From: Candidatus Krumholzibacteriota bacterium
Lineage (GTDB): Bacteria; Krumholzibacteriota; Krumholzibacteriia; LZORAL124-64-63
DNA: 64,000 bases
NCBI GenBank assembly: GCA_039714075.1
Contig: JBDLKA010000004.1
Coordinates: 3,087 to 67,086, forward strand
Reading direction: 5' to 3'
A model generated the notes under the pieces. It did no database searches. It worked only from the letters and a program-made list of their open reading frames with translations, and had not been told where the DNA came from. Both the position numbers and the translations under genes were made by a program. Positions 1-64,000 of this stretch are shown in pieces. Numbering within the stretch: position 1 is the first letter of the stretch; the number at the start of each line of letters is the position of its first letter.

Positions 1-1518
1 AAAACCGGCCATGCGGGGCGAGCGGATGCCGTAGGCACTGAGTACGGCAAAGGCATCCTCCTGCGTCAGGTAATTGTCCTTGCCACGATACTTCTCGATG
101 ATGACTTCGGCTGCCGCGCGATCGGTTTCCATATCGGACAGATCCTCGCGCACCCGTTCGCGCAGGCGGGCGTAGCGGTTCATGGCCGCCAGGGCCCGCG
201 CCCCGTCCTCGGCGAACTCGAACACCGGCAGATCGGCCGCCCGCAACTGGCCGATCAGGCGGTAGTTCTCGCTGTAGGTCTCCACCACCACGACCACGGG
301 CTTGTCCGACTCCTCGGTCGCCTCCTTGATGCGCCGGGCGATGGCGTCGATGTCCGTGAACGGCGCGGTCACGAAAAACACCATCACCATGTCCGTGTTT
401 TTCTCGGCCAGCAGGGTGCTGATCGCCGCGTGGTAATGATCCTGGTTCGCGGTGGCCACCACGTCGACCGGGTTGCCCAGACTAGCCTCGGCGAACTGTG
501 TTTCCTCCAACCGCTTCTTGCCTTCGTCCGACCACTTCGCCAGTTCCAGCCCCTGCCCAATGGATTCATCCACGGCCTGAATGCCCGGCCCACCCGTATT
601 GGTGATGATGCCGATGCGGTTGCCCGGCGGCGGATTCTGGGTGGACATGGCGATGGCGGCCTTGATCATTTCGTGCGTGTCGGTGAAGGGCACCACGCCC
701 GCCTTGCGGTACATGGCTTCGGCCATCTTCACCTGGTCGACCAGCGCCCCGGTGTGCGACGACACCGCTTTCGATCCTTCGGACGTTCGCCCGGCCTTGA
801 TGGCCAGAACGGGTTTGTGGGGCGTGATCTTTGCTGCCACTTCCAGGAACGCGCGCGGGTCCTTGAAGCTTTCGGTCTGCATCATGATCACGCGGGTGCC
901 TTCGTCCTGGCTGTAGTATTCCAGGATCTCGGGCATGGTCAGGTCGCACTCGTTGCCGTAGGAGCAGTACATGCGGTGCCCCAGGCCGACGTTGTGCAGG
1001 TGCAGTTTGAGCATCTCGCCCATGCCGCCGCCCTGGGCGATGATGGAAACATTACCCGGCTTCTGCGGCACGAAAGTGAAGTTGGCATACACCGATACTT
1101 CCGGGTCGGCGTTCTGGATGCCCTGGCTGTTCGGTCCGAAAATGCGGATGCCGTGCTTGTGCGCGGTCTCGACCATTTTCCGTTCGAGCTCGACTCCCTC
1201 GGGACCCACTTCCTTGAACCCCGCCGAGTGCACGATGGCGAACTTCACGCCCTTGGCCCCGCACTCTTCCAGCACCGCGGGCACGTACACGTTCTTGATG
1301 GAGATGTTCACCAGGTCGATGGTGTCGCAGGGCACGTCCAGGATCGACTTGTAGGCCTGGATGCTGCGAATGGTCCCCCCCTTGGGGTTGATGGGGAAAA
1401 CCGGTCCCACAAATCCGTAATTGGTCAGGTTCTTCACCACGATGTGACCGATGGAGTAGGGGTTTCCCGAAGCGCCGATCACACCCACGGCGCGGGGTCT
1501 GAACAATCCGTCGAGCAT
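1..1518 (-). CDS. Acyl-CoA synthetase (NDP/ADP-forming), acetate--CoA ligase family. Partial: N-terminal 506 aa; the C-terminus lies beyond the window start.
   Basis: Manual minus-strand translation from the ATG at 1518 gives MLDGLFRPRAVGVIGASGNPYSIGHIVVKNL... (CoA-binding domain), followed by succinyl-CoA-synthetase-like and ATP-grasp parts (..EVIIEKYRGKDNYLTQEDAFAVLSAYGIR..). No stop down to position 1. It is absent from the ORF track only because it runs off the edge. Confidence 0.8.
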   Translation of the reverse strand, partial: MLDGLFRPRAVGVIGASGNPYSIGHIVVKNLTNYGFVGPVFPINPKGGTIRSIQAYKSILDVPCDTIDLVNISIKNVYVPAVLEECGAKGVKFAIVHSAGFKEVGPEGVELERKMVETAHKHGIRIFGPNSQGIQNADPEVSVYANFTFVPQKPGNVSIIAQGGGMGEMLKLHLHNVGLGHRMYCSYGNECDLTMPEILEYYSQDEGTRVIMMQTESFKDPRAFLEVAAKITPHKPVLAIKAGRTSEGSKAVSSHTGALVDQVKMAEAMYRKAGVVPFTDTHEMIKAAIAMSTQNPPPGNRIGIITNTGGPGIQAVDESIGQGLELAKWSDEGKKRLEETQFAEASLGNPVDVVATANQDHYHAAISTLLAEKNTDMVMVFFVTAPFTDIDAIARRIKEATEESDKPVVVVVETYSENYRLIGQLRAADLPVFEFAEDGARALAAMNRYARLRERVREDLSDMETDRAAAEVIIEKYRGKDNYLTQEDAFAVLSAYGIRSPRMAGF

Positions 1519-1534
1519 GCCTGGTTCCTCTCTT

Positions 1535-2320
1535 TTACTTAGCGGTCGCCAATTTGCGGGCGGTCAGGGCGGCGCCCAACGCGCCTGTGAACTGGGGAGC
1601 TTCGGGCACGACCACATCGCGGCCCAGGCGCGAAGCCAAAATCTTCACGATGACCGGATTGTGCGCCACCACACCCCCGGTGGCCATGACCATCCCGTCC
1701 AGGGGATCCATTTCGACGATGCGGTCCACCACCGAAACGAAGGCCCCGCGCACGATGCCCTCCACGGGCGCACCCTGCCTCAGGTGGGACAGGATCTCGG
1801 TCTTGGCGAAAACCGTGCAGAAGCTGCCCAGGCGCACCGGTTCGTCGGTGCTCCCGGCCAGGGCGTCGAGCTCGGCCACATCCAGGTTCAAACGCAGGGC
1901 GATCTCCTCGATGAACGCGCCCGTACCGGCGGCGCACTTGCGGTTCATCTTGAACTCGCGGCGTTTCCCCTCGTCGTCCAGGTGGATGACCTTGTTGTCC
2001 TGGCCCCCGATGTCGACCACGGAAACCGCCTGCTGCGCGTGATGGAAGCAGCCGACACCGTGACAGTGGATCTCGGTGCGGGACTCGCCGGCAAAATCGA
2101 CATTCCTGCGTCCGTAGCCCGTGGAAACGGTCACCGCCGGCTCACCCGTCAGGCCAGCGGTTTTCAGGGCCTCGTCAAGACACTGGCGCGCGGTGCCGCG
2201 GTAATCGACACCGGAATGGCGCATGGCCCTGGCCAGCACCTGCCGGTCGCCATCCAGCAGGACCAGCTTGGTCGCCGACGCGCCGATATCCACGCCGCAA
2301 TAGAAGTTTCCCGTGGTCAT
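1535..2320 (-). CDS. BadF/BadG/BcrA/BcrD/HgdC-type ATPase (2-hydroxyacyl-CoA dehydratase activator-like, 261 aa)
   Basis: N-terminal GVDIGASATKLVLLD actin-like ATPase motif, ~260 aa, and conserved Cys (CAAGTGAF). Same strand as, and 8 nt from, the dehydratase-like subunit gene. Confidence 0.85.
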   Translation of the reverse strand: MTTGNFYCGVDIGASATKLVLLDGDRQVLARAMRHSGVDYRGTARQCLDEALKTAGLTGEPAVTVSTGYGRRNVDFAGESRTEIHCHGVGCFHHAQQAVSVVDIGGQDNKVIHLDDEGKRREFKMNRKCAAGTGAFIEEIALRLNLDVAELDALAGSTDEPVRLGSFCTVFAKTEILSHLRQGAPVEGIVRGAFVSVVDRIVEMDPLDGMVMATGGVVAHNPVIVKILASRLGRDVVVPEAPQFTGALGAALTARKLATAK

Positions 2321-2327
2321 GCTCCTA

Positions 2328-3572
2328 TCACCGGCCCTCTTCGATCTGCTCGACCAGGGCCTCGAACTGCGTGCGGGCCTGCTCTTCGGAGTACATCCGC
2401 AGATCGTTCAGGTCGCCGTTGATCGTCACGTAGGGCACGCCCGTCGCGCCGGTCATGCGTTGCGGCATTCCGTAGCGGCAATTCGAGTTGTTGGGGCAGG
2501 TCTTGGCGTCGTGGTAGATGATGCCGTCGATTCCGTAGGTCGCGAACATTTTCTTGAGGTAGTCCTCTTTGTAGTTCTCGCCGCGCACGATGAACAGTTC
2601 GGTGTAGCTGCGCGCCATGGCTTCGAAGGGATCGTCCAGGCCCATGGGCTCGAAGATCCAGCTGTTGCAGTAGGTCGACGCCACCACGCAGGCGTGCTGG
2701 CCGGCAAACTGTTCGGCGTGGTCGCGCAGCTTGCCCCAGACGGGCATGCCCTCCCAGTAGAAGCGCAGCTTTTCGTCCTCGACGGCGGCCACGCCGTCGG
2801 CGATGCGCTGCTCCAGTTCGGCGATCAGCACCGGGTAATATTCCTCGGCCGCGGCCGTGCCGCGCAGAACCACCGCCGGCCCCATGTGGATGGTGCAATC
2901 GAAGAACGAAATGGGGCTGGGCTGGTGGGCAGCCAGTTCCAGGACCCGTTTCCACAACAGGGTGCAGCGGTAGGACGAGGCCATCACTTCCTTCAAACGA
3001 TCCATATCGAATTTGCGGCCGGAAATCTCTTCAAGGGTCGGAATCAGGGCCTTGTGCTGATCGATCAACCCGTCCAGGTGGTCCTTGGTAATTTCCTCCA
3101 GCCCCCGCGGGGTATCGATACCGATCAAGGGCACATCCCACTCGCGCTGGTAGAACGCCAGCCAGTCCTGCACATCGCGGCACTGGTTGGTGTTGTAGAC
3201 CAGTACGTCCGCCTTGGGCACGCCCTTGATGCCGAAGGCCTTCATCAGGGGCGTCTGCTGCTTCAGGTACGAGCCCACGTCGCTGGTCAGGTACGAGCAG
3301 ATATCCGGCGAATACCCCCGGGCGTTGGCCGCGGGAATCAGGTCCGCCGCCACGCGCGACGAGCCCAGCACCGCACCGTGATTCTCGGGAAAATAGACCA
3401 GGAAACCGAAGGACCGCAGCAGTTCGGCCGGTCCCACGCTGGTGCACCAGGCGATCAGCGGGCGGTCCGAAGCGGTGGAGTTGGCGGCGGCGTCCAACTC
3501 GATGAAATGCTCGGCCATGAGTTTGCGCATCATGCCGGTGGCCTGGATTTTCTTGATGGGGGTGTCGCTCAC
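2328..3572 (-). CDS. 2-hydroxyacyl-CoA dehydratase / benzoyl-CoA reductase B/C-family subunit (HgdA/BcrB-like, YjiM-like); a lone subunit, 414 aa
   Basis: Clear paralogy to the BcrB-like protein at 14116..15426 (LMAEHF..LRSFGFLVYFPEN..YSPDICSY.. versus [27 protein letters not shown]..). It sits upstream of the activase gene on the same strand. Confidence 0.8.
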   Translation of the reverse strand: MSDTPIKKIQATGMMRKLMAEHFIELDAAANSTASDRPLIAWCTSVGPAELLRSFGFLVYFPENHGAVLGSSRVAADLIPAANARGYSPDICSYLTSDVGSYLKQQTPLMKAFGIKGVPKADVLVYNTNQCRDVQDWLAFYQREWDVPLIGIDTPRGLEEITKDHLDGLIDQHKALIPTLEEISGRKFDMDRLKEVMASSYRCTLLWKRVLELAAHQPSPISFFDCTIHMGPAVVLRGTAAAEEYYPVLIAELEQRIADGVAAVEDEKLRFYWEGMPVWGKLRDHAEQFAGQHACVVASTYCNSWIFEPMGLDDPFEAMARSYTELFIVRGENYKEDYLKKMFATYGIDGIIYHDAKTCPNNSNCRYGMPQRMTGATGVPYVTINGDLNDLRMYSEEQARTQFEALVEQIEEGR

Positions 3573-3714
3573 GGGGCAGTATCTCCTTGGGTGGGTCGGG
3601 AAAGAGGCATTCCGCGGATACTAGCATTGCGGGATATCCAGCGTCAATCGGCGGGCAATCACCCCATGAATCACAGTTGAATCACAAGGACCGAAACCGG
3701 TAGACTCCCGGCCC

Positions 3715-4125
3715 ATGACCACGATCTCGAGCAAAATCCCCCGCGAAACCCTGCGCGGTTACCTCTTCATCGTCTTGGCCGCCTTCTGCTGGGGCGGCAT
3801 CGGCCCGGTGTCCCGTTACGCGTTCGCCCAGGGCCTGGCGCCGTTCGTCCGGATCGAATTTCCCGCGCCACGGGCCCTGCTGGCGGTGATCTTTCTCGCG
3901 GTGATCTCCACCTTCGCCGCCTACTCCCTGAACTACGCGGGACTCAAGCGGCTGGAATCCTCACGCGCGGCGACCGTGGCCACCATAGAACCGGTCATCG
4001 CCGGAGCGGCGGCCTGGGTCTGGTGGGGGGAGACCTTCACTTTCTGGGGTTACCTGGGCAGCGGGCTGATTCTGCTGGGTGTGCTGCTGCTGATTACGTC
4101 TTCCTCAAAGGAAGGCGCAAGTTAG
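3715..4125 (+). CDS. EamA/DMT-family small membrane protein (136 aa), possibly a truncated remnant
   Basis: The N-terminus resembles EamA TM1 (LFIVLAAFCWGGIGPVSRYAF) and the C-terminus matches the end of an EamA domain (ATVATIEPVIAGAAAWVWWGETFTFWGYLGSGLILLGVLLL). The middle is too short for a canonical 10-TM DMT protein. Confidence 0.45.
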   Translation: MTTISSKIPRETLRGYLFIVLAAFCWGGIGPVSRYAFAQGLAPFVRIEFPAPRALLAVIFLAVISTFAAYSLNYAGLKRLESSRAATVATIEPVIAGAAAWVWWGETFTFWGYLGSGLILLGVLLLITSSSKEGAS

Positions 4126-4155
4126 CCACGCCTTAAGCTGAAACGGCGAGACGGA

Positions 4156-6405
4156 TTATTTGATCAAAACAAGTTTACGGGTCACGGCCCCGTCCACGGA
4201 CTGCAGCCGCGCGAAATACACCCCCGCCGAAACCAGCTGTCCGGTGTTGTCTTTTCCGTTCCAATGGACAACGTAGGAACCGGCCTCTCGATACTCCTCG
4301 ACCAGCGTGCGCACCTTGCGTCCGGCAGCGTCGTGAATCGAAAGGACGACCGGACCCGCTCGTTCCAGTCCGAATTGCATTTCGGTACGCGGGTTGAAGG
4401 GGTTCGGAAACGGGTTGTCCAACCACACCGCGGTCACCTTGTTGCCGGGCAGCAGATTGCCGTCCACCGGGGCGGGGTCCGAGCACTCCCGTCCCAGGAT
4501 CGTCAAGGTGCCGCCGAGCAAATACACATACCCGTGATCAACTTCGGCCTGCCATGCATAGGCACCGGAATGATAATCACCGAGCAGGACAGGCGCCGAT
4601 GGTGAATTCACGTCCACCACGATCATGCCGCTTTGGTATGCCGAAACGTAGGCGGTCTTGCCGTAGACCTCCACGTCCCGGCATCTCCCGAGAGGCAGCT
4701 GACCCACCAGAACAGGAAGATCCCACGAGGCAAGATCATAGATGGAAAGGCCTGTGTTTCCAACAAGATACAGATATCCGCCTGACGCCGTTCCATGGTA
4801 GATATCTTCCGGATGAGATACCGTTGAGACATGGACCGGGGCCAGCGGGGACGCCAGATCAAAAACCGAAATTTCGCCGCCAAAGGGATCGCCGCTTAAG
4901 GCGTAGAGGTGCCCGTCGAGGACGTCCAAAGCCGACAAGGAAAAGCCAAGGTGGTCTCCCACGGCAACCGGGGTATCCGGAATCGACAGATCGTAGACAC
5001 GGAAACCACTCGATTGGATTGCGTACAGGATATCGTCGACAACCAGGCCGTCCACGCGCATCTCGACATCGGTCGCCACGGGATCACCGGTCGGCCAGTG
5101 AAACGAGCCGAAAGTCGAGTGCAGGTATTCGCCATGAATGGCGAATCCAACTTCAAACATGGGTGTGCCGACATTTATAAAAAAACCATGTGAAAAAACA
5201 GGATTTTCGGGGTCACTCAGGTCGAAGACTTCGATAGCCCCGACATCGTACCATTCATCGGAAAGGTCCTCCAAAAAGAAGGCATTCGTGTCCGTAATCT
5301 TAAAGTCCACGGAGGGAATGGCACCCAGGATGTTCGCAGCCGGAGGAGGAACCGTCAGAAGACCTTCGTGATTAACGAGTCTCAGATTATCGAAATAGAG
5401 TAAGCGTTCTCCGACCACTTCCACATGGGCGTTGTCTGCGACTCCGATTCCGTAAACCCTTGTCCAGATTCCGTCAACTTCGGTCAGGTAGTTTACCGAA
5501 CCTTCGGATGGCGCATAGATCATCCCGTTCCCGATGGCAGGTTGGCCGACAATGGGCCGCCCGAAGCTGAAATCCCCCACCTCTTCAATGGCTGCCGGGT
5601 TGGAAAAATCCAGGATCTTCAGGACACTGCTAGAAAGAATGGATCCAAACTGAGAGGGAGGATACTGGTCCAAACGGGCCGCCACCGTCCCGCCTTCGGC
5701 GTCCAGGGCGTCGAACATTTGTCCGTTTGTGGGAGTGGCATAGGTTGTAAATTCACCAAGAAGTACGGGAACGGCCGGTGCCGAAAGATCGTAGGCCCGC
5801 AAAAAGCCCTCGGTTCCAAAGCGACCTCCAACGTACCAGACGCCCGCATCCTCGGCCACACTCAGGGCCCAGTCGACATCGGACAGGGAAACTTCCTCGA
5901 CAGGCGCCGTCGGATCGGAAATGTCGAAAAACCGGAAGCCGTCATCCAGGGCGGCAATGCAGGCAAGACCGCCGACCATCTCCTGATCGACGACTTCGGA
6001 GGCCGAGGCATTCTGCGATCGCTGAACCGGATGGTGCGGATTCGAAAAATCCACCAGCAGCCAGCCACAATTCACGGGATTCGAGGTCTTGAAACCGACG
6101 CTGACCAGGGAGCCCTCGCAGGCGAGGGATGTCGGCCATCCCGCCGAGGAATTGAAATCTCCCAGCACTTCCGGCGCGGCGGCAGGCAAGGCACGCCCCC
6201 AGACCAGGCGCAGACCCGTCCCTGAACCATCTCCGGTGGCGTAGCAGAAATAGTCACCGTCGACCGCCAGTATTTTGAACATGATGGTATCATCGGGAAT
6301 GCTGCCGATTTCGGCCGGCAATTGACCGTAGGGTGTACAATCCGGGGCACCTACAGCCACGGAAGAACAAATGGTCAGCAGGACTATCATGATTAGAGTT
6401 TTCAT
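4156..6405 (-). CDS. Secreted LVIVD-repeat beta-propeller protein with a T9SS type-A C-terminal sorting domain
   Basis: The ORF runs 4156..6450. The signal peptide MKTLIMIVLLTICSSVAVGA begins at M16 (6405). LVIVD-like repeats are present (AYVSAYQSGMIVVDVNSPSAPVLLG). C-terminus NPFNPRTEMQFGL..GVYFARLQSVDGAVTRKLVLIK. Confidence 0.75.
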   Translation of the reverse strand: MKTLIMIVLLTICSSVAVGAPDCTPYGQLPAEIGSIPDDTIMFKILAVDGDYFCYATGDGSGTGLRLVWGRALPAAAPEVLGDFNSSAGWPTSLACEGSLVSVGFKTSNPVNCGWLLVDFSNPHHPVQRSQNASASEVVDQEMVGGLACIAALDDGFRFFDISDPTAPVEEVSLSDVDWALSVAEDAGVWYVGGRFGTEGFLRAYDLSAPAVPVLLGEFTTYATPTNGQMFDALDAEGGTVAARLDQYPPSQFGSILSSSVLKILDFSNPAAIEEVGDFSFGRPIVGQPAIGNGMIYAPSEGSVNYLTEVDGIWTRVYGIGVADNAHVEVVGERLLYFDNLRLVNHEGLLTVPPPAANILGAIPSVDFKITDTNAFFLEDLSDEWYDVGAIEVFDLSDPENPVFSHGFFINVGTPMFEVGFAIHGEYLHSTFGSFHWPTGDPVATDVEMRVDGLVVDDILYAIQSSGFRVYDLSIPDTPVAVGDHLGFSLSALDVLDGHLYALSGDPFGGEISVFDLASPLAPVHVSTVSHPEDIYHGTASGGYLYLVGNTGLSIYDLASWDLPVLVGQLPLGRCRDVEVYGKTAYVSAYQSGMIVVDVNSPSAPVLLGDYHSGAYAWQAEVDHGYVYLLGGTLTILGRECSDPAPVDGNLLPGNKVTAVWLDNPFPNPFNPRTEMQFGLERAGPVVLSIHDAAGRKVRTLVEEYREAGSYVVHWNGKDNTGQLVSAGVYFARLQSVDGAVTRKLVLIK

Positions 6406-6680
6406 GGTGGGATATTCCCTTTCTTGGATATAATTTCTCCTATATAACACCTGGATTATCTTATCATTAATGAAAGATTGATGTCAAATGGATGCCATAG
6501 TTCATCAATTCCTCAAAAAGCTCCACCTGTTGCCGTCCCCAGGCAATTTTCCTGGCCGAAACACAGGTCACAATTCCAATGCCACAACCAATTCCTTGAA
6601 ATCCCCTCCCCGAAATGGGAGAATGATTTTTCGAAATCAGACTCGCCCATTCTGCCCCATATCATCCAAGGAGAACCCTC

Positions 6681-8648
6681 ATGATCGTCGGCGTCATCGG
6701 TTCCGGCTCCATCGGCCCGGACCTGGCCTATGGTTTTGTCTCCGCCCTGGCCAGCCACCCGGACAGCCGTGTCCTCCTTCACGACATCAAACCCGACGCC
6801 TTGGAGGCCGGCCTGGCCCGCATCCAGGGCTACGTGAAAAAGGGTGTCGATCGTGGCAAGCTCAGTCCCAAGGTGGCCGCGGCCATCGGTGACAAACTGG
6901 TCACGACGCTGGACCTTCCCGACCTGGCCGATTGCGATTACGTGCTCGAGGCCGCCACCGAGGATCTGGGGATCAAGAAGATCATCCTGGGCAACCTGGA
7001 AAAAGTCGTGCGGCCCGACTGCCTGATCGGCTTCGCCACCAGCGGCCTGCCGCGCGCGGTGATCGCCGCGGACACGAAACACCCCGAGCGCTGCTTCGTG
7101 AACCACCCCTTCTTTCCCGCCTGGCGCGCCATGCCCATCGAAGTCGTGCTGTCGGACCACGCCGAGTACAGCGAGCGCATGCTGACGACCTTGAAGCATC
7201 TTGGCAAAGTGCCGGTGATCACCGCCGACGTGCCGTGCTTCGCCGCCGACGACATCTTCTGCAACTACTGCGCCGAGGCCGCGCGCATCCACGTCGAAGG
7301 CGTGGCGTCGGTGTGGCAGGTGGACAAGATCGTCAACGACGCCATCGGCGGCGGTGGTCCCTTCAACGTCATGGACCTGACCCGCGGCAACCTGCTGAAC
7401 GTCAAATGCCTGAAGCTGATGGAAGAAGCCGAGACGGGCAGCGAATGGTTCGCCCCGCCCGAGGTCTTCTCCACCCAGGCCAACAATCCCTGGCTCGACC
7501 ACAAGAACCCCGGTGACCCGTCGTACAGCCCCGAACTGGGCCAGCAGGTGCTGGACCGCATCCTGGCCGTGCTATTGGGACGAACCTATTTCGTGGCCGA
7601 CAACGATATCTGCGACCCGGCGGACCTGAACTGGCTGACGAGCAACGCCCTCGGTTTCAGCAAGGGGCTGCTGGATCTGGCGGCCGAACTGGGCGCCGAC
7701 CGCGTGCACGAGATCTGCACCACCTACGCGGCCGCCAACCCCGGTTTCGAGGTGCCCAAAAGCATTAGCGACCGGGTGCTGCTGGATTTCAAGCGCAACC
7801 TGCAGATCGAGAAGGATGACACCATCGCCACGGTGACCATCAAGCGTCCCGAGGTGTTGAACGCGCTGAACGACCAGACCATGAACGAGTTGAACGCCAC
7901 CTTTGACGAACTGGAAGCCGACAACACGGTGGCCGGCATCGTGGTCACCAGTTACGGCGGCTCGCTGGCGGGCGCCGACATCAACGAACTGGCCGCCCTG
8001 CCCACGCCCGAAGAGGCGGCCGACAAGTGCCGCCGCGGGCACAAGATTCTGCGCCGGATCGAGAACTGCGCCAAGCCGGTGGTCATCGCCGTGAACGGTC
8101 CGGTGCTGGGCGGCGGCGCTGAACTGTCCATGGCCTGCCACGCGCGGGTCGTGGGCCCGGGCCTGATGCTTGGTCAGCCCGAAGTGAACCTGGGGATCAT
8201 CCCGGGTTACGGCGGCACCCAGCGGCTGCCCCGCCTGATCGGGGTGGAAAAAGCCGCGGAAATGGTGCGGACCGCCAATACCATCGGCGCCAAGGACGCC
8301 TGCGCCCTGGGTTGGGCGGTCGGTGAGCCCGCGACCTCTCCAGTCGCGGCGGCCAAGGATGTGATCAAGGCCCACCTGGACGGGTCGGCGCCCATCAAGC
8401 GTCTGGACACCGGACCCATGAAAGTGCCTGCAACATTGCCGGCCGTCGACATCGGCCACCGTTCCCTGGCCATCGACCGCATCCTGACCGATACCCTGTT
8501 CGCCGGACTGAAAACCGACCTGGACAGCGGTCTGGAGCTCGAAGCCGTGGCCTTCGCCCGCTGCAAGGGGACCGTCGATTACGACATCGGCATGACCAAT
8601 TTCATCCAGAACGGACCCCGGGTGCCCGCGGTCTTCATGAACGAATAA
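6681..8648 (+). CDS. Fused 3-hydroxyacyl-CoA dehydrogenase (N-terminal) / enoyl-CoA hydratase (C-terminal) bifunctional protein, 655 aa
   Basis: An N-terminal Rossmann motif VIGSGSIGPDLA (3HCDH family) and a C-terminal crotonase fold (VIAVNGPVLGGGAELSMACHARV). The domain order is the reverse of FadB/FadJ and matches the archaeal Hbd-Crt fusion type. Confidence 0.9.
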   Translation: MIVGVIGSGSIGPDLAYGFVSALASHPDSRVLLHDIKPDALEAGLARIQGYVKKGVDRGKLSPKVAAAIGDKLVTTLDLPDLADCDYVLEAATEDLGIKKIILGNLEKVVRPDCLIGFATSGLPRAVIAADTKHPERCFVNHPFFPAWRAMPIEVVLSDHAEYSERMLTTLKHLGKVPVITADVPCFAADDIFCNYCAEAARIHVEGVASVWQVDKIVNDAIGGGGPFNVMDLTRGNLLNVKCLKLMEEAETGSEWFAPPEVFSTQANNPWLDHKNPGDPSYSPELGQQVLDRILAVLLGRTYFVADNDICDPADLNWLTSNALGFSKGLLDLAAELGADRVHEICTTYAAANPGFEVPKSISDRVLLDFKRNLQIEKDDTIATVTIKRPEVLNALNDQTMNELNATFDELEADNTVAGIVVTSYGGSLAGADINELAALPTPEEAADKCRRGHKILRRIENCAKPVVIAVNGPVLGGGAELSMACHARVVGPGLMLGQPEVNLGIIPGYGGTQRLPRLIGVEKAAEMVRTANTIGAKDACALGWAVGEPATSPVAAAKDVIKAHLDGSAPIKRLDTGPMKVPATLPAVDIGHRSLAIDRILTDTLFAGLKTDLDSGLELEAVAFARCKGTVDYDIGMTNFIQNGPRVPAVFMNE

Positions 8649-8661
8649 ACGGGAGACGAGC

Positions 8662-9945
8662 ATGACCACGAACAGCAAATCCATCGTCATCCTGGACGGC
8701 GCGCGCCGGACGCCGAGGGCCGACATCCTGATCAACAACCGCGAACCCGGTCTGTTCTCGCGCTTTGCGACCACCGCCCTGGGCGGCATGGCCATCAGGG
8801 CCACCCTGAAAAATACGCCGCTGGACAAGGGATTGATCGGCCACGTCATCATGGGGATGGCCTCGCACAGCCATCGCGACAGCATCTACGCGGCCCAGGG
8901 CATGGCCTGGCGCGGCGGCCTGGCCGACGACGTGCCCGCCCTGACGGTGGCCCGCATCTGCGGCAGCGGCGCCGAAGCGGTGGCCGTGGGCATGGAGCAT
9001 ATCCTGGCCGGTATCCGGCACGACCGTGACCGGCCGTTCCTGGTTGTCGGCGGCGGCGAGAGCATGCAGTACCCCTTCAGCGTTTACGGCATGCGCGGCC
9101 AGAAAGTGGGTACGGCGATCCAGAAGTACGGACCGCTGGACCCGCGTGGTCTGCCCCGGGGGTCCATGCTTCAGGATTCCCTGTTGCTGGGCCTTTATGA
9201 TCCGGGCGCCAGCCTGGCCATGGCCAATACCGCCGAAGAACTGGGGCGGCGTTACGAAATCACCCGCGAAGAGGCCGACGCCTTCGGCCATCGCTCGCAC
9301 ATGAATGCCAAGGCTGCCCGTGACGAAGGATTGTTCGCCGAGGAGATCGAGCCGGTCACCCTGCCCGGCAGCGGCGGCGAGGCCGACGTCGTGGTCGAAC
9401 ACGACACCCATATCATGGACAACATCAGCCTGGCCAAGATGAGCCGCTTGTACCCGGCCTTCGAGGCGGGCGGCATCATCACCGCAGGCAACGCCAGCGC
9501 CGTGGTCGACGGCGCGGCGGCCATGGTGCTGGGCCTCGAGGACGATGCCAAGGCACACGGCCTGAAACCTTTGGCCCGGGTGGTCGCTGTCGGCACGGCG
9601 GCCTGCGATCCGCGGATCATGGGCTGGGGTCCGGTTCCAGCGACGCGCATCGCCCTGGAAAAGGCCGGCCTGGCCGGAAGCGACATCGACCACGTCGAAT
9701 TGAACGAAGCCTTCGCGCCCCAGGCCCTGGCCTGCATACGGGACTTTGCCGACATGGGCATCGATCCGGAGAAGGTCAACCCGCAGGGCAACGCCATCGC
9801 GCTGGGCCATCCCCTGGGCGCGACCGGAGCCATCCTGACCCTGACCTGCGCCTACGCCCTGCGGCGCAAGGGCCAACGCTACGGTCTGGTCACGATGTGC
9901 ATCGGCGGGGGGCAGGGAAATTCGCTGGTCATCGAGTCCTTGTAG
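8662..9945 (+). CDS. Acetyl-CoA C-acyltransferase (thiolase)
   Basis: Thiolase signatures: VARICGSGAEAV (active Cys), NEAFAPQALAC, GHPLGATG, and CIGGGQG near the C-terminus. Lies 13 nt downstream of the dehydrogenase/hydratase gene. Confidence 0.92.
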   Translation: MTTNSKSIVILDGARRTPRADILINNREPGLFSRFATTALGGMAIRATLKNTPLDKGLIGHVIMGMASHSHRDSIYAAQGMAWRGGLADDVPALTVARICGSGAEAVAVGMEHILAGIRHDRDRPFLVVGGGESMQYPFSVYGMRGQKVGTAIQKYGPLDPRGLPRGSMLQDSLLLGLYDPGASLAMANTAEELGRRYEITREEADAFGHRSHMNAKAARDEGLFAEEIEPVTLPGSGGEADVVVEHDTHIMDNISLAKMSRLYPAFEAGGIITAGNASAVVDGAAAMVLGLEDDAKAHGLKPLARVVAVGTAACDPRIMGWGPVPATRIALEKAGLAGSDIDHVELNEAFAPQALACIRDFADMGIDPEKVNPQGNAIALGHPLGATGAILTLTCAYALRRKGQRYGLVTMCIGGGQGNSLVIESL

Positions 9946-9978
9946 TCAGTAAACATCAACCTGTGAAAGTCGGTCGCC

Positions 9979-10395
9979 ATGTCCTTGTCCTACCATTGCC
10001 CCAATTGCGACAGCCTGCTGAATCCCAACGTGCGCGTGGTGCTCATCGCCCGCTACGGTGAAAAACAGGGCATCGTCCTTATGAGTTCGAAGCCCGGGGA
10101 CTACCAGGTCATCTGCGACAAGGGCTTGTGTCACGACGTGGCCAAAGGGGATGTCGTCGATTTCAGCTGCCCGGTCTGCCACGGGTCGCTGACCTCGGAG
10201 TCCCATGACCACTTTGCCGAACTCAAGGTCGTGAACTCGCAAAAGGAAGGGCACGAACCCTGCCTGCTGCGCTTCAGCCGGGTCAGCGAAGAGCATGCGA
10301 CGTTCCTGTACGACGGGGACTCGGTGAAGGAGTTCGGGGAAGAGGCGGGACTTTTCAGTAAAGAGATGACGATCGAAGGGGACTGGGGCTGGTAG
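9979..10395 (+). CDS. Small Cys-rich hypothetical protein (two CxxC pairs, Zn-ribbon-like), 138 aa
   Basis: CPNC at residues 7-10 and CPVCH at 64-68. Same strand as, and 33 nt downstream of, the thiolase gene. No recognisable family. Confidence 0.5.
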   Translation: MSLSYHCPNCDSLLNPNVRVVLIARYGEKQGIVLMSSKPGDYQVICDKGLCHDVAKGDVVDFSCPVCHGSLTSESHDHFAELKVVNSQKEGHEPCLLRFSRVSEEHATFLYDGDSVKEFGEEAGLFSKEMTIEGDWGW

Positions 10396-12732
<2,337 letters not shown>

Positions 12733-12836
12733 GGTTTGCCTCTCTGGTGTTGCCCGACACCGTCCCACGATAGTCCGGGAGAGAAACAAAAACAACCGTC
12801 AGCTGCGGCCCTTTGTCCGGCTTTGTCCACATTCTC

Positions 12837-12865
12837 ATTGACATTCGGCTCCCGTTTTTCTAGAA
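12837..12865 (+). promoter_or_regulatory. Sigma70-like promoter TTGACA-N17-TAGAAT, plus operator-like palindromes, upstream of the Bcr-like operon
   Basis: A -35 TTGACA and a -10 TAGAAT separated by a 17-nt spacer. A 10-bp palindrome CGAACGTTCG lies just downstream (~12872..12881). An 8-bp inverted repeat TAGTTGAA-gtt-TTCAACTA (~12906..12924) abuts the start codon. A direct repeat CTTTGTCC-gg-CTTTGTCC (~12811..12828) lies upstream of the -35. Coordinates are +/- 2 nt. Confidence 0.4.
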
Positions 12866-12925
12866 TGTATTTCGAACGTTCGTTCTAAATACACAACTTG
12901 TTGTAATAGTTGAAGTTTTCAACTA

Positions 12926-14119
12926 ATGACAAAGGATTCTCCCGTGACCCCTTCCCCCCGCACCCAGATCGTCGACTGGGCCACCGAAATCTACGAAGAC
13001 CTGGATTTCACCGCGTCCCGGCAGTGGCTGGACGACCACCCGGGCAGCAAGGCCGCCGGGTTCCTGCCCGTCTACGCCCCCAAGGAGATCATCCATGCCG
13101 CGGGCATGCTGCCGGTGGGCATCCACGGCAACGGGGCCATCGAGATCATCCGCGGCGACGCCTACTACCAGAGCTATATCTGCCATCTGCCCCGGTCGGT
13201 GGTCGAATTCGCGGAATCCGGCCGCCTGGATTTCCTGTCGGCGGCCTTGTTTCCCTCGACCTGCGACGTGATCCGCAACCTGTCCGGCATGTGGCAGGTC
13301 ATGTTCCCGGAGATGTACGTGCGCTACCTCGACCTGCCCCAGGTGGCGGATCCGGAACTCGGCGCCAGGTTCTGGCAGCGGGAACTGAACGTGATCCGGG
13401 AGGAACTGGGCCGCGTGGCCGATGTGAACATCACCGATGACCGGCTGCGGGCGTCGGTCGCGGTGTACAACGAGGTGCGCGAGGTCATCGGCCAGTTATA
13501 TGGCCTGCGCAACAAGCAACCCTGGAAGGTGCCCACCGAAGAATTATACCTGCTGCTGCGGGCAGGGGAAGTCGTGGCGCCGGAAGTCTTCATGGAGAAG
13601 GCCCGCGCCTACCTGCAGGCCGCCGAAAACAGCGACGATCCCCTCAAGGACCGCACCCGGGTGATCATCGTGGGCTCGTTCTGCGAACAGCCGCCCCTCG
13701 GGCTGATCAAGACCATCGAACGCGCCGGCTGCTACATCGTCGACGACGATTTCCTGGCCGGTAACCGCTTCCTTACCAACGCCGTGCCCGTCGCAGGTGA
13801 TCCCGCGGAAAACCTGGCCACTACGTTCACCAGCAGCGCCGTCAAGACCTCGGTCCTGTACGAACCGGATCCCGACGGCAAGAAGAACCTGATGCAGCAG
13901 CGCGCCAAGGCCGCCGGCGCCGACGGCATCATTTTCTGCGCCGCCAGTTTCTGCGATCCCGCCCTGCTGGACAGGCCCATGCTGCGCGACGGGGCCGAAC
14001 AGGCCGGCATCCCCTGCATCGCCTTCAAGTTCGCCGAGAACTCGGGGCAGTTCCAGCAGTTCCGCGAGCAGGCGGGCACCTTCAGCGATTCGATCAAACT
14101 GTGGGGAGAGGCGTCATGA
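12926..14119 (+). CDS. Benzoyl-CoA reductase / 2-hydroxyacyl-CoA dehydratase family subunit, BcrC/BadD/HgdB-like (397 aa)
   Basis: First gene of a 4-gene cluster with sizes 397/437/426/290 aa, matching BcrC/B/A/D. C-terminal Cys-containing motifs. The stop overlaps the next start (ATGA). An alternative GTG start lies 18 nt downstream, after AAGGA. Confidence 0.8.
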   Translation: MTKDSPVTPSPRTQIVDWATEIYEDLDFTASRQWLDDHPGSKAAGFLPVYAPKEIIHAAGMLPVGIHGNGAIEIIRGDAYYQSYICHLPRSVVEFAESGRLDFLSAALFPSTCDVIRNLSGMWQVMFPEMYVRYLDLPQVADPELGARFWQRELNVIREELGRVADVNITDDRLRASVAVYNEVREVIGQLYGLRNKQPWKVPTEELYLLLRAGEVVAPEVFMEKARAYLQAAENSDDPLKDRTRVIIVGSFCEQPPLGLIKTIERAGCYIVDDDFLAGNRFLTNAVPVAGDPAENLATTFTSSAVKTSVLYEPDPDGKKNLMQQRAKAAGADGIIFCAASFCDPALLDRPMLRDGAEQAGIPCIAFKFAENSGQFQQFREQAGTFSDSIKLWGEAS

Positions 14120-15426
14120 GCGACCAGAAAACAGACATCCGCCAGGCCCAGAAGGACGATTCGATGATCATCCAGAAAGAGATGATCGCCGAGCACTACA
14201 AGCGGCTCGAGCGGGCGCCCGAAACCAAGGAACCGGTGGTCTACACCTTCGTGCCCGGCAACCTGACCGAGCTCATCCGCTCGTTCGGCTGCCTGCCCGT
14301 GCTGCCGGAGATCAACGCCCTGCAGTCGGGCATGCGGGGAAAAAGCCGCGAATATATCGCCGAAGCCGAAAAGCGCGGGCACTCCGAGGACGTCTGCACC
14401 TACGTCAAGTGCGACATCGGCATGGCCATGGCGGGCAACATCGGCCCCACCGGCACCAAGCTGCCCAAGCCCGACCTGCTGCTGCTCTCGTACACCGGCT
14501 GCTACACCTTCATGAAATGGTTCGAACTGCTGCGCGAGGAATACGATTGCCCCTGTGTTTTCCTGCACGTGCCCTACCAGGGCGAAGGCAACATCGAACC
14601 CGAGCACCGGGACTACATGATCAAGCAGATCAAGGAAGAGGTCATTCCCGCGCTGGAGAAAATATCCGGCCGCAAGTACGACGAGGATGCCCTGAAGGAG
14701 CGACTGCGGTTGAGCGTGCAGGCCGAGGACGATCTGGTCTGGGTGCTGCAGTCCGCCATGAAAAAACCCTCGCCCATCGACGCCTACTTCGGCGCCGTGT
14801 ATTACGTGGGTCCGATCTTCAGCGCCTTCCGCGGCACCGAAGAAGGCGTCAATTATTACCAGGCGCTGCGCCGCGAAGTGCAGGGACGCCTGGATGCCGG
14901 GCTGGGTCCGGTCGCTCCCAAGGGTCCCATGGCCGAGGAGAAATACCGCCTGGTGGTCGAAGGCCCGCCCAACTGGACGCACTTCCGCGAGTTCTGGCAG
15001 ATGTTCGCCGACGAGGGCGCGGTGGTGGTGGCCTCGACCTACAGCAAGGTCGGCGGCACCTACGATTTCGGTTTCCGGCACAACCCGGATGACCCCCTGG
15101 GCACCATGGGCGACTACTGCGCCGGCTGCTACACCAACCACAACCTGCCCGGCCGCATCGACATGCTGTGCCAGTACCTGAAGGATTACGAGGCTGACGG
15201 GTTTTTGATCAACTCCGTCAAGTCGTGCAACTCGTTCAGCGCCGGCCAGTTGATGATCCTGCGCGAGGTCGAGAAACGCACCGGCCTGCCGGGCGGTTTC
15301 ATCGAATCGGACCTTGTTGATCCGCGCTACTTCTCGGCCGCCAACATCAAGAATCGCCTGGAGAGTTACCTGCAGATGGTCGAAGCCCGCCGCGCCGGCG
15401 CTTCGCAGAAAGGCCTGTCCGCATGA
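14116..15426 (+). CDS. Benzoyl-CoA reductase / 2-hydroxyacyl-CoA dehydratase family subunit, BcrB/BadE/HgdA-like (437 aa)
   Basis: The ORF runs 14101..15426. An ATG at 14116 overlaps the upstream stop. Paralogous to 2328..3572. Conserved Cys-rich stretches ([33 protein letters not shown]). 4-nt overlap with the next gene. Confidence 0.8.
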
Positions 15427-16703
15427 GCATCGCCTGTGTTGTCGGGACGGACCTCGGTTCGACCACCACCAAGTCGGTCATCCTCGATGGTGACGGAAAC
15501 ATTCTCGGGCGCGGCATCACCAACAGCCGCTCCGATTACGATCGCGCGGCCAAGGTCTCGCGCAGCGAAGCCTTCATCACCGCGCGCTTCAACCTGCTCC
15601 AGCGCGAGGTTGAACAGGCCGCCGGACCCGAGGTGCTTCAGCGTCTACTGGACGCCTTCCGGCTCGAGCAGACCCTCGCCCAGCTCGACCGGTTGCACCA
15701 ACTTGTGTCCGGCGCCCTGGCCTTCGGCGTGCCCGGTGACCTGAGCGTCGCGGCCACCGAAGCCGTGAAAACCATCGTCACCCGTATCCAGCAAAGCGAA
15801 CTGAAACGTTTCGAGGATCCTAATCCGCCCAAGCGCTCGGACTTCTTCCGCGACACCGTGGGTTCGGCCTGGAGCACCATCAGCGAAGAGATCGGCGATC
15901 CGGCGGGCGTTAGCTTCGACATGCTGCTCGGCCTGTACGACAAGTGCATCATCCAGGTCGAGAACGAACCGCTGGCCCTGGGCTTCGGCGATCATATCGA
16001 AAACGCCCTGGAGCGCATCGGCGGTTCCGAAGCCGTCAAGACCGGGGTGCGCCACGCCGTCGAGGCCGAATTCGACGTGCGCGGGGAAGTGGGCACCGGT
16101 TACGGCCGGCAGCGCCTGCCCTTCCCCAAGGAGATGATCCGTTCGGAAATCCTCTGCCACGGCCTGGGCGCTTCGATCATGTTCGGCGGCACCCGCACCG
16201 TGCTGGACATCGGCGGCCAGGACACCAAGGCCATTCAGGTCGACGAGAACGGCATCGTGACCAGCTTCCAGATGAACGACCGGTGCGCCGCCGGTTGCGG
16301 ACGGTACCTGGGCTACATCGCCGACGAGATGAACCTCGGGCTGCACGAACTGGGACCTTTGGCCCAGGAAAGCACCCGCACGGTGAAGATCAACTCCACC
16401 TGCACCGTTTTCGCCGGGGCCGAACTGCGCGAGCGCCTGTCCCTGGGCGAAAAACGCGAGGACATCCTGGCCGGCCTGCACCGCGCGATCATGCTGCGGG
16501 CCATGAGCCTGCTGGCCCGCTCGGGCGGCGTCGAGGACGAGTTCACCTTCACCGGCGGCGTGGCCAACAATCCGGCCGCGGTGTCGGCTCTGCGCGAACT
16601 GGTGACCGAAAACTACGGGGACAAGGTTCTGAACATTTCCCCGGACAGCATCTACACCGGCGCCCTGGGCGGCGCCATTTTCGCCCACAGGAGCGCGAAC
16701 TGA
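15423..16703 (+). CDS. BcrA/BadF-like ATPase subunit (long BadF/BadG/BcrA/BcrD-family ATPase with an insertion, 426 aa)
   Basis: N-terminal [17 protein letters not shown] and a second half carrying CAAGCGRYL and TGGVANN. Its length, insertion and position match the alpha subunit of class-I benzoyl-CoA reductases. Confidence 0.85.
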
Positions 16704-17575
16704 TGAGTACCGAAAACACTACCAAAACAGCAACGGTCACCGCCGGCCTGGACGTCGGCTCGGGTGCGGTCAAGGCCGTGGTCATGGGGTTCGAAGACGG
16801 CCGCGAAGAACTGCTGTCCAAGGTCAGCACCCGGATCCGCCGCCGGGACATCAATGATGTCGTTGACGAGGTCTTCGGCCAGGCGGTCGCCGAAGCCGGC
16901 GTCGATGGTCTGAACTACGTGGCCACCACCGGTGAAGGCGAGGACATTCCCTTCGCCACGGGCCACTTCTACGGCATGACCACCCATGCGCGCGGCGCGC
17001 TTTTTCTCGATCCGCGCGCCAACGCCGTGCTGGACGCCGGCGCCCTGCACGCCCGGGCCATGGCCATGGACAACCGGGGCAAGGTCCTGAACTACAAGAT
17101 GACCAGTCAGTGCGCGTCCGGCTCCGGACAGTTCCTGGAGAACATCGCCCGCTATCTGGGGGTCTCCCAGGCCGAGATCGGCGACCTTTCCCTGGCCGCG
17201 GACAACCCGGAAAAGTGCAGCGGCATCTGCGCCGTGCTGGCCGAGACCGACGTGATCAACATGGTCTCGCGCGGCATCAGCACCGAGAATATCCTGCGCG
17301 GAATTCATGAAAGCATGTCCGGGCGCTTCGTGCGCCTGCTGCGCTCGCTGGACTACGGCGAAGTGATTTTCGTCAGTGGCGGCCTGGCCGGTGATGTGGG
17401 TCTGGTCAAGTCGTTGGCTGACGAATTCGCCGGGCTGAAAAGCCTGAAGGGGCCCGTGCCCGAGATCGCCACCCACCCGGACAGTATTTTCGCCGGGGCG
17501 ATCGGGGCGGCCATCTGGGGGAATTTCCGGCATGGCAAGCTGGGGCTGGAAGGGTTTGCCTGGCAGGCGGCCTGA
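16703..17575 (+). CDS. BcrD/BadG-like ATPase subunit (short BadF/BadG/BcrA/BcrD-family ATPase, 290 aa)
   Basis: The ATG at 16703 overlaps the upstream stop (TGATGA). The track lists it only within the over-extended ORF 15944..17575. GLDVGSGAVKAVV and CASGSGQFLE motifs. Confidence 0.8.
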   Translation: MSTENTTKTATVTAGLDVGSGAVKAVVMGFEDGREELLSKVSTRIRRRDINDVVDEVFGQAVAEAGVDGLNYVATTGEGEDIPFATGHFYGMTTHARGALFLDPRANAVLDAGALHARAMAMDNRGKVLNYKMTSQCASGSGQFLENIARYLGVSQAEIGDLSLAADNPEKCSGICAVLAETDVINMVSRGISTENILRGIHESMSGRFVRLLRSLDYGEVIFVSGGLAGDVGLVKSLADEFAGLKSLKGPVPEIATHPDSIFAGAIGAAIWGNFRHGKLGLEGFAWQAA

Positions 17576-17686
17576 GTCTCTCGAGCCACTCCCACCCGAT
17601 ATCTTGAATTATCCCTCCCGCCGCTGTTCAGGAAGGATAGGCCCCGGATTTCTGCGGGGCCGTCACCCGAAAAAGGGAGGGATTCC

Positions 17687-17977
17687 ATGAAAAATAGAAT
17701 CCTCAGTCCATGGTTGTTGGCCGTGATGATCGCCACGCTTGCCGCGGGAACCGCTCTCGCTGACATCCCGGATGGCGATGAGCACCCCTGGGACAGCGAG
17801 TCCACAGACCCTGTTCTCGAGGGGGACGAGCATCCCTGGGACAGCGAGTCCACCGATCCAGGTATCGAGGGAGACGAGGGTCCCTGGGACGCCGATTCTG
17901 CCGGAACGCTGGATGCGGCCTCGGCGGAAGCGCTGTTGTTTGCGGAGCAGTTAGCCGAGTTGGCACAGTTGCCGTAG
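17687..17977 (+). CDS. Small secreted acidic tandem-repeat protein (96 aa; signal peptide plus GDEHPWDSESTDP repeats)
   Basis: Strong RBS AGGGAGGGA. Signal peptide MKNRILSPWLLAVMIATLAAGTALA. Two near-identical 13-aa repeats plus a degenerate third (39-nt DNA tandem repeat). Followed by an intrinsic terminator. Confidence 0.6.
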   Translation: MKNRILSPWLLAVMIATLAAGTALADIPDGDEHPWDSESTDPVLEGDEHPWDSESTDPGIEGDEGPWDADSAGTLDAASAEALLFAEQLAELAQLP

Positions 17978-18004
17978 GTACCGGTCAGGCAACCATGACG
18001 AGTG

Positions 18005-18036
18005 GAGCCCCGAGTGCAAACCCGGGGCTCTTTTTT
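18005..18036 (+). terminator. Rho-independent terminator (8-bp GC stem GAGCCCCG/CGGGGCTC followed by T6)
   Basis: Hairpin gagccccg-agtgcaaacc-cggggctc followed by tttttt, located 28 nt after the stop of the small secreted protein gene. Confidence 0.55.
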
Positions 18037-18071
18037 CCGGCCGGACGCAAACGAAAACTTCACGGCCGGGT

Positions 18072-20762
18072 CTACTTCTCGAGCGTGAGCAGATAGATGT
18101 CGCCGTCGTCCGTGTCCTGGGTGTAGACGATTCGCGTGCCGTCGTGCGACCAACCGCCGTTGTGGACGTGCCACCGGCCCTGGCCGTTTGTAATCCGTTC
18201 GAGGTCACCTACAGGTTTGGGCAAGCCGGACCCGGAGGCCGGGACCTCCAGTTCGAGCACGAACAGTCCCTGGTCGAAGTGGCTGGCCGATTTCACCAGG
18301 GCGAGGGAACCGCCGTCCGGCGCCAGGATCATTTCCGTGTGGGGTCCGGTAAAGAGCAGGACTTCCTCACCTGTCTGAAGATTGGCGGCCCGCAGTTCCA
18401 TCTTGTCGCCGGCCATGGTGCTATACACGATGCGATTGCGGTCCAGATACCAGTCGAAACGCAGGACCCCGGGAAATACGGACTTCGCCTTGGTGTCGCC
18501 GTGACGATCTGTCATCCACAGGGATGTTCCCCCGATATCAGGCAGTACGTATCCGATCGACTTGCCGTCCGGCGTCCAGCGGATGCTGAGGCTTACCGCC
18601 CAGACAACGCTGGGAATTGATATGTCCCGGATCGAGAGGTGCTCGGGAGGCCCGCTTCCGTCGGCTTTGGCGATCCAGATATCCGTGGGCCCGTCCCGGT
18701 TGGAGAGGTAGGCAATCTCCTCGCCGTCCGGTGACCAGGCCGGGAGTATGTCCATGGACGGATGTTTGGACAGGTTCAGTTCCTCGTGGGTCTCAAGGTC
18801 CACGATCCAGATTTCCTCGTTTCCGGTCCGGGTCGACTGGTAAGCGATACGATCTCCCCCGGGAGCATATCGTCCGACGAAGTTGTCGGCGGTCCAGGAG
18901 GTCAGCTGTTCGGACTCGCCGGTCGAGACGTCCACCGTGTACAGGTCCGTCTGATGGCTCCACCGCGTGTAGACGACAAGTCCGTGGGAAGAAACACTGG
19001 GATACCAGTCCTTTCCGCCGCCGAAGGTAAGCTGGCTCAACTCCCCCGAGTCCACGTGGATACCCCAGATATTCTCCATCCCACTTCTGTTGGACCCGAA
19101 GATGACGTACTGATCTCCGAGCAGAAACGAGGGGTCCATGTTTGCGAATTCGTCCGCCAGGAGTTCGTGTTCCTCCCCACCCGGAACCGATATCAGGAAC
19201 AATCTCGATGTTCCCGCGTGGGATCGTGTAAACACAATCCACTTGCCGTCGAAAGAGAAGCTCCCACTCAGGTCACGAGCGCCTGTCGGGGGAAAGGTGA
19301 CCTGCTTTTCGTCCCTGGTCTCGAGGTCCACCTTAAAAATCGCCACATCACCGTTATCCAAAATCCGGGAATACAGCAGACTCTTGTCCCCCGGAGCCCA
19401 AGGCATGGATCCGAGCAACCGCACCGCGTCCCAAAAATCGTTCAGGTAGGGAACCCGGGTCTCGACCAGTTTGGTCGATTTGCCTCCCAGGGGCGAGATC
19501 GTGAAGATATCACAATAAATCCCATCCCCCCCCAGATAGGCGATCTGGTTCCCGTCGCGGGACCAGCGCGGCAGATCCTCGTCTCCGGGATCATCGGTCA
19601 GACGCAACTTTTGTCCGCCAAGGCGCGATTGCATGTACAGGTCCATCGTCCCGTGTTCAGTGTGGCCGTAGGCGATGAATTCCGAGTTGGGCGACAGATT
19701 TCCCGAGAATTCAGGGCCTCGGGCAAAGGTGATGCGATCTGTTCCACCCGGAGAAAGCTTCCCGCCCGATTCCCAGGGCTGCATGACCAAGAGTGAAAGG
19801 GCGGCGGCGATGACCACCACAACGGCAACCAACCACGCCGTGCGAGCCGAACCCGGCTTTTGATCGCGTTGTTTCTGTTGGGCAGGGGCGGTGAATCCGG
19901 AATCGCGTTTGAGCATCTTGAGGTCGGCCCGGATTCCGGCCGCGCTCTGATAGCGCAGTTCGGGATCCTTCTCGAGGGCCTTGTTGACGATGCGCTGCAA
20001 CTCGGCCGGAACCTTCCGGTTGAGCTTCACCGGCGCCGTCGGGGCCCGATTCAGGATCGCATCGAACATGGCCGCGGACGTGTTCCCCGCGAAGGCGCGC
20101 CGCGCCGTGATCATCTCGTACAGAACCACTCCCAAAGAGAAAATGTCGGTCCGGTGGTCGAGGCCCTTTCCCAGCGCCTGCTCCGGCGACATGTACGACA
20201 CGGTGCCAACCACCGCCCCCGGATTGGTCATGTCCAAGGCGGTCATGGTTGCGCCATCGAGTCCCGGCTCCTGTTCCGTGTCGGGAGCGAGCTTGGCCAG
20301 CCCGAAATCCAGCACCTTGGCCTGGCCCCGGTCGGTAACGAAGATGTTGGCCGTCTTGATGTCCCGATGAATGATCCCCTTGGCGTGAGCGGCGTCCAGC
20401 GCATCGGCGATCTGGAGGGTGAGATCGACCGCTGACTCGATCGCCAGGGGTTGGCCGCCGATGTGTTGCTGAAGGGCCTGCCCCTCCAGCAGTTCCATGA
20501 CGATGAACCGCCTGCCTTCCCACTCGCCGATGTCGTAAATGGAGCAGATGTGGGGGTGGTTCATCGCCGAAGCGGCGCGGGCCTCGCGAATGTGACGATC
20601 GACATTCTGTGGTTTCGTGGCCACCTCGTCGGGAACGAATTTCATGGCGACGTTGCGCCCAAGACGCGTGTCCTGGGCCTTCCACACCACACCCATCCCG
20701 CCTTCGCCGATCTTCTCGATCAGGCGGTAGTGCTGTATGGTTTGACCAGACTGGATATTCAC
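18072..20762 (-). CDS. Eukaryotic-like Ser/Thr protein kinase with a single TM and a periplasmic TolB-like tandem beta-propeller (WD40/PD40 repeats), 896 aa
   Basis: GTG start directly abutting the upstream stop (TAGGTG). Hanks kinase motifs [33 protein letters not shown] after ~residue 300. C-terminal PD40-like repeats. Confidence 0.9.
19880..20762. repeat. Direct repeat copy A (5' kinase-domain coding region of the tandem Ser/Thr kinase genes)
   Basis: Matches 22181..23063 at a constant offset of 2301 nt. The spurious ORFs 20451.., 20609.. and 19981..20370 reappear near-identically at 22752.., 22910.. and 22282..22671. The 5'-most ~470 nt (20292..20762) appear identical, and identity decays towards the 3' side. 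Confidence 0.8.
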
Positions 20763-23093
20763 CTACTCGTCCCCCTTGTGTTCCGCCAAACCCTTCAATC
20801 CCGCCATCTCAAGCCCCTCCATCAGGTGGTCGGTCAAAGCGACCGTCATGGCGTGACGTTCAATCAATTCCCCGCGAATCTCACCGACAGGCCGAGCCCA
20901 CAGCGTGAGCATCTCGTCCAGCGCTGGCCCAGCATCCCCGGAACGGCCGAGTTGCCCGTAGGTTGCGGCAAGATAAAGCGGGCCGCGAAAGTCACCGCCA
21001 CCCAAATCAACATCCCTCAATTCAGTCAGGGCCTGTTCGTGTCGCCCGTGTCGATAGTGGTCCAGGAAAAAGGGCGTCCTTATCCAGCCAGGGGGATTCG
21101 GATCAAGTTCGATCGCTCTGCGCACCATCGGCAGGCTGTGTTCGAAGTCCTCCAACTGGGCAAGGAAGAACCCGAACATGGCCAACCACATGGTGTCGTT
21201 CGGGTTCAGGTCGATCGTCCGGTAAGCTTCGATCTTGGCGCGTTCATAATCCCCGCTGGTGAAATGGGTGAGAGCCATGGCTCCGTGGGCCACATGGTTC
21301 CCCGTGTCGAGCCGTACCGCCTTTTCGGCAAGCTCCAGCGCCCGTTCGAGAGCATCATATTCGTCCGAACGCTCGTTCCAGCGATGGTGGGTTTCCTCGG
21401 CATATATGTAGGCCAGCCAGGCCAGGCCGTCAGCGTAGTCGGAGTCGTCTCCGATCACACGTTCCAGGCAATTACGCGCCGCCAGATGATTTTCCGGTGT
21501 GTGTACATGCAGGTATTCGTACGTCCGCAGGACGCAATCATAACTGTCCAGACTCGCCGGAGGTTTACGTCTGGAACCGGGCAGTCCCGCCCTGGTCAGG
21601 GCTCCGTACGATCCGGCGATCGCGCTGACGACCTGTTGCGTCAACTCGTCCTGCAGCTCGAAAAGATTGGCTACCGTCAGATCACGCTCGTAGTTCGTTC
21701 CCCATATCAACCGCCTGTCGCCGGAATCGGAGAGCTGGACATTGACCTTGACCTGATTCCCTGCTTTGCGGACGCTTCCCTTCAACAGATAACGATTTAC
21801 AGGCAGGGTACCGGCCCGGCCAAGGTCTTCATCGCGATCCTCGTAGCTTTCCGTCGAACTGTGGGCGATCACGGTCAGCCTGCTGTAGCGAGAGAGCTCC
21901 GTGACGATATCCACGGTCAGTCCTTCGCTGAAGTACTTCTGATCCGTATCCCCACTGGCATTGGTGAAGGGCAGAATGTCGATCGTCGGACCTCTCGAAG
22001 AGGTCTGTTGGACACCTGCGTCAATCCCCTTTTCTGGAGCAGTGTCTGCCGGGGTTGCGTCTCGCCCGGACAGCCCCTTCAGCAGAATCACCGCCACCAC
22101 CGCGGTCAGCAACACCCCGGCCACTCCCCACAGGCCCACTCGGAGCCGGTCCGGGCCGGCAGCAACCGGTGGCGGGGTCACGGCGGTCATGCCTGCGGAC
22201 GAGTCCCGCTGCATTCGCTTCAGATCGCTCCGCAGTTCGGCTGTGCTCTGGTAGCGCAGCTCGGGATCCTTCTCGAGAGCCTTGTTGACGATGCGCTGCA
22301 ACTCGGGCGGGACCTCCCGGTTGAGCTCCACCGGCGCCGTCGGCGCCCGGTTTAGGATAGCGTCGAACATGGCCGCGGACGTGTTCCCCGCGAAGGGGCG
22401 CCGCGCCGTGACCATCTCGTACAGAACCACGCCCAAAGAGAAAATGTCGGTCCGGTTGTCGAGGTCCTTACCCAAGGCCTGCTCCGGTGACATGTACGAC
22501 ACCGTGCCCACCACCGCCCCCGGAGTCGTCATGTCGAGCGCGGTCATGGTGGCATCGTCGAGTCCCGGCTCCGGCGTTGCTCCGGACGCGAGCTTGGCCA
22601 GCCCGAAATCCAGCACCTTGGCCTGGCCCCGGTCGGTAACGAAGATATTGGCCGTCTTGATGTCCCGATGAATGATCCCCTTGGCGTGAGCGGCGTCCAG
22701 CGCATCGGCGATCTGGAGGGTGAGATCGACCGCTGACTCGATCGCCAGGGGTTGGCCGCCGATGTGTTGCTGAAGGGCCTGCCCCTCCAGCAGTTCCATG
22801 ACGATGAACCGCCTGCCTTCCCACTCGCCGATGTCGTAAATGGAGCAGATGTGGGGGTGGTTCATCGCCGAAGCGGCGCGGGCCTCGCGAATGTGACGAT
22901 CGACATTCTGTGGTTTCGTGGCCACCTCGTCGGGAACGAATTTCATGGCGACGTTGCGCCCAAGACGCGTGTCCTGGGCCTTCCACACCACACCCATCCC
23001 GCCTTCGCCGATCTTCTCGATCAGGCGGTAGTGCTGTATGGTTTGACCAGACTGGATGGACACGAATTTTCTCCCCCTGGTCGTCCCGACCAT
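20763..23093 (-). CDS. Eukaryotic-like Ser/Thr protein kinase with a single TM and a periplasmic TolB-N-like plus TPR-like sensor domain, 776 aa (or 766 aa from the GTG at 23063)
   Basis: The kinase domain is identical to the downstream paralogue over its first ~157 aa. The periplasmic part shows an [17 protein letters not shown] motif followed by TPR-like helices. A GGGGGAG RBS precedes the GTG at 23063. Confidence 0.9.
22181..23063. repeat. Direct repeat copy B (5' kinase-domain coding region of the tandem Ser/Thr kinase genes)
   Basis: See copy A. Includes the RBS region, and divergence begins immediately upstream of the start codons. Confidence 0.8.
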
Positions 23094-23272
23094 CCCAGAG
23101 CATGATATTCCGCTCGAAAGTGGTATTTCGAGCTCGATTCATATCATATCATACTAATATGTATTTGTTAAGAAAGGGGCGCTATGCACTCCGACTGGCC
23201 GATTTGAGACATTTTTGATATTAATTGGTGGGTTCCAGGCGTTACCGCTCATTCCTGAATTCTGGAGACCCT

Positions 23273-25972
23273 ATGCAATCCGGTCAAACCCTTGCGCACT
23301 TCACCCTCGTGGAAAAGATCGGCTCCGGAGGGATGGGTGAAGTCTACCGCGCCACCGACGCCAAGCTGGGCCGGGACGTGGCCCTCAAGATCCTTCCCTC
23401 CGAATTGAGCGGCGACCCCGAGCGCGAAACCCGCTTTCATCGGGAAGCCCGCGCCCTGGCCAGCCTTCAGCATCCCAACGTGGCCTCGGTGTACGGTTTT
23501 GAAGAAGTGGACGGGATCCGCTTTCTGGTCATGGAACTGATTTCGGGCTCGGAACTAACCGTACGGATGAAAGAAGGTCCCATCCCGGTCGAGGAAACCC
23601 TGGACATCGCCCGCCAGATTGCCGCGGGCCTGGAGGCCGCCCACGAAAACGGCATCGTTCATCGTGACCTCAAACCGGCCAACATCATGGAAACCGAAGA
23701 CGGCGAAGTGAAAATCCTGGATTTCGGATTGGCCCAGGCCTGGTTCGGCGAGGACGACACCCAGCATGAGTCCGCCACGTCCCCGACCATGACCGCGGCC
23801 ATGACCCAGGCCGGCGCCATCCTGGGTACGGCGGCCTACATGAGCCCCGAGCAGGCCAGGGGCGCGGGTGTCGATCGGCGCACCGACATCTGGGCTTTCG
23901 GAGCGATCCTTTTTGAAATGCTGACCGGCAAGCAGCTCTTCAAGGGCGAAACCATCAGCGACACCCTGGCGGCCGTTCTCCGCAAGGAACCCGCCTGGGA
24001 TTCCCTGCCCGTAGACGAAGCTCCCGAGCTTTGCCGGTTGATCGAACGTTGCCTGGAGCGCAATCCCAAGCAGCGTCTGCGCGACATCGGCGAGGCCCGC
24101 ATCTTTCTGCAGGACGGCGGGGCCAGCATATCCAATTTTAGTTTTTCCCAGCTGGGCATGGACGCGGCGCCGGCGGAGTCCGCGCGCGCGAAAACCCCGG
24201 TTCCCCTGTTGGCGATTCTGGCTCTGGTATGCTTGTCGGTTGGCACGGTCCTGGGATGGAAGATTGTCGCCCAACCGAAGCCCGCTCCCCTGCTGCACAC
24301 CATGATCCCCGCGCCCAAGGATGCTGATTTCGATCTCAGGAGCCCGGCCCCGGGTCCGGCCGCAATCTCTCCTGACGGGACCAAGATGGCCTTTACGGCC
24401 GTGGATGAATCGGGAACCTCCCAGCTGCATCTGCGACACCTGGACAAGGGCGAGTCGGTCGTTCTGTCGGGCACCGTGGGCTCGGCCTACCCCTTCTGGT
24501 CACCCGACAGCGAGTTCATCGGGTTCTTCGAGCCCAATGCGGGGAAACTCAAGAAGGTGGCGGCGGCCGGCGGGCCCCCCGTCACCTTGTGCACCGCGCC
24601 CAACGGCAAAGGGGGATCCTGGAACAGCCGGGGAGAAATCATCTTTGCTCCCAATCACAACGGCGGGATCTTCAAGGTCCCGGACATCGGGGGGGCGCCT
24701 GTCCAATTGACGACCCTGGACCCGGACCATGATTCCCACCGGCACCCCCGCTTCCTTCCTGGGGGCACAAATTTTATTTTCACCGGTCGCGCCCTTAGCG
24801 GAAACATCAACAGCATATTCCTGGCCTCAACGGACACGGCCATTGCACCTAGAATAATTTCCGAATCGCAGACCAATGGGGACTTTGTCAACGGCAACCT
24901 GCTGACTGTCCATGAGGGCGTTTTGATGGCCACTCCGTTTACACCGGACCAGGAGAAGGTGACCGCGGGTGCGACCCCGTTGGTGGAAAACATCCTGAAT
25001 ATTCAGGGAGCCGCGGTATCTGTTTTCAGCCCCTCACCGACGGGCATGCTTGTCTTTCAGACGGGAGTCTCCATCAATGTGGGACAAATCATTTCCTGGG
25101 TGGAAATCGAAAAGGGGGTCGTGGAACCTCTAGGTGAACCCGGTCAGGTTTTTCATCCCTTTATTTCCCCGGACGGGAGTCAGGCTCTGCTTGAAGTGCG
25201 CAATGCGTCCAATGAAGGTACGGACCTGTGGCTTTTGGATCTGGCCACGGGTTTGCGGACACGGTTCACGTTTGCCGCGGGCGACGAAAAACGCCCCTGC
25301 TGGTCGCGTACAGGAAAAGACGTGTTCTACGAATCAGTTGAAAACAACTCCTTCCGGATCATGCAGCAACCGGTGGAGGGACAGGGCGGCGCCGCCATCA
25401 TTCTTGAATCCGACCGGGAAATCGCGCCTTCCAGCGTGGATCCCGAAGACAAGTTCCTATTGGTCGATTTCGAACGGGAGGACGGCAATTTTGAACTCCG
25501 CCGGATCACCCTGGAGCCCGGTCTGGACGAAATGGTCACCCTGGCCACTGCGCCTGACGCCAATCTGGGCGGTGGTGAGTATTCGCCGGACGGTCGCTGG
25601 ATCGCCTATCACACCGAAAGCGCTTCCGGATGGGATATCTTCGTGATCGCGGCCGAAGGTGGAGCGCGCAAGTGGCAGGTGACAACCGACGGTGCTGTAT
25701 ATCCCAAATGGGCAACAGGCGGAACGGAATTGTGGGTCAGCACATTCAGCGGAGATCTGCGCGTGTATTCCGTGGACGGTACCGGGCAGACCTTCCGCGT
25801 GGGGAACTTTATCCAGACCCCGATTAACATCGGCCCGGGCCCGAGTGGCAGTTTCTATGACCTGCACCCCGACGGCTTGCGGGTTCTCCAGACCGGAATG
25901 GATCCGGCTTTCCGTTCCGAAGTGTCCCATCTTCACCTGGTCACGGATTGGAAACGGGGGCTTGCCCAATAG
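23273..25972 (+). CDS. Eukaryotic-like Ser/Thr protein kinase with a single TM and a periplasmic TolB-like beta-propeller, ~900 aa
   Basis: The ORF runs 23225..25972 from a TTG. The likely ATG start is at 23273 (MQSGQTLAHF, aligning with the paralogue starts). Motifs GSGGMGEVYRA, HRDLKPANIM, DFGLAQ. Divergent from the tandem kinase pair, about 50% identical in the kinase domain. Confidence 0.9.
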   Translation: MQSGQTLAHFTLVEKIGSGGMGEVYRATDAKLGRDVALKILPSELSGDPERETRFHREARALASLQHPNVASVYGFEEVDGIRFLVMELISGSELTVRMKEGPIPVEETLDIARQIAAGLEAAHENGIVHRDLKPANIMETEDGEVKILDFGLAQAWFGEDDTQHESATSPTMTAAMTQAGAILGTAAYMSPEQARGAGVDRRTDIWAFGAILFEMLTGKQLFKGETISDTLAAVLRKEPAWDSLPVDEAPELCRLIERCLERNPKQRLRDIGEARIFLQDGGASISNFSFSQLGMDAAPAESARAKTPVPLLAILALVCLSVGTVLGWKIVAQPKPAPLLHTMIPAPKDADFDLRSPAPGPAAISPDGTKMAFTAVDESGTSQLHLRHLDKGESVVLSGTVGSAYPFWSPDSEFIGFFEPNAGKLKKVAAAGGPPVTLCTAPNGKGGSWNSRGEIIFAPNHNGGIFKVPDIGGAPVQLTTLDPDHDSHRHPRFLPGGTNFIFTGRALSGNINSIFLASTDTAIAPRIISESQTNGDFVNGNLLTVHEGVLMATPFTPDQEKVTAGATPLVENILNIQGAAVSVFSPSPTGMLVFQTGVSINVGQIISWVEIEKGVVEPLGEPGQVFHPFISPDGSQALLEVRNASNEGTDLWLLDLATGLRTRFTFAAGDEKRPCWSRTGKDVFYESVENNSFRIMQQPVEGQGGAAIILESDREIAPSSVDPEDKFLLVDFEREDGNFELRRITLEPGLDEMVTLATAPDANLGGGEYSPDGRWIAYHTESASGWDIFVIAAEGGARKWQVTTDGAVYPKWATGGTELWVSTFSGDLRVYSVDGTGQTFRVGNFIQTPINIGPGPSGSFYDLHPDGLRVLQTGMDPAFRSEVSHLHLVTDWKRGLAQ

Positions 25973-26000
25973 GGTCAATCGGCCCTTTCGTCCACCAACG

Positions 26001-26038
26001 ACAGAAGGGGCGCCCTTGCGAGCGCCCCTTCTTCTGTC
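26001..26038. terminator. Bidirectional terminator hairpin between convergent genes (10-bp stem GAAGGGGCGC/GCGCCCCTTC)
   Basis: Perfect 10-bp GC-rich stem with an 8-nt loop and T-rich flanks on both strands. Lies between the kinase-3 stop (25972) and the actP stop (26054). Confidence 0.4.
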
Positions 26039-26053
26039 GGCCGTTGAATCTCC

Positions 26054-27925
26054 CTATGCCTGGACCTTCTTCCGGGTCGCCAAAGACACCACGACCAGCG
26101 TCAGGAAACTGAGCGGAATGGAGATGATGCCGGGTTGCCCCAGGGGATGCCAGGCGGCCTCGGCGGTGAGTCCGTAGGGGCCCGCGAACATGGCCGGACC
26201 GGTCAGGATGATTCCCAGCGCCGCGACGATACCCACGGTGATGGAGGCGACAATGCCCGCCGCCGTGGTCTTCTTCCAGAACAGGAGCATGAGGATGGCG
26301 GGCAGGTTGGCCGACGCAGCCACCGCAAAGGCCCAGCCCACCAGGAAGCTCACGTTCACCCCGCGGAACACGATACCCAGGATGATGGCCACGATGCCCA
26401 CCGCGAAGGCGGCGATCTTGCCGGCGCGAACCTTCTCCTTCTCACTCAGGTTCATGCCGCCGAAACGGTCCATGAGGTCATGGGCCACCGCGCCCGAAGC
26501 GGCCACGATCAGGCCGGCCACCGTACCGAGCACCGTCGCGAAGGCGATGGCCGAGATGATGGCGAAAAGCACCCCGCCGAACGACATGGCCAGCAGCGGC
26601 GCCGACATGTTGTTGTCCGCCGGGTTCACCGTGCCGCTGGTGGCCGCGCCCAGACCCATGAAAAGGGTCAGGACGTAGAAGAAACCGATGGCGGCAATCG
26701 CCACGATGGTCGACTTCCGGGCACAGGCCGGGCTGGGAACCGTATAATAGCGGATGAGGATGTGCGGCAACGCGGCGGTGCCGAAGAAAAGGGCCAGCAT
26801 CAGGGAAATGAAGTTCAGCTTCTGCCAGCCCGTTTTCACCTTGAACTTCGCGCCGGGTTTCATTTCCTCGGTTCCCGAAACGGTCTTGGGGTAATACACG
26901 CTGTATTTTGCACCGTCTTCGTCGAACACGGTCTTCTTGTGCCACTGCTCGATCCGCGTATCGGGGTGGGTCAGGCGGGCCAGGAAACCGGCCGGGCCCA
27001 GTGAGCCGGTGCCCCGCGCGGCTTCTTCCTCGTTCATGCCGCCGATCGCCTTGATCCGGCCGACCGGATTCAGCAGTCCGTCGGGCTTGCCGTTGACCAG
27101 GGACCCGCTACTCCACTGGGCCTGCCAAAGAGTGCCGTCGGCATCCTTTTTCCACCACGAAACGACGCCTTCGTGGGAGAACTTCAGCAAATCGCCGACC
27201 GTGTGCTTCAGAAGGTAGCCCTGACCGGCCAACTCCACCTCGGTGGACTGTTCCGGAATATTGAGCAGGGCCTGCCCTTCGGCATCCTTCAGGCTCGGTG
27301 GCTCGGTACTCAAACCGCGCACCATGACCGAGACCACCAGAATGGTGGAAAAGATCAGCAACAGGCCGCCCTTGAGGAACTGGACGTAGGTGGTGGAAGT
27401 CATGCCCGCGGTGGAAACAATGGCGATCACTATCGCACCGACGATGATCACGCCCACCCAGTGGGGCAGGCCGAGCAGGGGTTCGACAAGGGAACCGGCG
27501 CCGTTCATCTGGGGAATGAGGTAGCAGATGGAAACCACCAGGGTGGAAATCGCGGCGGCCAGCTTGATGCCGCGGCTGTCGAATTTTGCATCCAGGGCGT
27601 CGGTGAAGGTGAATTTTCCCATGCGCTTCATGGGCTCGGCCACCACGAAGAGCGCCACGACCCAGCCGGCCAGATAGCCGATGGAGTATAGGAAGCCGTC
27701 GTACCCGAGGGTGGCGATCATCCCGCAGATGCCCAGGAAAGACGCGGCCGACAGGTAGTCGCCCGCGAAGCTGATGCCGTTGACAGCCCAATGGATTTGT
27801 CCGCCCGCGGCGTAGTACCCGGAGGCTGACTTCGCCTTGCGCGCAAAAAAGAAGCTCAGGTAGAGCACCATCAACACGAAGAGCGCAAAGATGACGATGG
27901 ACAGGGGAGTTCCATGCAGATTCAT
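26054..27925 (-). CDS. actP: Cation/acetate symporter ActP-like (sodium:solute symporter family) with a ~150-aa hydrophilic insertion, 623 aa
   Basis: SSF family topology and motifs. Translationally coupled (ATGA overlap) to the upstream DUF485/YjcH gene, the canonical yjcH-actP arrangement. Confidence 0.85.
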   Translation of the reverse strand: MNLHGTPLSIVIFALFVLMVLYLSFFFARKAKSASGYYAAGGQIHWAVNGISFAGDYLSAASFLGICGMIATLGYDGFLYSIGYLAGWVVALFVVAEPMKRMGKFTFTDALDAKFDSRGIKLAAAISTLVVSICYLIPQMNGAGSLVEPLLGLPHWVGVIIVGAIVIAIVSTAGMTSTTYVQFLKGGLLLIFSTILVVSVMVRGLSTEPPSLKDAEGQALLNIPEQSTEVELAGQGYLLKHTVGDLLKFSHEGVVSWWKKDADGTLWQAQWSSGSLVNGKPDGLLNPVGRIKAIGGMNEEEAARGTGSLGPAGFLARLTHPDTRIEQWHKKTVFDEDGAKYSVYYPKTVSGTEEMKPGAKFKVKTGWQKLNFISLMLALFFGTAALPHILIRYYTVPSPACARKSTIVAIAAIGFFYVLTLFMGLGAATSGTVNPADNNMSAPLLAMSFGGVLFAIISAIAFATVLGTVAGLIVAASGAVAHDLMDRFGGMNLSEKEKVRAGKIAAFAVGIVAIILGIVFRGVNVSFLVGWAFAVAASANLPAILMLLFWKKTTAAGIVASITVGIVAALGIILTGPAMFAGPYGLTAEAAWHPLGQPGIISIPLSFLTLVVVSLATRKKVQA

Positions 27926-28254
27926 GCGATTTCCTCCCCGCCGACGGACCTGCCGGCAAGTTCGTTTTCCTTACCGGTACACTTGTGGTTGTAGATGAGG
28001 GCCATCACCAGAGCCAGGACGATCAGCCCCATCCCGTAGACAACGGCGAGGTTCAAACCCATGAAGACGATGACCTGCATGACTTTGCCCTCGGCCACAA
28101 CGTTGGCCAGGACAAAACCCACGTACACGACGCAGTAGATGAGGAACATCACTACGCCCAGGCGAGTCTTGTAATTGCTCGCCGGATCAGGTCCGGATTC
28201 GGGGGCGGGTCCCTGGTGCATGACTTCCTCCTGGGGAAGGGGGCCGGGGCTCAA
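27922..28254 (-). CDS. yjcH: DUF485 family inner membrane protein (YjcH-like), 110 aa
   Basis: Two TM helices, ~110 aa, with a 4-nt overlap onto the ActP start. This is the characteristic partner gene of actP. Confidence 0.8.
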   Translation of the reverse strand: MSPGPLPQEEVMHQGPAPESGPDPASNYKTRLGVVMFLIYCVVYVGFVLANVVAEGKVMQVIVFMGLNLAVVYGMGLIVLALVMALIYNHKCTGKENELAGRSVGGEEIA

Positions 28255-28464
28255 GGACCGCTACGTGCGGCCCATCAAGGGTGATGGCGACGAAATTAAT
28301 ACCCCGTTAAATGAATAACAAATAAAATGAAAGTTAAATTTCTGTTGGGTGTATTTTCTGGTTCCATAGGCAAATACGGAAATTGCTGGTGGGCAAACCG
28401 CCGGTTGGAAGGCTCCCCTGCATCGGTTATTATTACCAAGCATTTCTCCCGAACCGGAGTTCTC

Positions 28465-30528
28465 ATGAAGCGACTCGTCGTTCGCACCATCCTACCGGCC
28501 CTGCTGGCCATCGGACTCTTCTCGGGAGTCGTGTTCTTCTCCTTTCTTCCTTCCCTGAAAAGCTCCGTGATGGATCAGAAGCGGCTCATGATCCGCGAGC
28601 TGACCGAATCGTCCTGGAACATCCTGGCCCGCTTCGAGGCCGAGGAAAGAGCCGGCCGACTGACCCTCAATGAAGCCCAGACCGCCGCCGTGGAACAGAT
28701 CCGCAGCCTCCACTACGGTCAAGAAGGCAAGGACTACTTCTGGATCAACGACATGGAACCGCGGATGATCCTCCACCCCTACCGCACCGATCTGGAGGGC
28801 GAGAGCCTGTCCCGGTTCGCCGATCCCCACGGCAAGCTCATCTTCGTCGAGATGGCCGCGGTCGTGAAGAGTGACGGGGCGGGCTACGTGAACTACATGT
28901 GGCAGTGGAAGGACGATCCTGATCGCATCGTGCCGAAGCTGTCCTACGTGAAGGGGTTTTCGCCCTGGGGCTGGATCATCGGAACCGGCGTCTATACCGA
29001 CGACGTCGATACCGAGGTAGGATTGGTGACCAGCCGCCTGCAGGCCGCAGCACTGCTGATCCTGGCCATGGTATCGCTCCTGATGGTCATCCTTCTGCGG
29101 GCCAGTTTCCAGGCCGAGCGCGGGCGTTTGCGGGCAGCGGCCGCTCTGCGAGGGTCCGAGGAAAAATACCGCTCCCTGGTCGAATCGGCCGGTGAGTCGA
29201 TTTTCATGTCCATCGGCGGCGAGGAGCTCTTCGCCAACGCGAGCATGTTGAGGATGGTGGGCTACAACCGGGAGGAATTCGCGGCCCTCGATGTTGCCGA
29301 TCTGGTGCGGCCCACGGCGGCGGAACTGGAGAGCGGCCGGCGTTCCTGGCAGACGGTCATGGACGGCATGACGGCGCCCACGAGGTACGAGGCCGAATTG
29401 ATCGACCGCGACGGCCGGACCATCCGGGCCATGATCACCCTGTCGCGCATCGTGGTCCAGGGAAGGGTTGGATTCATGGCTGTGGTCACGCGATTGGCCA
29501 AACCGCGGGAACTCGACCTCATGACGACCGAGACCGCCGAGGATCTGGCCGCCGCCAACCGGCGCATGGCGACCATGGCCAGCCTCATGATGAGTCACGA
29601 TGCCGAGGCGATGCCCGTGAGCCGCATGCTTTCGGAGAATGCCGATGCCGCGGTCCGCAAAGGCATAGAATTGGCCGTTGCCGAGTTGGGCCCACCTCCC
29701 CTCCCCTTCGAGGTCATGCTCCTGGGCAGCCTGGGCCGGGCCGAGGTCAGCCTTCTGGCAGATCAGGACCATGCCATCATCTACCCGGACACCGAAGACG
29801 AAAAAACCGTGGTTCAGGAATATTTCCTGGGCCTGGGGTCGCGGCTTTCGGAAATCCTCGACGCGGCGGGCTACCCGTTCTGCCCGGGCGGGATCATGTC
29901 GGGTGAGCCTCGCTGCTGCCAGTCGCTCTCGGGTTGGCGCCGGACTTTTTCCGGCTGGATCAACACTCTCGAGGCCGAAGACCTGTTGCAGGCCAAGATA
30001 TTTTTCGATTTTCGCGGCAGCCTGGACGAGATGAACCTCACTGGCGAACTCTGGGAGCACCTGCGGGCGGAAATATCCCGCCAGCCACGATTCCTCCACC
30101 TGTTGGCCCGCAGCGTGCTGATGTACGAACCCCCGTTGAAAGCTTTTGGCGGCTTCGCCCTGGAGGAACGCAAGGGTGACCGGGGGACCTTTGACGTCAA
30201 GGGAGTCCTGGCGCAGATCGTTGATCTCGTACGGCTCCGGGCGTTGCAGCACGGGATCATCGTCACCGGAACCCTGGACCGTCTCGAAGCGTTGTCGGCC
30301 GGCGGCCACCTGCGGGCCGAAACCGTCCGCGATACCGCCGCCGCTTTCCGCTTCCTCATGGGTCTTCGCCTGAATCACCAGGCGCGCCGGATCCTGGAAC
30401 GGCTCGAACCGGACAATCGGATCGATCCGGAGGCTCTCGATGAGGCGGCGCGCAAACAACTCAAGACGGTGTTCACGAACCTCAAGGCGTGGCAGGCGAC
30501 CCTGGACCACGAGTTCAAGGGGGTGTGA
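28465..30528 (+). CDS. Sensor protein: signal/TM, periplasmic sCache_2 domain, TM, PAS, then a DUF294 putative nucleotidyltransferase plus DUF294_C substrate-binding domain (687 aa)
   Basis: The ORF runs 28327..30528. The ATG at 28465 follows a GGAG RBS and begins a hydrophobic segment. Cache motifs YFWINDMEPRMILHPY, YVNYMWQWKDDP and GFSPWGWIIGTGVYTDDVD. PAS after the second TM. Nucleotidyltransferase motif LLGSLGRAEVSLLADQDHAIIY followed by a helical DUF294_C-like region. Confidence 0.75.
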   Translation: MKRLVVRTILPALLAIGLFSGVVFFSFLPSLKSSVMDQKRLMIRELTESSWNILARFEAEERAGRLTLNEAQTAAVEQIRSLHYGQEGKDYFWINDMEPRMILHPYRTDLEGESLSRFADPHGKLIFVEMAAVVKSDGAGYVNYMWQWKDDPDRIVPKLSYVKGFSPWGWIIGTGVYTDDVDTEVGLVTSRLQAAALLILAMVSLLMVILLRASFQAERGRLRAAAALRGSEEKYRSLVESAGESIFMSIGGEELFANASMLRMVGYNREEFAALDVADLVRPTAAELESGRRSWQTVMDGMTAPTRYEAELIDRDGRTIRAMITLSRIVVQGRVGFMAVVTRLAKPRELDLMTTETAEDLAAANRRMATMASLMMSHDAEAMPVSRMLSENADAAVRKGIELAVAELGPPPLPFEVMLLGSLGRAEVSLLADQDHAIIYPDTEDEKTVVQEYFLGLGSRLSEILDAAGYPFCPGGIMSGEPRCCQSLSGWRRTFSGWINTLEAEDLLQAKIFFDFRGSLDEMNLTGELWEHLRAEISRQPRFLHLLARSVLMYEPPLKAFGGFALEERKGDRGTFDVKGVLAQIVDLVRLRALQHGIIVTGTLDRLEALSAGGHLRAETVRDTAAAFRFLMGLRLNHQARRILERLEPDNRIDPEALDEAARKQLKTVFTNLKAWQATLDHEFKGV

Positions 30529-30533
30529 ATACC

Positions 30534-31274
30534 GTGACGCCACCGAGCGACGGCACCGTCCTTCTGGTCAGCGACATCCACTCGCACTATCACGTCATCG
30601 ACGCCCACATCACCCATGCCCGTGAAAAGCTCGGGCGCACCGTGGAACAGGTCCGTGTGCTGGGCGACTTCGGCCTGTTCGGGCCCAATCTCCACGACTT
30701 TTTCCGACGGGACGGCCGCCGTTTCTCGCTTCCGGTCGCCTTCATCGAGGGCAACCACGAGGACTTCCGGAATTTCGACGATCTGGTCCACGACTACGCC
30801 GATGTCGTGACCCATCTGCCCCGGAACTCGGTACATGATTTCGGTTCCGGGCGCTGGCTGTGCATCGGGGGCGCGCAGTATATGGACGCGTGGTCGACGC
30901 CGCCGGGCTGCGAGATCCGTGACCAGGACATCGCCCGGTGTTTGGAAAATCCGCCCGGGAGTATCGACATCGTCATCAGCCACGACTGCCCCACGAACAT
31001 CGGCGTGACAAGCGAGGCCGAATTCGGGCATCTCGGTCAGCCGGGGATCGCGGGCCTGGCCCGGGTTGCCGATCACCTGCGGCCGAAGTTGTGGTTCTTC
31101 GGCCATCATCACCGGTGGCACGATAACGAGAGCGGCGGAACCCGCTTCGTTGGTCTGCCCCAGAGTTGGCAGGGATACGTACTGCTCGGCGGTGCCGGAG
31201 AGCTGGATCTCGTGGAGCACGAAGTCGCTCTTCCGCGACGACCCGGGTGGTGGCGGTGGATCGGGTTGAAATAA
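30534..31274 (+). CDS. Metallophosphoesterase (calcineurin-like phosphoesterase), ~246 aa
   Basis: The ORF runs 30489..31274. The GTG at 30534 lies 5 nt after the upstream stop, with AAGGGGGTG acting as an RBS. MPP motifs VSDIHSHY, GNHED, GHHH. Confidence 0.8.
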   Translation: MTPPSDGTVLLVSDIHSHYHVIDAHITHAREKLGRTVEQVRVLGDFGLFGPNLHDFFRRDGRRFSLPVAFIEGNHEDFRNFDDLVHDYADVVTHLPRNSVHDFGSGRWLCIGGAQYMDAWSTPPGCEIRDQDIARCLENPPGSIDIVISHDCPTNIGVTSEAEFGHLGQPGIAGLARVADHLRPKLWFFGHHHRWHDNESGGTRFVGLPQSWQGYVLLGGAGELDLVEHEVALPRRPGWWRWIGLK

Positions 31275-31420
31275 GGGCCCGACCGATTGGGCCCGACCGC
31301 CAATCCCCATAACACACTATATCTTATTACGTTGCAAAACCGGACTTAGGGCGTTATCGTTGTCGGACACCGTAACAAATCCATCAGGGACATCCTTCTG
31401 CGCATCCGACGGACAACCTC

Positions 31421-33085
31421 ATGATCAACCTGACCAACATCTCCAAACGCTACGGCCGTCAGATCCTTTTCGTGGAGACCTCCTTCCAGCTCAACCCCGG
31501 CGAGAAGGTCGGCCTTGTCGGTCCCAACGGCGCCGGCAAATCCACCATTTTTCGTCTGATCGTGGGTGAGGAAGATCCCGACGAGGGCACCGTTTCCGTA
31601 CCAAAGCGCACGACCATCGGCTACTTCCGTCAGGATATCGGCGAGATGTCCGGGCGCTCGGTGCTGGATGAAACCATCGCCGGCAGCGGCCACCTGGGTG
31701 AACTTCACCACGAGTTGAAGGACCTTGAACTGGCCATGGCCGATCCGGAACGGGCCGACGAGATGGAGAAGATCCTGGCTCGATTCGGCGAAGTGCTGGA
31801 GATCTACCAGGGACAGGGCGGCTACGACCTTGAAGCCCGCGCCCGCATCGTCCTTGGTGGACTGGGGTTCACCGACGACCAGATCGCCGGCGACTCGGGC
31901 GCGCTTTCGGGCGGCTGGAAAATGCGGATCGGCATGGCGCGCGTGCTGCTGGCCCGGCCCGACGTGCTGCTCATGGACGAACCCACAAACCACCTGGACA
32001 TCGAATCGATCCTCTGGCTGGAAAAATTCATCAGGGACTACCCGGGCGCGGTTCTGCTCACCTGCCACGACAAGGATTTCATGAACCGGGTGGTCAGCCG
32101 GATCGTGGACATCGACGGCGGCGAATTCATCGCCTACACGGGCGATTACGACCACTACGTCCGGCAACGGGCCGTGGCCGAAAAAAACCGCGAAGCCACC
32201 TACGCCCGCCAGCAGGCCATGCTGGCCAAGGAGCGCCGCTTCGTCGAACGATTCGCCTCACACGTGGCCAAGGCGGCACAGGTACAAAGCCGGGTCAAGA
32301 AGCTGGAGAAGATCGAACTGGTCGAGCCGCCGCGAAGGCGCAAGATTGTCGAATTCAAGTTCGAGGCTCCCCCGCGCTCCGGGGACGATGTGGCGGAACT
32401 GGTTGGCTTGTCGAAGGCGTATGGACCCCGCGTGATCTACGACGACTTCAGCCTCAAGATCCGGCGCAAGGAACGGTGGTGTGTTCTGGGGCGCAACGGC
32501 GCGGGAAAGACCACCCTGCTCAAGTTGGTGGCCGGCAAGTTGGCGGCCGATTCCGGGTCGGTGCGACTCGGGGCCAACCTCAAGGTGGGTTACTTCGCCC
32601 AGCAGTCCCTCGAGCAACTCGACCCGGCGCTTACCGTTTTCGAACATGTTCAAAATTCATTTCCCGTCGAGGGCCGCGGTGTGTTGTGCAATCTGCTGGG
32701 AGCGTTCCAGTTCTGCGGCGACGATATCGACAAGCCGACCCGCATTCTTTCAGGCGGTGAAAAATCGCGCCTGGTGCTGGCCCAGATGCTGTTCGACCCG
32801 CCGAATTTCCTGATTCTGGACGAGCCCACCAACCATCTCGACCTCGAGACCAAGGAAATGCTCGTGGATTCACTGGCCGATTTTGAAGGCACCATGCTCT
32901 TCGTCAGTCATGACCGGACGTTTTTGAGGGGGCTCAGCAACCGGGTTCTGGAGTTGCGACCGGGCGACCAGGATGTGAAGGGGAAGACAGAGGGTGTGCC
33001 TGCCCAGCCGCCGCTGGTTTATGACGGCACCTACAGTGAGTTCGTGGCCCGGACGGGGAATGAGGCCTCGGGGGTTCACAGGTAA
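31421..33085 (+). CDS. ABC-F family ATPase (tandem ABC domains, no TM; EttA/YbiT-like translation factor family), 554 aa
   Basis: Two Walker A motifs (GLVGPNGAGKST, VLGRNGAGKTT) and two signature motifs (LSGGWKMR, LSGGEKSR). No membrane domain. Confidence 0.9.
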   Translation: MINLTNISKRYGRQILFVETSFQLNPGEKVGLVGPNGAGKSTIFRLIVGEEDPDEGTVSVPKRTTIGYFRQDIGEMSGRSVLDETIAGSGHLGELHHELKDLELAMADPERADEMEKILARFGEVLEIYQGQGGYDLEARARIVLGGLGFTDDQIAGDSGALSGGWKMRIGMARVLLARPDVLLMDEPTNHLDIESILWLEKFIRDYPGAVLLTCHDKDFMNRVVSRIVDIDGGEFIAYTGDYDHYVRQRAVAEKNREATYARQQAMLAKERRFVERFASHVAKAAQVQSRVKKLEKIELVEPPRRRKIVEFKFEAPPRSGDDVAELVGLSKAYGPRVIYDDFSLKIRRKERWCVLGRNGAGKTTLLKLVAGKLAADSGSVRLGANLKVGYFAQQSLEQLDPALTVFEHVQNSFPVEGRGVLCNLLGAFQFCGDDIDKPTRILSGGEKSRLVLAQMLFDPPNFLILDEPTNHLDLETKEMLVDSLADFEGTMLFVSHDRTFLRGLSNRVLELRPGDQDVKGKTEGVPAQPPLVYDGTYSEFVARTGNEASGVHR

Positions 33086-33168
33086 GGACAAAAAGCAGCG
33101 GGGGCATAGGCGGCGACGGGGCGCTTTTTTACCAAGATAATTATGATAGGCTGCAGATAGATATCCAG

Positions 33169-33750
33169 TTGGTGTCAGCCACCCGACGGAGCAGGTCATC
33201 CTTGGAATCGTTTGCCAAAGCCAGGGAGTTCGTGGAGCACCGAGGTTACGTCCGCGTCCGGCAGAAGTCTATTGCCGCGCTGAAGCTTGCTTCCATCGAT
33301 GATCCCATCAAGGATATCATTGAGGGATTCGCCGAACTCCCGCATTGCTTCACCCTTCAGTGTTGCTATGGACACTTCCTTTGCACACCCGAGCAGGACC
33401 TTCACAATTTTGAGCCGATTCCCCTCGGGTTTTCCGGTCGGGCAACCTATCGAATTGCTTACATCGCTTTTTGTCTGGAGAATAGCCGGCGTGGGAAAGC
33501 ACTTAGGCAGTCACTTGCCCGACTACCGGCGATTGATCCCGACTACATCCAGTTCGGGTCAGCGGATTGGTTCTGGGAACGGTGGGTGAATTCGTATGCT
33601 CTGCAGGTCGAACCCAAGGCCCACATGTTGAAGGATGAGGCCGTTCTGGGACCGGTTGAAGCACGGCACACTCAGGCTGTTCGCGATCATTTTTTCGGGG
33701 AGCTCAGAGTGTTGCTTGCTGCAGAACTAAATGAGAATGAGACAGGCTGA
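33169..33750 (+). CDS. Hypothetical protein with lower-GC coding sequence (193 aa from a TTG; an alternative TTG at 33202 follows GGAGCAGG)
   Basis: The only long ORF in a ~0.7-kb lower-GC stretch (about 52% GC versus ~63% in flanks, by eye). Cys/His-rich segment HCFTLQCCYGHFLC. No recognisable family. Followed by a perfect palindromic terminator. Confidence 0.45.
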   Translation: MVSATRRSRSSLESFAKAREFVEHRGYVRVRQKSIAALKLASIDDPIKDIIEGFAELPHCFTLQCCYGHFLCTPEQDLHNFEPIPLGFSGRATYRIAYIAFCLENSRRGKALRQSLARLPAIDPDYIQFGSADWFWERWVNSYALQVEPKAHMLKDEAVLGPVEARHTQAVRDHFFGELRVLLAAELNENETG

Positions 33751-33810
33751 CAAGAGCTTCCACCTGACAAAGCCAGCATTTCCCCAACTCCCCCATTGTT
33801 CCCACAACCA

Positions 33811-33836
33811 GAAAAGTGCCCCCGGGGGCACTTTTC
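33811..33836. terminator. Bidirectional terminator: perfect 26-bp palindrome GAAAAGTGCCCCCGGGGGCACTTTTC
   Basis: A perfect inverted repeat with A/T runs on both sides. Lies between convergent genes (33750 stop on +, 33874 stop on -). Confidence 0.55.
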
Positions 33837-33873
33837 TCAAGTGATATCAGGGATAGGCTGCAGGGAGGTAAAA

Positions 33874-35778
33874 CTATTTGGCCAGCAGCATCCGACGCGT
33901 TTCCACTTCGTCCCCAGCATGCAAACGATAGAAATACACCCCCGTAGCCACCGTCCTCCCTGCCTGATCCCTTCCCATCCAGACCTTTTCGTGCTGCCCC
34001 GCTGCCTCGCTGCCGGAGTACAAAGTCCGCACCAGCCGTCCAGCCAGATCAAACACCTGAAGATCCACCTGGCCCGCGCTTTCCAGCTCGTACTTGATGG
34101 TGGTCGATGGGTTGAAGGGGTTGGGCACGTTCTGATGCAGCACCACTCCAGCCAGGACACCCGTACCCGGAACCGGGCTCAACTCGGGCTGGAAAACCTT
34201 CCCCACGAATTCCGGCCGGTCGATAAAGGGATTCCGGTTGCCCTGGATGTCATAGACCGCCTCGTTGCGGTCGACCTCCTTGGCACTGACCGGATCGTCG
34301 GCGTTCCATTCCAGCAACAGGGCCTCGGCCCAGGGCAGCAGTGTCGCGCCGGAAGTCATGTCGCTGCCGGGCCAGCCCGCGTCTTCCCCGAAATACCGCG
34401 TGGTCATGTAGAAGTAGGCGCGGGCGAAATCGCCTTTGTACTCGTCGATGGGTTCGAAGACGGTCCCGCTATAACCCGGATAGGCGCAGGGTCCCAACCG
34501 GCTCCCGTTGAGCGAGGTCCAGGTGGGCGAATTCACCTCGCCGAAAGGAAAGCTGCCCCGCTTGTTGTTCACCTCGTTGTCCGTGGGGACGACCATGAAC
34601 ACGTCGGAATACATGGGAGAGGTCGCGCCGTACCAGCTGCTGGGCCAGGAATGTTCGCGGTTGTAACCGGTTCCCTCGGTGCCGGCGGTTCCCCCCTGGT
34701 CGACGCCGAAAGTGTATTCGTAAGGCGGCGTCCCCCCGGGCACGTCCGAGTACATGTCCCAGACCTTGCCGTTGGGCTTGTCGTCCGTGGTGTAGAAGGC
34801 CGACCATAGGCCGTCGTAACTGATGACCGTATGATTATCGATGATGTTGTGCAGGGCCGCCCGCAGGGGCTCGCCGATCAGACCCTCGGCGGAAGTGTAA
34901 TAACCCGGCGGGATGTTCGCCCCGGGAATGGTATAGGAGTCCTCGCCGGAGACCGTTTCGGCCGGAATGTCGTTGGCCGCGGTGACACTGAAATAGATAA
35001 CGGTTCCCGCGACCTGGCCGGGGATCGGGGTGGCCGTCTGGAAGGTGTCGCCACCGGTGTTGGTCATGGTGATGGGATTGATCAGCGCGCCGGATATCGT
35101 ACCCCAGTTCAGGGTCACGGCCGTGATGTTGGCGACCGCATCGGTGACCGCCGCCTGCACGTCAACCGTCTCGCTTTCCACCGGAGATGCAGGCACCGTG
35201 GTGATGGATCCGATGACCGGACCATCCCCGGCCACCGCGCTGTGCGTTCCCGGCGTGGCTTCGCTGGGATAATCGACGGGAGTGGCCGTCCACTCGGCGG
35301 CGTTATAGGCCGGGCTGGGCGAGGTGACATCCCCGTTCCGCACCATGGTCATGTTCTCGAACGCGACACCGGGCACCACGATGTCGTCGACGACAGTACC
35401 CAAGTCGTTTTTCAACCGGGCGCCGTCACCGATCTTCCCGTTCCAGGTGGAATTGCTGGTCGACCAGGCCTCGGCCGGAAAATCGACCGGGAAGACGTCG
35501 ACCGTGGTCTGGTCTCCCGCCACCAGGGCCTGTCCCGGAGCAATCGTTCCCGACAGGTTCCAGGTAAAGATCTCGACGGAGTTTCCCATCGCCACGATCT
35601 GCCAACCGGTCAGGTCCTCGGCCGTCGCGCCGGAGTTGTAGATCTCGATGTACCGGTCGGTCAGGTAATTGACGCGGGGGTCGCAGAGTTCGGACACCAG
35701 GACGTCGGCCTGCGCGGCCGGAGCCAGGGCGGAAAAAACAAGCAGAACCAAGGCGAGTTGGGCGATGACCATTTTCAT
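33874..35778 (-). CDS. Secreted extracellular nuclease: lamin-tail domain, endonuclease I (EndA/Vvn family) domain and a T9SS type-A C-terminal sorting domain, 634 aa
   Basis: Signal peptide. LTD (VLVSELCDPRVNYLTDRYIEIYNSGATAEDLTGWQIV). Endonuclease_1 motifs REHSWPSSW and GNRNPFIDRPE. C-terminus NPFNPSTTIKYEL..GVYFYRLHAGDEVETRRMLLAK. Confidence 0.85.
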   Translation of the reverse strand: MKMVIAQLALVLLVFSALAPAAQADVLVSELCDPRVNYLTDRYIEIYNSGATAEDLTGWQIVAMGNSVEIFTWNLSGTIAPGQALVAGDQTTVDVFPVDFPAEAWSTSNSTWNGKIGDGARLKNDLGTVVDDIVVPGVAFENMTMVRNGDVTSPSPAYNAAEWTATPVDYPSEATPGTHSAVAGDGPVIGSITTVPASPVESETVDVQAAVTDAVANITAVTLNWGTISGALINPITMTNTGGDTFQTATPIPGQVAGTVIYFSVTAANDIPAETVSGEDSYTIPGANIPPGYYTSAEGLIGEPLRAALHNIIDNHTVISYDGLWSAFYTTDDKPNGKVWDMYSDVPGGTPPYEYTFGVDQGGTAGTEGTGYNREHSWPSSWYGATSPMYSDVFMVVPTDNEVNNKRGSFPFGEVNSPTWTSLNGSRLGPCAYPGYSGTVFEPIDEYKGDFARAYFYMTTRYFGEDAGWPGSDMTSGATLLPWAEALLLEWNADDPVSAKEVDRNEAVYDIQGNRNPFIDRPEFVGKVFQPELSPVPGTGVLAGVVLHQNVPNPFNPSTTIKYELESAGQVDLQVFDLAGRLVRTLYSGSEAAGQHEKVWMGRDQAGRTVATGVYFYRLHAGDEVETRRMLLAK

Positions 35779-36011
35779 TTAGGAACCTCGTTTGAATCGA
35801 TTTTACTCCTGATTTCAATAAGTAATTTTATCACAACCGCAGTAAAAATCAAATTATCGGAGACCTTGACCCTGAAGGTTCATTTCCATCAACAAAGTGC
35901 CTGACGGAACCCTCTCCCTGCTGGCCAGACTCCGCAGAATGCGTATATCATCCAGCCAAGCATCAACCGAACCGTAACACGGCGGCCCGCGCCAAAGGCG
36001 AGTAATAGAAC

Positions 36012-37943
36012 ATGCCCGACATCCAAAGCGTCCTGCTGTTCGTGGTGGGATTCATTCTCATCGCCGTGGCGGCCGAACGCCTGGGTGAAAAGTTCACCCG
36101 CTTCCGCATGCCCCTGATCACCGGTTACCTGCTGACCGGGATGCTGGCCGGACCCTACGTCCTGGACCTCATCACCGCCGAGGCCACCCTTCGCCTGCGC
36201 TTCGTGGACGAGATGGCGCTGGGCTTCATCGCCTTCGCCGCCGGCGGCGAACTGTACGTGCGCGAACTCAAGGGGAAATTCCGCGGCATCGCCTGGGTGA
36301 CCGGTGGACTGGTCATGGTGACGTTCGTGTTCGGATTCGTGGCGGCCTTCCTTCTGTCGGGCATGATCCCGGGCCTGGCGTCCCTCAGCCCCGCCGTGCG
36401 GGCCGCCGCCTCGTTGCTGGCCGCGGCCATCCTGGTGGCCAGGTCTCCTTCCTCGGCCATCGCGGTGACGAAGGAACTGCGGGCCCACGGCCCCTTCACC
36501 AAAACAGTCCTGGGCGTGACCGTGATCATGGACGTGGTGGTCATCGTCGCCTTCGCCGGCGCGGCCGCGGTGGCCGACGCCCTGATCTCCACCGAAGCCC
36601 TCGATTTCAGCTTCCTGGGTCTCCTGGTCGCAGAACTGGTGGCCTCGCTGGTGGTGGGAGTCCTGGTGGGATACATCGTGGGCTGGGTGGTCAGCCGGAG
36701 GATGTCGGGCAGCTTGAAGTCCGCCGTCATGCTGGCCCTGGGGTACGGTGTCTTTTTCCTTTCGCACAGCCTGGCGCAATTCAGCCAGACCTACCTGCCC
36801 TGGGAATTCCTGCTCGAGCCCCTTTTCACCTGCATGGTGGCCGGTTTCGTGGTCACCAACCGGACTTCCTACCGCATCGATTTCGCCAATATCCTGCACG
36901 ATACCGGGCCGCCGGTGTACGTGGTGTTTTTCACCTTGACGGGAGCCTCGCTGGCGCTGGACGTCCTGGCCCAGACCTGGATGCTGGCCATCATCCTGTT
37001 CGCGGTTCGCCTGGTGGCGATTTTCCTGGGTTCGAGCGGCGGCATGGCCCTGTCCGGCGCGCCGGCCCGGCACAGCCGGATCGCGGGCATGGCCTTCATC
37101 ACCCAGGCGGGCGTCGGCCTCGGACTGTCCAAGGAAGTCGCGGTGTCGTTCCCCGGTTGGGGCGAATCGCTGGCCACGGTGATGATCGCGGTGATCGTCA
37201 TGAATCAGATCGTGGGTCCGCCCTGCTTCAAGTGGGCCTTGCACCGCGCGCGCGAGACGCACACCCGCGCCACGGTCGGTGAAGACAAGACACCCCGTTA
37301 CGCCATCGTCTTCGGCCTGGGCGGCCATGGGCAGACCCTGGCCCGCCAGCTGCGCCAGCACGGCTGGGAGGTGCGCATCGCTTCGCGCCGCGCCAAGGAA
37401 CGGCAGGCCGAGGTGGACGCTTCGGATCTCGACATCCAGCCCATCGGCGGCATCAACCTAGAGGCCCTGCAGGATCTTGAGGCGGACCGGGCGCGGGCGG
37501 TGATCGGACTGCTTTCGGACGAGGACAACCTGACCCTCTGCGAACTTCTCTACGAACACTTCGGAACCGAAACCTTGATCGTGAACCTGCACGACCGGGA
37601 ATTCCTGGAGCAGTTCCGCCAGCTGGGCGTATGTGTCGTGGATCCGGGCACGGCGCTGGTCAGCCTGATGGACCATTGCGTGCGCTCGCCCGCGTCGACC
37701 TCGCTGCTGATGGGTCTGGATCCCGAGCAGGACGTGGTCGACATCGTGGTCCGCAACCGCGACCTGCACAAGGTTCCGTTGCGGGATCTGCGGCTTCCGC
37801 TCGACGTCCTGGTCCTGTACGTCAAGCGCGGGGACCGCCTGATGCACTCGCACGGGTTCACCCAGCTCGAACTGCATGACCACGTGACGTTCGTGGGATC
37901 GGAGGAAAGCCTGGACGAGGTCAGGCTGAGGTTCCAAGCGTAA
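36012..37943 (+). CDS. Monovalent cation:proton antiporter (CPA2/NhaP-type) with C-terminal RCK/TrkA-N and TrkA-C domains, 643 aa
   Basis: ~11 TM Na+/H+-exchanger-like N-terminal half, followed by a Rossmann motif YAIVFGLGGHGQTLARQL and a C-terminal TrkA_C-like region. Confidence 0.9.
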   Translation: MPDIQSVLLFVVGFILIAVAAERLGEKFTRFRMPLITGYLLTGMLAGPYVLDLITAEATLRLRFVDEMALGFIAFAAGGELYVRELKGKFRGIAWVTGGLVMVTFVFGFVAAFLLSGMIPGLASLSPAVRAAASLLAAAILVARSPSSAIAVTKELRAHGPFTKTVLGVTVIMDVVVIVAFAGAAAVADALISTEALDFSFLGLLVAELVASLVVGVLVGYIVGWVVSRRMSGSLKSAVMLALGYGVFFLSHSLAQFSQTYLPWEFLLEPLFTCMVAGFVVTNRTSYRIDFANILHDTGPPVYVVFFTLTGASLALDVLAQTWMLAIILFAVRLVAIFLGSSGGMALSGAPARHSRIAGMAFITQAGVGLGLSKEVAVSFPGWGESLATVMIAVIVMNQIVGPPCFKWALHRARETHTRATVGEDKTPRYAIVFGLGGHGQTLARQLRQHGWEVRIASRRAKERQAEVDASDLDIQPIGGINLEALQDLEADRARAVIGLLSDEDNLTLCELLYEHFGTETLIVNLHDREFLEQFRQLGVCVVDPGTALVSLMDHCVRSPASTSLLMGLDPEQDVVDIVVRNRDLHKVPLRDLRLPLDVLVLYVKRGDRLMHSHGFTQLELHDHVTFVGSEESLDEVRLRFQA

Positions 37944-37996
37944 GCGGCCGGGATGGTGTCCATGCAAATTGACGAAAATGTTCATAGGTTGTTTTC

Positions 37997-38857
37997 ATGA
38001 AAATGGCTCCACAGCACGTCTTTATCATGGTCCTGTTCGTCGCGTTGTTTGCGGGCGGCGCGGCTGTCGCCGTCGAAAACGAAACTGATACTGATACCGA
38101 TACCGTTTCCGAAACCGAAAGCGAAAACCGCAACGTACTGGATGACGCCCTCCACGGCGGCAAGATCCTGGTCCACGACACCGCGCACATCCTCGTCTCC
38201 CCGTTCCGCATGGGCAAACGTGACGCGCTTCAGCTGGGGGCCATCCTGGCCACCACGGGAATTTTCCTGGTCTTCGACGAGGAAATCCACGGCGCGGTGA
38301 CCAGGAATGCCGACGAGTTTCCCGTCAAACCCCTGGCGGAAGTGGGCCGGTTCCTGGACCCGCTGGGCTACGGCAGCATGAATGTGTACTACTTCGGGGG
38401 TCTGGGGGCCTCGTATGCCGCGGGCTGGGACACGGGCACGGCCATGTTCGGGCAGATTCTCACGTCTTTTGCGGTCTACGGAATTTTAAAACGTCCGGTC
38501 GAAGCCGTGGTCGGCCGCAGCCGGCCCTACGAAGGCGAAGGGGCCTACTCCTTCGGCAACAGCGACGCCACCTCGTTCTTTTCCGGACACACCATCAACA
38601 TCTTCCAGCTGGCCACCATCACCAGCCACCATGTCGCCCGCCCCTGGTTCACCTGGCTGGCCTATTTCGGGGCCGGGAGCGTGGCCGTGCAACGCATCGA
38701 AAGCGACGCCCACTGGCCCAGCGACGTGTTCCTCTCGGCGGCCTTCGCGGTGGCGGTCTCGCGGGGCGTCATCGCGCTGCACGAGGGGCGCAAGATGTCC
38801 GTGGTTCCCCACGCCGGAAACGGTGGGGCCGGAGTCGCCCTGGTCTGGCGCTTCTGA
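37997..38857 (+). CDS. PAP2-family (type 2 phosphatidic acid phosphatase) membrane phosphatase, 286 aa
   Basis: Signal/TM. PAP2 motifs KRPVEAVVGRSRP, SFFSGHT and SHHVARPWFTWLAYFGAGSVAVQRIESDAHWPSDV. Confidence 0.85.
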   Translation: MKMAPQHVFIMVLFVALFAGGAAVAVENETDTDTDTVSETESENRNVLDDALHGGKILVHDTAHILVSPFRMGKRDALQLGAILATTGIFLVFDEEIHGAVTRNADEFPVKPLAEVGRFLDPLGYGSMNVYYFGGLGASYAAGWDTGTAMFGQILTSFAVYGILKRPVEAVVGRSRPYEGEGAYSFGNSDATSFFSGHTINIFQLATITSHHVARPWFTWLAYFGAGSVAVQRIESDAHWPSDVFLSAAFAVAVSRGVIALHEGRKMSVVPHAGNGGAGVALVWRF

Positions 38858-38885
38858 CCCCGGTCTTCTGATCCCTGCTTTCCGA

Positions 38886-41885
38886 TCAACGCACCCAGGT
38901 CACCTTGCGCACCATGTGTTCGTCCGTGCGCGGTCCCTTGACCGAAAGCCGCACCAGGTACTGGCCGCTGGCGACCGTCCGGCCCTCGCCGTCACGTCCG
39001 TCCCAGACGGCCACGTGCGTTCCCTCGGGCGCTTCGGTGCGCATCACGGTCCGGATCCTCCGGCCCCGGATGTCGAAAACCTCCAGTGAAGCCACGGCCC
39101 GTTCCGGCAGCGAGAACGAGAATTGTGCCTGACTCGATGCCGGGTTGCCCGTCGCCAGAGCGAACCGGACACGCGTGATTCCCGACGAGGACGGATCGTC
39201 CACACCGCTGACGATGTCTTCCGGGCACTCCCAGCAGCCGGTGCGTTGCGGATCGTGTCCCTGCATGGCCCAGGTGGCCCACGACGAACCCGGAGCGTTG
39301 TTCAGATCGAAGATCATCAGCTGCGATTCATCCAGGACGACGAGTTCGGTGCTTCCGTCCAGATCCAGATCGCCCATGGCCGCGGTCTGGTGCACGTAGC
39401 TGGGGGTCGCTCGGGGCCACCCGCCCAGCAGGTTGCCGAAGTTGTCCCACGCCCGGATCTTCTTGTCCCGGGCCCCGATGATGACATCGCCCGAAGCCCC
39501 TTCGATCTCGCCCATGATGGGATCCGCGTAGATCCACCAGCCGACACCCGTACTGACGGGATATCCGACTGCGGAACCACCGTGATAATAGGCCAGATGG
39601 ACTTCGTAGTTCTGAGCCGCGAATGCGATCTCTGGCTCACCTGTACCCAGGCAATTGGCCAGCGCGGCGCTGGACAACGGGTAAGTGTCACCGGTGTAAT
39701 AGGGCCAGCCTGGAAGTTCCGTGCCGTCGTCGTCCAGAGCGTGCATGTACCCGTTGACCGTGGGCACCAGGACTTCCACGTCTCCGTCGCTGTCCAGGTC
39801 GCCCAGGGTCGGTACGTCACTGATGGTGGTCGGCATGGTTTCGGCGAACGACACCAAGCCCGACGGATGGTAGGACGCCACCCAGTGGGTACCGGCGATG
39901 ACCAGCTCGTTCAGGCCGTCGCCGTTCACATCACCGATGGCCGCCGGGTGCAGGAGAGGCTCAACCGTGGCCGGGAAGAAGAACCCCGGCGGGACCCGGC
40001 CGCTGTAATTGAAGGCTTCGGCATGGCTGCCTGCACACACCGCGACCACGCGGTGGTAGGGCGGGCCGAGGGTGCCGATGCTGACGTGGGCCTCTGCGGA
40101 ATCGATGGCGCTGATCGGCCAGCCTGGAATCAGCGTGCCCGAGGGGTCGTACAGGAAGATCTGCCCGTTTACGGCGCCGACCGCAATCTCGGGCGATTCG
40201 TCACCGTTCAAGTCGCCCACGGCCACGGGACTGCCGGACAGGGTCACCCCGGGCACCACCGGCCAGCCGGCCACCGGAGTACCATCGTGGTGCAGGGCCA
40301 CCACCTGATCGCTGTCGTTGCTGAAAATAATTTCCAGATCGCCGTCACCGTCGAGATCGACTACCGCCGGAGCGGTCTTGGGCGGGTGCAGCAGTTCAAT
40401 GGGTGAATCCGGCTCCTCGACCGGCCAACCGGGATCGTTGAACCACTCCGCGTCGAACAGCATCTCGCGACCGCTGACTTCATAGTGGTATGACCAGAAA
40501 GCACCGATCCGTTCACCCTGGGCAAGGTTCAGGGCGGCGGGATAACAATTGACGGAAACGATGCCCTCGTGCGCACCATCCGTGAAAACCTGGGGATCCG
40601 ACCAGACCGTCGGCGCGGAAGCAGCGGCCCTTATGATCTCGGTTCCATGTCCGAAATTGTTCATGATCCAGGTATCGGTACTGGACTGCCAGACCAGACC
40701 CCGCACGTCCCCGTACCCCAAATCAAAAGACGTGGGCCAGGTGGTGCCCTGGTCAGCGGAGGCACGGATTTCGATATGGGAACTTGTGCCGGGTGGGTCG
40801 AAATCGTCCGTGATCATGACTTCGTCCCCTGTTTGCGAGGCCGCGATAAGGGGAGCCCGGTTTTCGAAACCGTCCGAGGTCGAGGACAGGGCAAGAACGG
40901 TGCCCCAGGAGCCGGAACCGCCGCTGGCGAAGGAATCGGCTCGCCGGTACCGGAAGGCCGAGTCGAAGGCGCCGTTGGTGGATATGAAAGACCAGACGAC
41001 GTGAACCTTGGAGTTGAAGCCGTAGGCGACACGGGGATTCCAGTAATCGCGATCAGCCACAGCCAGCTCGGCGATTGTGTATTCGGTTTCCCAACTGTCG
41101 CCCTGGTTCGTGCTGCGGGCGAACCAGATCTTGTCGTGGTCGATGCCCCGGCTCCGGGCCGTCAAGTAAAGGTAGTAGCTGCTGAAGTTTGGGGCATCTG
41201 TCGCCATATGGGGAGTCCAGACGTGTTCCCCCGTCGATTCGATGGCGGCGACCTCGGTGAACACGGGGACCGCTGCCGACAGCTCCGCGTGAACGACGAC
41301 GATATATTCGTTGCCCACGGCAGGTGTTTTTCGACAAGCGACGAAGCAGCGATCCTGGGAGCCCTCCGCAATAAGAATTTCAGCATTCCCGTACCGCACC
41401 GACGGACTGGGGTCCGCTATGGAACCCCACAGGGGCCAGGTCAGTCCGCCGTCGGTCGAACGATGGATATCGATCTGGTCGTTCGACACGGCGTTGGGCA
41501 CACCCTGGGCAATATACCCGTACCCGTTGCTGTCGAATGCCGTGGACGGGTATTCGGGAATATCTGCAAACGGTATGGCATACATCAGCACGTCGTCGCC
41601 ACCGATTTGTTCATGGGTCGTGGCTTGTTTATCGGCGCCAAACGATGTCACCATGCCATCGTGTTGAGAAGTCCCCGATTCCCGGACTTCGATCCGGGTC
41701 CGACCGGATCCAGGTATCACGGGTTGCAGGTCGGGGGGGAAAATCTTCACGCTCGAGCCGTCATCCGGCGGAGGTGGGGTTGGTGTACGTTCCAATTCAG
41801 CCGAGACCGGGACCACCGTGCACACCAGCAAGGCAAAAACCGGCAGCCATATCCGTAACGATGATTGAATTAGCGGGTTCTTCAT
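38886..41885 (-). CDS. Large secreted protein: N-terminal BNR/Asp-box (sialidase-like) propeller region, FG-GAP repeats, and a T9SS type-A C-terminal sorting domain, 999 aa
   Basis: Signal peptide. Asp-box repeats (STDGGLTWP, SADQGTTWP, STNQGDSWE). FG-GAP/calcium-binding repeats (DLDGDGDLE, GDVNGDGLNE, GDLDSDGDVE). C-terminus ..GQYLVRLSVKGPRTDEHMVRKVTWVR. Confidence 0.8.
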   Translation of the reverse strand: MKNPLIQSSLRIWLPVFALLVCTVVPVSAELERTPTPPPPDDGSSVKIFPPDLQPVIPGSGRTRIEVRESGTSQHDGMVTSFGADKQATTHEQIGGDDVLMYAIPFADIPEYPSTAFDSNGYGYIAQGVPNAVSNDQIDIHRSTDGGLTWPLWGSIADPSPSVRYGNAEILIAEGSQDRCFVACRKTPAVGNEYIVVVHAELSAAVPVFTEVAAIESTGEHVWTPHMATDAPNFSSYYLYLTARSRGIDHDKIWFARSTNQGDSWETEYTIAELAVADRDYWNPRVAYGFNSKVHVVWSFISTNGAFDSAFRYRRADSFASGGSGSWGTVLALSSTSDGFENRAPLIAASQTGDEVMITDDFDPPGTSSHIEIRASADQGTTWPTSFDLGYGDVRGLVWQSSTDTWIMNNFGHGTEIIRAAASAPTVWSDPQVFTDGAHEGIVSVNCYPAALNLAQGERIGAFWSYHYEVSGREMLFDAEWFNDPGWPVEEPDSPIELLHPPKTAPAVVDLDGDGDLEIIFSNDSDQVVALHHDGTPVAGWPVVPGVTLSGSPVAVGDLNGDESPEIAVGAVNGQIFLYDPSGTLIPGWPISAIDSAEAHVSIGTLGPPYHRVVAVCAGSHAEAFNYSGRVPPGFFFPATVEPLLHPAAIGDVNGDGLNELVIAGTHWVASYHPSGLVSFAETMPTTISDVPTLGDLDSDGDVEVLVPTVNGYMHALDDDGTELPGWPYYTGDTYPLSSAALANCLGTGEPEIAFAAQNYEVHLAYYHGGSAVGYPVSTGVGWWIYADPIMGEIEGASGDVIIGARDKKIRAWDNFGNLLGGWPRATPSYVHQTAAMGDLDLDGSTELVVLDESQLMIFDLNNAPGSSWATWAMQGHDPQRTGCWECPEDIVSGVDDPSSSGITRVRFALATGNPASSQAQFSFSLPERAVASLEVFDIRGRRIRTVMRTEAPEGTHVAVWDGRDGEGRTVASGQYLVRLSVKGPRTDEHMVRKVTWVR

Positions 41886-42058
41886 TGTCGGGACCTCCCT
41901 CCAGGACCTGTTTTTCTGTTCACGCTCCTTTTGCTATTCTCACCAAGATCCGAGCGGCTCAGGCCAATTGCGTCCGGGGCTCCAGTGGATCTTGGACCTT
42001 GTTCTGAATTTTGAATTTCACTTTACTTTAACACATGTGGTGGACCCGATGTAATAAA

Positions 42059-42180
42059 ATGGTTGTGCCAAAGCAATTGTGTCCGTCGCTGGATTGCAGG
42101 TCATGGTGATGGAAATAAGCAGCCACCGTAACAAAGTGACAAAAGGAGGTGCCCCGGGGCACCTCCTTTTGATGTTTGGA
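42059..42180 (+). ncRNA. Candidate small RNA / conserved structured intergenic element, copy 1 (~122 nt, ends in a terminator hairpin AGGAGGTGCCCCGGGGCACCTCCT plus T-tract)
   Basis: ~75-80% identical to 58323..58447, including an exact 24-nt block GGATTGCAGGTCATGGTGATGGAA and the terminal GC hairpin plus TTTTGATGT. Not explained by any CDS. The overlapping ORF 42079..42651 is antisense to a real gene and not conserved as coding. Confidence 0.3.
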
Positions 42181-42224
42181 TTTTCTTCGCGGCCCGACCT
42201 ACCGGCAGGCCGATCCCAACGGCC

Positions 42225-42968
42225 CTATTTCCTGATCTTGTCCAGCAACCCCTTCGCCTGCTCCTCCACTTCGTCCTCCACCAGGTCCCGGGCCTTGTTC
42301 TCGATTTCCGCCCGGGCGATCTCGTCGGTGGCCTTCCTGGTCAAGGCACTCAGCACGGCCTTGGCGATCTCATCGGGCAGGGCGCCCTGGGCGCCGCCGA
42401 TGTCATCCAGTCGGATCGCGGGCAGATCCAGGGACCGCTTTTCCAGTCCGAGTGCGGAAGCATCGACTTCGATGTGTCCCTTTTCGAAGATGAACCGCTT
42501 GATCCGGATCCGCTTCACGTCGTCTTTCTTCTGGTCGCCGCCGTCGCCGCCACCGCTGGATGAACCGGCGTGCTGCTGCACGTTCTTCTGCAATTCGCCG
42601 ATATTCGAGGAGCCCTTCTTCATGAACTCGGCGTTGACCACCGGCGCCTGAACGCGGATCTCCTCGATCACGATCGGGTCCTCACGGAGGCTTTCCAGAT
42701 CGATATCCACGGTGATCTCATCGAGGGTGAAGGCCTGGCGGGTGCCAAAGGCCTCGGGACTGGCGATGCTGAGCCCGGCAATGGTGGCGCGGCCATCGCG
42801 CAGGGAAATGTCGACGCCCGAAACGGCGACGTCGGTCTCCGTCACGGTGCTGCCCTGGTCCTCGATGACCTTGGCGACAATGGAATTGAGGTTGGTCAGG
42901 AAATAGAAAACGCCGCCGATTAAAACGAGCGCCAGGACGACGACGACTCCGATCAAAATCTTCTTCAT
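42225..42968 (-). CDS. Hypothetical membrane-anchored protein (N-terminal TM, charged helical C-terminus), 247 aa
   Basis: MKKILIGVVVVLALVLIGGVFYF TM anchor. Plausible codon usage. No recognisable catalytic motifs. Confidence 0.55.
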   Translation of the reverse strand: MKKILIGVVVVLALVLIGGVFYFLTNLNSIVAKVIEDQGSTVTETDVAVSGVDISLRDGRATIAGLSIASPEAFGTRQAFTLDEITVDIDLESLREDPIVIEEIRVQAPVVNAEFMKKGSSNIGELQKNVQQHAGSSSGGGDGGDQKKDDVKRIRIKRFIFEKGHIEVDASALGLEKRSLDLPAIRLDDIGGAQGALPDEIAKAVLSALTRKATDEIARAEIENKARDLVEDEVEEQAKGLLDKIRK

Positions 42969-43132
42969 GAGAATGCTCCTAACCCTGCGGTCGGTTTGTA
43001 TGAGCTCCCCCGTACATATGGTAGCCGCGGTTGCCCATTCCTTGAAGAACGAAGTTGTTGATCAACCGGACTGATTCTGCCTGGTTATTTCCCTCGTTCT
43101 GCCAGGGCAGGTATGCAATCGTTATGCCCAAC

Positions 43133-43164
43133 AGGAAAACCCCGCCACTCAAAGAGCAGCGGGG
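43133..43164 (-). terminator. Intrinsic terminator for the LamG-domain gene (stem CCCCGC/GCGGGG, U-tract on the minus strand)
   Basis: In the minus-strand sense: CCCCGCtgctctttgagtgGCGGGG followed by TTTTCC, ~30 nt after the stop at 43193. Confidence 0.4.
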
Positions 43165-43192
43165 CCTTGGTCGTCAGGAAAAAATCCCCACC

Positions 43193-44620
43193 TCACCTCA
43201 ACAGTATCGCCTTCCTCGTCTCGACCTTCCCCCCGATATCCACGCGGAAGAAGTATTCGCCCGAGGGTACCGCACGGCCGGATGAATCACGCCCCTGCCA
43301 TTCGACGGAATGTTTGCCGGCCGCGTATTGCCGGTCAGCCAGATTCGCGATCAGGCGTCCCCGAATATCGTAGACCAGCACGCGAACCTGATGCGTCTGG
43401 TCGGTGGAAAAAGAGATGGCCGTGGTGGGATTGAAGGGATTCGGCGTGATCCGGATGTCCTGATCGCCGAACAGACCCTTGTTCCCGCCCCACGCGGCCT
43501 CGATCATGTCCGCCCCGCTGATCGGCTGACCGTCATACGTTTCCCCGGTCAGCGAAACCTTGGTGTCGCCGCACTGGATACCGGAATCGGGAACGCGGAA
43601 GTGGAACAGCAGGTCCAGGTCGCCGTCTCCATCCACATCCGTTTCGTGACGGACAGGACCTTTAAGGTTGGCGTGAGCTTCTGCAGTTTCAGCGGGGCCG
43701 AAAAGAACGGTGGCATGATCGACGTTGGTCGCATCGAATTCAGCCGTCGTGAGCAGGGCCACCGGCACAACATGGTTGGCGTGAGGGTTGCAATTGACCC
43801 GGTTTTCATCACTATCGGGTTTCACATCAATGCCGACGTCGATGGTTGCGGGCGCACACTGCGGAATCTGCACCTGGTCCCAGGTCGGGTCGAAATCATC
43901 ACTGTCCGGGGTGCTGCCGCGGGTGGCGTCATTTCCGTTGAACGAGCTGTCGAAAGCGGTCTGACCGGAGCCCTCATCAAACTCCCAGCAGGCCACCAGA
44001 CCCGCTTCGTCGCCATCCAGTTTGGAACACATCATCTGCTGGATCTGCTCCGGCGTGCGCGCGACCTCCCAGAGACGGACCTCATCGATCGAGCCGATGA
44101 TCCCGTCGACGAAATTGCCGAAACGCCCAATCATCACGTCCCTGTCGTACGCGTGGATTTGACCGGACGCTGCCCTGCTGCTCACTTCCACGCCATCCAC
44201 GAAAAGGCGCATCGCCGTTCCGTCATAAGTTCCGGCGACATGCACCCACTGGCCATAGGGCAAGACATCGAGTGGGGACCTCAGCAAGTGGCGCGTACCG
44301 TTGATCGCCAAATCGAACAAAAACTCCTGCGACCGTGAGTTGATGCCCAAATGGTACTGGTAATAGGGAGCGCTGTGACTGGTGAAGGGCTTTTCAATGA
44401 GGGGGCAATTGCCCAGATCCCAGAATTGTCCGGGGATCATGCACCACACTTCGATGGTAATGGCATCGGCGGGATCGAGGGTCTCGTTTCCCGCGGCGTG
44501 CAGATAGTCTCTCCCGTCAAACTGGAGCACATGGTTTGCACCGGCGGCATCCGAACCTGAAAAAAGGAACACGGCGAAAAGAAAAATCAGGAAAGCGCTT
44601 CGGCGCAGATATGGATACAT
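43193..44620 (-). CDS. Secreted LamG / concanavalin-A-like lectin domain protein with a T9SS type-A C-terminal sorting domain
   Basis: The ORF runs 43193..44674. The signal peptide MYPYLRRSAFLIFLFAVFLFSGSDAAG starts at 44620, after a GGGGG RBS. Laminin_G_3-like segment (LQFDGRDYL..GQWVHVAGTYDGTAMRLFVDGVEV..DEVRLW). C-terminus ..GEYFFRVDIGGKVETRKAILLR. Confidence 0.8.
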   Translation of the reverse strand: MYPYLRRSAFLIFLFAVFLFSGSDAAGANHVLQFDGRDYLHAAGNETLDPADAITIEVWCMIPGQFWDLGNCPLIEKPFTSHSAPYYQYHLGINSRSQEFLFDLAINGTRHLLRSPLDVLPYGQWVHVAGTYDGTAMRLFVDGVEVSSRAASGQIHAYDRDVMIGRFGNFVDGIIGSIDEVRLWEVARTPEQIQQMMCSKLDGDEAGLVACWEFDEGSGQTAFDSSFNGNDATRGSTPDSDDFDPTWDQVQIPQCAPATIDVGIDVKPDSDENRVNCNPHANHVVPVALLTTAEFDATNVDHATVLFGPAETAEAHANLKGPVRHETDVDGDGDLDLLFHFRVPDSGIQCGDTKVSLTGETYDGQPISGADMIEAAWGGNKGLFGDQDIRITPNPFNPTTAISFSTDQTHQVRVLVYDIRGRLIANLADRQYAAGKHSVEWQGRDSSGRAVPSGEYFFRVDIGGKVETRKAILLR

Positions 44621-44856
44621 GGTCAACCCCCGAACAATTTGAATGGAATATGAAGCAGAACCCGATGTTGCCAAACCGAAGGGTGATTATACCTCATATC
44701 CTACCGAAAGTAAATGAGTTGGAAGGGAAAACCCGATTGATATTTCCGGCTGGAACTCGAGACATGGACTTGCCGGCAGACCCGGTTTATAGTTAAATTG
44801 GATCTTTTTACTCTTGGTTGTCCGGTTTTCAGAACACCTTCCCAAGGAGACGAACA

Positions 44857-45882
44857 ATGAACCGCCAGCTCGACCCGGGTCACATCATGCAGACCGCCAC
44901 CGGCTTCTGGGCCTCGAAGGTACTGCTCACCGCCGTGGAACTGGAACTCTTCACCGTGCTTGACGACGAATCCATGACCGCCCCTGAACTCGGCGAAATC
45001 CTGGGGCTGCACCCGCGCGGCACTTTCGATTTCTTCGATGCCCTGGTGGCCCTCAAATTCCTGGACCGCGATGGCGACGGCCCCGGGGGCCGGTACAGGA
45101 ACACTCCCGAGACGGCCGCTTTCCTGAACAAGAAAAGCCCCACCTACATCGGTGGAATGCCCGAGATGTTGAACAGTCGCCTCTTCGGTTTCTGGAACCA
45201 TCTGGGCACCGCCCTCAAGACCGGCGAGCCCCAGAACGAGATGCGGACCCACGGCAAGCCGATCTTCGAGGAACTTTATGCCCACACCGACAAACTGGGC
45301 GAGTTCCTCTCCGCGATGACCGGCTTCCAGGCCGGCAACTTTTCCATACTGGCCGAGAAGTTCGACTTCAGCGGATACAAGACGGTCAGCGACATCGGGG
45401 GCGCCCTGGCTCTTATGTCCTGCATCCTGGGAGCCCGTCATACCCACCTGACGATCAATACCTTCGACCTGCCGCCGGTCGCTTCCCACGCCCAGGAACA
45501 CATTGATGCCGCGGGCCTGACCGACCGTGTTTCCGTGGTCTCCGGCGACTTCTTTGTCGATGACCTGCCCCGGGCCGACGTCATCACCATGGGGAACATC
45601 CTGCACGACTGGAATCTGGAAAAAAAGAAGATCCTGATCCACAAGGCCTATGAAGTGCTTCCCGAGGGGGGTGCCCTCATCGCCATCGAAAACCTGATCG
45701 ACGATGCCCGCCGGGAAAACGCCTTCGGTCTCCTCATGTCGCTCAACATGCTCATCGAGTTCGGTGATGCCTTCGACTATACCGGAGCCGACTTCCGCGA
45801 GTGGTGCGCGGAAGCCGGCTTCCAGCGTTTCGAATTCATCCCCCTGGCCGGCCCGACCAGCGCGGCGGTCGCGTACAAGTAG
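44857..45882 (+). CDS. Class I SAM-dependent O-methyltransferase (plant/bacterial OMT family with N-terminal dimerisation domain)
   Basis: The ORF runs 44818..45882. The ATG at 44857 follows an AAGGAGA RBS. SAM-binding motif VSDIGGALA and an OMT-like C-terminal half. Confidence 0.85.
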   Translation: MNRQLDPGHIMQTATGFWASKVLLTAVELELFTVLDDESMTAPELGEILGLHPRGTFDFFDALVALKFLDRDGDGPGGRYRNTPETAAFLNKKSPTYIGGMPEMLNSRLFGFWNHLGTALKTGEPQNEMRTHGKPIFEELYAHTDKLGEFLSAMTGFQAGNFSILAEKFDFSGYKTVSDIGGALALMSCILGARHTHLTINTFDLPPVASHAQEHIDAAGLTDRVSVVSGDFFVDDLPRADVITMGNILHDWNLEKKKILIHKAYEVLPEGGALIAIENLIDDARRENAFGLLMSLNMLIEFGDAFDYTGADFREWCAEAGFQRFEFIPLAGPTSAAVAYK

Positions 45883-45936
45883 GGACCGATGTGTCCGGTT
45901 GCCGGATCGGGAAAAGGCCTGACCGGCAACTCCCTG

Positions 45937-48900
45937 TCACTTGACCAGGGACATGCGCCGGGTTTCGGTATGATCCCCGGCCTCGAACCGGTACAGATAG
46001 ATTCCCGCAGGCGCCGGTCGACCCGCGTTGCTCCTGCCGTCCCATTGTTCTTCGTGGCGGCCGGCGGTCATTTTCCGGCCGTCTATCAGGGTGCGGACGG
46101 TCCGTCCCGCGATATCGAATACGGTCAACCGGACCGGGACATCCTTCGCCAGGTCAAACCGGATGACCGTGCTGGGATTGAACGGGTTGGGATGGTTCGG
46201 GAAGAGAGCCGAATGCAACGGCGTGGTTGCATCGGGCACTTCCGAAACCATGTTCACCACGACCGCCGGGCTCTCGTTCCCCGCAAAGTCCGTTGCTGTC
46301 AGGAAGTAATAGCCCGGATTCGGCCCTGATATGGTCAGCATGGTCCCGGTAGTGTGGTCGATCACGACCGCGGTCCCGTCCAGGGTCGGATTGGCGGACC
46401 CGTAGACCGTGAAATAGCGGAAATCCGGCTCGTCATTTTCGTTCCATGCCAATTGGTCGGCCGCCGCCAACACGAATCCCGTCGGAACCGAGGGCGCCAG
46501 GTTGTCCACGGAGTAGCCACTGTCGGGCGCGGCATCGAAATAGACCCCCGGCGTGGCGGTGCGCGCCCGCACGAAAAATACCGACTCGTACATGCCGTCG
46601 GTGATGGTCGAGTCGCCCAGGGTGGGCACGACGACGGCGTACTGGTCCTCGGCGTCGGCCGGCACGGTCGTCACGAAGTGCCAGTCACCGGGCGGGTAGG
46701 CCTTGTCCCATTCCGCCACGCCACTTTCCATGGATGCCAGGCTGTCGATGCGGCGGTAGACGGCATACTCGGTTATCGGCATCGCACTGCCGACAAAGTC
46801 ATAACCGGAACGCTCCCACGCGAGGCTCACCTGGCGGCCCTGGTCCCCGGGCACGTCGACGATCGCATCGACGGTCGGAATATCGTACAGCCACTCGAAT
46901 TGAAGGTTGGAACAGCTGGGATTCATCTGCGGCCGAACCACAGTGTGGTTGGAGCGCCATTTCAACTGGGTACCGGGGCTGGCCAGGTTGTACCAATTGC
47001 CGTCGGCGGCCACCGGCGCATAGGCCGTGCCCCCGTCGGAGCTCAGTTCCCAGGTAACATCTTCGGTCTGGATCGTGGACAAACGAGCCTGAACGGCATT
47101 GCTGGAAAGGGTGGCGAAAACCGTCGAATTGGCATAATTCGACCAGGGATCGAACATTCTCTGGGAAACGGCCACGGTTTCCATCCCGTACGTGCTATTG
47201 CCGAGGTAAACGTGGTTTCCGGCCACGGCCACACTAGCCGCCGTGTAGGAACCGTCGTAGGCGTCGATCAGGGTTGGAATGGCCGGGTCCGTGATGTCCA
47301 ACCGGACAATGCCGTGGAGTTGCACCCCGACGAACAGGTCGTCACCCCTGACCCGGACGTCCAGCGCGGAGGCGGATGTTGCATAGGTTCCGATTTGCGA
47401 CGGCACCGCCGGATTGGACACGTCCAGCACGACGACACCGTTGTACGAGTCCGCCACGTACGCCTGGTCGCCGTCAACAGCCACATCATAGGCATATGAT
47501 GTATCGAATACCGTAACCGGGGAAAAGCGAACTCCGGCACTCGGAAAAAATTCCAGGACCTGGATGCCGGGCGCCCCCAGGGCGACGTAGACATAATTAC
47601 CCTCGATATCCAGACTCCAGCCCGTGCCCGCCAGCCCCATCGGGCCCATGACTCCGATGGCGGGCAAGGAACCGAGACTGAAGGCATAGATGCTGCTGCC
47701 CCCGAGCAGAGCGGCCCTGTCCCCTTCGATGGCGATGGCGCTGAAGGAACCAGCGGTCTTGTTGGCCAGGGTCGGATTGGACAGGTCGCTGATGTCGAGC
47801 ACCACGAAGCCCTGAATGGCATCGGCGATGAAGGCATAATCACCGGCTACTTCCACCTGCTTGCAGCTCCAGGTGTAAGCCGGGTCCTTGAATTGGCCCA
47901 GGAGATTCGGGTTTTCCGGATCGTTGATATCATAGATGTAAAGTCCGTTGTTCCCCGCGGCAACGAACGCCACATCGCCTACGATGGCAGCGTGGGTGTA
48001 TCCCACGGCGCCGGCTTGGCCGCCAACGGACTTCAGTGGAATCGTCTTGGCCGCCTGATAGCCGTAAAGGAGGCCGCCTGTGGCAGCCAAATAGGCGGAG
48101 TTTCCGGCCACGGTGACGGCCATGCCCGAAGCGGTGGCCGTACCCGTGGTGATCGTCTGAATCGAAGCGGGATCCCGGACGTCGAGCAGGGTGAGTCCGT
48201 CGGTGTAGTCCGCTACATATGCGTATCCGCCCACAATGCATACGTCACGGGAGTCGCCGCCCGTTGCTGCGGCGCCGACCTGGACCGGAAGCGCCGGGTC
48301 GGTGACGTCCAGCACCAGGAGTCCCCCGGATCCGTCGGCGACATAGGCGGTATTGCCTTCCACGAAAAGGCCGTAGGCATTGCCGGGCGTGATCTTGAAA
48401 CCGACCTGCAACATGAGGGACGGATCGCTGACGTCGAAAATCCGGTAATGGTGGGTGTAGCTGACCGAATGAAGAAGGTCTCCGTCCAGAACCAGGTCTC
48501 TGACCGTGGAGGTGGTCGTTATCGTGTCCAGTACGTTGGGTGCCGTGGGGTCCATGATGTCGATCGCATGGATTCCACCGTAATCACTCGCCAGAAACGC
48601 GGTATTCCCGTCGACAACTACATCATAGGCGGATCCGTACGGGTCGACATTGCCTATCAAAACCGGCGTGGCCGGGTCGGAAATATCGAGAATCTGCAGA
48701 CCGCTCCCGCCGTCCGCCAGATAGGCGATGTTGCCGTCGACTGCAATCCCGTATGAGGTGCCGGTTGTGTTGTAACTTCCTGCTATCGAAGGCGAGAGCG
48801 GATTACTGATGTCCATGACCACCAGGCCGGCCGTGTATGCGGCAATGTAGATGTAGTTTCCATCCACCACCATGTCCCGCGGTTGTCCGGTAAGTATGGC

Positions 48901-49104
48901 CTGGAAATCCCAGTCCATGTAGAAGGGGCCCATACGGATTTCCCCGTCCGCCGTCGACCAGACCGCCGAGGTGCTACCTTTGTAAGTGGTTGTGGTGAAA
49001 TCCTCTTCAAAAAAGCCGGCCCCCACCGCCAGGGTCGGCATGAGGCCGGCCGTCACGATGGCCAATACCAGCGCGCAACCCAGTTTCTTCATTCTCGAAT
49101 TCAT
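45937..49104 (-). CDS. Large secreted LVIVD-repeat beta-propeller protein with FN3-like region and a T9SS type-A C-terminal sorting domain (~1055 aa)
   Basis: The ORF runs 45937..49284. The signal peptide MNSRMKKLGCALVLAIVTAGLMPTLAVGA starts at 49104, after an AAGGGGAGA RBS. More than ten LVIVD repeats (e.g. AYLADGGSGLQILDISDPATPVLIG). C-terminus ..GIYLYRFEAGDHTETRRMSLVK. Confidence 0.85.
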   Translation of the reverse strand: MNSRMKKLGCALVLAIVTAGLMPTLAVGAGFFEEDFTTTTYKGSTSAVWSTADGEIRMGPFYMDWDFQAILTGQPRDMVVDGNYIYIAAYTAGLVVMDISNPLSPSIAGSYNTTGTSYGIAVDGNIAYLADGGSGLQILDISDPATPVLIGNVDPYGSAYDVVVDGNTAFLASDYGGIHAIDIMDPTAPNVLDTITTTSTVRDLVLDGDLLHSVSYTHHYRIFDVSDPSLMLQVGFKITPGNAYGLFVEGNTAYVADGSGGLLVLDVTDPALPVQVGAAATGGDSRDVCIVGGYAYVADYTDGLTLLDVRDPASIQTITTGTATASGMAVTVAGNSAYLAATGGLLYGYQAAKTIPLKSVGGQAGAVGYTHAAIVGDVAFVAAGNNGLYIYDINDPENPNLLGQFKDPAYTWSCKQVEVAGDYAFIADAIQGFVVLDISDLSNPTLANKTAGSFSAIAIEGDRAALLGGSSIYAFSLGSLPAIGVMGPMGLAGTGWSLDIEGNYVYVALGAPGIQVLEFFPSAGVRFSPVTVFDTSYAYDVAVDGDQAYVADSYNGVVVLDVSNPAVPSQIGTYATSASALDVRVRGDDLFVGVQLHGIVRLDITDPAIPTLIDAYDGSYTAASVAVAGNHVYLGNSTYGMETVAVSQRMFDPWSNYANSTVFATLSSNAVQARLSTIQTEDVTWELSSDGGTAYAPVAADGNWYNLASPGTQLKWRSNHTVVRPQMNPSCSNLQFEWLYDIPTVDAIVDVPGDQGRQVSLAWERSGYDFVGSAMPITEYAVYRRIDSLASMESGVAEWDKAYPPGDWHFVTTVPADAEDQYAVVVPTLGDSTITDGMYESVFFVRARTATPGVYFDAAPDSGYSVDNLAPSVPTGFVLAAADQLAWNENDEPDFRYFTVYGSANPTLDGTAVVIDHTTGTMLTISGPNPGYYFLTATDFAGNESPAVVVNMVSEVPDATTPLHSALFPNHPNPFNPSTVIRFDLAKDVPVRLTVFDIAGRTVRTLIDGRKMTAGRHEEQWDGRSNAGRPAPAGIYLYRFEAGDHTETRRMSLVK

Positions 49105-49297
49105 CTTGGTCTCCCCTTGTCCTTGCTGTGGATGCTCCCAACCATGCCTGCTCTCATCAAACACCATCCGGAGTCGGATTAAGTTGCAGGGGATTGAGGA
49201 TTTGGCAGGGAAGTGTTTGTGGGGGGGGTTTCTTCCGGCCGCCAAACCCCCGCGGGCTTGGCGGCCGGATGGAATGAAAATCAAAAAGAAACGCGGA

Positions 49298-51355
49298 CTA
49301 CTTCAACAGCGTGATCCTCTGGACGAAGCTCCGGCCACTTGCCTGCAACCGCAGGAAGTAGACCCCGCTCGCCTGCCTGCCGGCGTTCCAGGTCAAGCTG
49401 TGATGGCCGGCTGTCTGCTCCTGCGCCACCAACGTCCGGACCTTTTCGCCGGCCACGTTGTAGACACTCAGCTCGACCGGACCGTCGCGGTCCAGGGTAT
49501 ACGCGATCTTCGTGACCGGGTTGAAGGGATTGGGACTGACACCTTCGATGCCGAGGGTGCCCGCGACCTGGTCAAGGACGGGCGGATCGGCGTGCATCAG
49601 CAGGAGGACGTCCGACCCTGAATATTCTTCGCCGCCCATTTCGAAAGTCAGCTCCAACTCGACGCAGAATTTCTTGGTCGGCACCACATCGGGCGGCAGC
49701 ATGGCCAGGATGGCCGCCACCACTTCCTGGGTATCGAACTTGATGGTCATATCGAGGAAGCCGTCCGGACCATCGGTCGAGCAGCTGTTGCAATCCAGCA
49801 ACTCGCCGTCGTAGGGAGTGGCGACATCCTCGAAAGCGGTCCGAATCGGCACTACGAAGGCGTTTTCCAGATCCTCTTCACCCATCCTGAGAGGCAGCGG
49901 CAGATCCGCGGTCACCGGCGCTACCCCTTCCAACCGGATCGAAGCCGGATCAATCATGGTCACGTCCACTTCGTCCGTGCCCAGGATAGCCACCGGCAGC
50001 ACACCCTCACCCGTTGCGTTGACCGGATTGGGACAGGAGGTCGGCTTGATGTCGACGAAGATATCGGGAGGCTCGAGCTCCGGTACTTCGGTGGCGTTGA
50101 GGATATTGATATACCAGGCGGTCGCGAGGGGGCCATACCAGGCCGAGTACCCGCTCCAGCTCCCATCGGGGTTTTGAATGTCCACCAGGTATTGGCAGTA
50201 GTGGGAGTACCAGTCGTCCGCGGCCGAGGCCAACGGATCCTCGGCAAAGCCGATCGTATAGCCGCCGGTGGCAGCCGCCATCCCCGTACCGACCAGAATC
50301 GGTTGTGCCAGGGAAAAGACCACATCAGTCAGGCCGTAGACGGACAATCCCTTGTAGACGGCCCACATGGCATAGGGGTGATTGAAGTTGCCGTACCAGG
50401 TGCCGCTGGGGAAGGTGTTCCACCGGCCGTTGATGAAGTTGATGGCGGCCTGGACGGACGGATGCGAGACCGCCCGGCCGACGACCGCAAACTCCAGCAG
50501 CAGGCCGCCGGTCTTGCTTACGTTGACATATGACGTGGGAGAGCTGTAGCCGGAACCGCCACTGGTGTCGTTCTGGACATAATCAGCCCAAAGTTCCAGT
50601 TCGTCCCGAACGTATTGCGGAGCCCCCAGTCCCCAGTCGGCGGCATACAGGTAGGGCAGGGCGCCCCACTGCGCCGTGGAATTGTCGGAGCTGCCGTAAT
50701 TGGCGTCGTAGCGCCAGCCGCCCCGGTAATTGCCTGTGTTGGGCTCGACCTGCCCCCAGCTGAACCAGTCGACCAGGTCCTGCATGAGTTGGGCCCAGGT
50801 CAACCCGCTGACCGCTGTAGAACCCATTCCGATGACGGTGTTTTTGCCCAGCCGCTCCCCGAGCGCATAAACGGTCGGGACACAAATCCCGGTCGTGTAG
50901 ACGTTGCGGTTGGGAACACCGATGTTGAAATAGATGGCCTGGTGGTTGCCGCCGTCGTTGGTGAAGATGCCGTCATTATTGTAGTCCTCGGCATAGCGTG
51001 TGTAGACGGCCAACTCAACGCCGAAGCGACTGTCCACTGCCGCCCGGTTGAGCATGTACAGGACCGCCCGGCCCACGACATCCCCGTAGTTGACGCCGTT
51101 CATTTCAAAGTCGACGCCGGGCAGCCATTCCTCTTCGACAAAAGCCAGGGTTGCCGCCGCGGTGGTGGCCAGGGTCCCGTCGTTGCTCAAGTTCCAGTAA
51201 CCTTCGCCTCCGCTGACGACCTGGGTTTGGGCCAGCCAGACCAGGGCGGTGTCGATGGCCGCCTGTTTCTGCTGCTCGGTAGCGGCCAGAGCGCTGCCCC
51301 CAAGTACCAGGACAAGCAGGGCAACGGCAATGATGGTGAGAGAATAGTTCCTCAT
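49298..51355 (-). CDS. Secreted protein with prenyltransferase/squalene-cyclase-like (alpha/alpha-toroid, QxxxGxW-type) repeats and a T9SS type-A C-terminal sorting domain
   Basis: The ORF runs 49298..51376. M8 at 51355 follows a GAGGGGGG RBS. Signal peptide. PFTB/SQCY-like repeats (LVWLAQTQVVSGGEGYW, IQNPDGSWSG). C-terminus NPFNPVTKIAY..GVYFLRLQASGRSFVQRITLLK. Confidence 0.65.
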   Translation of the reverse strand: MRNYSLTIIAVALLVLVLGGSALAATEQQKQAAIDTALVWLAQTQVVSGGEGYWNLSNDGTLATTAAATLAFVEEEWLPGVDFEMNGVNYGDVVGRAVLYMLNRAAVDSRFGVELAVYTRYAEDYNNDGIFTNDGGNHQAIYFNIGVPNRNVYTTGICVPTVYALGERLGKNTVIGMGSTAVSGLTWAQLMQDLVDWFSWGQVEPNTGNYRGGWRYDANYGSSDNSTAQWGALPYLYAADWGLGAPQYVRDELELWADYVQNDTSGGSGYSSPTSYVNVSKTGGLLLEFAVVGRAVSHPSVQAAINFINGRWNTFPSGTWYGNFNHPYAMWAVYKGLSVYGLTDVVFSLAQPILVGTGMAAATGGYTIGFAEDPLASAADDWYSHYCQYLVDIQNPDGSWSGYSAWYGPLATAWYINILNATEVPELEPPDIFVDIKPTSCPNPVNATGEGVLPVAILGTDEVDVTMIDPASIRLEGVAPVTADLPLPLRMGEEDLENAFVVPIRTAFEDVATPYDGELLDCNSCSTDGPDGFLDMTIKFDTQEVVAAILAMLPPDVVPTKKFCVELELTFEMGGEEYSGSDVLLLMHADPPVLDQVAGTLGIEGVSPNPFNPVTKIAYTLDRDGPVELSVYNVAGEKVRTLVAQEQTAGHHSLTWNAGRQASGVYFLRLQASGRSFVQRITLLK

Positions 51356-51604
51356 GAGAATCCCCCCTCGATTCATGGTAAGAACGATTTTTGAAGATTA
51401 AGGCCGGTAGGAATCCTCCGTGAGAATCGTCACCTCCCTTGCTCCCGTTCCTTGAGGGGGAGAAGTAGATTGGCCTGTCTTGAAATCCGCTGGGCGAGGG
51501 GAGGGCAAGGCGGAGACAATAACACAAACTCAATTTTAAAAACAACAAATTTTACCAGAATTGTCCACAATGTCAGTATGACAAAGGCCGGCCGCCAAAT
51601 CGGA

Positions 51605-51620
51605 TGCCCCCCGGGGGGCA
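51605..51620. terminator. Perfect 16-bp palindrome TGCCCCCCGGGGGGCA (terminator-like) downstream of the M28 peptidase gene
   Basis: A self-complementary GC palindrome with a CCGG core, ~70 nt after the minus-strand stop at 51690. Same style as the palindromes at 33811, 42140-42170, 58400-58430 and 59022. Confidence 0.35.
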
Positions 51621-51689
51621 GTATTATGTTAAGTAATTGAAACAATTGGATCTAAAAGTGGGGCCTTGGGGTGGTTTTTTGACTTTTGA

Positions 51690-52670
51690 CTATGGAGCAA
51701 TATCCAGTACGGCCCCGTAAACGGCCTGGACAACCATGGCCATGCGCTCGTAGTCGAGCTTGTCGGCCGTATCCTCCTCGGTGTGGTAGTTCCGGTTCCT
51801 CAGGTAGGCCGTATCGGTGATCATGACCCCGGGGTAGCCCTGGTTGCGGTAGTTGAGGTGGTCGGACCAGTCGACGCCGGGCACCCACCGGGGCGGAGCG
51901 TTTATGGAGTAGACCGGCAGCGCGGTCGCGCCCCGCATGGCCGCCTTCACCCGGCGCACATCCCCACCTGAACCCATGTCCCCCACGACGCCGATCCAGT
52001 TCCCCTCGGTCGGGTAGAAAAGCTTGAGGATCGACAGGGGAAAGCGCTGGCTGTCCGGTTCGTCGCTGAAGTAACCGATCATCTCCAGGGCGATCATGGC
52101 GCGGACTTCGATTCCCTGTTCGTCCAGGTGCCGCGCGTGGACGGCGCTGCCCATGTTTTCGGTGCGGAAGAAGGGCGGTTCTTCCAGGGTGTAGGCCACC
52201 AGTTCCACGGTGAGCGGCAGATCGGCGCCGTCCAACAGCCGCGCGAGTTCCAGCAGGCCGGCCACGCCGCTGGCGTTGTCATCCGCCCCGGGGAGTTCGC
52301 CGTAGGCGTCGTAGTGGGCGCCGACCACGATGCGCTCATCGGTCAGGGGACCGAGCTGGAGGATGACGTTGCGGTATTCGGTGCCGTTGACGGTGTAGGT
52401 TTGTTCGGAACAGAGGCCTGAGGTCCGGGCGAACCGCGAGTGGATATAGTTGGCGGCGGCGTTGAGATTATCCATGTGTTGGTAGTCCCTGGGCACCAAC
52501 TCCTCCGCAAACACCCTGACGCTTGTCTGGAGTTGCGCCGTATCCACTTCGCCCGCCACTACCCGGGAATCCTTTGAAAGCACCGGCTGGGTAACCTGGC
52601 ACATGACCCCAAGGAGCAGAAAGACAATCAGCAGCACAATCACAATCAGGAATTTTTTCAGTTTTCTCAT
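51690..52670 (-). CDS. M28-family zinc aminopeptidase (secreted/lipoprotein)
   Basis: Signal peptide. Metal-ligand motifs GAHYDAY..GADDNASG, EE, and DHLNY. Confidence 0.9.
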   Translation of the reverse strand: MRKLKKFLIVIVLLIVFLLLGVMCQVTQPVLSKDSRVVAGEVDTAQLQTSVRVFAEELVPRDYQHMDNLNAAANYIHSRFARTSGLCSEQTYTVNGTEYRNVILQLGPLTDERIVVGAHYDAYGELPGADDNASGVAGLLELARLLDGADLPLTVELVAYTLEEPPFFRTENMGSAVHARHLDEQGIEVRAMIALEMIGYFSDEPDSQRFPLSILKLFYPTEGNWIGVVGDMGSGGDVRRVKAAMRGATALPVYSINAPPRWVPGVDWSDHLNYRNQGYPGVMITDTAYLRNRNYHTEEDTADKLDYERMAMVVQAVYGAVLDIAP

Positions 52671-53701
52671 CTTGTACCTTCGGTCCCTGAGGCCCTGAAT
52701 TCGACCTTCCCTCTCTCCACCGTATTACCCTCGTCCAGGCGGCGAAACAGGTACACCCCGCCATCCCCTGACGATCCTACCACAAAATACCCGCCAACCA
52801 TTTCCTTCCTGCCGACGAGTTCCAGGTTTTCATCATAGATGCACATCAGGGTGTGGGTGTCCATATCGTCGTCCCGCCTGAAGGATGTTGCAACGGCGCC
52901 CCCGTTCGGCAGGGGCACTATGCCGGTCGTTCCCGACAGGAAGCGGAACGTGGTTCGATCGCCATCGACTTCAGGCATCGGCGGCACCTCGACGAAACCC
53001 TCTCCACCTTCGGTTGTGGTCAAAAGGAGGTCGCCGGCTTGATCGTATTTACGAACCAGCAGGGGAGCCATCTGCAAATAGAGCAAAGCCCCGTTGCTGG
53101 TGACGGCCAAATGGCCTCCCGCATACACCGATTCGACCCTGGAGGGAATATCCAGGCCGACGGCATACGTATCGGAGAACGATTTGATATGCCGGCGTGA
53201 CGGATCGTAAAGGTCCACGGTGGTGTGGTTCGTCAGATTGTTGGCGGTAATGGCGATCCCGCCATCCGGCAGGACGGCTATGGACCTTGCAGACGAGGCC
53301 GGGTTGGCCCGGTCAAAGGAACCGACATGTTTTCCTTCCGTGTCCAGGATCTGCACCCGGCCGCCCTGGCCGGTGGCATAGATCCGATCCTGGGAATCCA
53401 TGGCTATGACAAAATAGGGCATGAGATCCCCGGGGCCTTCCCCCGGCCTTCCCCATTGCCCCACGAACTCTCCGTTCGGTTTGAACTTGAAGATGCACTC
53501 CTGTTTGATGTCGCCGATATAAATGTTGCCCTGAGAGTCCTCCACCACTGGTGTCACATTGCCGAAAAAATACTCATTCTGGTCTGCTTCGGATCCTAGA
53601 ACCAGATCTATTTCAAGTTCGAAATCGAGAGAATTTTCCGGATAGGCAAACGAGGGGAGCACCAGGGCAAGAACAGTCAAAAGCAGGGCGATTTTTTTCA
53701 T
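52667..53701 (-). CDS. NHL-repeat / six-bladed beta-propeller lipoprotein
   Basis: The ORF runs 52667..53716. Signal peptide MKKIALLLTVLALVL from M6. Repeated GxxYIxD / DxxGxxY-like NHL motifs. 4-nt overlap with the downstream M28 gene. Confidence 0.65.
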   Translation of the reverse strand: MKKIALLLTVLALVLPSFAYPENSLDFELEIDLVLGSEADQNEYFFGNVTPVVEDSQGNIYIGDIKQECIFKFKPNGEFVGQWGRPGEGPGDLMPYFVIAMDSQDRIYATGQGGRVQILDTEGKHVGSFDRANPASSARSIAVLPDGGIAITANNLTNHTTVDLYDPSRRHIKSFSDTYAVGLDIPSRVESVYAGGHLAVTSNGALLYLQMAPLLVRKYDQAGDLLLTTTEGGEGFVEVPPMPEVDGDRTTFRFLSGTTGIVPLPNGGAVATSFRRDDDMDTHTLMCIYDENLELVGRKEMVGGYFVVGSSGDGGVYLFRRLDEGNTVERGKVEFRASGTEGTR

Positions 53702-53734
53702 TCGTATTCCGTTCATCTCAAGCCGGTGCTTTCT

Positions 53735-54454
53735 TCACCGGGCACCGGGTGAAAAAGCCCCCGAAATGGAGGCTGCCCGGGGTTCGCCGGTGAAATACTG
53801 ATTGATAAACTTCCCAAAGGTAACCAACCCCTCCTTCTCGTATTCCCAGGAGCCGTCCTCGATGCGGTAGAGGGTGTAGCCTTGGCAGGCTTCTCCGGAT
53901 GTTGCTTCACCGCAGGGCGGACGAACCCAGACTTCCAGATTGCCGTCGATATACAAAGGAGCATGGCCATCGGCACTGGTTATGGTGAACTCGACCCGAA
54001 AATTGACTCTCTGGAGGTTGTAGGCAACGGCCCCCCATGAATCCGTATCGCATTCCGGGCCACACCATTCGGTGGTGCGCTGAAAACGATTCACCTCCAA
54101 CCCGGCAACGCCCGGAGCCGTCCCGCCATCATTGTTCAGGATTTCCCGACCGGAAAAAACATTCCGCCAGACCTGGATCATTTCCCCCTGGTTCAGGTAC
54201 TCCGTCGGAAGCGACAGTTCAACCACATCCTCATCCCTGAACTTGAAAGTGAATTTCTTAGTGTCGTGATCGAACAGAGAGGCCAGCGCCTCGATGTCTC
54301 TTGCCTCCAATGCGGAAACAAAGGCAACCATCAACTCGTCAGGAGAAGAAATCCTGCCCTCCGGGATCGTGATCGGGGGATCATCGTCAGAACAGCCGAC
54401 CAGCAGCAAGGATATCAGGCAAAAAATGCCCAGGGTTGTTCCCGGTCGCCTCAT
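53735..54454 (-). CDS. Hypothetical lipoprotein (lipobox LLVGCS), 239 aa
   Basis: Signal peptide plus lipobox. No recognisable family. 18 nt upstream of the NHL propeller gene. Confidence 0.55.
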   Translation of the reverse strand: MRRPGTTLGIFCLISLLLVGCSDDDPPITIPEGRISSPDELMVAFVSALEARDIEALASLFDHDTKKFTFKFRDEDVVELSLPTEYLNQGEMIQVWRNVFSGREILNNDGGTAPGVAGLEVNRFQRTTEWCGPECDTDSWGAVAYNLQRVNFRVEFTITSADGHAPLYIDGNLEVWVRPPCGEATSGEACQGYTLYRIEDGSWEYEKEGLVTFGKFINQYFTGEPRAASISGAFSPGAR

Positions 54455-54650
54455 GGTCTCTCCAAATTATTTACAAACAGCCCGTTTGTTGATCGAAAGC
54501 ATTATATCACAGGGGTTCTGGAATATTGAGTCATTTGGGGAATCGAATCAACTGGTTGGAAATTGGATCCTGGAATTATGCCTGAAAACCGGGACCCGGA
54601 GCAATCCGGGCCCCGATTGACCATCCAGGGGCCGCCCCTGGTCGTAATAA

Positions 54651-55298
54651 TTAAAAAGGCGTCAGAAGTATCGTTGTCTCGGTATCACCATTTACAGCGC
54701 GCCAGCCTGTCGGGGAAGGGTAATCCGAAATCAGCGGGTGGTAGAACACGTTCATTTGTTCTATCTGATCATTGATACACCATTGCCCGGCTTGATCGCC
54801 GCCAGACGGAACAATGATATTCAAACCGATGGGATCCGATTGATACCTGGGTTTACCATTGAAGTCCCCAACGTAATTGAAAGTGTAGTCCACGGAACCC
54901 TGGGGCGATCCCGTAACCGTGAAACCCTCGGGCTCATCGGTCAAGCCGTTGGCGACATCGGATAAACCACTTTCACCCGTGGAATTCGCGGCACTGACCT
55001 TGTAATAGTACGTCGTAAAATAACCAAGACCCGTGTCGACGAATTCCGTCAAATCTCCTGAATATACCTGGGCGAAATTCGCCGAGGCATTGTCCGACCT
55101 GAACAATAAATATTCCGTTGCGTTATCGGAGGCGTTCCAGGACAGGGCTATGCTCGCCACTCCCGTATCGGTAATGGACAATCCGGTGGGAACAGCGGGA
55201 ACGGGCTTGGGGGTGGTGCCGTTATCGGAATCCGAATCGGAACATCCCGACAACAGGCACAATAAGAAGATGGACGAGAAAATGATGATCGGTTTCAT
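54651..55298 (-). CDS. Lipoprotein with a fibronectin type III domain
   Basis: The ORF runs 54651..55346. M17 at 55298 follows an AGGAGGAG RBS. Signal MKPIIIFSSIFLLCLLSGCS. FN3 signature (PTGLSITDTGVASIALSWNAS..EYLLFRSD..YYYKVSAANSTGESG). Confidence 0.65.
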   Translation of the reverse strand: MKPIIIFSSIFLLCLLSGCSDSDSDNGTTPKPVPAVPTGLSITDTGVASIALSWNASDNATEYLLFRSDNASANFAQVYSGDLTEFVDTGLGYFTTYYYKVSAANSTGESGLSDVANGLTDEPEGFTVTGSPQGSVDYTFNYVGDFNGKPRYQSDPIGLNIIVPSGGDQAGQWCINDQIEQMNVFYHPLISDYPSPTGWRAVNGDTETTILLTPF

Positions 55299-55629
55299 GG
55301 CTCCTCCTGATTTTGAAAACGAACCTGCATCACGGATGCGCAGCAAAGTACACCTTGAAATAATTCAGGACAAGCACAATATTGCGCCTATTGAGCACTA
55401 TAAGCATCTTGTATTCCAAGCAGTTATGGCAGGATGTCGACAGCGGGCAAGCCTTCACTTCAGCAACGTCATGCGCCTGGTATCCACGTACCCTCGGATC
55501 GGCGTGAACCGTCCCGCCTTCAGTTGATACCGGGATAAGGTGGTTTTTTGCACCGCTAGCGGTGTCCCGAAAAGAAGCAAGAAGCGATCCGTCAATTTAT
55601 GCCACCCACTTGGAGATTTGCAGCTCAGC

Positions 55630-56574
55630 CTATTTGATCAACGTCATCCTCTTCGTCTCGACATAGTCGCCGGCCTCGAGGTGGTAGAAGTAGACGCCGG
55701 CAGGAACGATTTGGCCGTTCATGTCTCTTCCTCGCCAATCGACTTCGTTACGGCCCCGAACTGCGATCTCATCGTTCATCAGGACATTCACCAAACGTCC
55801 GGCTACGTCGAATACGCGCAGACTCACTTTCTGTTCTTTCGGCAGGCTGAAGGCAATCGTCGTTTGGGGATTGAAGGGGTTAGGGACCGCATCCAGAAGT
55901 GCGGTCCTCTCCGGCATCGGCAGACTTGCGCTCACGGCGTTGACCGTGAACGAGGTCGGAAAAACCGGCTGGGTAGAGTTATTGCCGGTCCAGTTCGCCG
56001 GGTTGTTGATGGCCGCCAACAACTCGGCGGCGGTGCCGGTGGTGGGACCGGTATAGCTGTAGTTGTCCATCTCCAGCGCCATCGCCACGTTCGCGCCCGA
56101 GAGGGCGGCGGGCAGGGCCGAAGTGTTGGAGGAGGTCGCGTCTGCCTCCCAAGCCGTGCCGTTATCGTGGTAGCCGTAGAGGAGCGTGCCCGTAAGGACC
56201 CCGCCGCCGTCGATGGAACCCTCGAAAGCGAAGATCTGGTCGCCGCTGGATGAGAGGTTGAAGCCGCCATCAACCCCCGGCATGTAGACCACAGTACCGG
56301 CGGCGAGGCCGCCGGCAGGTACGGTGTAGGTGACGACACCCTCACCAATGCGGAAGACAGTCGTATTGCGCCACCCGTTGTCCGTGAACGATATCTCGGT
56401 GCCTGCGTCGATGGTCGTCAAAGCGACGAAGGCGAAGGCCTTCGCCAAGGGGCTAATGTCCGACCGGAACCCGACGATGGCGACGTCACCAGAGGTGAGC
56501 TGGGCGTTGGTGATCGTCGCGGAGGCCGTGATCAGCCCGAAGACCAGAAGCCCAATGACCAGACGAGAATTCAT
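55630..56574 (-). CDS. Secreted hypothetical protein with a T9SS type-A C-terminal sorting domain, 314 aa
   Basis: Signal peptide. The N-terminal domain is unassigned. C-terminus NPFNPQTTIAFSL..GVYFYHLEAGDYVETKRMTLIK. Its start overlaps the stop of the FHA-histidine kinase gene by 4 nt. Confidence 0.7.
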   Translation of the reverse strand: MNSRLVIGLLVFGLITASATITNAQLTSGDVAIVGFRSDISPLAKAFAFVALTTIDAGTEISFTDNGWRNTTVFRIGEGVVTYTVPAGGLAAGTVVYMPGVDGGFNLSSSGDQIFAFEGSIDGGGVLTGTLLYGYHDNGTAWEADATSSNTSALPAALSGANVAMALEMDNYSYTGPTTGTAAELLAAINNPANWTGNNSTQPVFPTSFTVNAVSASLPMPERTALLDAVPNPFNPQTTIAFSLPKEQKVSLRVFDVAGRLVNVLMNDEIAVRGRNEVDWRGRDMNGQIVPAGVYFYHLEAGDYVETKRMTLIK

Positions 56575-58238
56575 TTTGTTCCTCCTAAAGAAATGCCGTC
56601 CATCTGTAACCTGACCGAAAACGTCGCACCCTTGTCGCTATTGTTTTCGGCCGTGACCGAACCCCCATGCCTTTCGACGATCTGCTTCACGAGCGCCAGC
56701 CCGAGACCGGTGCCGTCCTTATCGTAAGCCGTGGCATTGCTGGCCCGGAAGAACTCATCAAAGACCTGGTCGACTTCGTCCGTTGGAATCCCTATGCCCG
56801 TATCCCGGATGGTGATGACGATCTGATCATTTCGGACCACACCGCGGAGAGCGACCTTCTCGTGCTCCGGGGTATACTTGATGGCGTTGAAAAGCAGGTT
56901 GGTGATGGCTTCCGTAAGGGAAAGTTCGTCTCCGGTCATCGTGTCGATGTCCGGGTCCACATCCGCCTCAAGCGTGATGTTCTTGTCCGTGGCCCGCGGC
57001 CGGACCGTATCCAGGGACTTGGCGATGGCCTCCTTGAGGGAGAACGACGCCACCTCCATCCGCCCGCTCAACCTGAGCCTTGTCAGGCGCAGGAGATCGG
57101 CAATGAAGGACAGGACCTGGGTGGTCCGCCGCGAAGCTCGCTCCACCAACTCGGCCTTCTTTTCCGGCGACCCGATCCCTGAATCGTTGGCGGCGATCGC
57201 GAGACAGCTTTTTATGACACCGAGGTGCCCCTTGATGTCATGGGTGACGCGGGACACGTACTCGTCCTTGATGCGGTCTTTCTCCTCGAGCTCCCGGTTG
57301 GCCTGTCTCAGCGCCTGTTCCTTTTCCTGCAGCTCACGGAAGAAGAGGTTTTTCTGGACGAAGTTGATCTGGCGCGAGATCGCTTCGATGAAATCGAACA
57401 TCGATTCCGGCACATTCTCTTCCGGAAGATCGACGTAGAGAAGATCGACGGAATCGGCGGTCTTGTTGACGCGGGCCGCATAGACGTTGTGCGGCGGCAT
57501 TTCACCGGCGAAGGTCAGCTTCAGGTCCTGAGTGGACGCGGGATGGCTCTTGGCCATGACCGGAGTCGGGGTGAGGCAGGCCGATTCCAGAACCCGGTGA
57601 GAGAACCGCACGGGGGCAGAGGCGCCCGGACGATTCCCGTCCCCCCGTGGGACCTGGTGGGCCAGCACTTCGGGTTCACCAGTAAAGGTCTCGCCGTCGA
57701 GAGAGAGCCGCACGATGGCGACGAAAGTCTGGATGGACTCCGCCAGCTGATCGCACGCCTGGGCGTACAGATCCGCGGAGTTAGACATCTTCAGCAGGTT
57801 CTCGGTGAAGGCGTTGAAGGTGGGAAGCAGCAGGGGTCCCAGGATGGTGGCGGGATCGGCCCGGTAAGAAATGACCTCCTCCTGGCTCCCCCGGTCGACG
57901 ACAGAAAACGACTGCCGGTCCTGGCCGTCCTCACCGGACCCGGCCGACTCACCCCCCAGGGCCAACGTGAAACAGGCGAGCGATATTTTCAGCCCGGGAA
58001 CCATCTCCTGGGTCTTCATCCGCCGGCCCTTGAGGAATATACCGTTGCGGCTGTCGAGATCCTCGATGATCCAGCTCTCATCCACGGCGCGGTAGATACG
58101 CGCATGACGTCGGGAAACGCTCTCATGGTTGAGGATGACGTCGTTCATGGGATCCCGTCCCAGGCGGGTGCCGGCGGGATCCAGGACGACCTCTTTTGTT
58201 CCGGTGGGGCCGGAAATCGTAAGGGAGACTTCAGGCAT
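56571..58238 (-). CDS. FHA-domain-containing sensor histidine kinase (cytoplasmic), 555 aa
   Basis: N-terminal FHA domain (GRDPMNDVILNHESVSRRHARIY..IEDLDSRNGIFLKG). HisKA H-box VTHDIKGHLG. HATPase_c (NAIKYT, RDTGIGIP, GTGLGLALV). No TM. Confidence 0.9.
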   Translation of the reverse strand: MPEVSLTISGPTGTKEVVLDPAGTRLGRDPMNDVILNHESVSRRHARIYRAVDESWIIEDLDSRNGIFLKGRRMKTQEMVPGLKISLACFTLALGGESAGSGEDGQDRQSFSVVDRGSQEEVISYRADPATILGPLLLPTFNAFTENLLKMSNSADLYAQACDQLAESIQTFVAIVRLSLDGETFTGEPEVLAHQVPRGDGNRPGASAPVRFSHRVLESACLTPTPVMAKSHPASTQDLKLTFAGEMPPHNVYAARVNKTADSVDLLYVDLPEENVPESMFDFIEAISRQINFVQKNLFFRELQEKEQALRQANRELEEKDRIKDEYVSRVTHDIKGHLGVIKSCLAIAANDSGIGSPEKKAELVERASRRTTQVLSFIADLLRLTRLRLSGRMEVASFSLKEAIAKSLDTVRPRATDKNITLEADVDPDIDTMTGDELSLTEAITNLLFNAIKYTPEHEKVALRGVVRNDQIVITIRDTGIGIPTDEVDQVFDEFFRASNATAYDKDGTGLGLALVKQIVERHGGSVTAENNSDKGATFSVRLQMDGISLGGTK

Positions 58239-58322
58239 CCTGTCTACCTTTCCATCGCAAACGGTGAGACGGGTATTACTGATTTTGACTATACCATATC
58301 GATGGGGTTTTCCAGTAAGACG

Positions 58323-58447
58323 ATGGTTGTGGCTTCGAAATTGTGTTTCACACCGGATTGCAGGTCATGGTGATGGAATTCGGCGGCAACCACAACGAAA
58401 TGGCAAAAAGAGGTGTCCCCGGGGGCACCTCTTTTTGATGTATTGGA
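58323..58447 (+). ncRNA. Candidate small RNA / conserved structured intergenic element, copy 2 (~125 nt, ends in a terminator hairpin AGAGGTGTCCCCGGGGGCACCTCT plus T5)
   Basis: A paralogue of 42059..42180. It sits in the divergent region between the FHA-HK start and the cupin gene, and no protein-coding gene on either strand ends here that the hairpin could terminate. Confidence 0.3.
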
Positions 58448-58583
58448 GACAGTCAGACAAATTCCGGATATGCGAAGTCCATTTTTTCAATGATACAGGA
58501 CATCTTTTGTGTTATTTTGGGTGATGTCGGGAATGGGAGAGCAAGGCCATTTCCTGATGTTCATGGTTTTGAAGGGAAAAACG

Positions 58584-59012
58584 ATGCGAAAAATGTTGTA
58601 TGCGGTCCTCGTAAGTTTGTTCATCGGCGGGTTGTCGATCGACCCGGCCACGGCTTCGGACCACGATAAGAATCCGGCGGACGAATCCGGGTCCGGCGTG
58701 AATCTGGAGAGCTTGTTGAAGGCGGAGCTTGAGGGATTCGAGGGAGCCGAGGTCATCGTCAGCCGGGTGACCTTTCCTCCCCACTCCTCGCTGCCGAAGC
58801 ATTGGCATCCCGGCGAGGAATTCGCCTACATTCTGGAGGGTTCGGTCATCCTGTGGCAGGACGGCGAGGACGATCTCGTGGGCCAGGCGGGAGACGTCAT
58901 CAAGATCCCCCTGAAGAAGGTGCACACCGCCCGTACCGGGGACGAGAGCGCCACCGTCCTGGTGTTTCGGGTTCACGAACAGGGCAAGCCCGAGCGTGCC
59001 CTCGTCGAGTAA
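58584..59012 (+). CDS. Secreted cupin-domain protein
   Basis: The ORF runs 58509..59012. The signal peptide MRKMLYAVLVSLFIGGLSIDPATA starts at 58584. Cupin_2 motif HWHPGEEFAYILEGSV..GDVIKIP. Confidence 0.75.
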   Translation: MRKMLYAVLVSLFIGGLSIDPATASDHDKNPADESGSGVNLESLLKAELEGFEGAEVIVSRVTFPPHSSLPKHWHPGEEFAYILEGSVILWQDGEDDLVGQAGDVIKIPLKKVHTARTGDESATVLVFRVHEQGKPERALVE

Positions 59013-59021
59013 TGAACATCG

Positions 59022-59045
59022 GCCCCGGGTCTGGACCCGGGGCCG
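59022..59045. terminator. GC palindrome GGCCCCGGGTC-TG-GACCCGGGGCC between convergent genes (terminator-like)
   Basis: Near-perfect inverted repeat lying between the cupin stop (59012) and the M43 protease stop (59073). Confidence 0.35.
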
Positions 59046-59072
59046 AACAACAAATCAACTATCCGTTCCAGG

Positions 59073-60836
59073 TCACTTGAGCAGCATCATCTTCCTGGTC
59101 TCTACCAGGTTGCCCGTTTGGAGCTGGTAGAAATAGATACCGCTGGAGCGACCGCGGGCATCCCACGTCACCGCGTGCATGCCTTCACCCAGGACACCAT
59201 CGACCGGGGTATCGACCAGACGGCCGCGTGCGTCATAGACGCGCAGGGCGGTGTATCCCTCGTGCGGAAGCACGAACTGGAACACCGTGGTCGGATTGAA
59301 CGGATTCGGATGATTGGCCAGCTGGACCGCACCGGTCGCGGGCAGGCCGCGGCGGTACACGTCGCCGCTCTCGCAGCTGCGTGTGGTCACGTTCGAGGCC
59401 GGATCGTAGGTCAGCGAAGCGTGGGTAACGTCGGTCACCTCGAAGCACCACTCGCCCGAGGGGTTCTTCAGCTTGGGCGTCGAGAAGGACGCGACGCCGG
59501 TCGAACCTGTCAGGGAGCTCAGGGTCCCGCTGTTGGGGCCGTCATAGCTGACGGTCACCGTGGCGCCGGCCGCAGGCGCACCGCCGTCGTCGACGATGGT
59601 GACACTGCAAAGGCCGGTGTTGTTGGGCCCGGCGACCTTGCGGCTGACGGCAATGTCAGAGACGTACATCGTGCTGCCGCCGCTGCCCGGCTCGGTGACC
59701 GTGATGTACCCGTTCCTGGTCAGGGTGTCCGAACCGTCGCCGTTGGCCACCGTCAGACTCACGTTGTAGCTGCCCGCGGCGGTGTAGGTGTAGCTCGGAT
59801 TCTGGGCGGTCGAGGTGCCGCCGTCGCCGAAGGTCCAGTCCCAGCTCGTGGGCCCGCCGGTGGACTCGTCGCTGAACGCCACGGTCAGCGGGTAGTCGCC
59901 GCTGGTGGGGGTCCCGCTGAAGGCCGCCGTCGGTCCGGTGGGCGTCGTGCCGCCGTACATGGTCGGGCGGTAGAGGGCCATCTGCTGGTTCATGCGCGTG
60001 GTCTGGTCGGCCGTGAACTCGTACATGCAGTAGTCGTCCGTGTAGTCCATGAAGTTGGTGATGGGGTCGATGCCCGGAGCGGAGCAACTGTCGCGACCCT
60101 CGGGGCACCCGTAGGCCGGGGAGCTTTCCTGGGGAGTGTCGTCGCAGTAGTCGTTGGGCTCCGTGCAGCCGTCCTGGAAGGTGTGATACAAGCCGAGGAA
60201 GTGACCCGTCTCGTGGGTGGCCGTGTCTCCCTCGTTGTAGGGATCGGCCCAGCCGCCGGGGACCGAGCCCCAGAGGCAGACGACGCCGTGCAGGTAGCTG
60301 TCCTCGGGATACATGTCGGGGAAGGTCGCGTAGCCCAGCAGCCCGCCGCCGATGTCGCAGAAGTAGAGGTTGTAGGTGGTGGCCGGATCGATGGCCAGGG
60401 CCTGCTTCATCTGGACCATCTGGTTGCTGCCGTAGCGGTGGGTGGACCACCTGGTATTGTAGGTGCGGTCGATGCTTGCCAGGGAGAAGCTGAACCCGGT
60501 GCCCTGGTAGGCGGCGTTGAGTACGTCCATCTGGTCGTAGATGTAGGAATCGGGCACGTCGGCGTAGCCGTCATCGTGGGCGACGACGTGGATGGCGACC
60601 GGAATCACGACGCCGGCCTTGTCGCGCATGAAGCCGCTGGCCTTGAGCCAGGCATCGACCGCCTGGGCGTTCCGTTCAATGTCGTCGGCGGTCGGGACAG
60701 GCGTGGAGCAACGGACCCCCTGGACCACGGCTCCGGCGGAATTCTGATAGGTGATGTCGGCGGCCATGACGGCCGTCCCGAGCATCAGGATAGATAGCGA
60801 CAACAACATGAATCCCAATGGCTTGAATCTCTCCAC
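59073..60836 (-). CDS. Secreted M43-family (pappalysin/cytophagalysin-like) zinc metalloprotease with a PKD domain and a T9SS type-A C-terminal sorting domain
   Basis: GTG start after an AAGGAG RBS. Signal peptide. HETGHFLGLYH zinc-binding motif. PKD (DWTFGDGGTSTAQNPSYTYTAAGSYNVSLTV). C-terminus NPFNPTTVFQF..GIYFYQLQTGNLVETRKMMLLK. Confidence 0.85.
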   Translation of the reverse strand: MERFKPLGFMLLSLSILMLGTAVMAADITYQNSAGAVVQGVRCSTPVPTADDIERNAQAVDAWLKASGFMRDKAGVVIPVAIHVVAHDDGYADVPDSYIYDQMDVLNAAYQGTGFSFSLASIDRTYNTRWSTHRYGSNQMVQMKQALAIDPATTYNLYFCDIGGGLLGYATFPDMYPEDSYLHGVVCLWGSVPGGWADPYNEGDTATHETGHFLGLYHTFQDGCTEPNDYCDDTPQESSPAYGCPEGRDSCSAPGIDPITNFMDYTDDYCMYEFTADQTTRMNQQMALYRPTMYGGTTPTGPTAAFSGTPTSGDYPLTVAFSDESTGGPTSWDWTFGDGGTSTAQNPSYTYTAAGSYNVSLTVANGDGSDTLTRNGYITVTEPGSGGSTMYVSDIAVSRKVAGPNNTGLCSVTIVDDGGAPAAGATVTVSYDGPNSGTLSSLTGSTGVASFSTPKLKNPSGEWCFEVTDVTHASLTYDPASNVTTRSCESGDVYRRGLPATGAVQLANHPNPFNPTTVFQFVLPHEGYTALRVYDARGRLVDTPVDGVLGEGMHAVTWDARGRSSGIYFYQLQTGNLVETRKMMLLK

Positions 60837-60994
60837 GGCGAGCTCCTTTGATCAGGTAGGAGTGGATTGGCGAACTACAGGATGGCTATAGAGCGGAGAT
60901 GTCCTGAGGATTTGCGGGGACGTGACCCATACACGACAAACCCTGCACACCACACGTCTCGAAAATCATACTAGCATGAATGGTAATCTGTTTT

Positions 60995-61021
60995 CAATAT
61001 AAAATAGCGGACCAATCCGCT
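60995..61021 (-). terminator. Intrinsic terminator for the last large gene (AGCGGA-ccaa-TCCGCT followed by a U-rich tract on the minus strand)
   Basis: In the minus-strand sense the hairpin is followed by AUUUUAUAUUG, ~45 nt after the stop at 61066. Confidence 0.4.
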
Positions 61022-61065
61022 TTCTGAACCGGCGGCAAATGTATTCCCTTAATCCGTGTCGGAGG

Positions 61066-64000
61066 TCACCTGACCAGCATCATCTTCTGCAACAAATCCC
61101 CCGCACCGGTCTCCAGTTTCGAAAAGTAGACTCCCGAAGCAACCGCCCGGCCGCGACCATCGGTGCCGTTCCACACAACCTCGTGTTCGCCGGCTGGCAT
61201 GACCTCGCCGAGCAGCGTCTTCACCAGTTGGCCGCGGGCATCGAAAACCCGCAATTCCACAGGTCCGGATGACGGCAGACTGAAGCGGATGCCCGTCATG
61301 GGGTTGAACGGATTCGGAGCGATCCTCATGGACAATTGCGGCCGCGGGGTGTTCCCGTTGTCCAGCGCGAATTCCCCGTCGTTCAGACCGGCCACCGCCA
61401 TCGCCACGTCACCGGAAGCCGGCAAGGTTGGGTGGATCTCCCCCTCGAGGACCACCGAGGGGGGTTGCCCTTCCGAACCGCTGCCGGATCCCACCCAGAA
61501 GTAGGCCGGCTCCGCATCGGTAACCGAAACGCGCATGTGCACGAGTTGGAGAGGTCGATCGGAAAGCGTGCGGCGGGTTACGGGATACCCCACGACCAGG
61601 CCGTCGCCGGCAGTGAAATCGAGACCGGTTCCCACCAGGTCCTGTTGGTGGACGACGACGTTTCCGCTCACCCGAATCCGCAGGTCGAAAGCCTCGATGC
61701 CGGTCTGGGCGGCGGAACCGTGCAGAACGACATAGGCATCGATCTGCTCGCCCGGGTCAAGCATGCGCGAGCTCCAGATTCCCGCCGCGTCGAAAACAAC
61801 TCCCATGGTTCCAACGAGCCGGGTCCCGGCCGACCCGCCCCCGGCCACGATCGTCTTGGCCGGAACCGGGCACGACACTCCCATGACCGGACCGAGCTTG
61901 GCCACATCGGACAGGTTGATCATCCCGTCCCAGACGAAATCCGCGGCATAGTCGTACGCTTCACCGAAATAGATGCCGGCAAAATCGGCCACGTCATTCA
62001 GGGACACCTCGAGGTCGCCCGTGATGTCGGCGCCGTTGACGAAATACTCGAGGCCGTCAAGCCCGCCCGGGTAGCTTGTCGTGTTCAACAGCGGATCATC
62101 CACGCTCACCTGCAGCAACTCGCCCGGTCCGCTATGGCCGCCGGCGAAAAGAACTCCGCTGATGGTCGTTGCGCCGGTTGCGTCCGTCGGGCCATCAGCC
62201 GTCAAGGGAGAACCGGGGCATTGGGTCCAGCCGCCGTACTGGGATCTGACGCTTATCTTTTCGGCCGGGAAGCCCACGACCGGATCGCCGAACCCGTCGA
62301 CAACCTGCACACCAATGGCAGCATCCACTTCGATTGGCGCCGCACCGGATACGCCGTCCCAAGACAGGGCCGCGGTCAGCGGATGGCCCAGGCCGTCGGG
62401 CGTCGCGAAGAGGGAAACCGGTCCGCCGAGGGCCTGCACGGGGAAGACGGTCACGTTGATCTCGCCCGCAGGTTCGGGTTCTGATCCGGCGGCATAGTTC
62501 TGCAGGATGTCCTCCAGGGGCAAGGAGCGATCGAACAGGGCGACAAGGTGAAGCTCGCCGAGCCAGGGCCGGTCACCCGTCAGTTCGTTGGCCACTCCCA
62601 GGCGGTAGGATCCATCCCAGTTCGAAAAATCCCCGGTTGTCTGACCGTTGACCCGTTCCACCCCGTCGACGAAAATCCTGGTCAACCCGGCGCTGTTGCG
62701 AGTGAACACCACATGGGACAATTCCGTGGTCAGAGTCCCTACCAGGGTCGCGAGTGCGGGTTTCCCGTTCAGGTCGGTGGTCGTCGACCGCAGCCGCACT
62801 TCGTAGACGTCCGAGGCCTCTCCGTAGACACCCTGCCCGAGGGTGAAATTCCGCGTCCCGGTATCAGGCGAGAGGGTCACGATGCGGGCGGGTCCGTTCT
62901 GGGTGAGGTTGGCCGGCTTGATCCAGGCCTCGATGGTGATCTCGTTGGTGGCCGTCACCGCGTCGATGAGTTTGGTCGAAGCTCCCGCCGTGCCGATCAC
63001 CGTCGAGCCGTTGACGGACAGGGCGCCGGCCAACCAACCCACGGCGCCGGGGTCGTCGATGACCAGGTCGGCCGGAGTCCCCACTCCGGACAAGTCGTTG
63101 ACCGTATTCCCGCCGCCCTCGTTGAAATCATACAGGACGACCTGGCCCGCCGTGGCCCGGGACCCGGGTACCAGCACGGTGAGGACGGCCTCATCGCTGA
63201 CATCGCCGCCCAGCCCGTTGGTCACCACGCAGCGGTAGAGATCGCCGTCGTTGACGGCCGCAAGCGGTGGGGTCGTGTAGGTGGAATCGGCGGCGGCGGG
63301 AATATCCATCCCATTGACCTGCCACTGGAAGGAAAGCGGGTCGGCACCGACCGCGACGACACCAAAAGTCGCGGTGGCTCCTTCGAGGGCGAACGTGCTC
63401 GAAGGCTGGGTGACCACACTGGCGGGGACATTCGAATAGTCCACGTACCGTACGACCACGCCCGGCCCCGGCCAAAGGTATTCCGCGCCATGGTGGGAAC
63501 TGGCGGAATAGACCGTGACGGTATTCGTGCCGTTCTGCAGAATGTTCGTGGGGATTTCGATCTGGTCGAACGAATAGGAATGGTCCTCGCCGAATACGGG
63601 GGTGGTCCAGCCGTTCACCCGCGTCCAGTGGACCTCTCCGGGCTCGGCTTCACCATTGAGCCCGTTCCAGGTGGCGACAAGAAGGCGCGCCGACTCGGCG
63701 TTGACCAGATCGTGCCCTGCCGGAATGACGAAGTCGCTGGAGCGGGTCCGGCCGGCCCTCACCCAGTATTTCTCCGGAACACCGGTCGGACGGTACATCG
63801 CGACACTGATTCCGGGGCGGCTGAGGGTCAGGCCCGACACCCGGTCGGTGACGAACCACAAACCATTCGCATCCCGGATGCGGGCGACGACTTCCATCCC
63901 GCCGGCCGGCTGGTCGGGAATCCAGGAGTTGTCCCAGGACACCGAGAAGGGCGAAGAGATCGTCGTGCCGATGTGATTGCGGATCATCACCGAGGTGTCG
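61066..64000 (-). CDS. Large secreted multi-domain protein (Ig-like / LamG concanavalin-like domains) with a T9SS type-A C-terminal sorting domain. Partial: the N-terminus lies beyond the window end.
   Basis: The ORF track starts at a GTG at 63990, but the frame stays open to position 64000 and no signal peptide is present, so the gene continues off-window. LamG_3-like segment (..YRLGVANELTGDRPWLGELHLVALFDRSL). C-terminus NPFNPMTGIRFSL..GVYFSKLETGAGDLLQKMMLVR. Confidence 0.8.
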   Translation of the reverse strand, partial: DTSVMIRNHIGTTISSPFSVSWDNSWIPDQPAGGMEVVARIRDANGLWFVTDRVSGLTLSRPGISVAMYRPTGVPEKYWVRAGRTRSSDFVIPAGHDLVNAESARLLVATWNGLNGEAEPGEVHWTRVNGWTTPVFGEDHSYSFDQIEIPTNILQNGTNTVTVYSASSHHGAEYLWPGPGVVVRYVDYSNVPASVVTQPSSTFALEGATATFGVVAVGADPLSFQWQVNGMDIPAAADSTYTTPPLAAVNDGDLYRCVVTNGLGGDVSDEAVLTVLVPGSRATAGQVVLYDFNEGGGNTVNDLSGVGTPADLVIDDPGAVGWLAGALSVNGSTVIGTAGASTKLIDAVTATNEITIEAWIKPANLTQNGPARIVTLSPDTGTRNFTLGQGVYGEASDVYEVRLRSTTTDLNGKPALATLVGTLTTELSHVVFTRNSAGLTRIFVDGVERVNGQTTGDFSNWDGSYRLGVANELTGDRPWLGELHLVALFDRSLPLEDILQNYAAGSEPEPAGEINVTVFPVQALGGPVSLFATPDGLGHPLTAALSWDGVSGAAPIEVDAAIGVQVVDGFGDPVVGFPAEKISVRSQYGGWTQCPGSPLTADGPTDATGATTISGVLFAGGHSGPGELLQVSVDDPLLNTTSYPGGLDGLEYFVNGADITGDLEVSLNDVADFAGIYFGEAYDYAADFVWDGMINLSDVAKLGPVMGVSCPVPAKTIVAGGGSAGTRLVGTMGVVFDAAGIWSSRMLDPGEQIDAYVVLHGSAAQTGIEAFDLRIRVSGNVVVHQQDLVGTGLDFTAGDGLVVGYPVTRRTLSDRPLQLVHMRVSVTDAEPAYFWVGSGSGSEGQPPSVVLEGEIHPTLPASGDVAMAVAGLNDGEFALDNGNTPRPQLSMRIAPNPFNPMTGIRFSLPSSGPVELRVFDARGQLVKTLLGEVMPAGEHEVVWNGTDGRGRAVASGVYFSKLETGAGDLLQKMMLVR

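Follow-up and report, generated by a model that had tools for sequence, protein, structure and literature searches.

The window, a stretch of DNA of 64,000 nucleotides, begins with three co-oriented genes that behave as a conserved operon. They encode a 414-amino-acid (aa) HGD-D protein, an activase and an NDP-forming acyl-CoA synthetase. Our best reading, which we hold as a whole with moderate confidence, is that this trio is a self-contained, widely conserved catabolic module, probably a homodimeric 2-hydroxyacyl-CoA dehydratase module that likely acts on aryl-lactates and feeds beta-oxidation to benzoyl-CoA. The relevant features of the window are as follows.

1-1518, minus strand: acyl-CoA synthetase, NDP-forming, N-terminal 506 aa, cut by the window start
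1535-2320, minus strand: activase, 261 aa (TIGR00241, 210 bits, cutoff 125)
2328-3572, minus strand: HGD-D protein, 414 aa, GTG start (Pfam PF06050, 221 bits)
3618-3647, minus strand: promoter-like site 5' of the 414-aa gene (TTGACG, 18-nt spacer, TAGTAT, with TG)
3715-4125, strand opposite to the trio: EamA half-transporter gene
6681-8648, plus strand: fused 3-hydroxyacyl-CoA dehydrogenase/enoyl-CoA hydratase, 655 aa, divergent from the trio (Pfam 3HCDH_N, ECH_1)
8662-9945, plus strand: thiolase (acetyl-CoA C-acyltransferase), 427 aa (Thiolase_N, Thiolase_C; TIGR01930, 348 bits, above cutoff)
9979-10395, plus strand: 138-aa protein with two CxxC pairs, of no known family, conserved in relatives
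12926-17575, plus strand: class I benzoyl-CoA reductase BcrCBAD (BcrC 12926-14119, BcrB 14101-15426, BcrA 15423-16703, BcrD 16700-17575)

The trio had been located correctly in an earlier, sequence-only reading of this DNA. Its genes are closely packed, as described there; they are separated by 7 and 16 nt instead of 8 and 17 nt, which is a counting difference only. The region between positions 3573 and 3714 is indeed intergenic, and the next gene, for the EamA half-transporter, is unrelated. The promoter-like site in this region is weak evidence for the operon start of the trio, because two such sites were found versus 1.0 expected by chance, which is not significant on that basis alone. No second HGD-D gene flanks the 414-aa gene in the window, so that the description of a lone catalytic-type subunit with a classical activase holds.

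The 414-aa protein belongs to the oxygen-sensitive benzoyl-CoA reductase/2-hydroxyacyl-CoA dehydratase family, in which it represents a catalytic HGD-D subunit of the alpha type (HadB/BcrB/BzdO-like). NCBIfam scores were 225 bits for HadB, 153 for BcrB and 56 for the double-cubane model (cutoff 350), all of them under the respective cutoffs, and the protein also falls far under the BzdO equivalog cutoff, as it does under that of BcrB. A phmmer search against the PDB gave HadB (E 1.6e-49), MbdO (1e-33) and BzdO (5.5e-20). The AF2 model (pLDDT 85.6) superimposes in Foldseek on the HadB alpha subunit with a TM-score of 0.89 and an rmsd of 2.3 A, and on the alpha subunits MbdO and BzdO with TM-scores of 0.83 and 0.82; DCCP and beta subunits score 0.67-0.74 and 0.66-0.70, respectively. 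The predicted relatedness to BcrB of the window was borne out (29% identity over 437 aa, E 1e-46), and no significant relatedness to BcrC of the window was detected. With 30% identity to HadB, the family is about as distant from the alpha subunits of dehydratases as from those of reductases.

The [4Fe-4S] ligands are C92, C131 and C359. These cysteines are invariant in 84 orthologues, and so are E63, W42, Y94 and Y301, which are candidate discriminators of dehydratase versus reductase chemistry and are common to both. Position 134 is a Val, as in HadB, whereas BzdO has its catalytic His131 there. The family contains three additional near-invariant cysteines, C43, C203 and C302, which HadB lacks. 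It also differs from HadB, BcrB and MbdO in the invariant polar residues R132, D133, N361 and N362 that adjoin the cluster ligands; these could point to a substrate that is polar or carboxylated and not aryl. That the protein might be a degraded pseudo-paralogue was considered and ruled out, because the cluster cysteines are present and invariant, and orthologues with 61-94% identity occur across phyla.

We surveyed 83 genome loci with flanks of 8-10 kb (designated by L and a number). Orthologues were found in Acidobacteriota, Desulfobacterota, Myxococcota, Zixibacteria, Planctomycetota and others, and the trio is conserved across many anaerobic phyla. The suggestion that the genes form an operon was supported: of the 65 loci whose flanks reach far enough, 61 have the activase next to the orthologue, and for the synthetase this applies to 47 of 56. 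Some lineages (Desulfomonilaceae) have the HGD-D and activase pair without the ligase, in an unrelated context. Only 8 of the 83 loci contain any other HGD-D gene; among the 35 loci that extend 7 kb or more in both directions, the number is 4. These additional HGD-D genes lie in distinct clusters that have activases of their own. The possibility that a partner subunit is encoded just past the window start finds little in the relatives, which have a symporter gene there; L001 and L007 do contain, on the opposite strand and at a distance of 5-8 kb, a further HGD-D paralogue that is fused to an ApbA reductase, and apparently so does L008, where the locus ends at the accompanying activase. In most loci there is no Bcr nearby. 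The trio is therefore not a "reduced second module" of the adjacent reductase, as had been proposed, but an independent and very strongly conserved family, and its conservation together with the dedicated activator suggests a self-sufficient unit.

By its sequence, the 261-aa protein is classified as an HgdC/HadI-type ATP-dependent activator (archerase). Its best PDB matches are HadI (4eht, E 3e-48), followed by MbdQ and HgdC, and the bridging-cluster cysteines are C129 and C168. The synthetase contains the Pfam domains CoA_binding_2, Succ_CoA_lig and Ligase_CoA_2 (TIGR02717, 415 bits), and its motif SSHTGAL places the phospho-histidine at position 255. Full-length orthologues in relatives are 692 aa long and include ATP-grasp_5; none carries a GNAT domain. 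The assignment as an NDP-forming acyl-CoA synthetase thus stands, the enzyme being of the ACD and not of the Pat-like type. With the ADP-forming hydroxyacid-CoA ligases and acetyl-CoA synthetases of the ACD superfamily (4-hydroxybutyrate-CoA ligase 8wzu, 3-hydroxypropionate-CoA ligase 9y43, ACD 4xyl), it has in common the fused alpha-beta domain order, the phospho-histidine motif and a length of about 692 aa. The best PDB match is 8wzu, the ADP-forming 4-hydroxybutyrate-CoA ligase, aligned over its full length (E 7e-112), and among proteins of solved structure the synthetase is closest to the ADP-forming CoA ligases for 4-hydroxybutyrate and 3-hydroxypropionate. The synthetase nevertheless misses every equivalog cutoff and, unlike the named enzymes, is coupled to a radical dehydratase-type enzyme; full-text literature searches found no description of an ACD synthetase genetically coupled in this way. 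A solute symporter gene lies 3' of the ligase gene in 30 loci. Together with the nearest solved homologues, this makes substrate activation likelier than ATP recovery, and the synthetase would thus work as a ligase.

The neighbouring genes point to the pathway. In L085-L087 (identity 87-88%), a single operon that runs divergently from the trio encodes the hydratase/dehydrogenase, thiolase, 138-aa protein, BcrC, BcrB, BcrA and BcrD; the window has the same gene order with two insertions. The reductase of the window was identified by TIGR02263 (484 bits, cutoff 421), TIGR02260 (678 bits, cutoff 487), TIGR02259 (552 bits, slightly under the cutoff of 578) and, for BcrD, Pfam BcrAD_BadFG. The fused hydratase/dehydrogenase gene is also immediately divergent from the orthologue in L004-L009, the thiolase gene is syntenic in relatives, and the 138-aa gene is located there between thiolase and BcrC. 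In L048, L060 and L074, genes for a thiolase, a crotonase and a 3-hydroxyacyl-CoA dehydrogenase directly follow the ligase. Because beta-oxidation genes are common in these genomes, this association could in part be background. Beside the trio, Oah, Had and Dch equivalogs above their cutoffs occur in Zixibacteria, Aminicenantes-type and Desulfobacterota loci; other recurrent neighbours are an IOR-alpha equivalog, a PaaK-like ligase and a Mo-hydroxylase whose best match is the 4-hydroxybenzoyl-CoA reductase alpha subunit. An ApbA/PanE 2-oxoacid-reductase gene adjoins in 16 loci and is fused to the closest paralogue in 4, and in L034 an Ldh_2-family 2-hydroxyacid dehydrogenase gene lies directly upstream. 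The ApbA reductase and the dehydratase would be consecutive steps only if CoA ligation precedes keto reduction.

We propose that an imported carboxylic acid is activated by the ADP-forming acyl-CoA ligase. Its substrate would be an (R)-2-hydroxy acid; alternatively, it would be a 2-oxo acid, reduced afterwards by an ApbA/PanE-type reductase. The activator would prime the 414-aa protein with one ATP-driven low-potential electron, and this alpha-type [4Fe-4S] subunit, active without a beta subunit and most likely as a homodimer, would convert the 2-hydroxyacyl-CoA to the (E)-2-enoyl-CoA via a ketyl radical, with recycling of the electron. The divergently encoded hydratase/dehydrogenase would consume the enoyl-CoA in one round of beta-oxidation with the thiolase. 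For phenyllactate, the route would run from phenyllactyl-CoA to cinnamoyl-CoA and then to benzoyl-CoA plus acetyl-CoA, and Bcr would reduce the benzoyl-CoA. Aryl-lactates are favoured because the beta-oxidation genes and BcrCBAD share an operon in the lineage of the window, and because the trio recurs in other phyla beside genes for Dch, Had, Oah, IorAB, PaaK and 4-hydroxybenzoyl-CoA-reductase-like proteins. A 2026 study of a sulfate reducer proposed a route from phenylpyruvate via phenyllactyl-CoA and cinnamoyl-CoA to benzoyl-CoA that relies on "a yet unassigned dehydratase", and remarked on a "singular" FldB-like gene (PMC13416013). The 2-hydroxyacyl-CoA dehydratases characterised so far are without exception alpha/beta heterodimers (PMC11971306), so that a functional lone alpha subunit would be without precedent among them.

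Among the closest known systems are HadBC/HadI of Clostridioides difficile (PDB 3o3m, 4eht) and the related HgdAB/HgdC, FldBC/FldI and LcdAB/LcdC. The trio shares with them the alpha fold, the three cluster cysteines, the Glu/Trp/Tyr set and a single homodimer-type activating ATPase with both bridging cysteines. In contrast to HadBC, it lacks a beta subunit of the HadC type ([4Fe-5S]), and an ADP-forming ligase replaces the family-III CoA-transferase (HadA/FldA/GctAB). Its hosts are respiring or syntrophic anaerobes, and its context is oxidative (beta-oxidation, benzoyl-CoA pathway), unlike clostridial amino-acid fermentation. Class I benzoyl-CoA reductases (BCRs; BcrCBAD, BzdNOPQ, MbdONQP; PDB 8s02, 9g87, 9gai) belong to the same radical family and share the alpha-type architecture, and the trio is clustered with genes of their pathway. 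However, it has no BcrC/BzdN double-cubane subunit, and a single gene for a small activator takes the place of the two dissimilar ATPase subunits.

This relationship raises the possibility, which we consider unlikely, that the trio is a minimal ATP-dependent reductase, in which a homodimeric alpha-type enzyme dearomatises or dehydroxylates benzoyl-CoA or a substituted or heteroaromatic analogue, with the symporter importing the aromatic acid and the ADP-forming ligase activating it. The operons of L045, L041 and L070 (Aminicenantes-type, Zixibacteria) contain the ligase, symporter, Oah, Had and lower-pathway genes and no canonical BCR within 8 kb, which leaves only the HGD-D and activase genes without an assignment; in L074, these two genes are immediately preceded by Oah, Had and Dch. 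The identity to BcrB of the window fits this reading, as do two further double-cubane motif cysteines (C43 and C302, aligned with C40 and C273 of YjiM), and some organisms are known to have multiple BCR isoenzymes that handle analogues (MBR, 4-methyl-BCR). On the other hand, where flanking DNA can be seen, canonical BCRs accompany the trio: class I BcrCBAD occurs in the window, in L008 and in L085-L087, and the L074 cluster contains BamG/H/I-like genes. The [8Fe-9S] partner subunit thought necessary for two-electron accumulation in class I BCR (PMC11971306) is missing, as is a BcrA/BcrD pair, and HadB is nearer in sequence and fold. Stoichiometric ATP use would be expensive for the strictly anaerobic hosts, and the adjoining 2-oxoacid and 2-hydroxyacid dehydrogenases would be left without explanation. 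A dehydratase for a non-aromatic substrate, e.g., (R)-2-hydroxyglutaryl-CoA to glutaconyl-CoA or lactyl-CoA to acrylyl-CoA, is a further, rather improbable reading. The co-location would then be explained by the shared glutaconyl/crotonyl-CoA lower benzoyl-CoA pathway or by a propionyl-CoA route. The polar residues beside the cluster ligands agree with it, crotonase, 3-hydroxyacyl-CoA dehydrogenase and thiolase suit crotonyl-CoA oxidation equally, and L001 has an AcuI-type acrylyl-CoA reductase after the symporter. Geobacter-type loci contain a carboxyltransferase, a biotin-carrier/PYC_OADA protein and, upstream, an acyl-CoA dehydrogenase whose family representative (from L045) matches glutaryl-CoA dehydrogenase and acryloyl-CoA reductase models. 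The carboxyltransferase, however, occurs in only 3-4 loci and its only match is weak (methylmalonyl-CoA decarboxylase alpha, 131 bits, cutoff 999). Moreover, in the window's lineage the beta-oxidation genes share their operon with BcrCBAD, whereas Dch, Had, Oah and Gcd are not part of it, an arrangement for which side-chain shortening to benzoyl-CoA is the better fit, and the IorAB, PaaK and Hcr-like neighbours indicate aryl substrates.

Two other readings concern the make-up of the enzyme and the direction of the ligase. It is doubtful that the 414-aa subunit heterodimerises with an HGD-D protein encoded elsewhere, for which the candidates would be the neighbouring BcrC, a beta-type protein encoded at an unlinked site, and the ApbA-HGD-D fusion paralogue of some relatives. 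Every characterised alpha subunit requires a beta partner, and our survey reached 8-10 kb to either side. Within 8 kb, L001, L007, L020 and L027 contain fusion paralogues that share 35-41% identity with the 414-aa protein, and that of L020 lies within the operon and shares its single activase. But they lack C92 and C131, half of them also C359, and hence cannot supply a beta-type cluster; 31 of the 35 loci with long flanks hold no other HGD-D gene, Bcr is mostly not nearby, and the strong conservation argues for self-sufficiency. A precedent for a partner-less family member exists in the homodimeric DCCP of Carboxydothermus hydrogenoformans (PDB 6eno), which, like E. coli YjiM with YjiL, is encoded by one HGD-D and one activase gene. 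Of the seven positions of the DCCP motif, five are matched in the alignment by C43, C92, C131, C302 and C359 of the 414-aa family, but motif cysteines C2 and C6 are missing and the fold is nearer to alpha subunits. The sequence-only reading had seen a YjiLM-like pair that carries out a radical transformation of a CoA ester, after which the synthetase would recover ATP by hydrolysis of the CoA-ester product. Enzymes of the ACD type are able to work in the direction of ATP formation, and the adjoining beta-oxidation would yield acetyl-CoA; ATP recovery is thus conceivable, yet the symporter and the ligase homologues favour substrate activation, and we regard this combined reading as very improbable. 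YjiM is a double-cubane, beta/BzdN-like protein (NF040772, 531 bits, seven-cysteine motif), whereas the alpha-type 414-aa protein shares with it 19% identity over the C-terminal half only (E 0.003). The trio and yjiL-yjiM are alike only in gene arrangement.

The genes at the start of the window are arranged as follows:

2328-3572, minus strand, 414-aa HGD-D protein (GTG start; Pfam HGD-D PF06050, 221 bits, full length)
1535-2320, minus strand, 261-aa activase (TIGR00241 acyl-CoA dehydratase activase, 210 bits against a cutoff of 125)
1-1518, minus strand and running past the window start, first 506 residues of an NDP-forming acyl-CoA synthetase (CoA_binding_2, Succ_CoA_lig and Ligase_CoA_2 domains)

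These three genes (the trio) are separated by gaps of 7 and 16 nt. The 142-nt intergenic region upstream of them contains one weak promoter-like site, and a divergent gene for an EamA half-transporter lies beyond it. The coordinates and the Pfam and TIGR matches confirm the three tightly spaced, co-oriented minus-strand genes described in the sequence-only reading, and its operon of a lone subunit, an activase and an ADP-forming acyl-CoA synthetase (ACD) is real; its analogy with YjiLM does not stand, and neither, probably, does the role it gave to the synthetase. Two gene orders were found among the loci compared: HGD-D gene, activase, synthetase in most phyla, and activase, HGD-D gene, synthetase in Desulfobacterota.

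The 414-aa protein is an alpha-type, catalytic-type subunit of the BCR/HAD radical enzyme family (BCR, benzoyl-CoA reductase; HAD, 2-hydroxyacyl-CoA dehydratase). The best curated NCBIfam model is NF052455 (HadB), which aligns end to end with 225 bits against a cutoff of 750; the scores for TIGR02260 (BcrB), TIGR03191 (BzdO) and NF040772 (double-cubane) are 153, 80 and 56 bits against cutoffs of 487, 449 and 350, respectively, and the NCBIfam beta-subunit models HadC, BcrC and BzdN gave no match. With this HadB score and 30% identity to HadB, the protein stays below equivalog-level similarity to a characterised dehydratase alpha subunit. Against solved structures, E-values of 1.6e-49, 1.1e-33 and 5.5e-20 were obtained for HadB, MbdO and BzdO. 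The AlphaFold2 model (pLDDT 85.6, pTM 0.87) superposes best on HadB in Foldseek (TM 0.89, rmsd 2.3 A), with TM values of 0.82-0.84 for MbdO and BzdO, 0.67-0.74 for double-cubane proteins and 0.66-0.70 for the beta subunits HadC, MbdN and BzdN. Pfam, the model and Foldseek all support the HGD-D fold of two alpha/beta domains with a helical insert. In BLAST comparisons, the BcrB protein of the window is 29% identical to the 414-aa protein (E 1e-46), and the BcrC protein of the window is unrelated to it.

We aligned 84 orthologues with HadB, MbdO, BzdO and the window BcrB. Residues C92, C131 and C359 align with the ligands of the catalytic [4Fe-4S] cluster, are invariant in all 84 orthologues and match the cluster-ligand positions of HadB, BcrB and MbdO; the equivalent BzdO ligands are C95, C128 and C380 (PMC11971306). 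Likewise invariant in the orthologues are E63, W42, Y94 and Y301 (BzdO E65, W46, Y97 and Y298). Because the cluster ligands and these Glu, Trp and Tyr residues are invariant, the protein is not a decayed copy, and the cysteine check disposes of the degraded pseudo-paralogue that had been considered earlier. The position of BzdO His131 was also considered as a discriminator between reductases and dehydratases. It is Val in the 414-aa protein and HadB, and since Thauera-type BcrB and MbdO carry Phe, it is not diagnostic for reductases in general.

Three additional cysteines are nearly invariant in the 414-aa family, namely C43 (84/84), C203 (83/84) and C302 (83/84). C43 directly follows the Trp and C302 directly follows the thioester-binding Tyr, and both of these sites line the cavity of the former second sub-cluster (PMC11971306). 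The double-cubane seven-cysteine motif, CX19CX18-19CX29CX166-170CX32-34CX32C, provides six ligands for an [8Fe-9S] cluster. In a profile alignment to Escherichia coli YjiM, which has been described as a 7-Cys double-cubane protein (PMC7317905), C43, C92, C131, C302 and C359 occupy motif positions 1, 3, 4, 5 and 7; ordinary alpha subunits keep positions 3, 4 and 7 alone. A full double-cubane site was rejected for the 414-aa protein, in which the second and sixth motif cysteines are absent. With five of the seven cysteines retained, the 414-aa family falls between ordinary alpha subunits and the double-cubane proteins, which are homodimers. C43, C203 and C302 could be remnants, thiols with a catalytic role, or ligands for a further cofactor that makes up for a missing beta subunit.

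The YjiLM-like character proposed in the sequence-only reading applies to the gene arrangement alone. Double-cubane systems such as YjiM (DCCP/YjiM) also consist of one HGD-D gene and one activase gene, but the proteins belong to different family branches. YjiM passes the double-cubane equivalog NF040772 with 531 bits against 350, a similarity that the 414-aa protein, with its 56 bits, does not reach; among the other models, the beta-type HadC and BzdN come closest to YjiM. BLASTP of YjiM against the 414-aa protein gave 19% identity over the C-terminal half (E 0.003), and kinship with YjiM was rejected after comparison with yjiM and yjiL of E. coli K-12. DCCP/YjiM proteins are homodimeric, and the 414-aa protein may be so too.

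To our knowledge, every member of this radical enzyme family that has been characterised and converts CoA esters is an alpha/beta heterodimer, and the cluster of its beta subunit ([4Fe-5S] or [8Fe-9S]) is believed to pass on or store the activated electron. The 2-hydroxyacyl-CoA dehydratases HadBC, HgdAB, FldBC and LcdAB have a co-encoded beta subunit with a second cluster, whereas the trio has none. In 83 loci from other genomes carrying orthologues of the 414-aa protein, ORFs were called within flanks of 8-10 kb and compared with the window proteins. The activase gene is located within 1.5 kb of the HGD-D gene in 61 of the 65 loci with enough flank, and the synthetase gene adjoins in 47 of 56. 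In 75 of the 83 loci, neither the operon nor the 8 kb around it contains a beta-type gene. Another HGD-D family gene was found in 8/83 loci (4/35 of those with at least 7 kb on both sides), and these additional genes sit in clusters of their own that include separate activases, being either BCR-like four-gene sets or an ApbA-fused paralogue. A heterodimer of the 414-aa protein with the window BcrC was rejected, being without sequence-level or contextual support, and Bcr genes are absent from most loci. That the subunit has a partner encoded elsewhere in the genome is an explanation to which we attach little probability. In Geobacter metallireducens GS-15, no catalytic HGD-D genes were found.

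A partner-less alpha type is not among the architectures given for the BCR/HAD family in a 2025 structural paper, which are homodimeric double-cubane proteins, heterodimeric BzdNO, heterodimeric HadBC and single-domain TudS (PMC11971306). In the full-text literature, we found no description of a homodimeric or single-subunit 2-hydroxyacyl-CoA dehydratase, of a partner-less alpha type, or of such a dehydratase coupled to an ADP-forming ligase.

The closest paralogue of the 414-aa protein is 35-41% identical to it, is about 760 aa long and has an N-terminal ApbA/PanE ketoreductase domain fused to it. It was found at four positions:

L001:17388-19139, minus strand, ApbA-HGD-D fusion
L007:8741-10549, minus strand, ApbA-HGD-D fusion
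L020:746-3034, plus strand, ApbA-HGD-D fusion
L027:4726-7008, plus strand, ApbA-HGD-D fusion

In these fusions C92 is replaced by N or S and C131 by G, and C359 is lost in two of the four. The fusion keeps its own activase; in L001 it adjoins a dehydrogenase that passes the 6-hydroxycyclohex-1-ene-1-carbonyl-CoA dehydrogenase (Had) equivalog with 443 bits, and its neighbour in L007 belongs to the same Zn-dehydrogenase cluster. The fusion protein may be a cluster-less pseudo-subunit or scaffold.

The closest characterised relative of the 261-aa activase is HadI, with which its C129 and C168 align in the motifs KCAAGTG and FCTVF; judged from its sequence, it is an ASKHA-type activator with a subunit-bridging [4Fe-4S] cluster. 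It is encoded by one gene and not by a BcrA/BcrD or BzdP/BzdQ pair. Exact-sequence searches with the 414-aa and 261-aa products gave no match by which to extend the contig, and the full synthetase was therefore examined in relatives. Full-length orthologues of the synthetase have 692 aa, are 70-89% identical over the 506 residues in the window, add a C-terminal ATP-grasp domain (ATP-grasp_5) and contain no GNAT domain. The window part, with His255 as the phospho-histidine in SSHTGAL, and the 89%-identical 692-aa orthologues together contain the ACD-superfamily domain set. Among solved structures, the ADP-forming 4-hydroxybutyrate-CoA ligase comes first (end to end, E 7e-112) and the 3-hydroxypropionate-CoA ligase second, and the Pat structures 9isq and 9it0 (877-886 aa) align over residues 2-686, that is, over the ACD part alone. 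A Pat-type acetyltransferase (about 880 aa with a C-terminal GNAT domain) was rejected on the basis of the 70-89% identical orthologues, which stop at 692 aa; the choice between an ACD and a Pat-like enzyme is thus settled in favour of the ACD type. A sodium:solute symporter gene directly follows the synthetase gene in 30 loci. This position favours the import and activation of an acid over the recovery of ATP, which the sequence-only reading had assigned to the synthetase, probably wrongly. The matches of the ligase, symporter, thiolase and hydratase/dehydrogenase to NCBIfam equivalogs are all under cutoff and do not inform on the substrate.

The trio is a widespread and strongly conserved module that is tied to anaerobic aromatic catabolism. 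Among the 90%-identity clusters, each of the 120 best shares at least 71% identity with the window 414-aa protein, and screening one genome per species yielded more than 580 confirmed matches, of which the best 80 are 61-88% identical and come from Acidobacteriota (Thermoanaerobaculia and Aminicenantes among them), Desulfobacterota (Geobacter-like, Desulfuromonadales, Desulfomonile, Syntrophaceae, Desulfatirhabdium), Myxococcota, Zixibacteria, Planctomycetota, Bacteroidota and unclassified lineages. We clustered every ORF of the 83 loci and annotated the families that recur. Hydratase, dehydrogenase and thiolase genes are adjacent to or divergent from the trio in most lineages: a thiolase was found in 27 loci, crotonase-type hydratases in 18 plus 10 of a 376-aa type, 3-hydroxyacyl-CoA dehydrogenases, fused or separate, in 24, and an acyl-CoA dehydrogenase in 10. 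Enzymes of the lower benzoyl-CoA pathway are also present, with Zn-dependent dehydrogenases in 17 loci (four of five tested representatives pass the Had equivalog), the ring-opening hydrolase Oah in 10 (554-710 bits, cutoff 464) and a dienoyl-CoA hydratase (Dch) equivalog in L074. ApbA/PanE-type 2-oxoacid reductases adjoin the trio in 16 loci and form part of the paralogue fusion in 4, and a Ldh_2-family dehydrogenase is present in L034. The surroundings of the trio therefore include the pathway context of a dehydratase, with an upstream 2-oxoacid reductase and, downstream, enzymes that can consume the enoyl-CoA. Other recurrent neighbours are a three-subunit Mo-hydroxylase (8 loci) with 4-hydroxybenzoyl-CoA reductase as the closest match of its large subunit, a PaaK-like ligase (7 loci) and an indolepyruvate:ferredoxin oxidoreductase (5 loci). 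Positions 346-17218 of L074, from a member of the Desulfuromonadaceae, encode BamG/H/I-like (NuoE/F/G-like) proteins, a 4HBT thioesterase, Oah, Had and Dch, and continue with the activase, HGD-D protein, ACD, thiolase, crotonase, 3-hydroxyacyl-CoA dehydrogenase (HCDH), a CoA-transferase and PaaK; this locus reads as a benzoyl-CoA cluster with an embedded trio.

The closest relatives of the window trio are those of L085-L087 (87-88% identical), where the trio and the symporter gene are divergent from one co-directional string encoding a hydratase/dehydrogenase (655 aa), a thiolase (427 aa), a 138-aa CxxC protein, BcrC, BcrB, BcrA and BcrD. This gene order is kept in the window at 6681-8648, 8662-9945, 9979-10395 and 12926-17575. 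Two segments of lower GC content interrupt the string in the window, 3573-6680 (0.567; the EamA half-transporter and a T9SS LVIVD protein) and 10396-12795 (0.594; a PAS hybrid histidine kinase), compared with 0.63-0.65 for the flanking genes, and they look like insertions in a supercluster that is contiguous in L085-L087. Window BcrC and BcrB pass their equivalog cutoffs, and BcrA (15423-16703; 552 bits) is just below the cutoff of 578 bits. The 64-kb window contains no Dch, Had, Oah, ferredoxin or KGOR genes to go with the Bcr genes. In every close relative, the small protein of the string is encoded between the thiolase and BcrC; it may be a zinc-ribbon protein that assists either the thiolase or the reductase:

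9979-10395, plus strand, 138-aa protein with the CxxC pairs CPNC and CPVC and no Pfam family

We estimate that there is about an even chance that the trio is a 2-hydroxyacyl-CoA dehydratase module, and we propose an aromatic substrate tentatively. An imported acid would be turned into its CoA ester, with one ATP spent and ADP formed. The HadI-type activator would then prime the HGD-D protein, and the 2-hydroxyacyl-CoA would lose water by the ketyl-radical mechanism of dehydratases, with recycling of the electron, after which the enoyl-CoA would be hydrated, oxidised and thiolytically cleaved. In the lineage of the window, the product would be benzoyl-CoA, the substrate of the co-operonic Bcr. 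Such a scheme would fit the conversion of phenyllactyl-CoA via cinnamoyl-CoA to benzoyl-CoA and acetyl-CoA. The ApbA reductase would produce the 2-hydroxy compound from an arylpyruvate, IorAB and PaaK would form a parallel arylacetate branch, and the Hcr-like enzyme would handle tyrosine-derived 4-hydroxybenzoyl-CoA. For a benzene-degrading sulfate reducer, a 2026 paper proposes the same route from phenyllactyl-CoA to benzoyl-CoA with "a yet unassigned dehydratase", explicitly leaving this step without an assigned enzyme, and notes a "singular" FldB-like gene in the genome (PMC13416013).

Dehydratase chemistry is preferred over reductase chemistry because HadB and HadI are the closer relatives, because the activator is a single gene, because the double-cubane subunit of class I reductases is absent, and because strict anaerobes are expected to economise energy. 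Further arguments are the canonical reductase genes that adjoin the trio wherever flanks suffice (the window, L008, L085-L087 and L074) and the neighbouring 2-oxoacid and 2-hydroxyacid dehydrogenases. Class I benzoyl-CoA reductases combine a BcrB or BzdO equivalog with a BcrC or BzdN double-cubane subunit, a combination that does not apply to the 414-aa protein, and they have two distinct ATPase subunits (BcrA/BcrD or BzdP/BzdQ), whereas the trio has one activase gene. We therefore consider it improbable that the pair is a minimal ATP-dependent aroyl-CoA reductase, even though several Aminicenantes-type and Zixibacteria loci show all benzoate-pathway genes except the reductase around it, and the 414-aa family resembles BcrB almost as closely as HadB. 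A dehydratase acting on a non-aromatic substrate, such as 2-hydroxyglutaryl-CoA or lactyl-CoA, would agree with the polar invariant residues beside the cluster ligands and with the occasional carboxyltransferase or acrylyl-CoA reductase neighbours; this, too, seems unlikely to us.

A bolder and rather doubtful reading would make the 414-aa protein the first alpha-type member of the BCR/HAD family to work on its own, as a homodimer, performing low-potential radical chemistry on an aromatic CoA ester with a one-gene activator. It would then be an evolutionary intermediate between double-cubane proteins, which are homodimers, and the heterodimeric reductases and dehydratases, because cysteines are kept at five of the seven double-cubane motif positions. 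Such a protein could be the "missing" aryl-lactyl-CoA dehydratase through which non-fermenting anaerobes channel aromatic amino acids or phenylpyruvate towards benzoyl-CoA or, more radically, could represent a third, minimal type of ATP-dependent aroyl-CoA reductase. A conserved alpha subunit without a partner would show that the beta relay is dispensable or otherwise supplied. It would also offer a simpler two-protein system for mechanistic and biotechnological work, for instance for the production of enoyl-CoA or cinnamate with an energy-saving ADP-forming ligase. Because the module is widespread and is embedded in benzoyl-CoA pathway clusters, it may be an unrecognised entry of aromatic amino acids, phenyl-lactates or phenylpyruvate into anaerobic aromatic degradation.

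Six Desulfomonilaceae-type loci (L035, L038, L058, L069, L071 and L076) contain the HGD-D gene without an ACD gene, with the activase gene directly after it where the flank is visible. A gene for a spermidine-synthase-like 515-aa protein precedes the HGD-D gene in all six and is itself mostly preceded by a gene for a DUF4178 protein; in some of these loci, genes for a pyrroline-5-carboxylate reductase and a TusA/DsrE protein precede it as well. This organization suggests a different use of the HGD-D protein in this lineage.

The region from 17.6 to 64 kb of the window encodes kinases, secreted T9SS proteins and transporters, and nothing related to the trio. A 623-aa solute:sodium symporter, unrelated to the trio's own symporter that is expected beyond the window start, is encoded at 26054-30528 beside a Cache/PAS-DUF294 putative nucleotidyltransferase sensor. 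Three large Ser/Thr protein kinases (896, 776 and 915 aa) are encoded in a row at 18072-25972, and two of them contain PD40/WD40-like beta-propeller repeats. The numerous secreted proteins with FlgD_ig or Por_Secre_tail (T9SS) C-termini point to a host of FCB-group type, and Fibrobacteraceae is the label on the nearest named genome hits. Genes for these proteins lie at 4156-6450, 33874-35778, 38886-41885, 43193-44674, 45937-49284 and 49298-51376, and the T9SS-tailed proteins of the window include LVIVD-repeat, FG-GAP, laminin-G and endonuclease I types.

Follow-up and report, generated by a model that had tools for sequence, protein, structure and literature searches.

We found that nine genes in a 64,000-nt stretch of genomic DNA (the window) share one C-terminal domain (CTD). 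They are probably nine independent Krumholzibacteriia genes for Sec-exported proteins, each with a terminal FlgD-Ig-like sorting domain of T9SS type A, a reading to which we give a probability of about 80%. The nine genes are further members of a well-known and very common arrangement, in which diverse secreted proteins bear a T9SS sorting domain.

Nine minus-strand genes with a common terminal domain

The initial annotation listed nine genes ending at positions 4156, 33874, 38886, 43193, 45937, 49298, 55630, 59073 and 61066 (here genes A to I, respectively), put them all on the minus strand and assigned them a common terminal domain starting with NPFNP. All nine positions are the stops of long ORFs and all nine ORFs are on the minus strand. 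The domain, about 85 aa in length, is present at each of the nine C-termini; the NPFNP start, however, is absent from gene C, which reads NPASS instead. An HMM built from the nine copies and searched against 844 six-frame stop-to-stop segments matched those nine with E values of 1e-31 to 1e-40, always at the extreme C-terminus. By leave-one-out HMMs every copy was recovered (E 6e-20 to 6e-35), and no further copy, internal or additional, was found at E<=10 across the six frames of the window.

In the window the domain is single-copy and ends at the stop codon in 9/9 proteins, and in all 33 copies found in relatives 0 to 5 residues separate its end from the stop codon; in the window and the relatives together it is terminal and single-copy in 42/42 occurrences. 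The final residue is K or R in all nine window copies and in 26 of the 33 copies of relatives. A Sec signal peptide with an n-region, a hydrophobic core and an AxA-type site is present in 8/8 complete proteins, as assessed by eye and hydropathy without a dedicated predictor; the N-terminus of gene I lies beyond the window edge. Genes A (6405), D (44620), E (49104 or 49092) and F (51355) begin downstream of their longest-ORF starts, and these starts were corrected.

The amino-acid identity among the nine CTDs is 27-55%, and their DNA matches are short (no more than 76 nt). We therefore rejected the idea that a CTD cassette had been duplicated recently, and the copies are not the result of recent amplification.

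Passenger domains of the nine proteins

Apart from that of gene F, the passengers named in the earlier reading were right as judged by Pfam. Gene A (4156..6405, minus strand) encodes a signal peptide (MKTLIMIVLLTICSSVAVGA, from the ATG at 6405), LVIVD beta-propeller repeats (52 bits) and a type A CTD (~4159-4413), which scored 35.7 with FlgD_ig and 29.6 with TIGR04183 (cut-off 23) and was recovered by its leave-one-out HMM with E 2.5e-28. The GC3 of this gene is just 0.63. LVIVD repeats also make up the passenger of gene E (45937..49104, minus strand), in which a signal peptide (MNSRMKKLGCALVLAIVTAGLMPTLAVGA, from the ATG at 49104) is followed by seven repeats forming a beta-propeller (248 bits over 7 stretches) and a type A CTD (~45940-46194; TIGR04183 27.9).

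Gene B (33874..35778, minus strand) combines a signal peptide, cleaved between APAAQA and D, with a lamin-tail domain (LTD, 47.9 bits), an Endonuclease I domain (Endonuclease_1, 242.7 bits) and a type A CTD (~33877-34131; TIGR04183 33.9). The protein of gene H (59073..60836, minus strand) consists of a signal peptide (cleavage between GTAVMA and A), an M43 metallopeptidase (Peptidase_M43, 57.7 bits), a PKD domain (PKD_4, 62.3 bits), an Ig-like domain and a type A CTD (~59076-59321; TIGR04183 37.3). Two genes encode LamG domains. One is gene D (43193..44620, minus strand), with a signal peptide that reads from the ATG at 44620, a LamG/concanavalin-like lectin domain (Laminin_G_3, 80 bits) and a type A CTD (~43196-43450; FlgD_ig 39.2, TIGR04183 27.6); the other is gene I (61066..64000, minus strand), which is cut at its N-terminus by the window edge and has Ig and LamG domains (Laminin_G_3, 68 bits) before the type A CTD (~61069-61323; FlgD_ig 40.7, TIGR04183 24.3).

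Gene C (38886..41885, minus strand) has a signal peptide cleaved between VVPVSA and E, a BNR/FG-GAP region, in which FG-GAP_3 is strong (64 bits) and BNR is weak (E 0.007), and the divergent CTD without NPFNP (~38889-39152). This CTD scored 37.9 with FlgD_ig (PF13860), above the cut-off of 27, and 15.8 with TIGR04183, below the cut-off of 23; the HMM of the other eight copies matched it with E 5.8e-20. In gene G (55630..56574, minus strand) a signal peptide, cleaved between ATITNA and Q, precedes a 200-aa domain that has no family match even at E<=1 and a type A CTD (~55633-55887; TIGR04183 32.6, PF18962 27.5). The first 4 nt of gene G are also the last 4 nt of the upstream FHA-HATPase gene (56571-58238). 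Gene F (49298..51355, minus strand) encodes a signal peptide, an (alpha/alpha)6 toroid, a beta-rich linker region and a type A CTD (~49301-49540; TIGR04183 35.9). Scans of the window for tRNAs and Rfam families were empty.

Assignment of the terminal domain to T9SS type A

TIGR04183, the model of the T9SS type A domain, exceeded its cut-off in 8/9 proteins (24.3-37.3 bits), and at curated thresholds 9/9 proteins pass at least one of TIGR04183, PF18962 and PF13860. The AlphaFold model of the CTD (pLDDT 93.8) is a seven-strand beta-sandwich, for which Foldseek gave as top PDB folds the CTD of PorU (6za2, TM 0.72) and PorZ (5m11), then the FlgD Ig domains; the cargo CTDs 8glk_D and 8qb1 were also among the matches. 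With these results and the signal peptides, the domain is the FlgD-Ig-like form of the T9SS type A sorting domain, as had been proposed from the initial annotation. Near-identical domains in Zixibacteria, Cloacimonetes and KSB1 are named 'T9SS type A sorting domain-containing protein' by NCBI, and the subtype amounts to about 457,000 representative clusters.

Like known type A cargo (TIGR04183/PF18962), for example P. gingivalis RgpB and F. johnsoniae NucA, the window proteins have a Sec signal at the N-terminus and, at the other end, a seven-strand Ig-like sandwich of 80-90 aa that begins with a PNP-type motif, contains a G-x-Y strand and closes with a strand whose final residue is K/R; in both, the passengers are very diverse and include nucleases and metalloproteases. 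In contrast to the Bacteroidota cargo, the window CTDs are FlgD-Ig-like and have an extra W-x-G-x-D-x-x-G segment, they resemble the Bacteroidota cargo CTDs in PDB only weakly in sequence (E 0.04-0.2), and their host belongs to the Krumholzibacteriia. The sole end-to-end sequence match in PDB was the PorU CTD (profile positions 4-85, E 2e-4), which is also the best fold match and has a FlgD-like insert. PorU and PorZ, the latter of which keeps its CTD (PMC11611037), differ from the window proteins in being components of the machinery, whereas the window proteins have neither a Peptidase_C25 nor a PorZ-like body.

The type B CTD (TIGR04131/PF13585 CHU_C) is likewise a terminal beta-sandwich that serves as a T9SS signal, and CHU_C gave sub-threshold matches of 19-23 bits (cut-off 27). 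A type B assignment was rejected, as the single TIGR04131 match, in gene D, reached 17.4 where the cut-off is 35, and no adjacent PorP/SprF-like gene, the type B partner, was found by family match among the window genes.

JGI annotates such proteins as 'FlgD'. The central 55-65 residues have the Ig domains of FlgD (PF13860; 7eh9, 3osv) as their best PDB sequence matches (E 1e-7 to 1e-5), and the fold is similar. The terminal domain might thus be a structural or adhesive Ig module of the FlgD type with no role in secretion, borne by ordinary Sec-exported periplasmic or surface proteins. The seven-strand Ig-like fold is known from T9SS CTDs, in which the export signal lies in the last two strands (PMC4804311), but by itself it does not discriminate, because FlgD has the same fold. 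Nor is the FlgD-Ig core alone proof of a sorting function, because it recurs elsewhere inside giant proteins, in tandem arrays of 5-28 repeats, and such internal repeats are found in thousands of large proteins in all. These internal repeats, however, match only profile positions ~3-77 and are without the conserved last strand ending in K/R, whereas the domain studied here is single-copy and strictly terminal in every occurrence. It is carried by unrelated passengers, enzymes and lectins, and on the same passengers it replaces the PEP-CTERM, myxosortase or rhombosortase signals; in FlgD both the NPFNP start and the terminal K/R strand are missing, and it does not serve secreted enzymes as a C-terminal tag. 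The flagellar hook cap FlgD itself was rejected as well: the alignment is confined to the Ig part, a FlgD N-terminal domain is missing from the window proteins, and the full-length equivalog models scored 16-33 bits against cut-offs of 230-383. On this evidence we consider a purely structural Ig module highly improbable.

The toroid of gene F and interchangeable terminal tags

The initial annotation had called the passenger of gene F a 'SQCY-like toroid'. This passenger has no Pfam match and no PDB sequence match, so the name found no backing at that level; its confident structural model (pLDDT 91.9), however, is an (alpha/alpha)6 toroid of 12 helices, and the top Foldseek matches were class II terpene cyclases and squalene-hopene cyclase (TM 0.45-0.49). 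Among 38 homologues of the toroid, 19 carry a T9SS CTD, 6 a PEP-CTERM signal, 2 a dockerin and 1 a VPDSG-CTERM signal. In a similar way, M36 peptidases of the relatives have their best scores with the myxosortase-dependent and rhombosortase-dependent models, yet are tagged with the type A CTD. As the same passengers bear other C-terminal tags or anchors in other lineages, the terminal domain behaves as a swappable tag. The PEP-CTERM/exosortase and the myxosortase/rhombosortase signals occupy the identical position on homologous passengers and are analogous 'address labels', but they consist of a short motif and a transmembrane helix processed by a membrane sortase, whereas the window tag is a folded 85-aa Ig domain.

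Lineage and the T9SS machinery

The DNA had further been ascribed to a T9SS-bearing lineage. The lineage itself is clear: the ABC-F protein of the window is 95, 88 and 85% identical to those of MAGs labelled Candidatus Krumholzibacteriia, with Eisenbacteria next best, which places the organism in the Krumholzibacteriia of the FCB superphylum. No T9SS component, on the other hand, is found among the window genes, and phmmer with P. distasonis PorU and PorV seeds gave no match in the window or across the relatives' loci (1.23 Mb). These seeds came from a P. distasonis record in a plasmid collection, with PorV taken also from Emticicia. In a metagenome scan with the three-species PorV alignment, the best 80 loci, ranked by similarity to the seed, were all from gut Bacteroidales and so do not bear on Krumholzibacteriia. 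The CTD of P. gingivalis PorU, used as a seed in a database of 5.8 billion proteins, yielded no candidates. PorU-sized ORFs with a CTD adjoin the ABC-F gene in relatives; they proved to encode M36 peptidases and further cargo and were rejected as PorU.

By analogy with Bacteroidota, the Sec signal peptide would deliver each protein to the periplasm, where a T9SS translocon would recognise the folded seven-strand CTD, chiefly by its last two strands ending in K/R. A PorV-type shuttle would then pass the protein to a PorU-type sortase, which would cut off the CTD, and the protein would be released or anchored at the cell surface. We infer the presence of the machinery and every one of these steps from that analogy.

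The domain may instead be a genuine sorting tag that is handled by another outer-membrane route for export or anchoring, divergent or altogether different from the canonical Bacteroidota T9SS. The failure to find the machinery in the window and in the relatives' loci searched is consistent with this, and so is the FlgD-like segment (W-x-G-x-D-x-x-G-x-x-V-x-S-G-x-Y) which, with the NPFNP start, sets the subtype apart from the Bacteroidota cargo CTDs. The searchable literature contains no paper on T9SS in Krumholzibacteriota, no direct statement on it for Krumholzibacteriota, Eisenbacteria or other FCB candidate phyla, and, where it deals with Krumholzibacteriota, no mention of secretion; some reviews still confine T9SS to Bacteroidota (PMC11611037). 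However, the P. gingivalis PorU CTD bears the same FlgD-like segment and is the best full-length match in sequence and fold, the NCBI type A model that the window proteins match spans FCB phyla, and T9SS is described in reviews as distributed across the FCB superphylum (PMC11205867). Such a route is thus unlikely. It is very unlikely that Krumholzibacteriota have no canonical T9SS at all and that, in the non-Bacteroidota FCB phyla, the domain addresses proteins to an outer-membrane system for export or anchoring that is different or strongly divergent; if this were true, hundreds of thousands of 'T9SS type A sorting domain-containing' annotations would be mechanistically wrong.

Density and arrangement of the CTD genes

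The density of the domain had been called exceptional, which overstates it. There are 9 CTD genes per 64 kb in the window against 2.1-2.8 in the relatives' loci, a 3-4-fold excess (Poisson P 3e-4 to 2.5e-3); given this background, the density is enriched rather than exceptional. Small clusters occur in relatives too, with 3 genes in 6 kb at one locus (L011) and 3 in 10 kb at another (L051).

Such an excess could mark a co-regulated 'secretome island' devoted to one task, for example the degradation of one polymer, in the manner of a polysaccharide utilisation locus. Eight of the CTD genes lie within 30 kb, the minus strand holds all nine, compared with 14 of the 32 other genes (hypergeometric P 0.002), and four more signal-peptide or lipoprotein genes lie between F and G (an M28 peptidase, a beta-propeller protein and two lipoproteins). 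The arrangement is nevertheless not conserved among relatives. The orthologues of gene F in two related MAGs (82-84% identity) have wholly different neighbours, and gene B is the sole CTD gene with a syntenic orthologue beside ABC-F (78% identity, locus L001) and the only positional orthologue in the relatives' ABC-F loci, which span that neighbourhood only. Besides, the passengers are functionally mixed (nuclease, protease, lectins, propellers), unrelated plus-strand genes intervene (cation antiporter, PAP2, O-methyltransferase, cupin), the CTDs are old and divergent, and the locus shows none of the transporter or regulator arrangement that utilisation loci typically have. We regard a dedicated island as improbable, and the nine genes do not make up a functional island that is conserved. 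Their clustering is best explained by a part of the genome that is rich in secretome genes, in a genome where such genes number roughly 100 or more.

Meaning of the nine-gene set

The significance of these genes is modest, and they do not change current understanding, because standard annotation pipelines label such proteins already. They add to a phylum whose secretion biology is undescribed in the searchable literature, and the way in which the toroid and M36 families exchange tags shows clearly how an extracellular enzyme is re-addressed between phyla. Much of what is encoded locally, 30% of the window, seems to be devoted to proteins of the surface or the extracellular space. A secretion-heavy lifestyle with polymer degradation and adhesion, as proposed in the initial annotation, is a reasonable possibility, and the predicted secreted set would fit one of polymer scavenging.

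Nine minus-strand genes share a C-terminal domain

The initial annotation placed one shared domain at the ends of nine genes, all on the minus strand, and in the ORF listing of the window a long minus-strand ORF is closed by each of the nine stops (4156, 33874, 38886, 43193, 45937, 49298, 55630, 59073 and 61066; genes A to I, respectively). Translation of the C-termini reproduced the described pattern as a nine-copy consensus, PNPFNP.T.I.F.L...G.V.L.V.D..GR.V..L......G.H.V.W.G.D..G..V.SGVYF..L..G...ETRKM.L.K, the exception being C (38886-41885), which has NPASS in place of NPFNP. The window has 844 six-frame stop-to-stop segments, and an HMM of the nine copies, searched against all of them, matched only A to I (E 1e-31 to 1e-40), each match extending to the stop codon. 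Since a test with an HMM of all nine copies is circular, the search was repeated with leave-one-out HMMs; each omitted copy was recovered (E 6e-20 to 6e-35), and no further segment among the 844 appeared at E<=10. That nine genes share one terminal domain (CTD) is confirmed. The copies are 27-55% identical in pairwise protein comparison and their DNA matches are short (<=76 nt); they are therefore old and diverged, which rules out a recent amplification.

Identity and fold of the domain

The two models suggested for checking the assignment, TIGR04183 (NCBIfam, T9SS type A sorting domain; cut-off 23 bits) and PF18962, were passed by eight (24.3-37.3 bits) and two of the nine proteins, respectively. 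C, at 15.8 bits, is below the TIGR04183 cut-off and is one of the six proteins above that of FlgD_ig (Pfam PF13860). Models of the type B T9SS CTD stayed below threshold in the CTD proteins. The flagellar FlgD Ig domains give the best PDB sequence alignment of the central 55-65 residues (E 1e-7), but full-length FlgD models score only 16-33 bits against cut-offs of 230-383, and a flagellar FlgD identity was rejected. The sole end-to-end PDB sequence match is the CTD of PorU, the P. gingivalis T9SS sortase (6za2; E 2e-4), in which a FlgD-like W-D...G...G-x-Y segment is present as in the window CTDs.

The AlphaFold model of the last 92 residues of B, built from an alignment of 29 sequences, has high confidence (pLDDT 93.8) and seven strands, in agreement with the published T9SS CTD, a seven-strand Ig-like sandwich whose export signal lies in the last two strands (PMC4804311). 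Foldseek ranked the PorU CTD (TM 0.72) and PorZ on top, then FlgD domains and, lower, the cargo CTDs 8glk_D (NucA in a translocon complex) and 8qb1; the modelled fold by itself cannot tell the CTD from FlgD. The last strand is K/R-ended in 9/9 CTDs of the window and 26/33 of those in relatives.

Signal peptides and passengers

With appropriate start codons, a typical Sec signal peptide is found in all eight complete proteins, A to H (minus-strand starts corrected to 6405 for A, 44620 for D, 49104 for E and 51355 for F); I is truncated at the window edge and was excluded from the count. The passengers, N-terminal to the CTD, are those initially assigned: LVIVD (A, E), LTD with Endonuclease I (B), LamG (D, I) and M43 with PKD (H) were all recovered, as was FG-GAP for C, with a weak BNR match. 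The G passenger has no family match even at E<=1. The start of G (55630-56574, minus) overlaps by 4 nt a minus-strand gene (56571-58238) for a cytoplasmic FHA-domain and HATPase_c (histidine-kinase-like) protein, which suggests an operon joining a signalling protein with secreted G.

Neither Pfam nor the PDB sequences gave a match to the F passenger (49298-51355, minus), whose family is not covered by any dedicated Pfam model. Modelled with 38 homologues (pLDDT 91.9, pTM 0.92), it is an (alpha/alpha)6 toroid of 12 helices, nearest to class II terpene cyclases, squalene-hopene cyclase, prenyltransferase beta subunits and alpha2-macroglobulin thioester domains (TM 0.45-0.49), and 5 of the 38 homologues match SQHop_cyclase_C; the earlier label 'SQCY-like toroid' is thus correct at the level of fold class.

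The domain as an exchangeable tag

Across phyla, the F toroid family (P0271-P0390) carries at least four C-terminal sorting or anchoring modules (T9SS CTD, PEP-CTERM, VPDSG-CTERM, dockerin); among 38 members, FlgD_ig was found 19 times, Por_Secre_tail 17, PEP-CTERM 6, VPDSG-CTERM 1 and dockerin 2. In relatives, M36 metallopeptidases of about 1300 aa score best with the NCBI myxosortase- and rhombosortase-dependent M36 models, yet end in the CTD. Three of them, encoded beside the ABC-F gene (loci L037, L042 and L043), reach 1400+ bits with the 'myxosortase-dependent M36' model and are a clear case of sorting-signal replacement, a T9SS-type CTD standing in place of the myxosortase signal. The CTD ORF of another ABC-F neighbourhood, L029, is distinct from these peptidases and unassigned. 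The toroid family and the M36 peptidases are evidence for the CTD as a swappable address label.

Machinery

Pfam and NCBIfam searches of all other genes in the window found no T9SS components, and PorU and PorV seeds from P. distasonis and a PorV alignment had no match in the window or in the loci of relatives, as expected because these are single-copy genes. The literature searched is silent on secretion in Krumholzibacteriota. The reading of A to I as T9SS type A cargo of an FCB lineage has good support from the identity and fold of the domain, its behaviour as a tag and the signal peptides; the machinery that would export them is putative. A Parabacteroides distasonis record (NZ_OY725768.1, PLSDB 'plasmid 23', 388 kb) carries porU, porV, ispF, a uvrD-like gene and other housekeeping genes, and looks like a mislabelled chromosome fragment.

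Density and arrangement

Loci of 60 close relatives hold 29 terminal CTDs in 887 kb (2.1 per 64 kb), and Krumholzibacteriia-labelled or top-scoring loci 11 in 251 kb (2.8 per 64 kb). The nine of the 64-kb window therefore represent an enrichment of 3-4-fold (Poisson P 3e-4 to 2.5e-3, against a non-random background of one gene's neighbourhoods and with about 60 such windows per genome). The eight that fall within the final 30 kb are even less expected (P 1e-5 to 7e-5, same background). Counts are over-dispersed in relatives (three in 6 kb in L011, three in 10 kb in L051). The density first called exceptional is a moderate, local enrichment. By extrapolation, genomes of this lineage would have of the order of 100-170 CTD genes each.

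The arrangement is not conserved: B alone has stayed beside ABC-F, in L001, the closest relative (78% identity), and the genes around F orthologues of 82-84% identity are altogether different in two related MAGs. This is a moderate local enrichment rather than a conserved island. All nine CTD genes are on the minus strand versus 14/32 other genes (hypergeometric P 0.002, though genes are not independent draws), for which the only explanation offered is local co-orientation.

Other genes in the window

The class I benzoyl-CoA reductase cluster at 12926-17575 (plus) is complete, in the order bcrC, bcrB, bcrA, bcrD (fourth gene 16703-17575), the genes abutting or overlapping. NCBIfam equivalogs gave BcrC 484 bits (cut-off 421), BcrB 678 (487) and BcrD 354 (313), with BcrA, at 552, slightly below its cut-off of 578. 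It matches the bcrABCD trait reported for 12/40 Krumholzibacteriota MAGs (PMC10936416). Genes at 1-3572 (minus) and 6681-9945 (plus) encode a second HGD-D dehydratase-type subunit with a BcrAD-type activase, an adjoining NDP-forming acyl-CoA synthetase truncated at the window edge and, nearby, a 3-hydroxyacyl-CoA dehydrogenase/enoyl-CoA hydratase fusion and a thiolase; they are probably part of a lower benzoyl-CoA or other acyl-CoA pathway.

A small secreted protein of 96 aa (17687-17977, plus) has three acidic 'GDEHPWDSESTDP'-like repeats in tandem, with a terminator-like hairpin 3' of its gene (about 18010-18035). Three paralogous Ser/Thr protein kinases follow in direct succession (18072-25972; two minus, one plus), with near-identical N-termini and PD40 beta-propeller or TPR C-termini. 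Between F and G, a minus-strand block (51690-55298; G+C 55% versus about 61%) has four signal-peptide or lipoprotein genes (M28 peptidase, NHL/6-blade propeller, unassigned lipoprotein, fn3 lipoprotein). This block and A, whose GC3 is atypically low (0.63), may be horizontally acquired.

Lineage and family

For the ABC-F protein of the window (G+C about 61%), Candidatus Krumholzibacteriia-labelled MAGs have proteins of 95%, 88% and 85% identity, the next matches being MAGs labelled Candidatus Eisenbacteria. T9SS is assigned to the FCB superphylum in reviews (PMC11205867), while others still confine it to Bacteroidota (PMC11611037). Near-identical domains in Zixibacteria, Cloacimonetes and KSB1 are named 'T9SS type A sorting domain-containing protein' by NCBI and 'FlgD' by JGI.

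An exhaustive search of 1.84 billion representatives with the CTD profile matched 457,390 clusters, of which 297,386 are at E<=1e-10. Among the matches, the top scorers (P0121-P0270) are giant proteins, the longest of 7612 aa, in which the domain is repeated internally in tandem 5-28 times, and thus the Ig core is a general building block. The internal copies match only profile positions ~3-77 and therefore are without the terminal strand. One Ig core has two uses, structural repeat and sorting tag; the window form, single, terminal and complete to the K/R-ended last strand, is the sorting-tag form. A to I are additions to a very large family that is annotated already.

Follow-up and report, generated by a model that had tools for sequence, protein, structure and literature searches.

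A dehydrogenase-first fusion and a thiolase as a putative two-gene beta-oxidation cassette beside benzoyl-CoA reductase genes in a Krumholzibacteriota bacterium

We analyzed a 64,000-nt stretch of DNA from a Candidatus Krumholzibacteriota bacterium (hereafter, the window) and found a dehydrogenase-then-crotonase fusion gene followed by a thiolase gene, which together would form a two-gene beta-oxidation cassette that is widely distributed and self-sufficient. Our explanation of the whole locus, to which we assign a probability of roughly 60%, is that this cassette was recruited into a benzoyl-CoA-pathway supercluster and that the lineage added a 138-aa protein to it. The crotonase half, at the C terminus of the fusion, would hydrate a short 2-enoyl-CoA, with crotonyl-CoA the likeliest substrate; the NAD-dependent half, at the N terminus, would oxidize the (S)-3-hydroxyacyl-CoA to the 3-oxoacyl-CoA; and the thiolase would cleave the latter into acetyl-CoA and an acyl-CoA two carbons shorter. 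The cassette would thereby drain its neighbors' CoA esters to acetyl-CoA, which the adjacent ADP-forming synthetase could turn into acetate and ATP. We infer the substrates and the direction of flux from sequence.

Three co-oriented plus-strand ORFs lie at 6681-8648, 8662-9945, and 9979-10395 (655, 427, and 138 aa), in exact agreement with the original prediction. They are separated by gaps of 13 nt (fusion/thiolase) and 33 nt (thiolase/138-aa gene), and we read Shine-Dalgarno-like sequences ahead of the fusion and thiolase genes, the former being AAGGAG at 6668..6673 (+), 7 nt 5′ of the start codon. Spacing and conserved order are the features that suggest a single operon.

Pfam matches in the fusion were 3HCDH_N at residues 3-183 (E 2e-31), 3HCDH at 187-276 (E 4e-10), and ECH_1 at 378-544 (E 1e-38), and these, with PDB alignments, confirmed the claimed order of N-terminal dehydrogenase and C-terminal crotonase. 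The dehydrogenase half (residues 3-276; 6687..7508, +) has a GSGSIG NAD-binding loop at residues 7-12, D35, and a Ser-His-Glu set, S121, H142, and E154, that aligns with S117/H138/E150 of its best-matching reference, the C4 enzyme Hbd of C. acetobutylicum (6aa8), and is invariant in all 78 fusion family members. The crotonase half (7812..8645, +) consists of the ECH core (378-544) and a divergent C-terminal part (545-655). Its E481 and E501, also invariant among family members, align with E120/E140 (numbered as in PDB chain 1wdk_A), the hydratase Glu pair of P. fragi FadB, which we take to be the published catalytic Glu119/Glu139 with a one-residue offset. Neither the crotonase Glu residues nor the 3HCDH His/Glu pair, on which the original prediction had made the bifunctional assignment depend, are missing. 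The middle region between the halves (residues 277-377; 7509..7811, +) is covered by no Pfam model but is conserved in the family, with a mean majority-residue frequency per column of 0.79 over 11 distinct sequences (the window's and those of clade orthologues). The best NCBIfam match of the crotonase half was a short-chain enoyl-CoA hydratase (NF004475, 200 bits vs. a cutoff of 394), and neither a Dch nor an Oah model was among its top 25. Because every NCBIfam match of both halves fell under its equivalog cutoff, we make no homology-based substrate assignment for either.

All two-domain PDB relatives (FadB, FadJ, MFP2, and TFE-alpha) align with the hydratase first and the dehydrogenase second, and the order in the fusion is therefore genuinely reversed. 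Calling this order archaeal-style, as had been done, does not hold up: it is common to archaeal Msed_0399 (PMC7078158), yet it has been characterized in the bacterial FadB′ of Ralstonia eutropha H16 (PMC4230905), and our fusion family has more than 1,000 bacterial homologues, whereas its haloarchaeal counterparts are just 26-29% identical. Dehydrogenase-first order is thus not specifically archaeal. Bifunctional hydratase/dehydrogenase activity has been shown for both same-order enzymes (PMC7078158, PMC4230905). FadB′ (H16_A0461), of the "Burkholderia-like" FadB type with inverted order, has an N-terminal NAD-binding 3-hydroxyacyl-CoA dehydrogenase and, at its C terminus, an enoyl-CoA hydratase, is encoded in a beta-oxidation operon, and has both activities demonstrated with C4 substrates (PMC4230905); our comparison with it is by description, and it is larger (86 kDa vs. 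a calculated ∼71 kDa for the 655-aa fusion). Archaeal enzymes of the same order are similar in length (650-665 aa) and conserve both the Glu pair of the crotonase and the Ser/His/Glu residues of the dehydrogenase, the sequence comparison being with haloarchaeal examples and the likeness to Msed_0399 by description. The haloarchaeal enzymes lack a ∼26-residue insertion that the window's fusion has near residues 584-609, and no thiolase gene comes after theirs in the two loci examined. FadB/FadJ-FadA/FadI complexes and the mitochondrial trifunctional enzyme carry out the same three chemistries from adjacent genes. Both fusion halves are homologous to FadB/FadJ, but in the opposite order and with scores far from the NCBIfam cutoffs (FadJ, 228 vs. 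869; FadB, 221 vs. 870), and we found no evidence of a long-chain role for the fusion-thiolase pair.

The thiolase (acetyl-CoA C-acyltransferase) matched Pfam Thiolase_N and Thiolase_C (E 1e-47 and 3e-43), scored 347.9 against the TIGR01930 cutoff of 240.55, and aligned over its full length with solved thiolases, the best-matching references being C4 enzymes (acetoacetyl-CoA, BktB, and T1 thiolases). It is, as had been proposed, a catalytically complete thiolase, with C100, N348, H383, and C413 invariant in 13 sequences (its own and those of 12 distinct orthologues). A thiolase gene comes after the fusion gene in 59 of 59 loci. Fusion and thiolase are an obligate pair with otherwise variable neighbors: across the 30 loci that have no recognized partner, no Pfam family occurred in more than 3 of 98 neighboring proteins. 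The 138-aa gene is absent beside the cassette in L028, L029, and L041 and in 46 of 54 unbiased loci, and the protein appears to be a lineage-specific addition to the operon that the cassette does not need.

At least 12 loci share a supercluster in which minus-strand genes for an ADP-forming acyl-CoA synthetase, an activase, and an HGD-D protein diverge from the plus-strand fusion, thiolase, and 138-aa genes, with or without bcrCBAD thereafter. In the window, the synthetase gene (1..1518, −; Pfam CoA_binding_2 and Succ_CoA_lig) runs off the start of the window, so that 506 aa are visible of a protein that has 692 aa in orthologues, and matched the NCBIfam acetate--CoA ligase alpha model at 415 bits, under its cutoff. 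The 261-aa acyl-CoA dehydratase activase (1535..2320, −; Pfam BcrAD_BadFG) was assigned from TIGR00241 (210 vs. a cutoff of 125) and synteny. The single-subunit, HadB-like HGD-D protein (414 aa; 2328..3572, −; Pfam HGD-D) found its best PDB match in the alpha subunit of 2-hydroxyisocaproyl-CoA dehydratase (E 1.6e-49). Its alignment with HadB is full-length, and, as in HadBC/HadI (2-hydroxyisocaproyl-CoA dehydratase and its activator), a dedicated activase gene is adjacent; the window differs in encoding one HGD-D subunit and no CoA-transferase, and the NCBIfam HadB score was 225 against a cutoff of 750. The HGD-D gene is divergent from the fusion gene in 5 of 5 loci at ≥70% identity, 7 of 16 at 64.5-70%, and 2 of 31 below 64.5%.

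Downstream, bcrC, bcrB, bcrA, and bcrD (12926..17575, +) encode a Thauera-type class I benzoyl-CoA reductase by synteny and NCBIfam score against cutoff (BcrC, 484/421; BcrB, 678/487; BcrD, 354/313; BcrA, 552/578), and in many related loci they directly follow the 138-aa gene. Orthologous clusters add had (442 vs. 339) and benzoate-CoA ligase (613 vs. 375), which bears out the proposed link to aromatic-acid catabolism. In Candidatus Krumholzibacteriota, then, the cassette sits between the HGD-D/activase/ADP-forming ligase operon and bcrCBAD, and related loci have had or the benzoate-CoA ligase gene close by. The presence of bcrABCD in this phylum has already been published (PMC10936416). The original prediction had also counted actP as a partner, but this gene lies 16 kb from the cassette and is missing from every related cluster examined; the conserved partner is the divergent HGD-D/activase/ADP-forming ligase/SSF operon.

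Two routes compete for the cassette's place in this setting. The first, which served as the example in the original prediction and which we regard as possible, is the lower benzoyl-CoA pathway. Here, the dehydrogenase half would oxidize 3-hydroxypimelyl-CoA made by Had/Oah, the thiolase would release glutaryl-CoA and acetyl-CoA, and, once glutaryl-CoA had been dehydrogenated and decarboxylated, the same proteins would take crotonyl-CoA to two acetyl-CoA. The operon leads into bcrCBAD, had adjoins the cassette in Krumholzibacteriota clusters and in L053 and L065 (loci that have no HGD-D), and both fusion halves resemble C4-type enzymes. However, the window has neither a glutaryl-CoA dehydrogenase nor an ETF gene, both of which the original prediction had suggested looking for; dch and oah are likewise absent from it, and gcdH, dch, and oah are absent from the 20-kb related loci examined. 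The pathway also offers no role for HGD-D and activase, the most conserved partner, and bcr or had is not nearby in ∼70 of 80 family loci. The glutaryl/crotonyl branch is thus one open reading, but its specific assignment was overstated, a second being equally open.

That second route is an upper feeder, and we hold it tentatively. The SSF transporter would import a 2-hydroxy acid (e.g., phenyllactate), the ADP-forming ligase would activate it, HGD-D and activase would dehydrate the resulting 2-hydroxyacyl-CoA to an enoyl-CoA (cinnamoyl-CoA), and the cassette would hydrate, oxidize, and cleave the latter to acetyl-CoA and benzoyl-CoA, with benzoyl-CoA then reduced by bcrCBAD, whose genes come next downstream. 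Every gene of the conserved SSF-ACD-activase-HGD-D/fusion-thiolase unit would then have a role, with gene order matching reaction order; HGD-D is nearest the HadB dehydratase alpha subunit rather than BCR subunits, ADP-forming hydroxy-acid-CoA ligases are among the ACD relatives, and L029, L089, and L092 have IorAB after the thiolase. Canonical 2-hydroxyacyl-CoA dehydratases are alpha/beta heterodimers, however, whereas this HGD-D is a single subunit; the CoA-transferase gene is absent; the fusion halves are C4-like, not aryl-specific; and the partnership with HGD-D fades in distant family members (the 2 of 31 above). In the literature, D. multivorans clusters side-chain beta-oxidation to benzoyl-CoA with dearomatization genes (PMC5109826), and strain BzS1 has been proposed to use a phenyllactyl-CoA route (PMC13416013).

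The 138-aa ORF is a real gene, since almost all of its 83 homologues are exactly 138 aa long and its dN/dS of 0.11-0.19 against closer orthologues indicates purifying selection. The two CxxC motifs described earlier are CPNC (residues 7-10; codons 9997-10008, +) and CPVC (residues 64-67; codons 10168-10179, +), and their four Cys are the only invariant ones in the family. The protein is internally duplicated, with one Cys4 site between both units, and ends in an invariant W136/W138 tail; it would be a noncatalytic beta protein stapled by a metal, probably zinc. It matched no Pfam family above threshold and no PDB relative, in keeping with the earlier remark that its role is not known, and the family appears to be so far undescribed.

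DUF35 zinc-ribbon proteins are scaffolds of archaeal thiolase/HMG-CoA synthase complexes, and the 138-aa protein is likewise a small Cys4 zinc-ribbon-type protein encoded beside a thiolase. By analogy, it could be a structural subunit that bridges thiolase and fusion into a channeling complex, which we consider unlikely. Within its clade, the gene always lies 15-60 nt 3′ of the thiolase gene and accompanies the cassette in loci that lack adjacent bcr genes (L003, L004, L051, and L019), and the W-x-W tail suggests a docking peptide. However, relaxing the Pfam threshold to E ≤ 10 brought up no DUF35 match, the fold does not match either, and the protein's two CPxC knuckles, separated by 54 residues, sit on two duplicated beta units, whereas DUF35 has a compact N-terminal ribbon and then an OB fold. 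Moreover, the thiolases of L028 and L029, 74% identical, work without it, and distant family members occur in hydrogenase operons or alone with no thiolase nearby. Those distant relatives point to another role that we also consider improbable, that of an accessory factor acting in the assembly, regulation, or metal handling of iron-sulfur enzymes that are low-potential and ferredoxin-linked: bcrCBAD and/or HGD-D/activase here and Mbh-type hydrogenase in Bacteroidales. Three independent Bacteroidales-type members end Mbh/Mrp [NiFe]-hydrogenase operons directly after HycI, one intermediate member adjoins an Rnf cluster, and the gene is immediately upstream of bcrC in many clade loci. Yet bcrCBAD directly follows the thiolase in L041, L051 and L019 carry the 138-aa gene without bcr, similarity to HypA or rubredoxin did not rise above threshold, and no more than a loose theme unites the contexts.

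In the dehydrogenase half, D190/D191 (codons 7248..7253, +) replace the canonical Asn-Arg of the substrate-binding motif (Hbd N188, human HAD N208), the family's CFAADDIF giving a gap-free alignment with the PGF(V/I)VNR of each of the five PDB references displayed and of two haloarchaeal same-order enzymes. The original prediction had overlooked the Asn-to-Asp190 replacement. Set against FadB′, the Asp pair is a feature of the window's fusion family, and it may give the dehydrogenase a specificity or efficiency different from that of textbook Hbd. That it marks another substrate class or chemistry, making "crotonyl-CoA to acetoacetyl-CoA" the wrong label, is very doubtful: the pair is invariant in 78 of 78 members, and HFFNP, which the haloarchaeal enzymes keep along with PGFVVNR, has likewise become NHPFFPAW, but the NAD-binding loop and Ser-His-Glu are intact, Asp can fill the hydrogen-bonding position of Asn, and the constant partner is a canonical thiolase that requires a 3-oxoacyl-CoA.

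Under the recruited-cassette explanation, the locus comprises a known kind of module and one uncharacterized accessory gene. The fusion-thiolase unit is an ordinary, widespread fatty-acid-type breakdown pair that one uncultured lineage has placed in a benzoate-degradation cluster.

Three co-oriented ORFs occupy the positions assigned to them in the original prediction: a 655-aa fusion protein (6681-8648, + strand), a 427-aa thiolase with Thiolase_N and Thiolase_C domains (8662-9945, +), and a 138-aa small protein with no Pfam family above threshold (9979-10395, +). Spacers of 13 nt (fusion to thiolase) and 33 nt (thiolase to small gene) separate them, and AAGGAG and GGGAG motifs lie 5′ of the fusion and thiolase genes. 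Pfam coordinates in the fusion (3HCDH_N, 3-183; 3HCDH, 187-276; ECH_1, 378-544) place a dehydrogenase (3HCDH_N plus 3HCDH_C) at the N terminus and a crotonase at the C terminus of a single polypeptide, the order that had been predicted. We aligned the fusion with two-domain relatives in the PDB (P. fragi and E. coli FadB/FadJ, plant MFP2, and mitochondrial TFE-alpha). Their hydratase aligned with residues ∼375-570 and their dehydrogenase with residues 3-235; the order in the fusion is, therefore, reversed relative to FadB. A classical FadB/FadJ alpha subunit was ruled out by this reversal and by the NCBIfam scores (228 vs. 869 for FadJ and 221 vs. 870 for FadB).

The dehydrogenase half carries an NAD-binding GSGSIG sequence (GxGxxG loop) at residues 7-12, together with S121, H142, and E154. 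Mapping onto C. acetobutylicum Hbd (6aa8) recovered the published S117/H138/E150/N188, the first three of which correspond to S121/H142/E154. In the ungapped alignment, Asp190 falls in the column of the substrate-binding Asn (Hbd N188, human HAD N208), so that the fusion has Asp190-Asp191 where every reference shown has Asn-Arg. The Glu pair of the crotonase half is E481/E501, aligned to E120/E140 of P. fragi FadB in the numbering of PDB chain 1wdk_A, which we take to be the published hydratase E119/E139. The loop, S121/H142/E154, E481/E501, and D190/D191 are all invariant in 78/78 full-length members of the fusion family from metagenomes. The replacement of Asn by Asp is fixed throughout the family rather than an error. 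At the sites where the fusion family reads CFAADD and NHPFFPAW, two haloarchaeal enzymes with this domain order retain PGFVVNR and HFFNP. The bifunctional assignment had been said to fail if the dehydrogenase half lacked its His/Glu pair or the crotonase half its Glu pair; both pairs are present and conserved throughout the family, and that objection thus falls away. By its domains and catalytic residues, the fusion is a predicted bifunctional hydratase and NAD-dependent dehydrogenase. The thiolase has the catalytic Cys-Asn-His-Cys set as C100, N348, H383, and C413, invariant among the compared sequences, and scores 347.9 against TIGR01930 (acetyl-CoA C-acyltransferase), above the curated cutoff of 240.55.

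The fusion had also been called archaeal-style, a label that the comparison does not support. Msed_0399 has the same order, its dehydrogenase being N-terminal and its hydratase C-terminal, and its type is widespread in Archaea (PMC7078158). The inverted order has also been characterized in bacteria, in the "Burkholderia-like" FadB′ of R. eutropha (PMC4230905), and NCBIfam contains a Staphylococcus "3-hydroxyacyl-CoA dehydrogenase/crotonase FadB" model. The fusion has >1000 homologues; the best 120 of these are all at least 65% identical to it, are nearly all exactly 655 aa, and bear a standard NCBI family name. Its identity to the haloarchaeal proteins of the same order is 26-29%. The architecture is thus one that archaea also have, with nothing in the sequences that would point to an archaeal origin.

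To survey linkage, we sampled 80 metagenome loci via the fusion protein, at 60-89% identity. Genes in GC-rich loci were called with a per-locus codon-usage model; greedy longest-ORF calling picked antisense ORFs. In the window itself, + strand ORFs at 430-3680 (370, 301, and 455 aa) overlap real minus-strand genes, have no Pfam match, and were discarded as antisense artefacts of high GC. The thiolase lay 3′ of the fusion in 59/59 loci (7/7 at ≥70% identity, 16/16 at 64.5-70%, and 36/36 at <64.5%). A divergent gene for the HadB-like protein HGD-D lay upstream in 14/52 loci (5/5, 7/16, and 2/31 in the same identity classes), and the small gene followed the thiolase in 8/54 (7/7, 1/16, and 0/31). 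Genes for benzoyl-CoA reductase (bcr) or for the alcohol dehydrogenase Had occurred in 10 loci of the survey. The combinations varied: in L041, bcrCBAD lies directly 3′ of the thiolase gene without the small gene; in L053 and L065, had adjoins the cassette without HGD-D; and L028 keeps the transporter (SSF), synthetase (ACD), activase, and HGD-D genes but has neither the small gene nor bcr. In 30 loci without recognizable partners, the two nearest genes on either side were heterogeneous, with no Pfam family in more than 3 of the 98 neighbor proteins. The IorAB genes follow the thiolase in L029 (12277-14669), L089, and L092, and this indolepyruvate:ferredoxin oxidoreductase ties the cassette of these relatives to the fermentation of aromatic amino acids. 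Because the thiolase is constant while the other neighbors vary, the fusion-thiolase pair is a generic two-gene cassette recruited by particular lineages into particular clusters.

One such cluster is that of the window. At least 12 loci share the order ACD(-) activase(-) HGD-D(-) <> fusion(+) thiolase(+) 138-aa gene(+), often with bcrCBAD(+) directly 3′ of the last. The window retains the ADP-forming acyl-CoA synthetase ACD (1-1518, -), the activase (1535-2320, -), HGD-D (2328-3572, -), and the four-subunit class I benzoyl-CoA reductase bcrCBAD (12926-17575, +). NCBIfam scores place bcrC, bcrB, and bcrD above the Thauera-type equivalog cutoffs, with BcrA falling just short of its own (552 vs. 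578). Two stretches break the order: 3715-6450, with an EamA fragment and an LVIVD surface protein, and 10396-12795, with a hybrid histidine kinase. HGD-D and the cassette are only about 200 nt apart in most related loci, and the 3715-6450 segment, therefore, looks like an insertion; its EamA-transporter fragment (136 aa) covers just the latter half of the domain, and its LVIVD-repeat protein (764 aa) has a secretion tail. The kinase, a minus-strand hybrid PAS histidine kinase/response regulator, separates the 138-aa gene from bcrC. It and the small gene meet stop codon to stop codon without an intervening nucleotide, and it is missing from this site in related loci. In orthologous clusters, the Zn-dependent alcohol dehydrogenase matches Had at equivalog level (442 vs. 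339), and in L003 the ligase after the small gene is a member of the benzoate-CoA ligase family (613 vs. 375).

The proposal that actP belongs to the module found no support, since the gene lies 16 kb off, beyond three kinase genes, and none of the related clusters has it; their conserved transporter is a different, PutP/PanF-like SSF protein. The ActP/MctC-like symporter of the window (in 26054-30528) does not reach the NCBIfam cutoffs (446 vs. 670) and adjoins a sensor of the Cache-PAS-DUF294 nucleotidyltransferase type; the conserved cluster includes neither. The three consecutive large Ser/Thr protein kinases (18072-25972; 896, 776, and 915 aa) are fused to PD40 beta-propeller or TPR regions. 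Large secreted proteins with FlgD_ig/Por_Secre_tail C termini run densely through 38886-51376 and 55630-63990, with LVIVD, FG-GAP, Laminin_G_3, PKD, and M43 peptidase domains. Such runs typify the cargo of type IX secretion in the FCB group, and proteins with type IX secretion tails abound in the window.

Both halves of the fusion and the thiolase most resemble C4 enzymes (Hbd, short-chain crotonase, and acetoacetyl-CoA/BktB/T1 thiolases), although none of these closest matches reaches an equivalog cutoff. From this likeness, the most likely role of the cassette would be short-chain hydration, oxidation, and thiolysis, taking crotonyl-CoA to two acetyl-CoA, which would feed the adjacent ADP-forming synthetase. 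The biochemical part of the original prediction largely holds. Dch (dienoyl-CoA hydratase) and Oah (6-oxocyclohexenoyl-CoA hydrolase) were dropped as identities for the crotonase half, since neither model is among its 25 best NCBIfam matches, the best being a generic short-chain enoyl-CoA hydratase.

How this role fits the cluster can be read in two ways. The lower pathway of the original prediction, in which 3-hydroxypimelyl-CoA yields glutaryl-CoA and acetyl-CoA and crotonyl-CoA is processed later, draws on the adjacency of had, but it leaves HGD-D and its activase without explanation and has no gcdH, dch, or oah gene nearby; we regard it as possible, at rather less than even odds. Alternatively, the HadB-like HGD-D would dehydrate a 2-hydroxyacyl-CoA, and the cassette would release acetyl-CoA and, from phenyllactate, benzoyl-CoA for the downstream reductase. 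Such a feeder gives every conserved gene a role, fits the gene order, has precedent in concept (PMC5109826, PMC13416013), and agrees with the closest solved relative of HGD-D, the alpha subunit of 2-hydroxyisocaproyl-CoA dehydratase (E = 1.6e-49). Against it, HGD-D is a single subunit and a CoA-transferase gene is absent; we rate it about as likely as the lower pathway.

The HGD-D itself (414 aa, HadB alpha-like) and its own activase, which together span 1535-3572 (-), are the cassette's most conserved neighbors and also occur as a pair in L001, L028, L033-L039, and others. A canonical 2-hydroxyacyl-CoA dehydratase requires two distinct HGD-D subunits; since only one is found here, the enzyme may be homodimeric. 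A second, more divergent HGD-D (39-42% identical) lies with an activase directly upstream of had in Krumholzibacteriota clusters (L034, 1-2700; L036, 1-2655; L038, 1-2590), and these genomes, therefore, hold two orphan HGD-D/activase pairs besides bcrCBAD.

The small protein has 83 close homologues (55-91% identity), nearly all exactly 138 aa and without a Pfam domain, and its gene has a dN/dS of 0.11-0.19. Its relatives in a species-genome collection come from Candidatus Krumholzibacteriota/Krumholzibacteriia and unclassified MAGs. C7, C10, C64, and C67, which form two CPxC knuckles, are invariant, as are FSR (99-101), ATF (107-109), W136, and W138. An exhaustive profile search gave 298 cluster representatives at 50% identity (156 at E ≤ 1e-10), ∼130 aa long and keeping the knuckles and the FSR..GE.ATF..FG.D motifs. 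The 17 profile matches in P0084 (3047 aa), a Cys-free cadherin-repeat protein, are thus an artefact of summed repeats. The two halves of the small protein are mutually homologous (hhalign probability 88%, E = 3.4e-6), which implies a duplicated unit with one shared Cys4 site.

Four known families were rejected as its identity. Rubredoxins are ∼50 aa; their knuckles are separated by ∼30 residues and their second Cys is followed by Gly, whereas here the knuckles are 54 residues apart and no Gly follows the second Cys; the best Pfam rubredoxin match (E = 0.016, 15.7 bits vs. a cutoff of 23) is confined to distant members. In HypA, an MHE nickel site occupies the N terminus and the two CxxC motifs lie close together, whereas the small protein begins MxxxYxCPxC and its CPxC motifs are widely spaced; HypA gave no Pfam match at E ≤ 10 in seven proteins scanned. 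The small protein has neither DUF35 Pfam domains nor an OB fold after a compact four-Cys ribbon. For DUF35, rubredoxin, HypA, and Trm112, searches at Pfam E ≤ 10 returned only sub-threshold zinc-knuckle noise and no fold match.

In loci that lack bcr (L003, L004, L019, and L051), the small gene still accompanies the cassette, and elsewhere the family is untied to thiolases. Three independent Bacteroidales-type relatives, 22-28% identical, are the last gene of group 4 membrane-bound (Mbh/Mrp) [NiFe]-hydrogenase operons, where they directly follow the gene for the HycI maturation protease (L021, 1-8408; L023, 1-8414; L030, 1-8417); one family member stands alone, and another lies beside an Rnf cluster. 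That the protein is an accessory for low-potential iron-sulfur enzymes is an unlikely reading. A scaffold for the cassette is equally improbable. Dependence of the thiolase on the small protein was dropped on the strength of L028, L029, and L041, where the cassette occurs without the small gene.

The enzyme pair is ordinary biochemistry, and benzoyl-CoA reductase genes (bcrABCD) have already been reported in Krumholzibacteriota (PMC10936416), in a paper whose main text uses none of the words thiolase, hydratase, 3-hydroxyacyl, or beta-oxidation. What remains new is the Asp190 signature, the orphan family of the small protein, and the single-subunit HadB-like neighbor. It would be a long shot that a new duplicated, Cys4-stapled beta family (∼300 clusters in Krumholzibacteriota, Bacteroidales, and others) aids low-potential Fe-S enzymes (benzoyl-CoA reductase/HGD-D here, Mbh-type hydrogenases in Bacteroidales) alongside an Asp190 inverted-FadB subfamily with an undescribed substrate range.

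The analysis shows which beta-oxidation genes accompany the benzoyl-CoA pathway in a phylum that is uncultured and has been implicated in degrading aromatic carbon anaerobically, and that the fusion-thiolase pair is a mobile two-gene cassette and no pathway-specific invention. It corrects the idea of domain order as a sign of archaeal ancestry and leaves two small oddities, a family-wide Asn-to-Asp change in a dehydrogenase active site and a putative metal-binding small family that ends Bacteroidales hydrogenase operons. For biochemical work, the adjacent single-subunit HadB-like enzyme may prove the more interesting choice.
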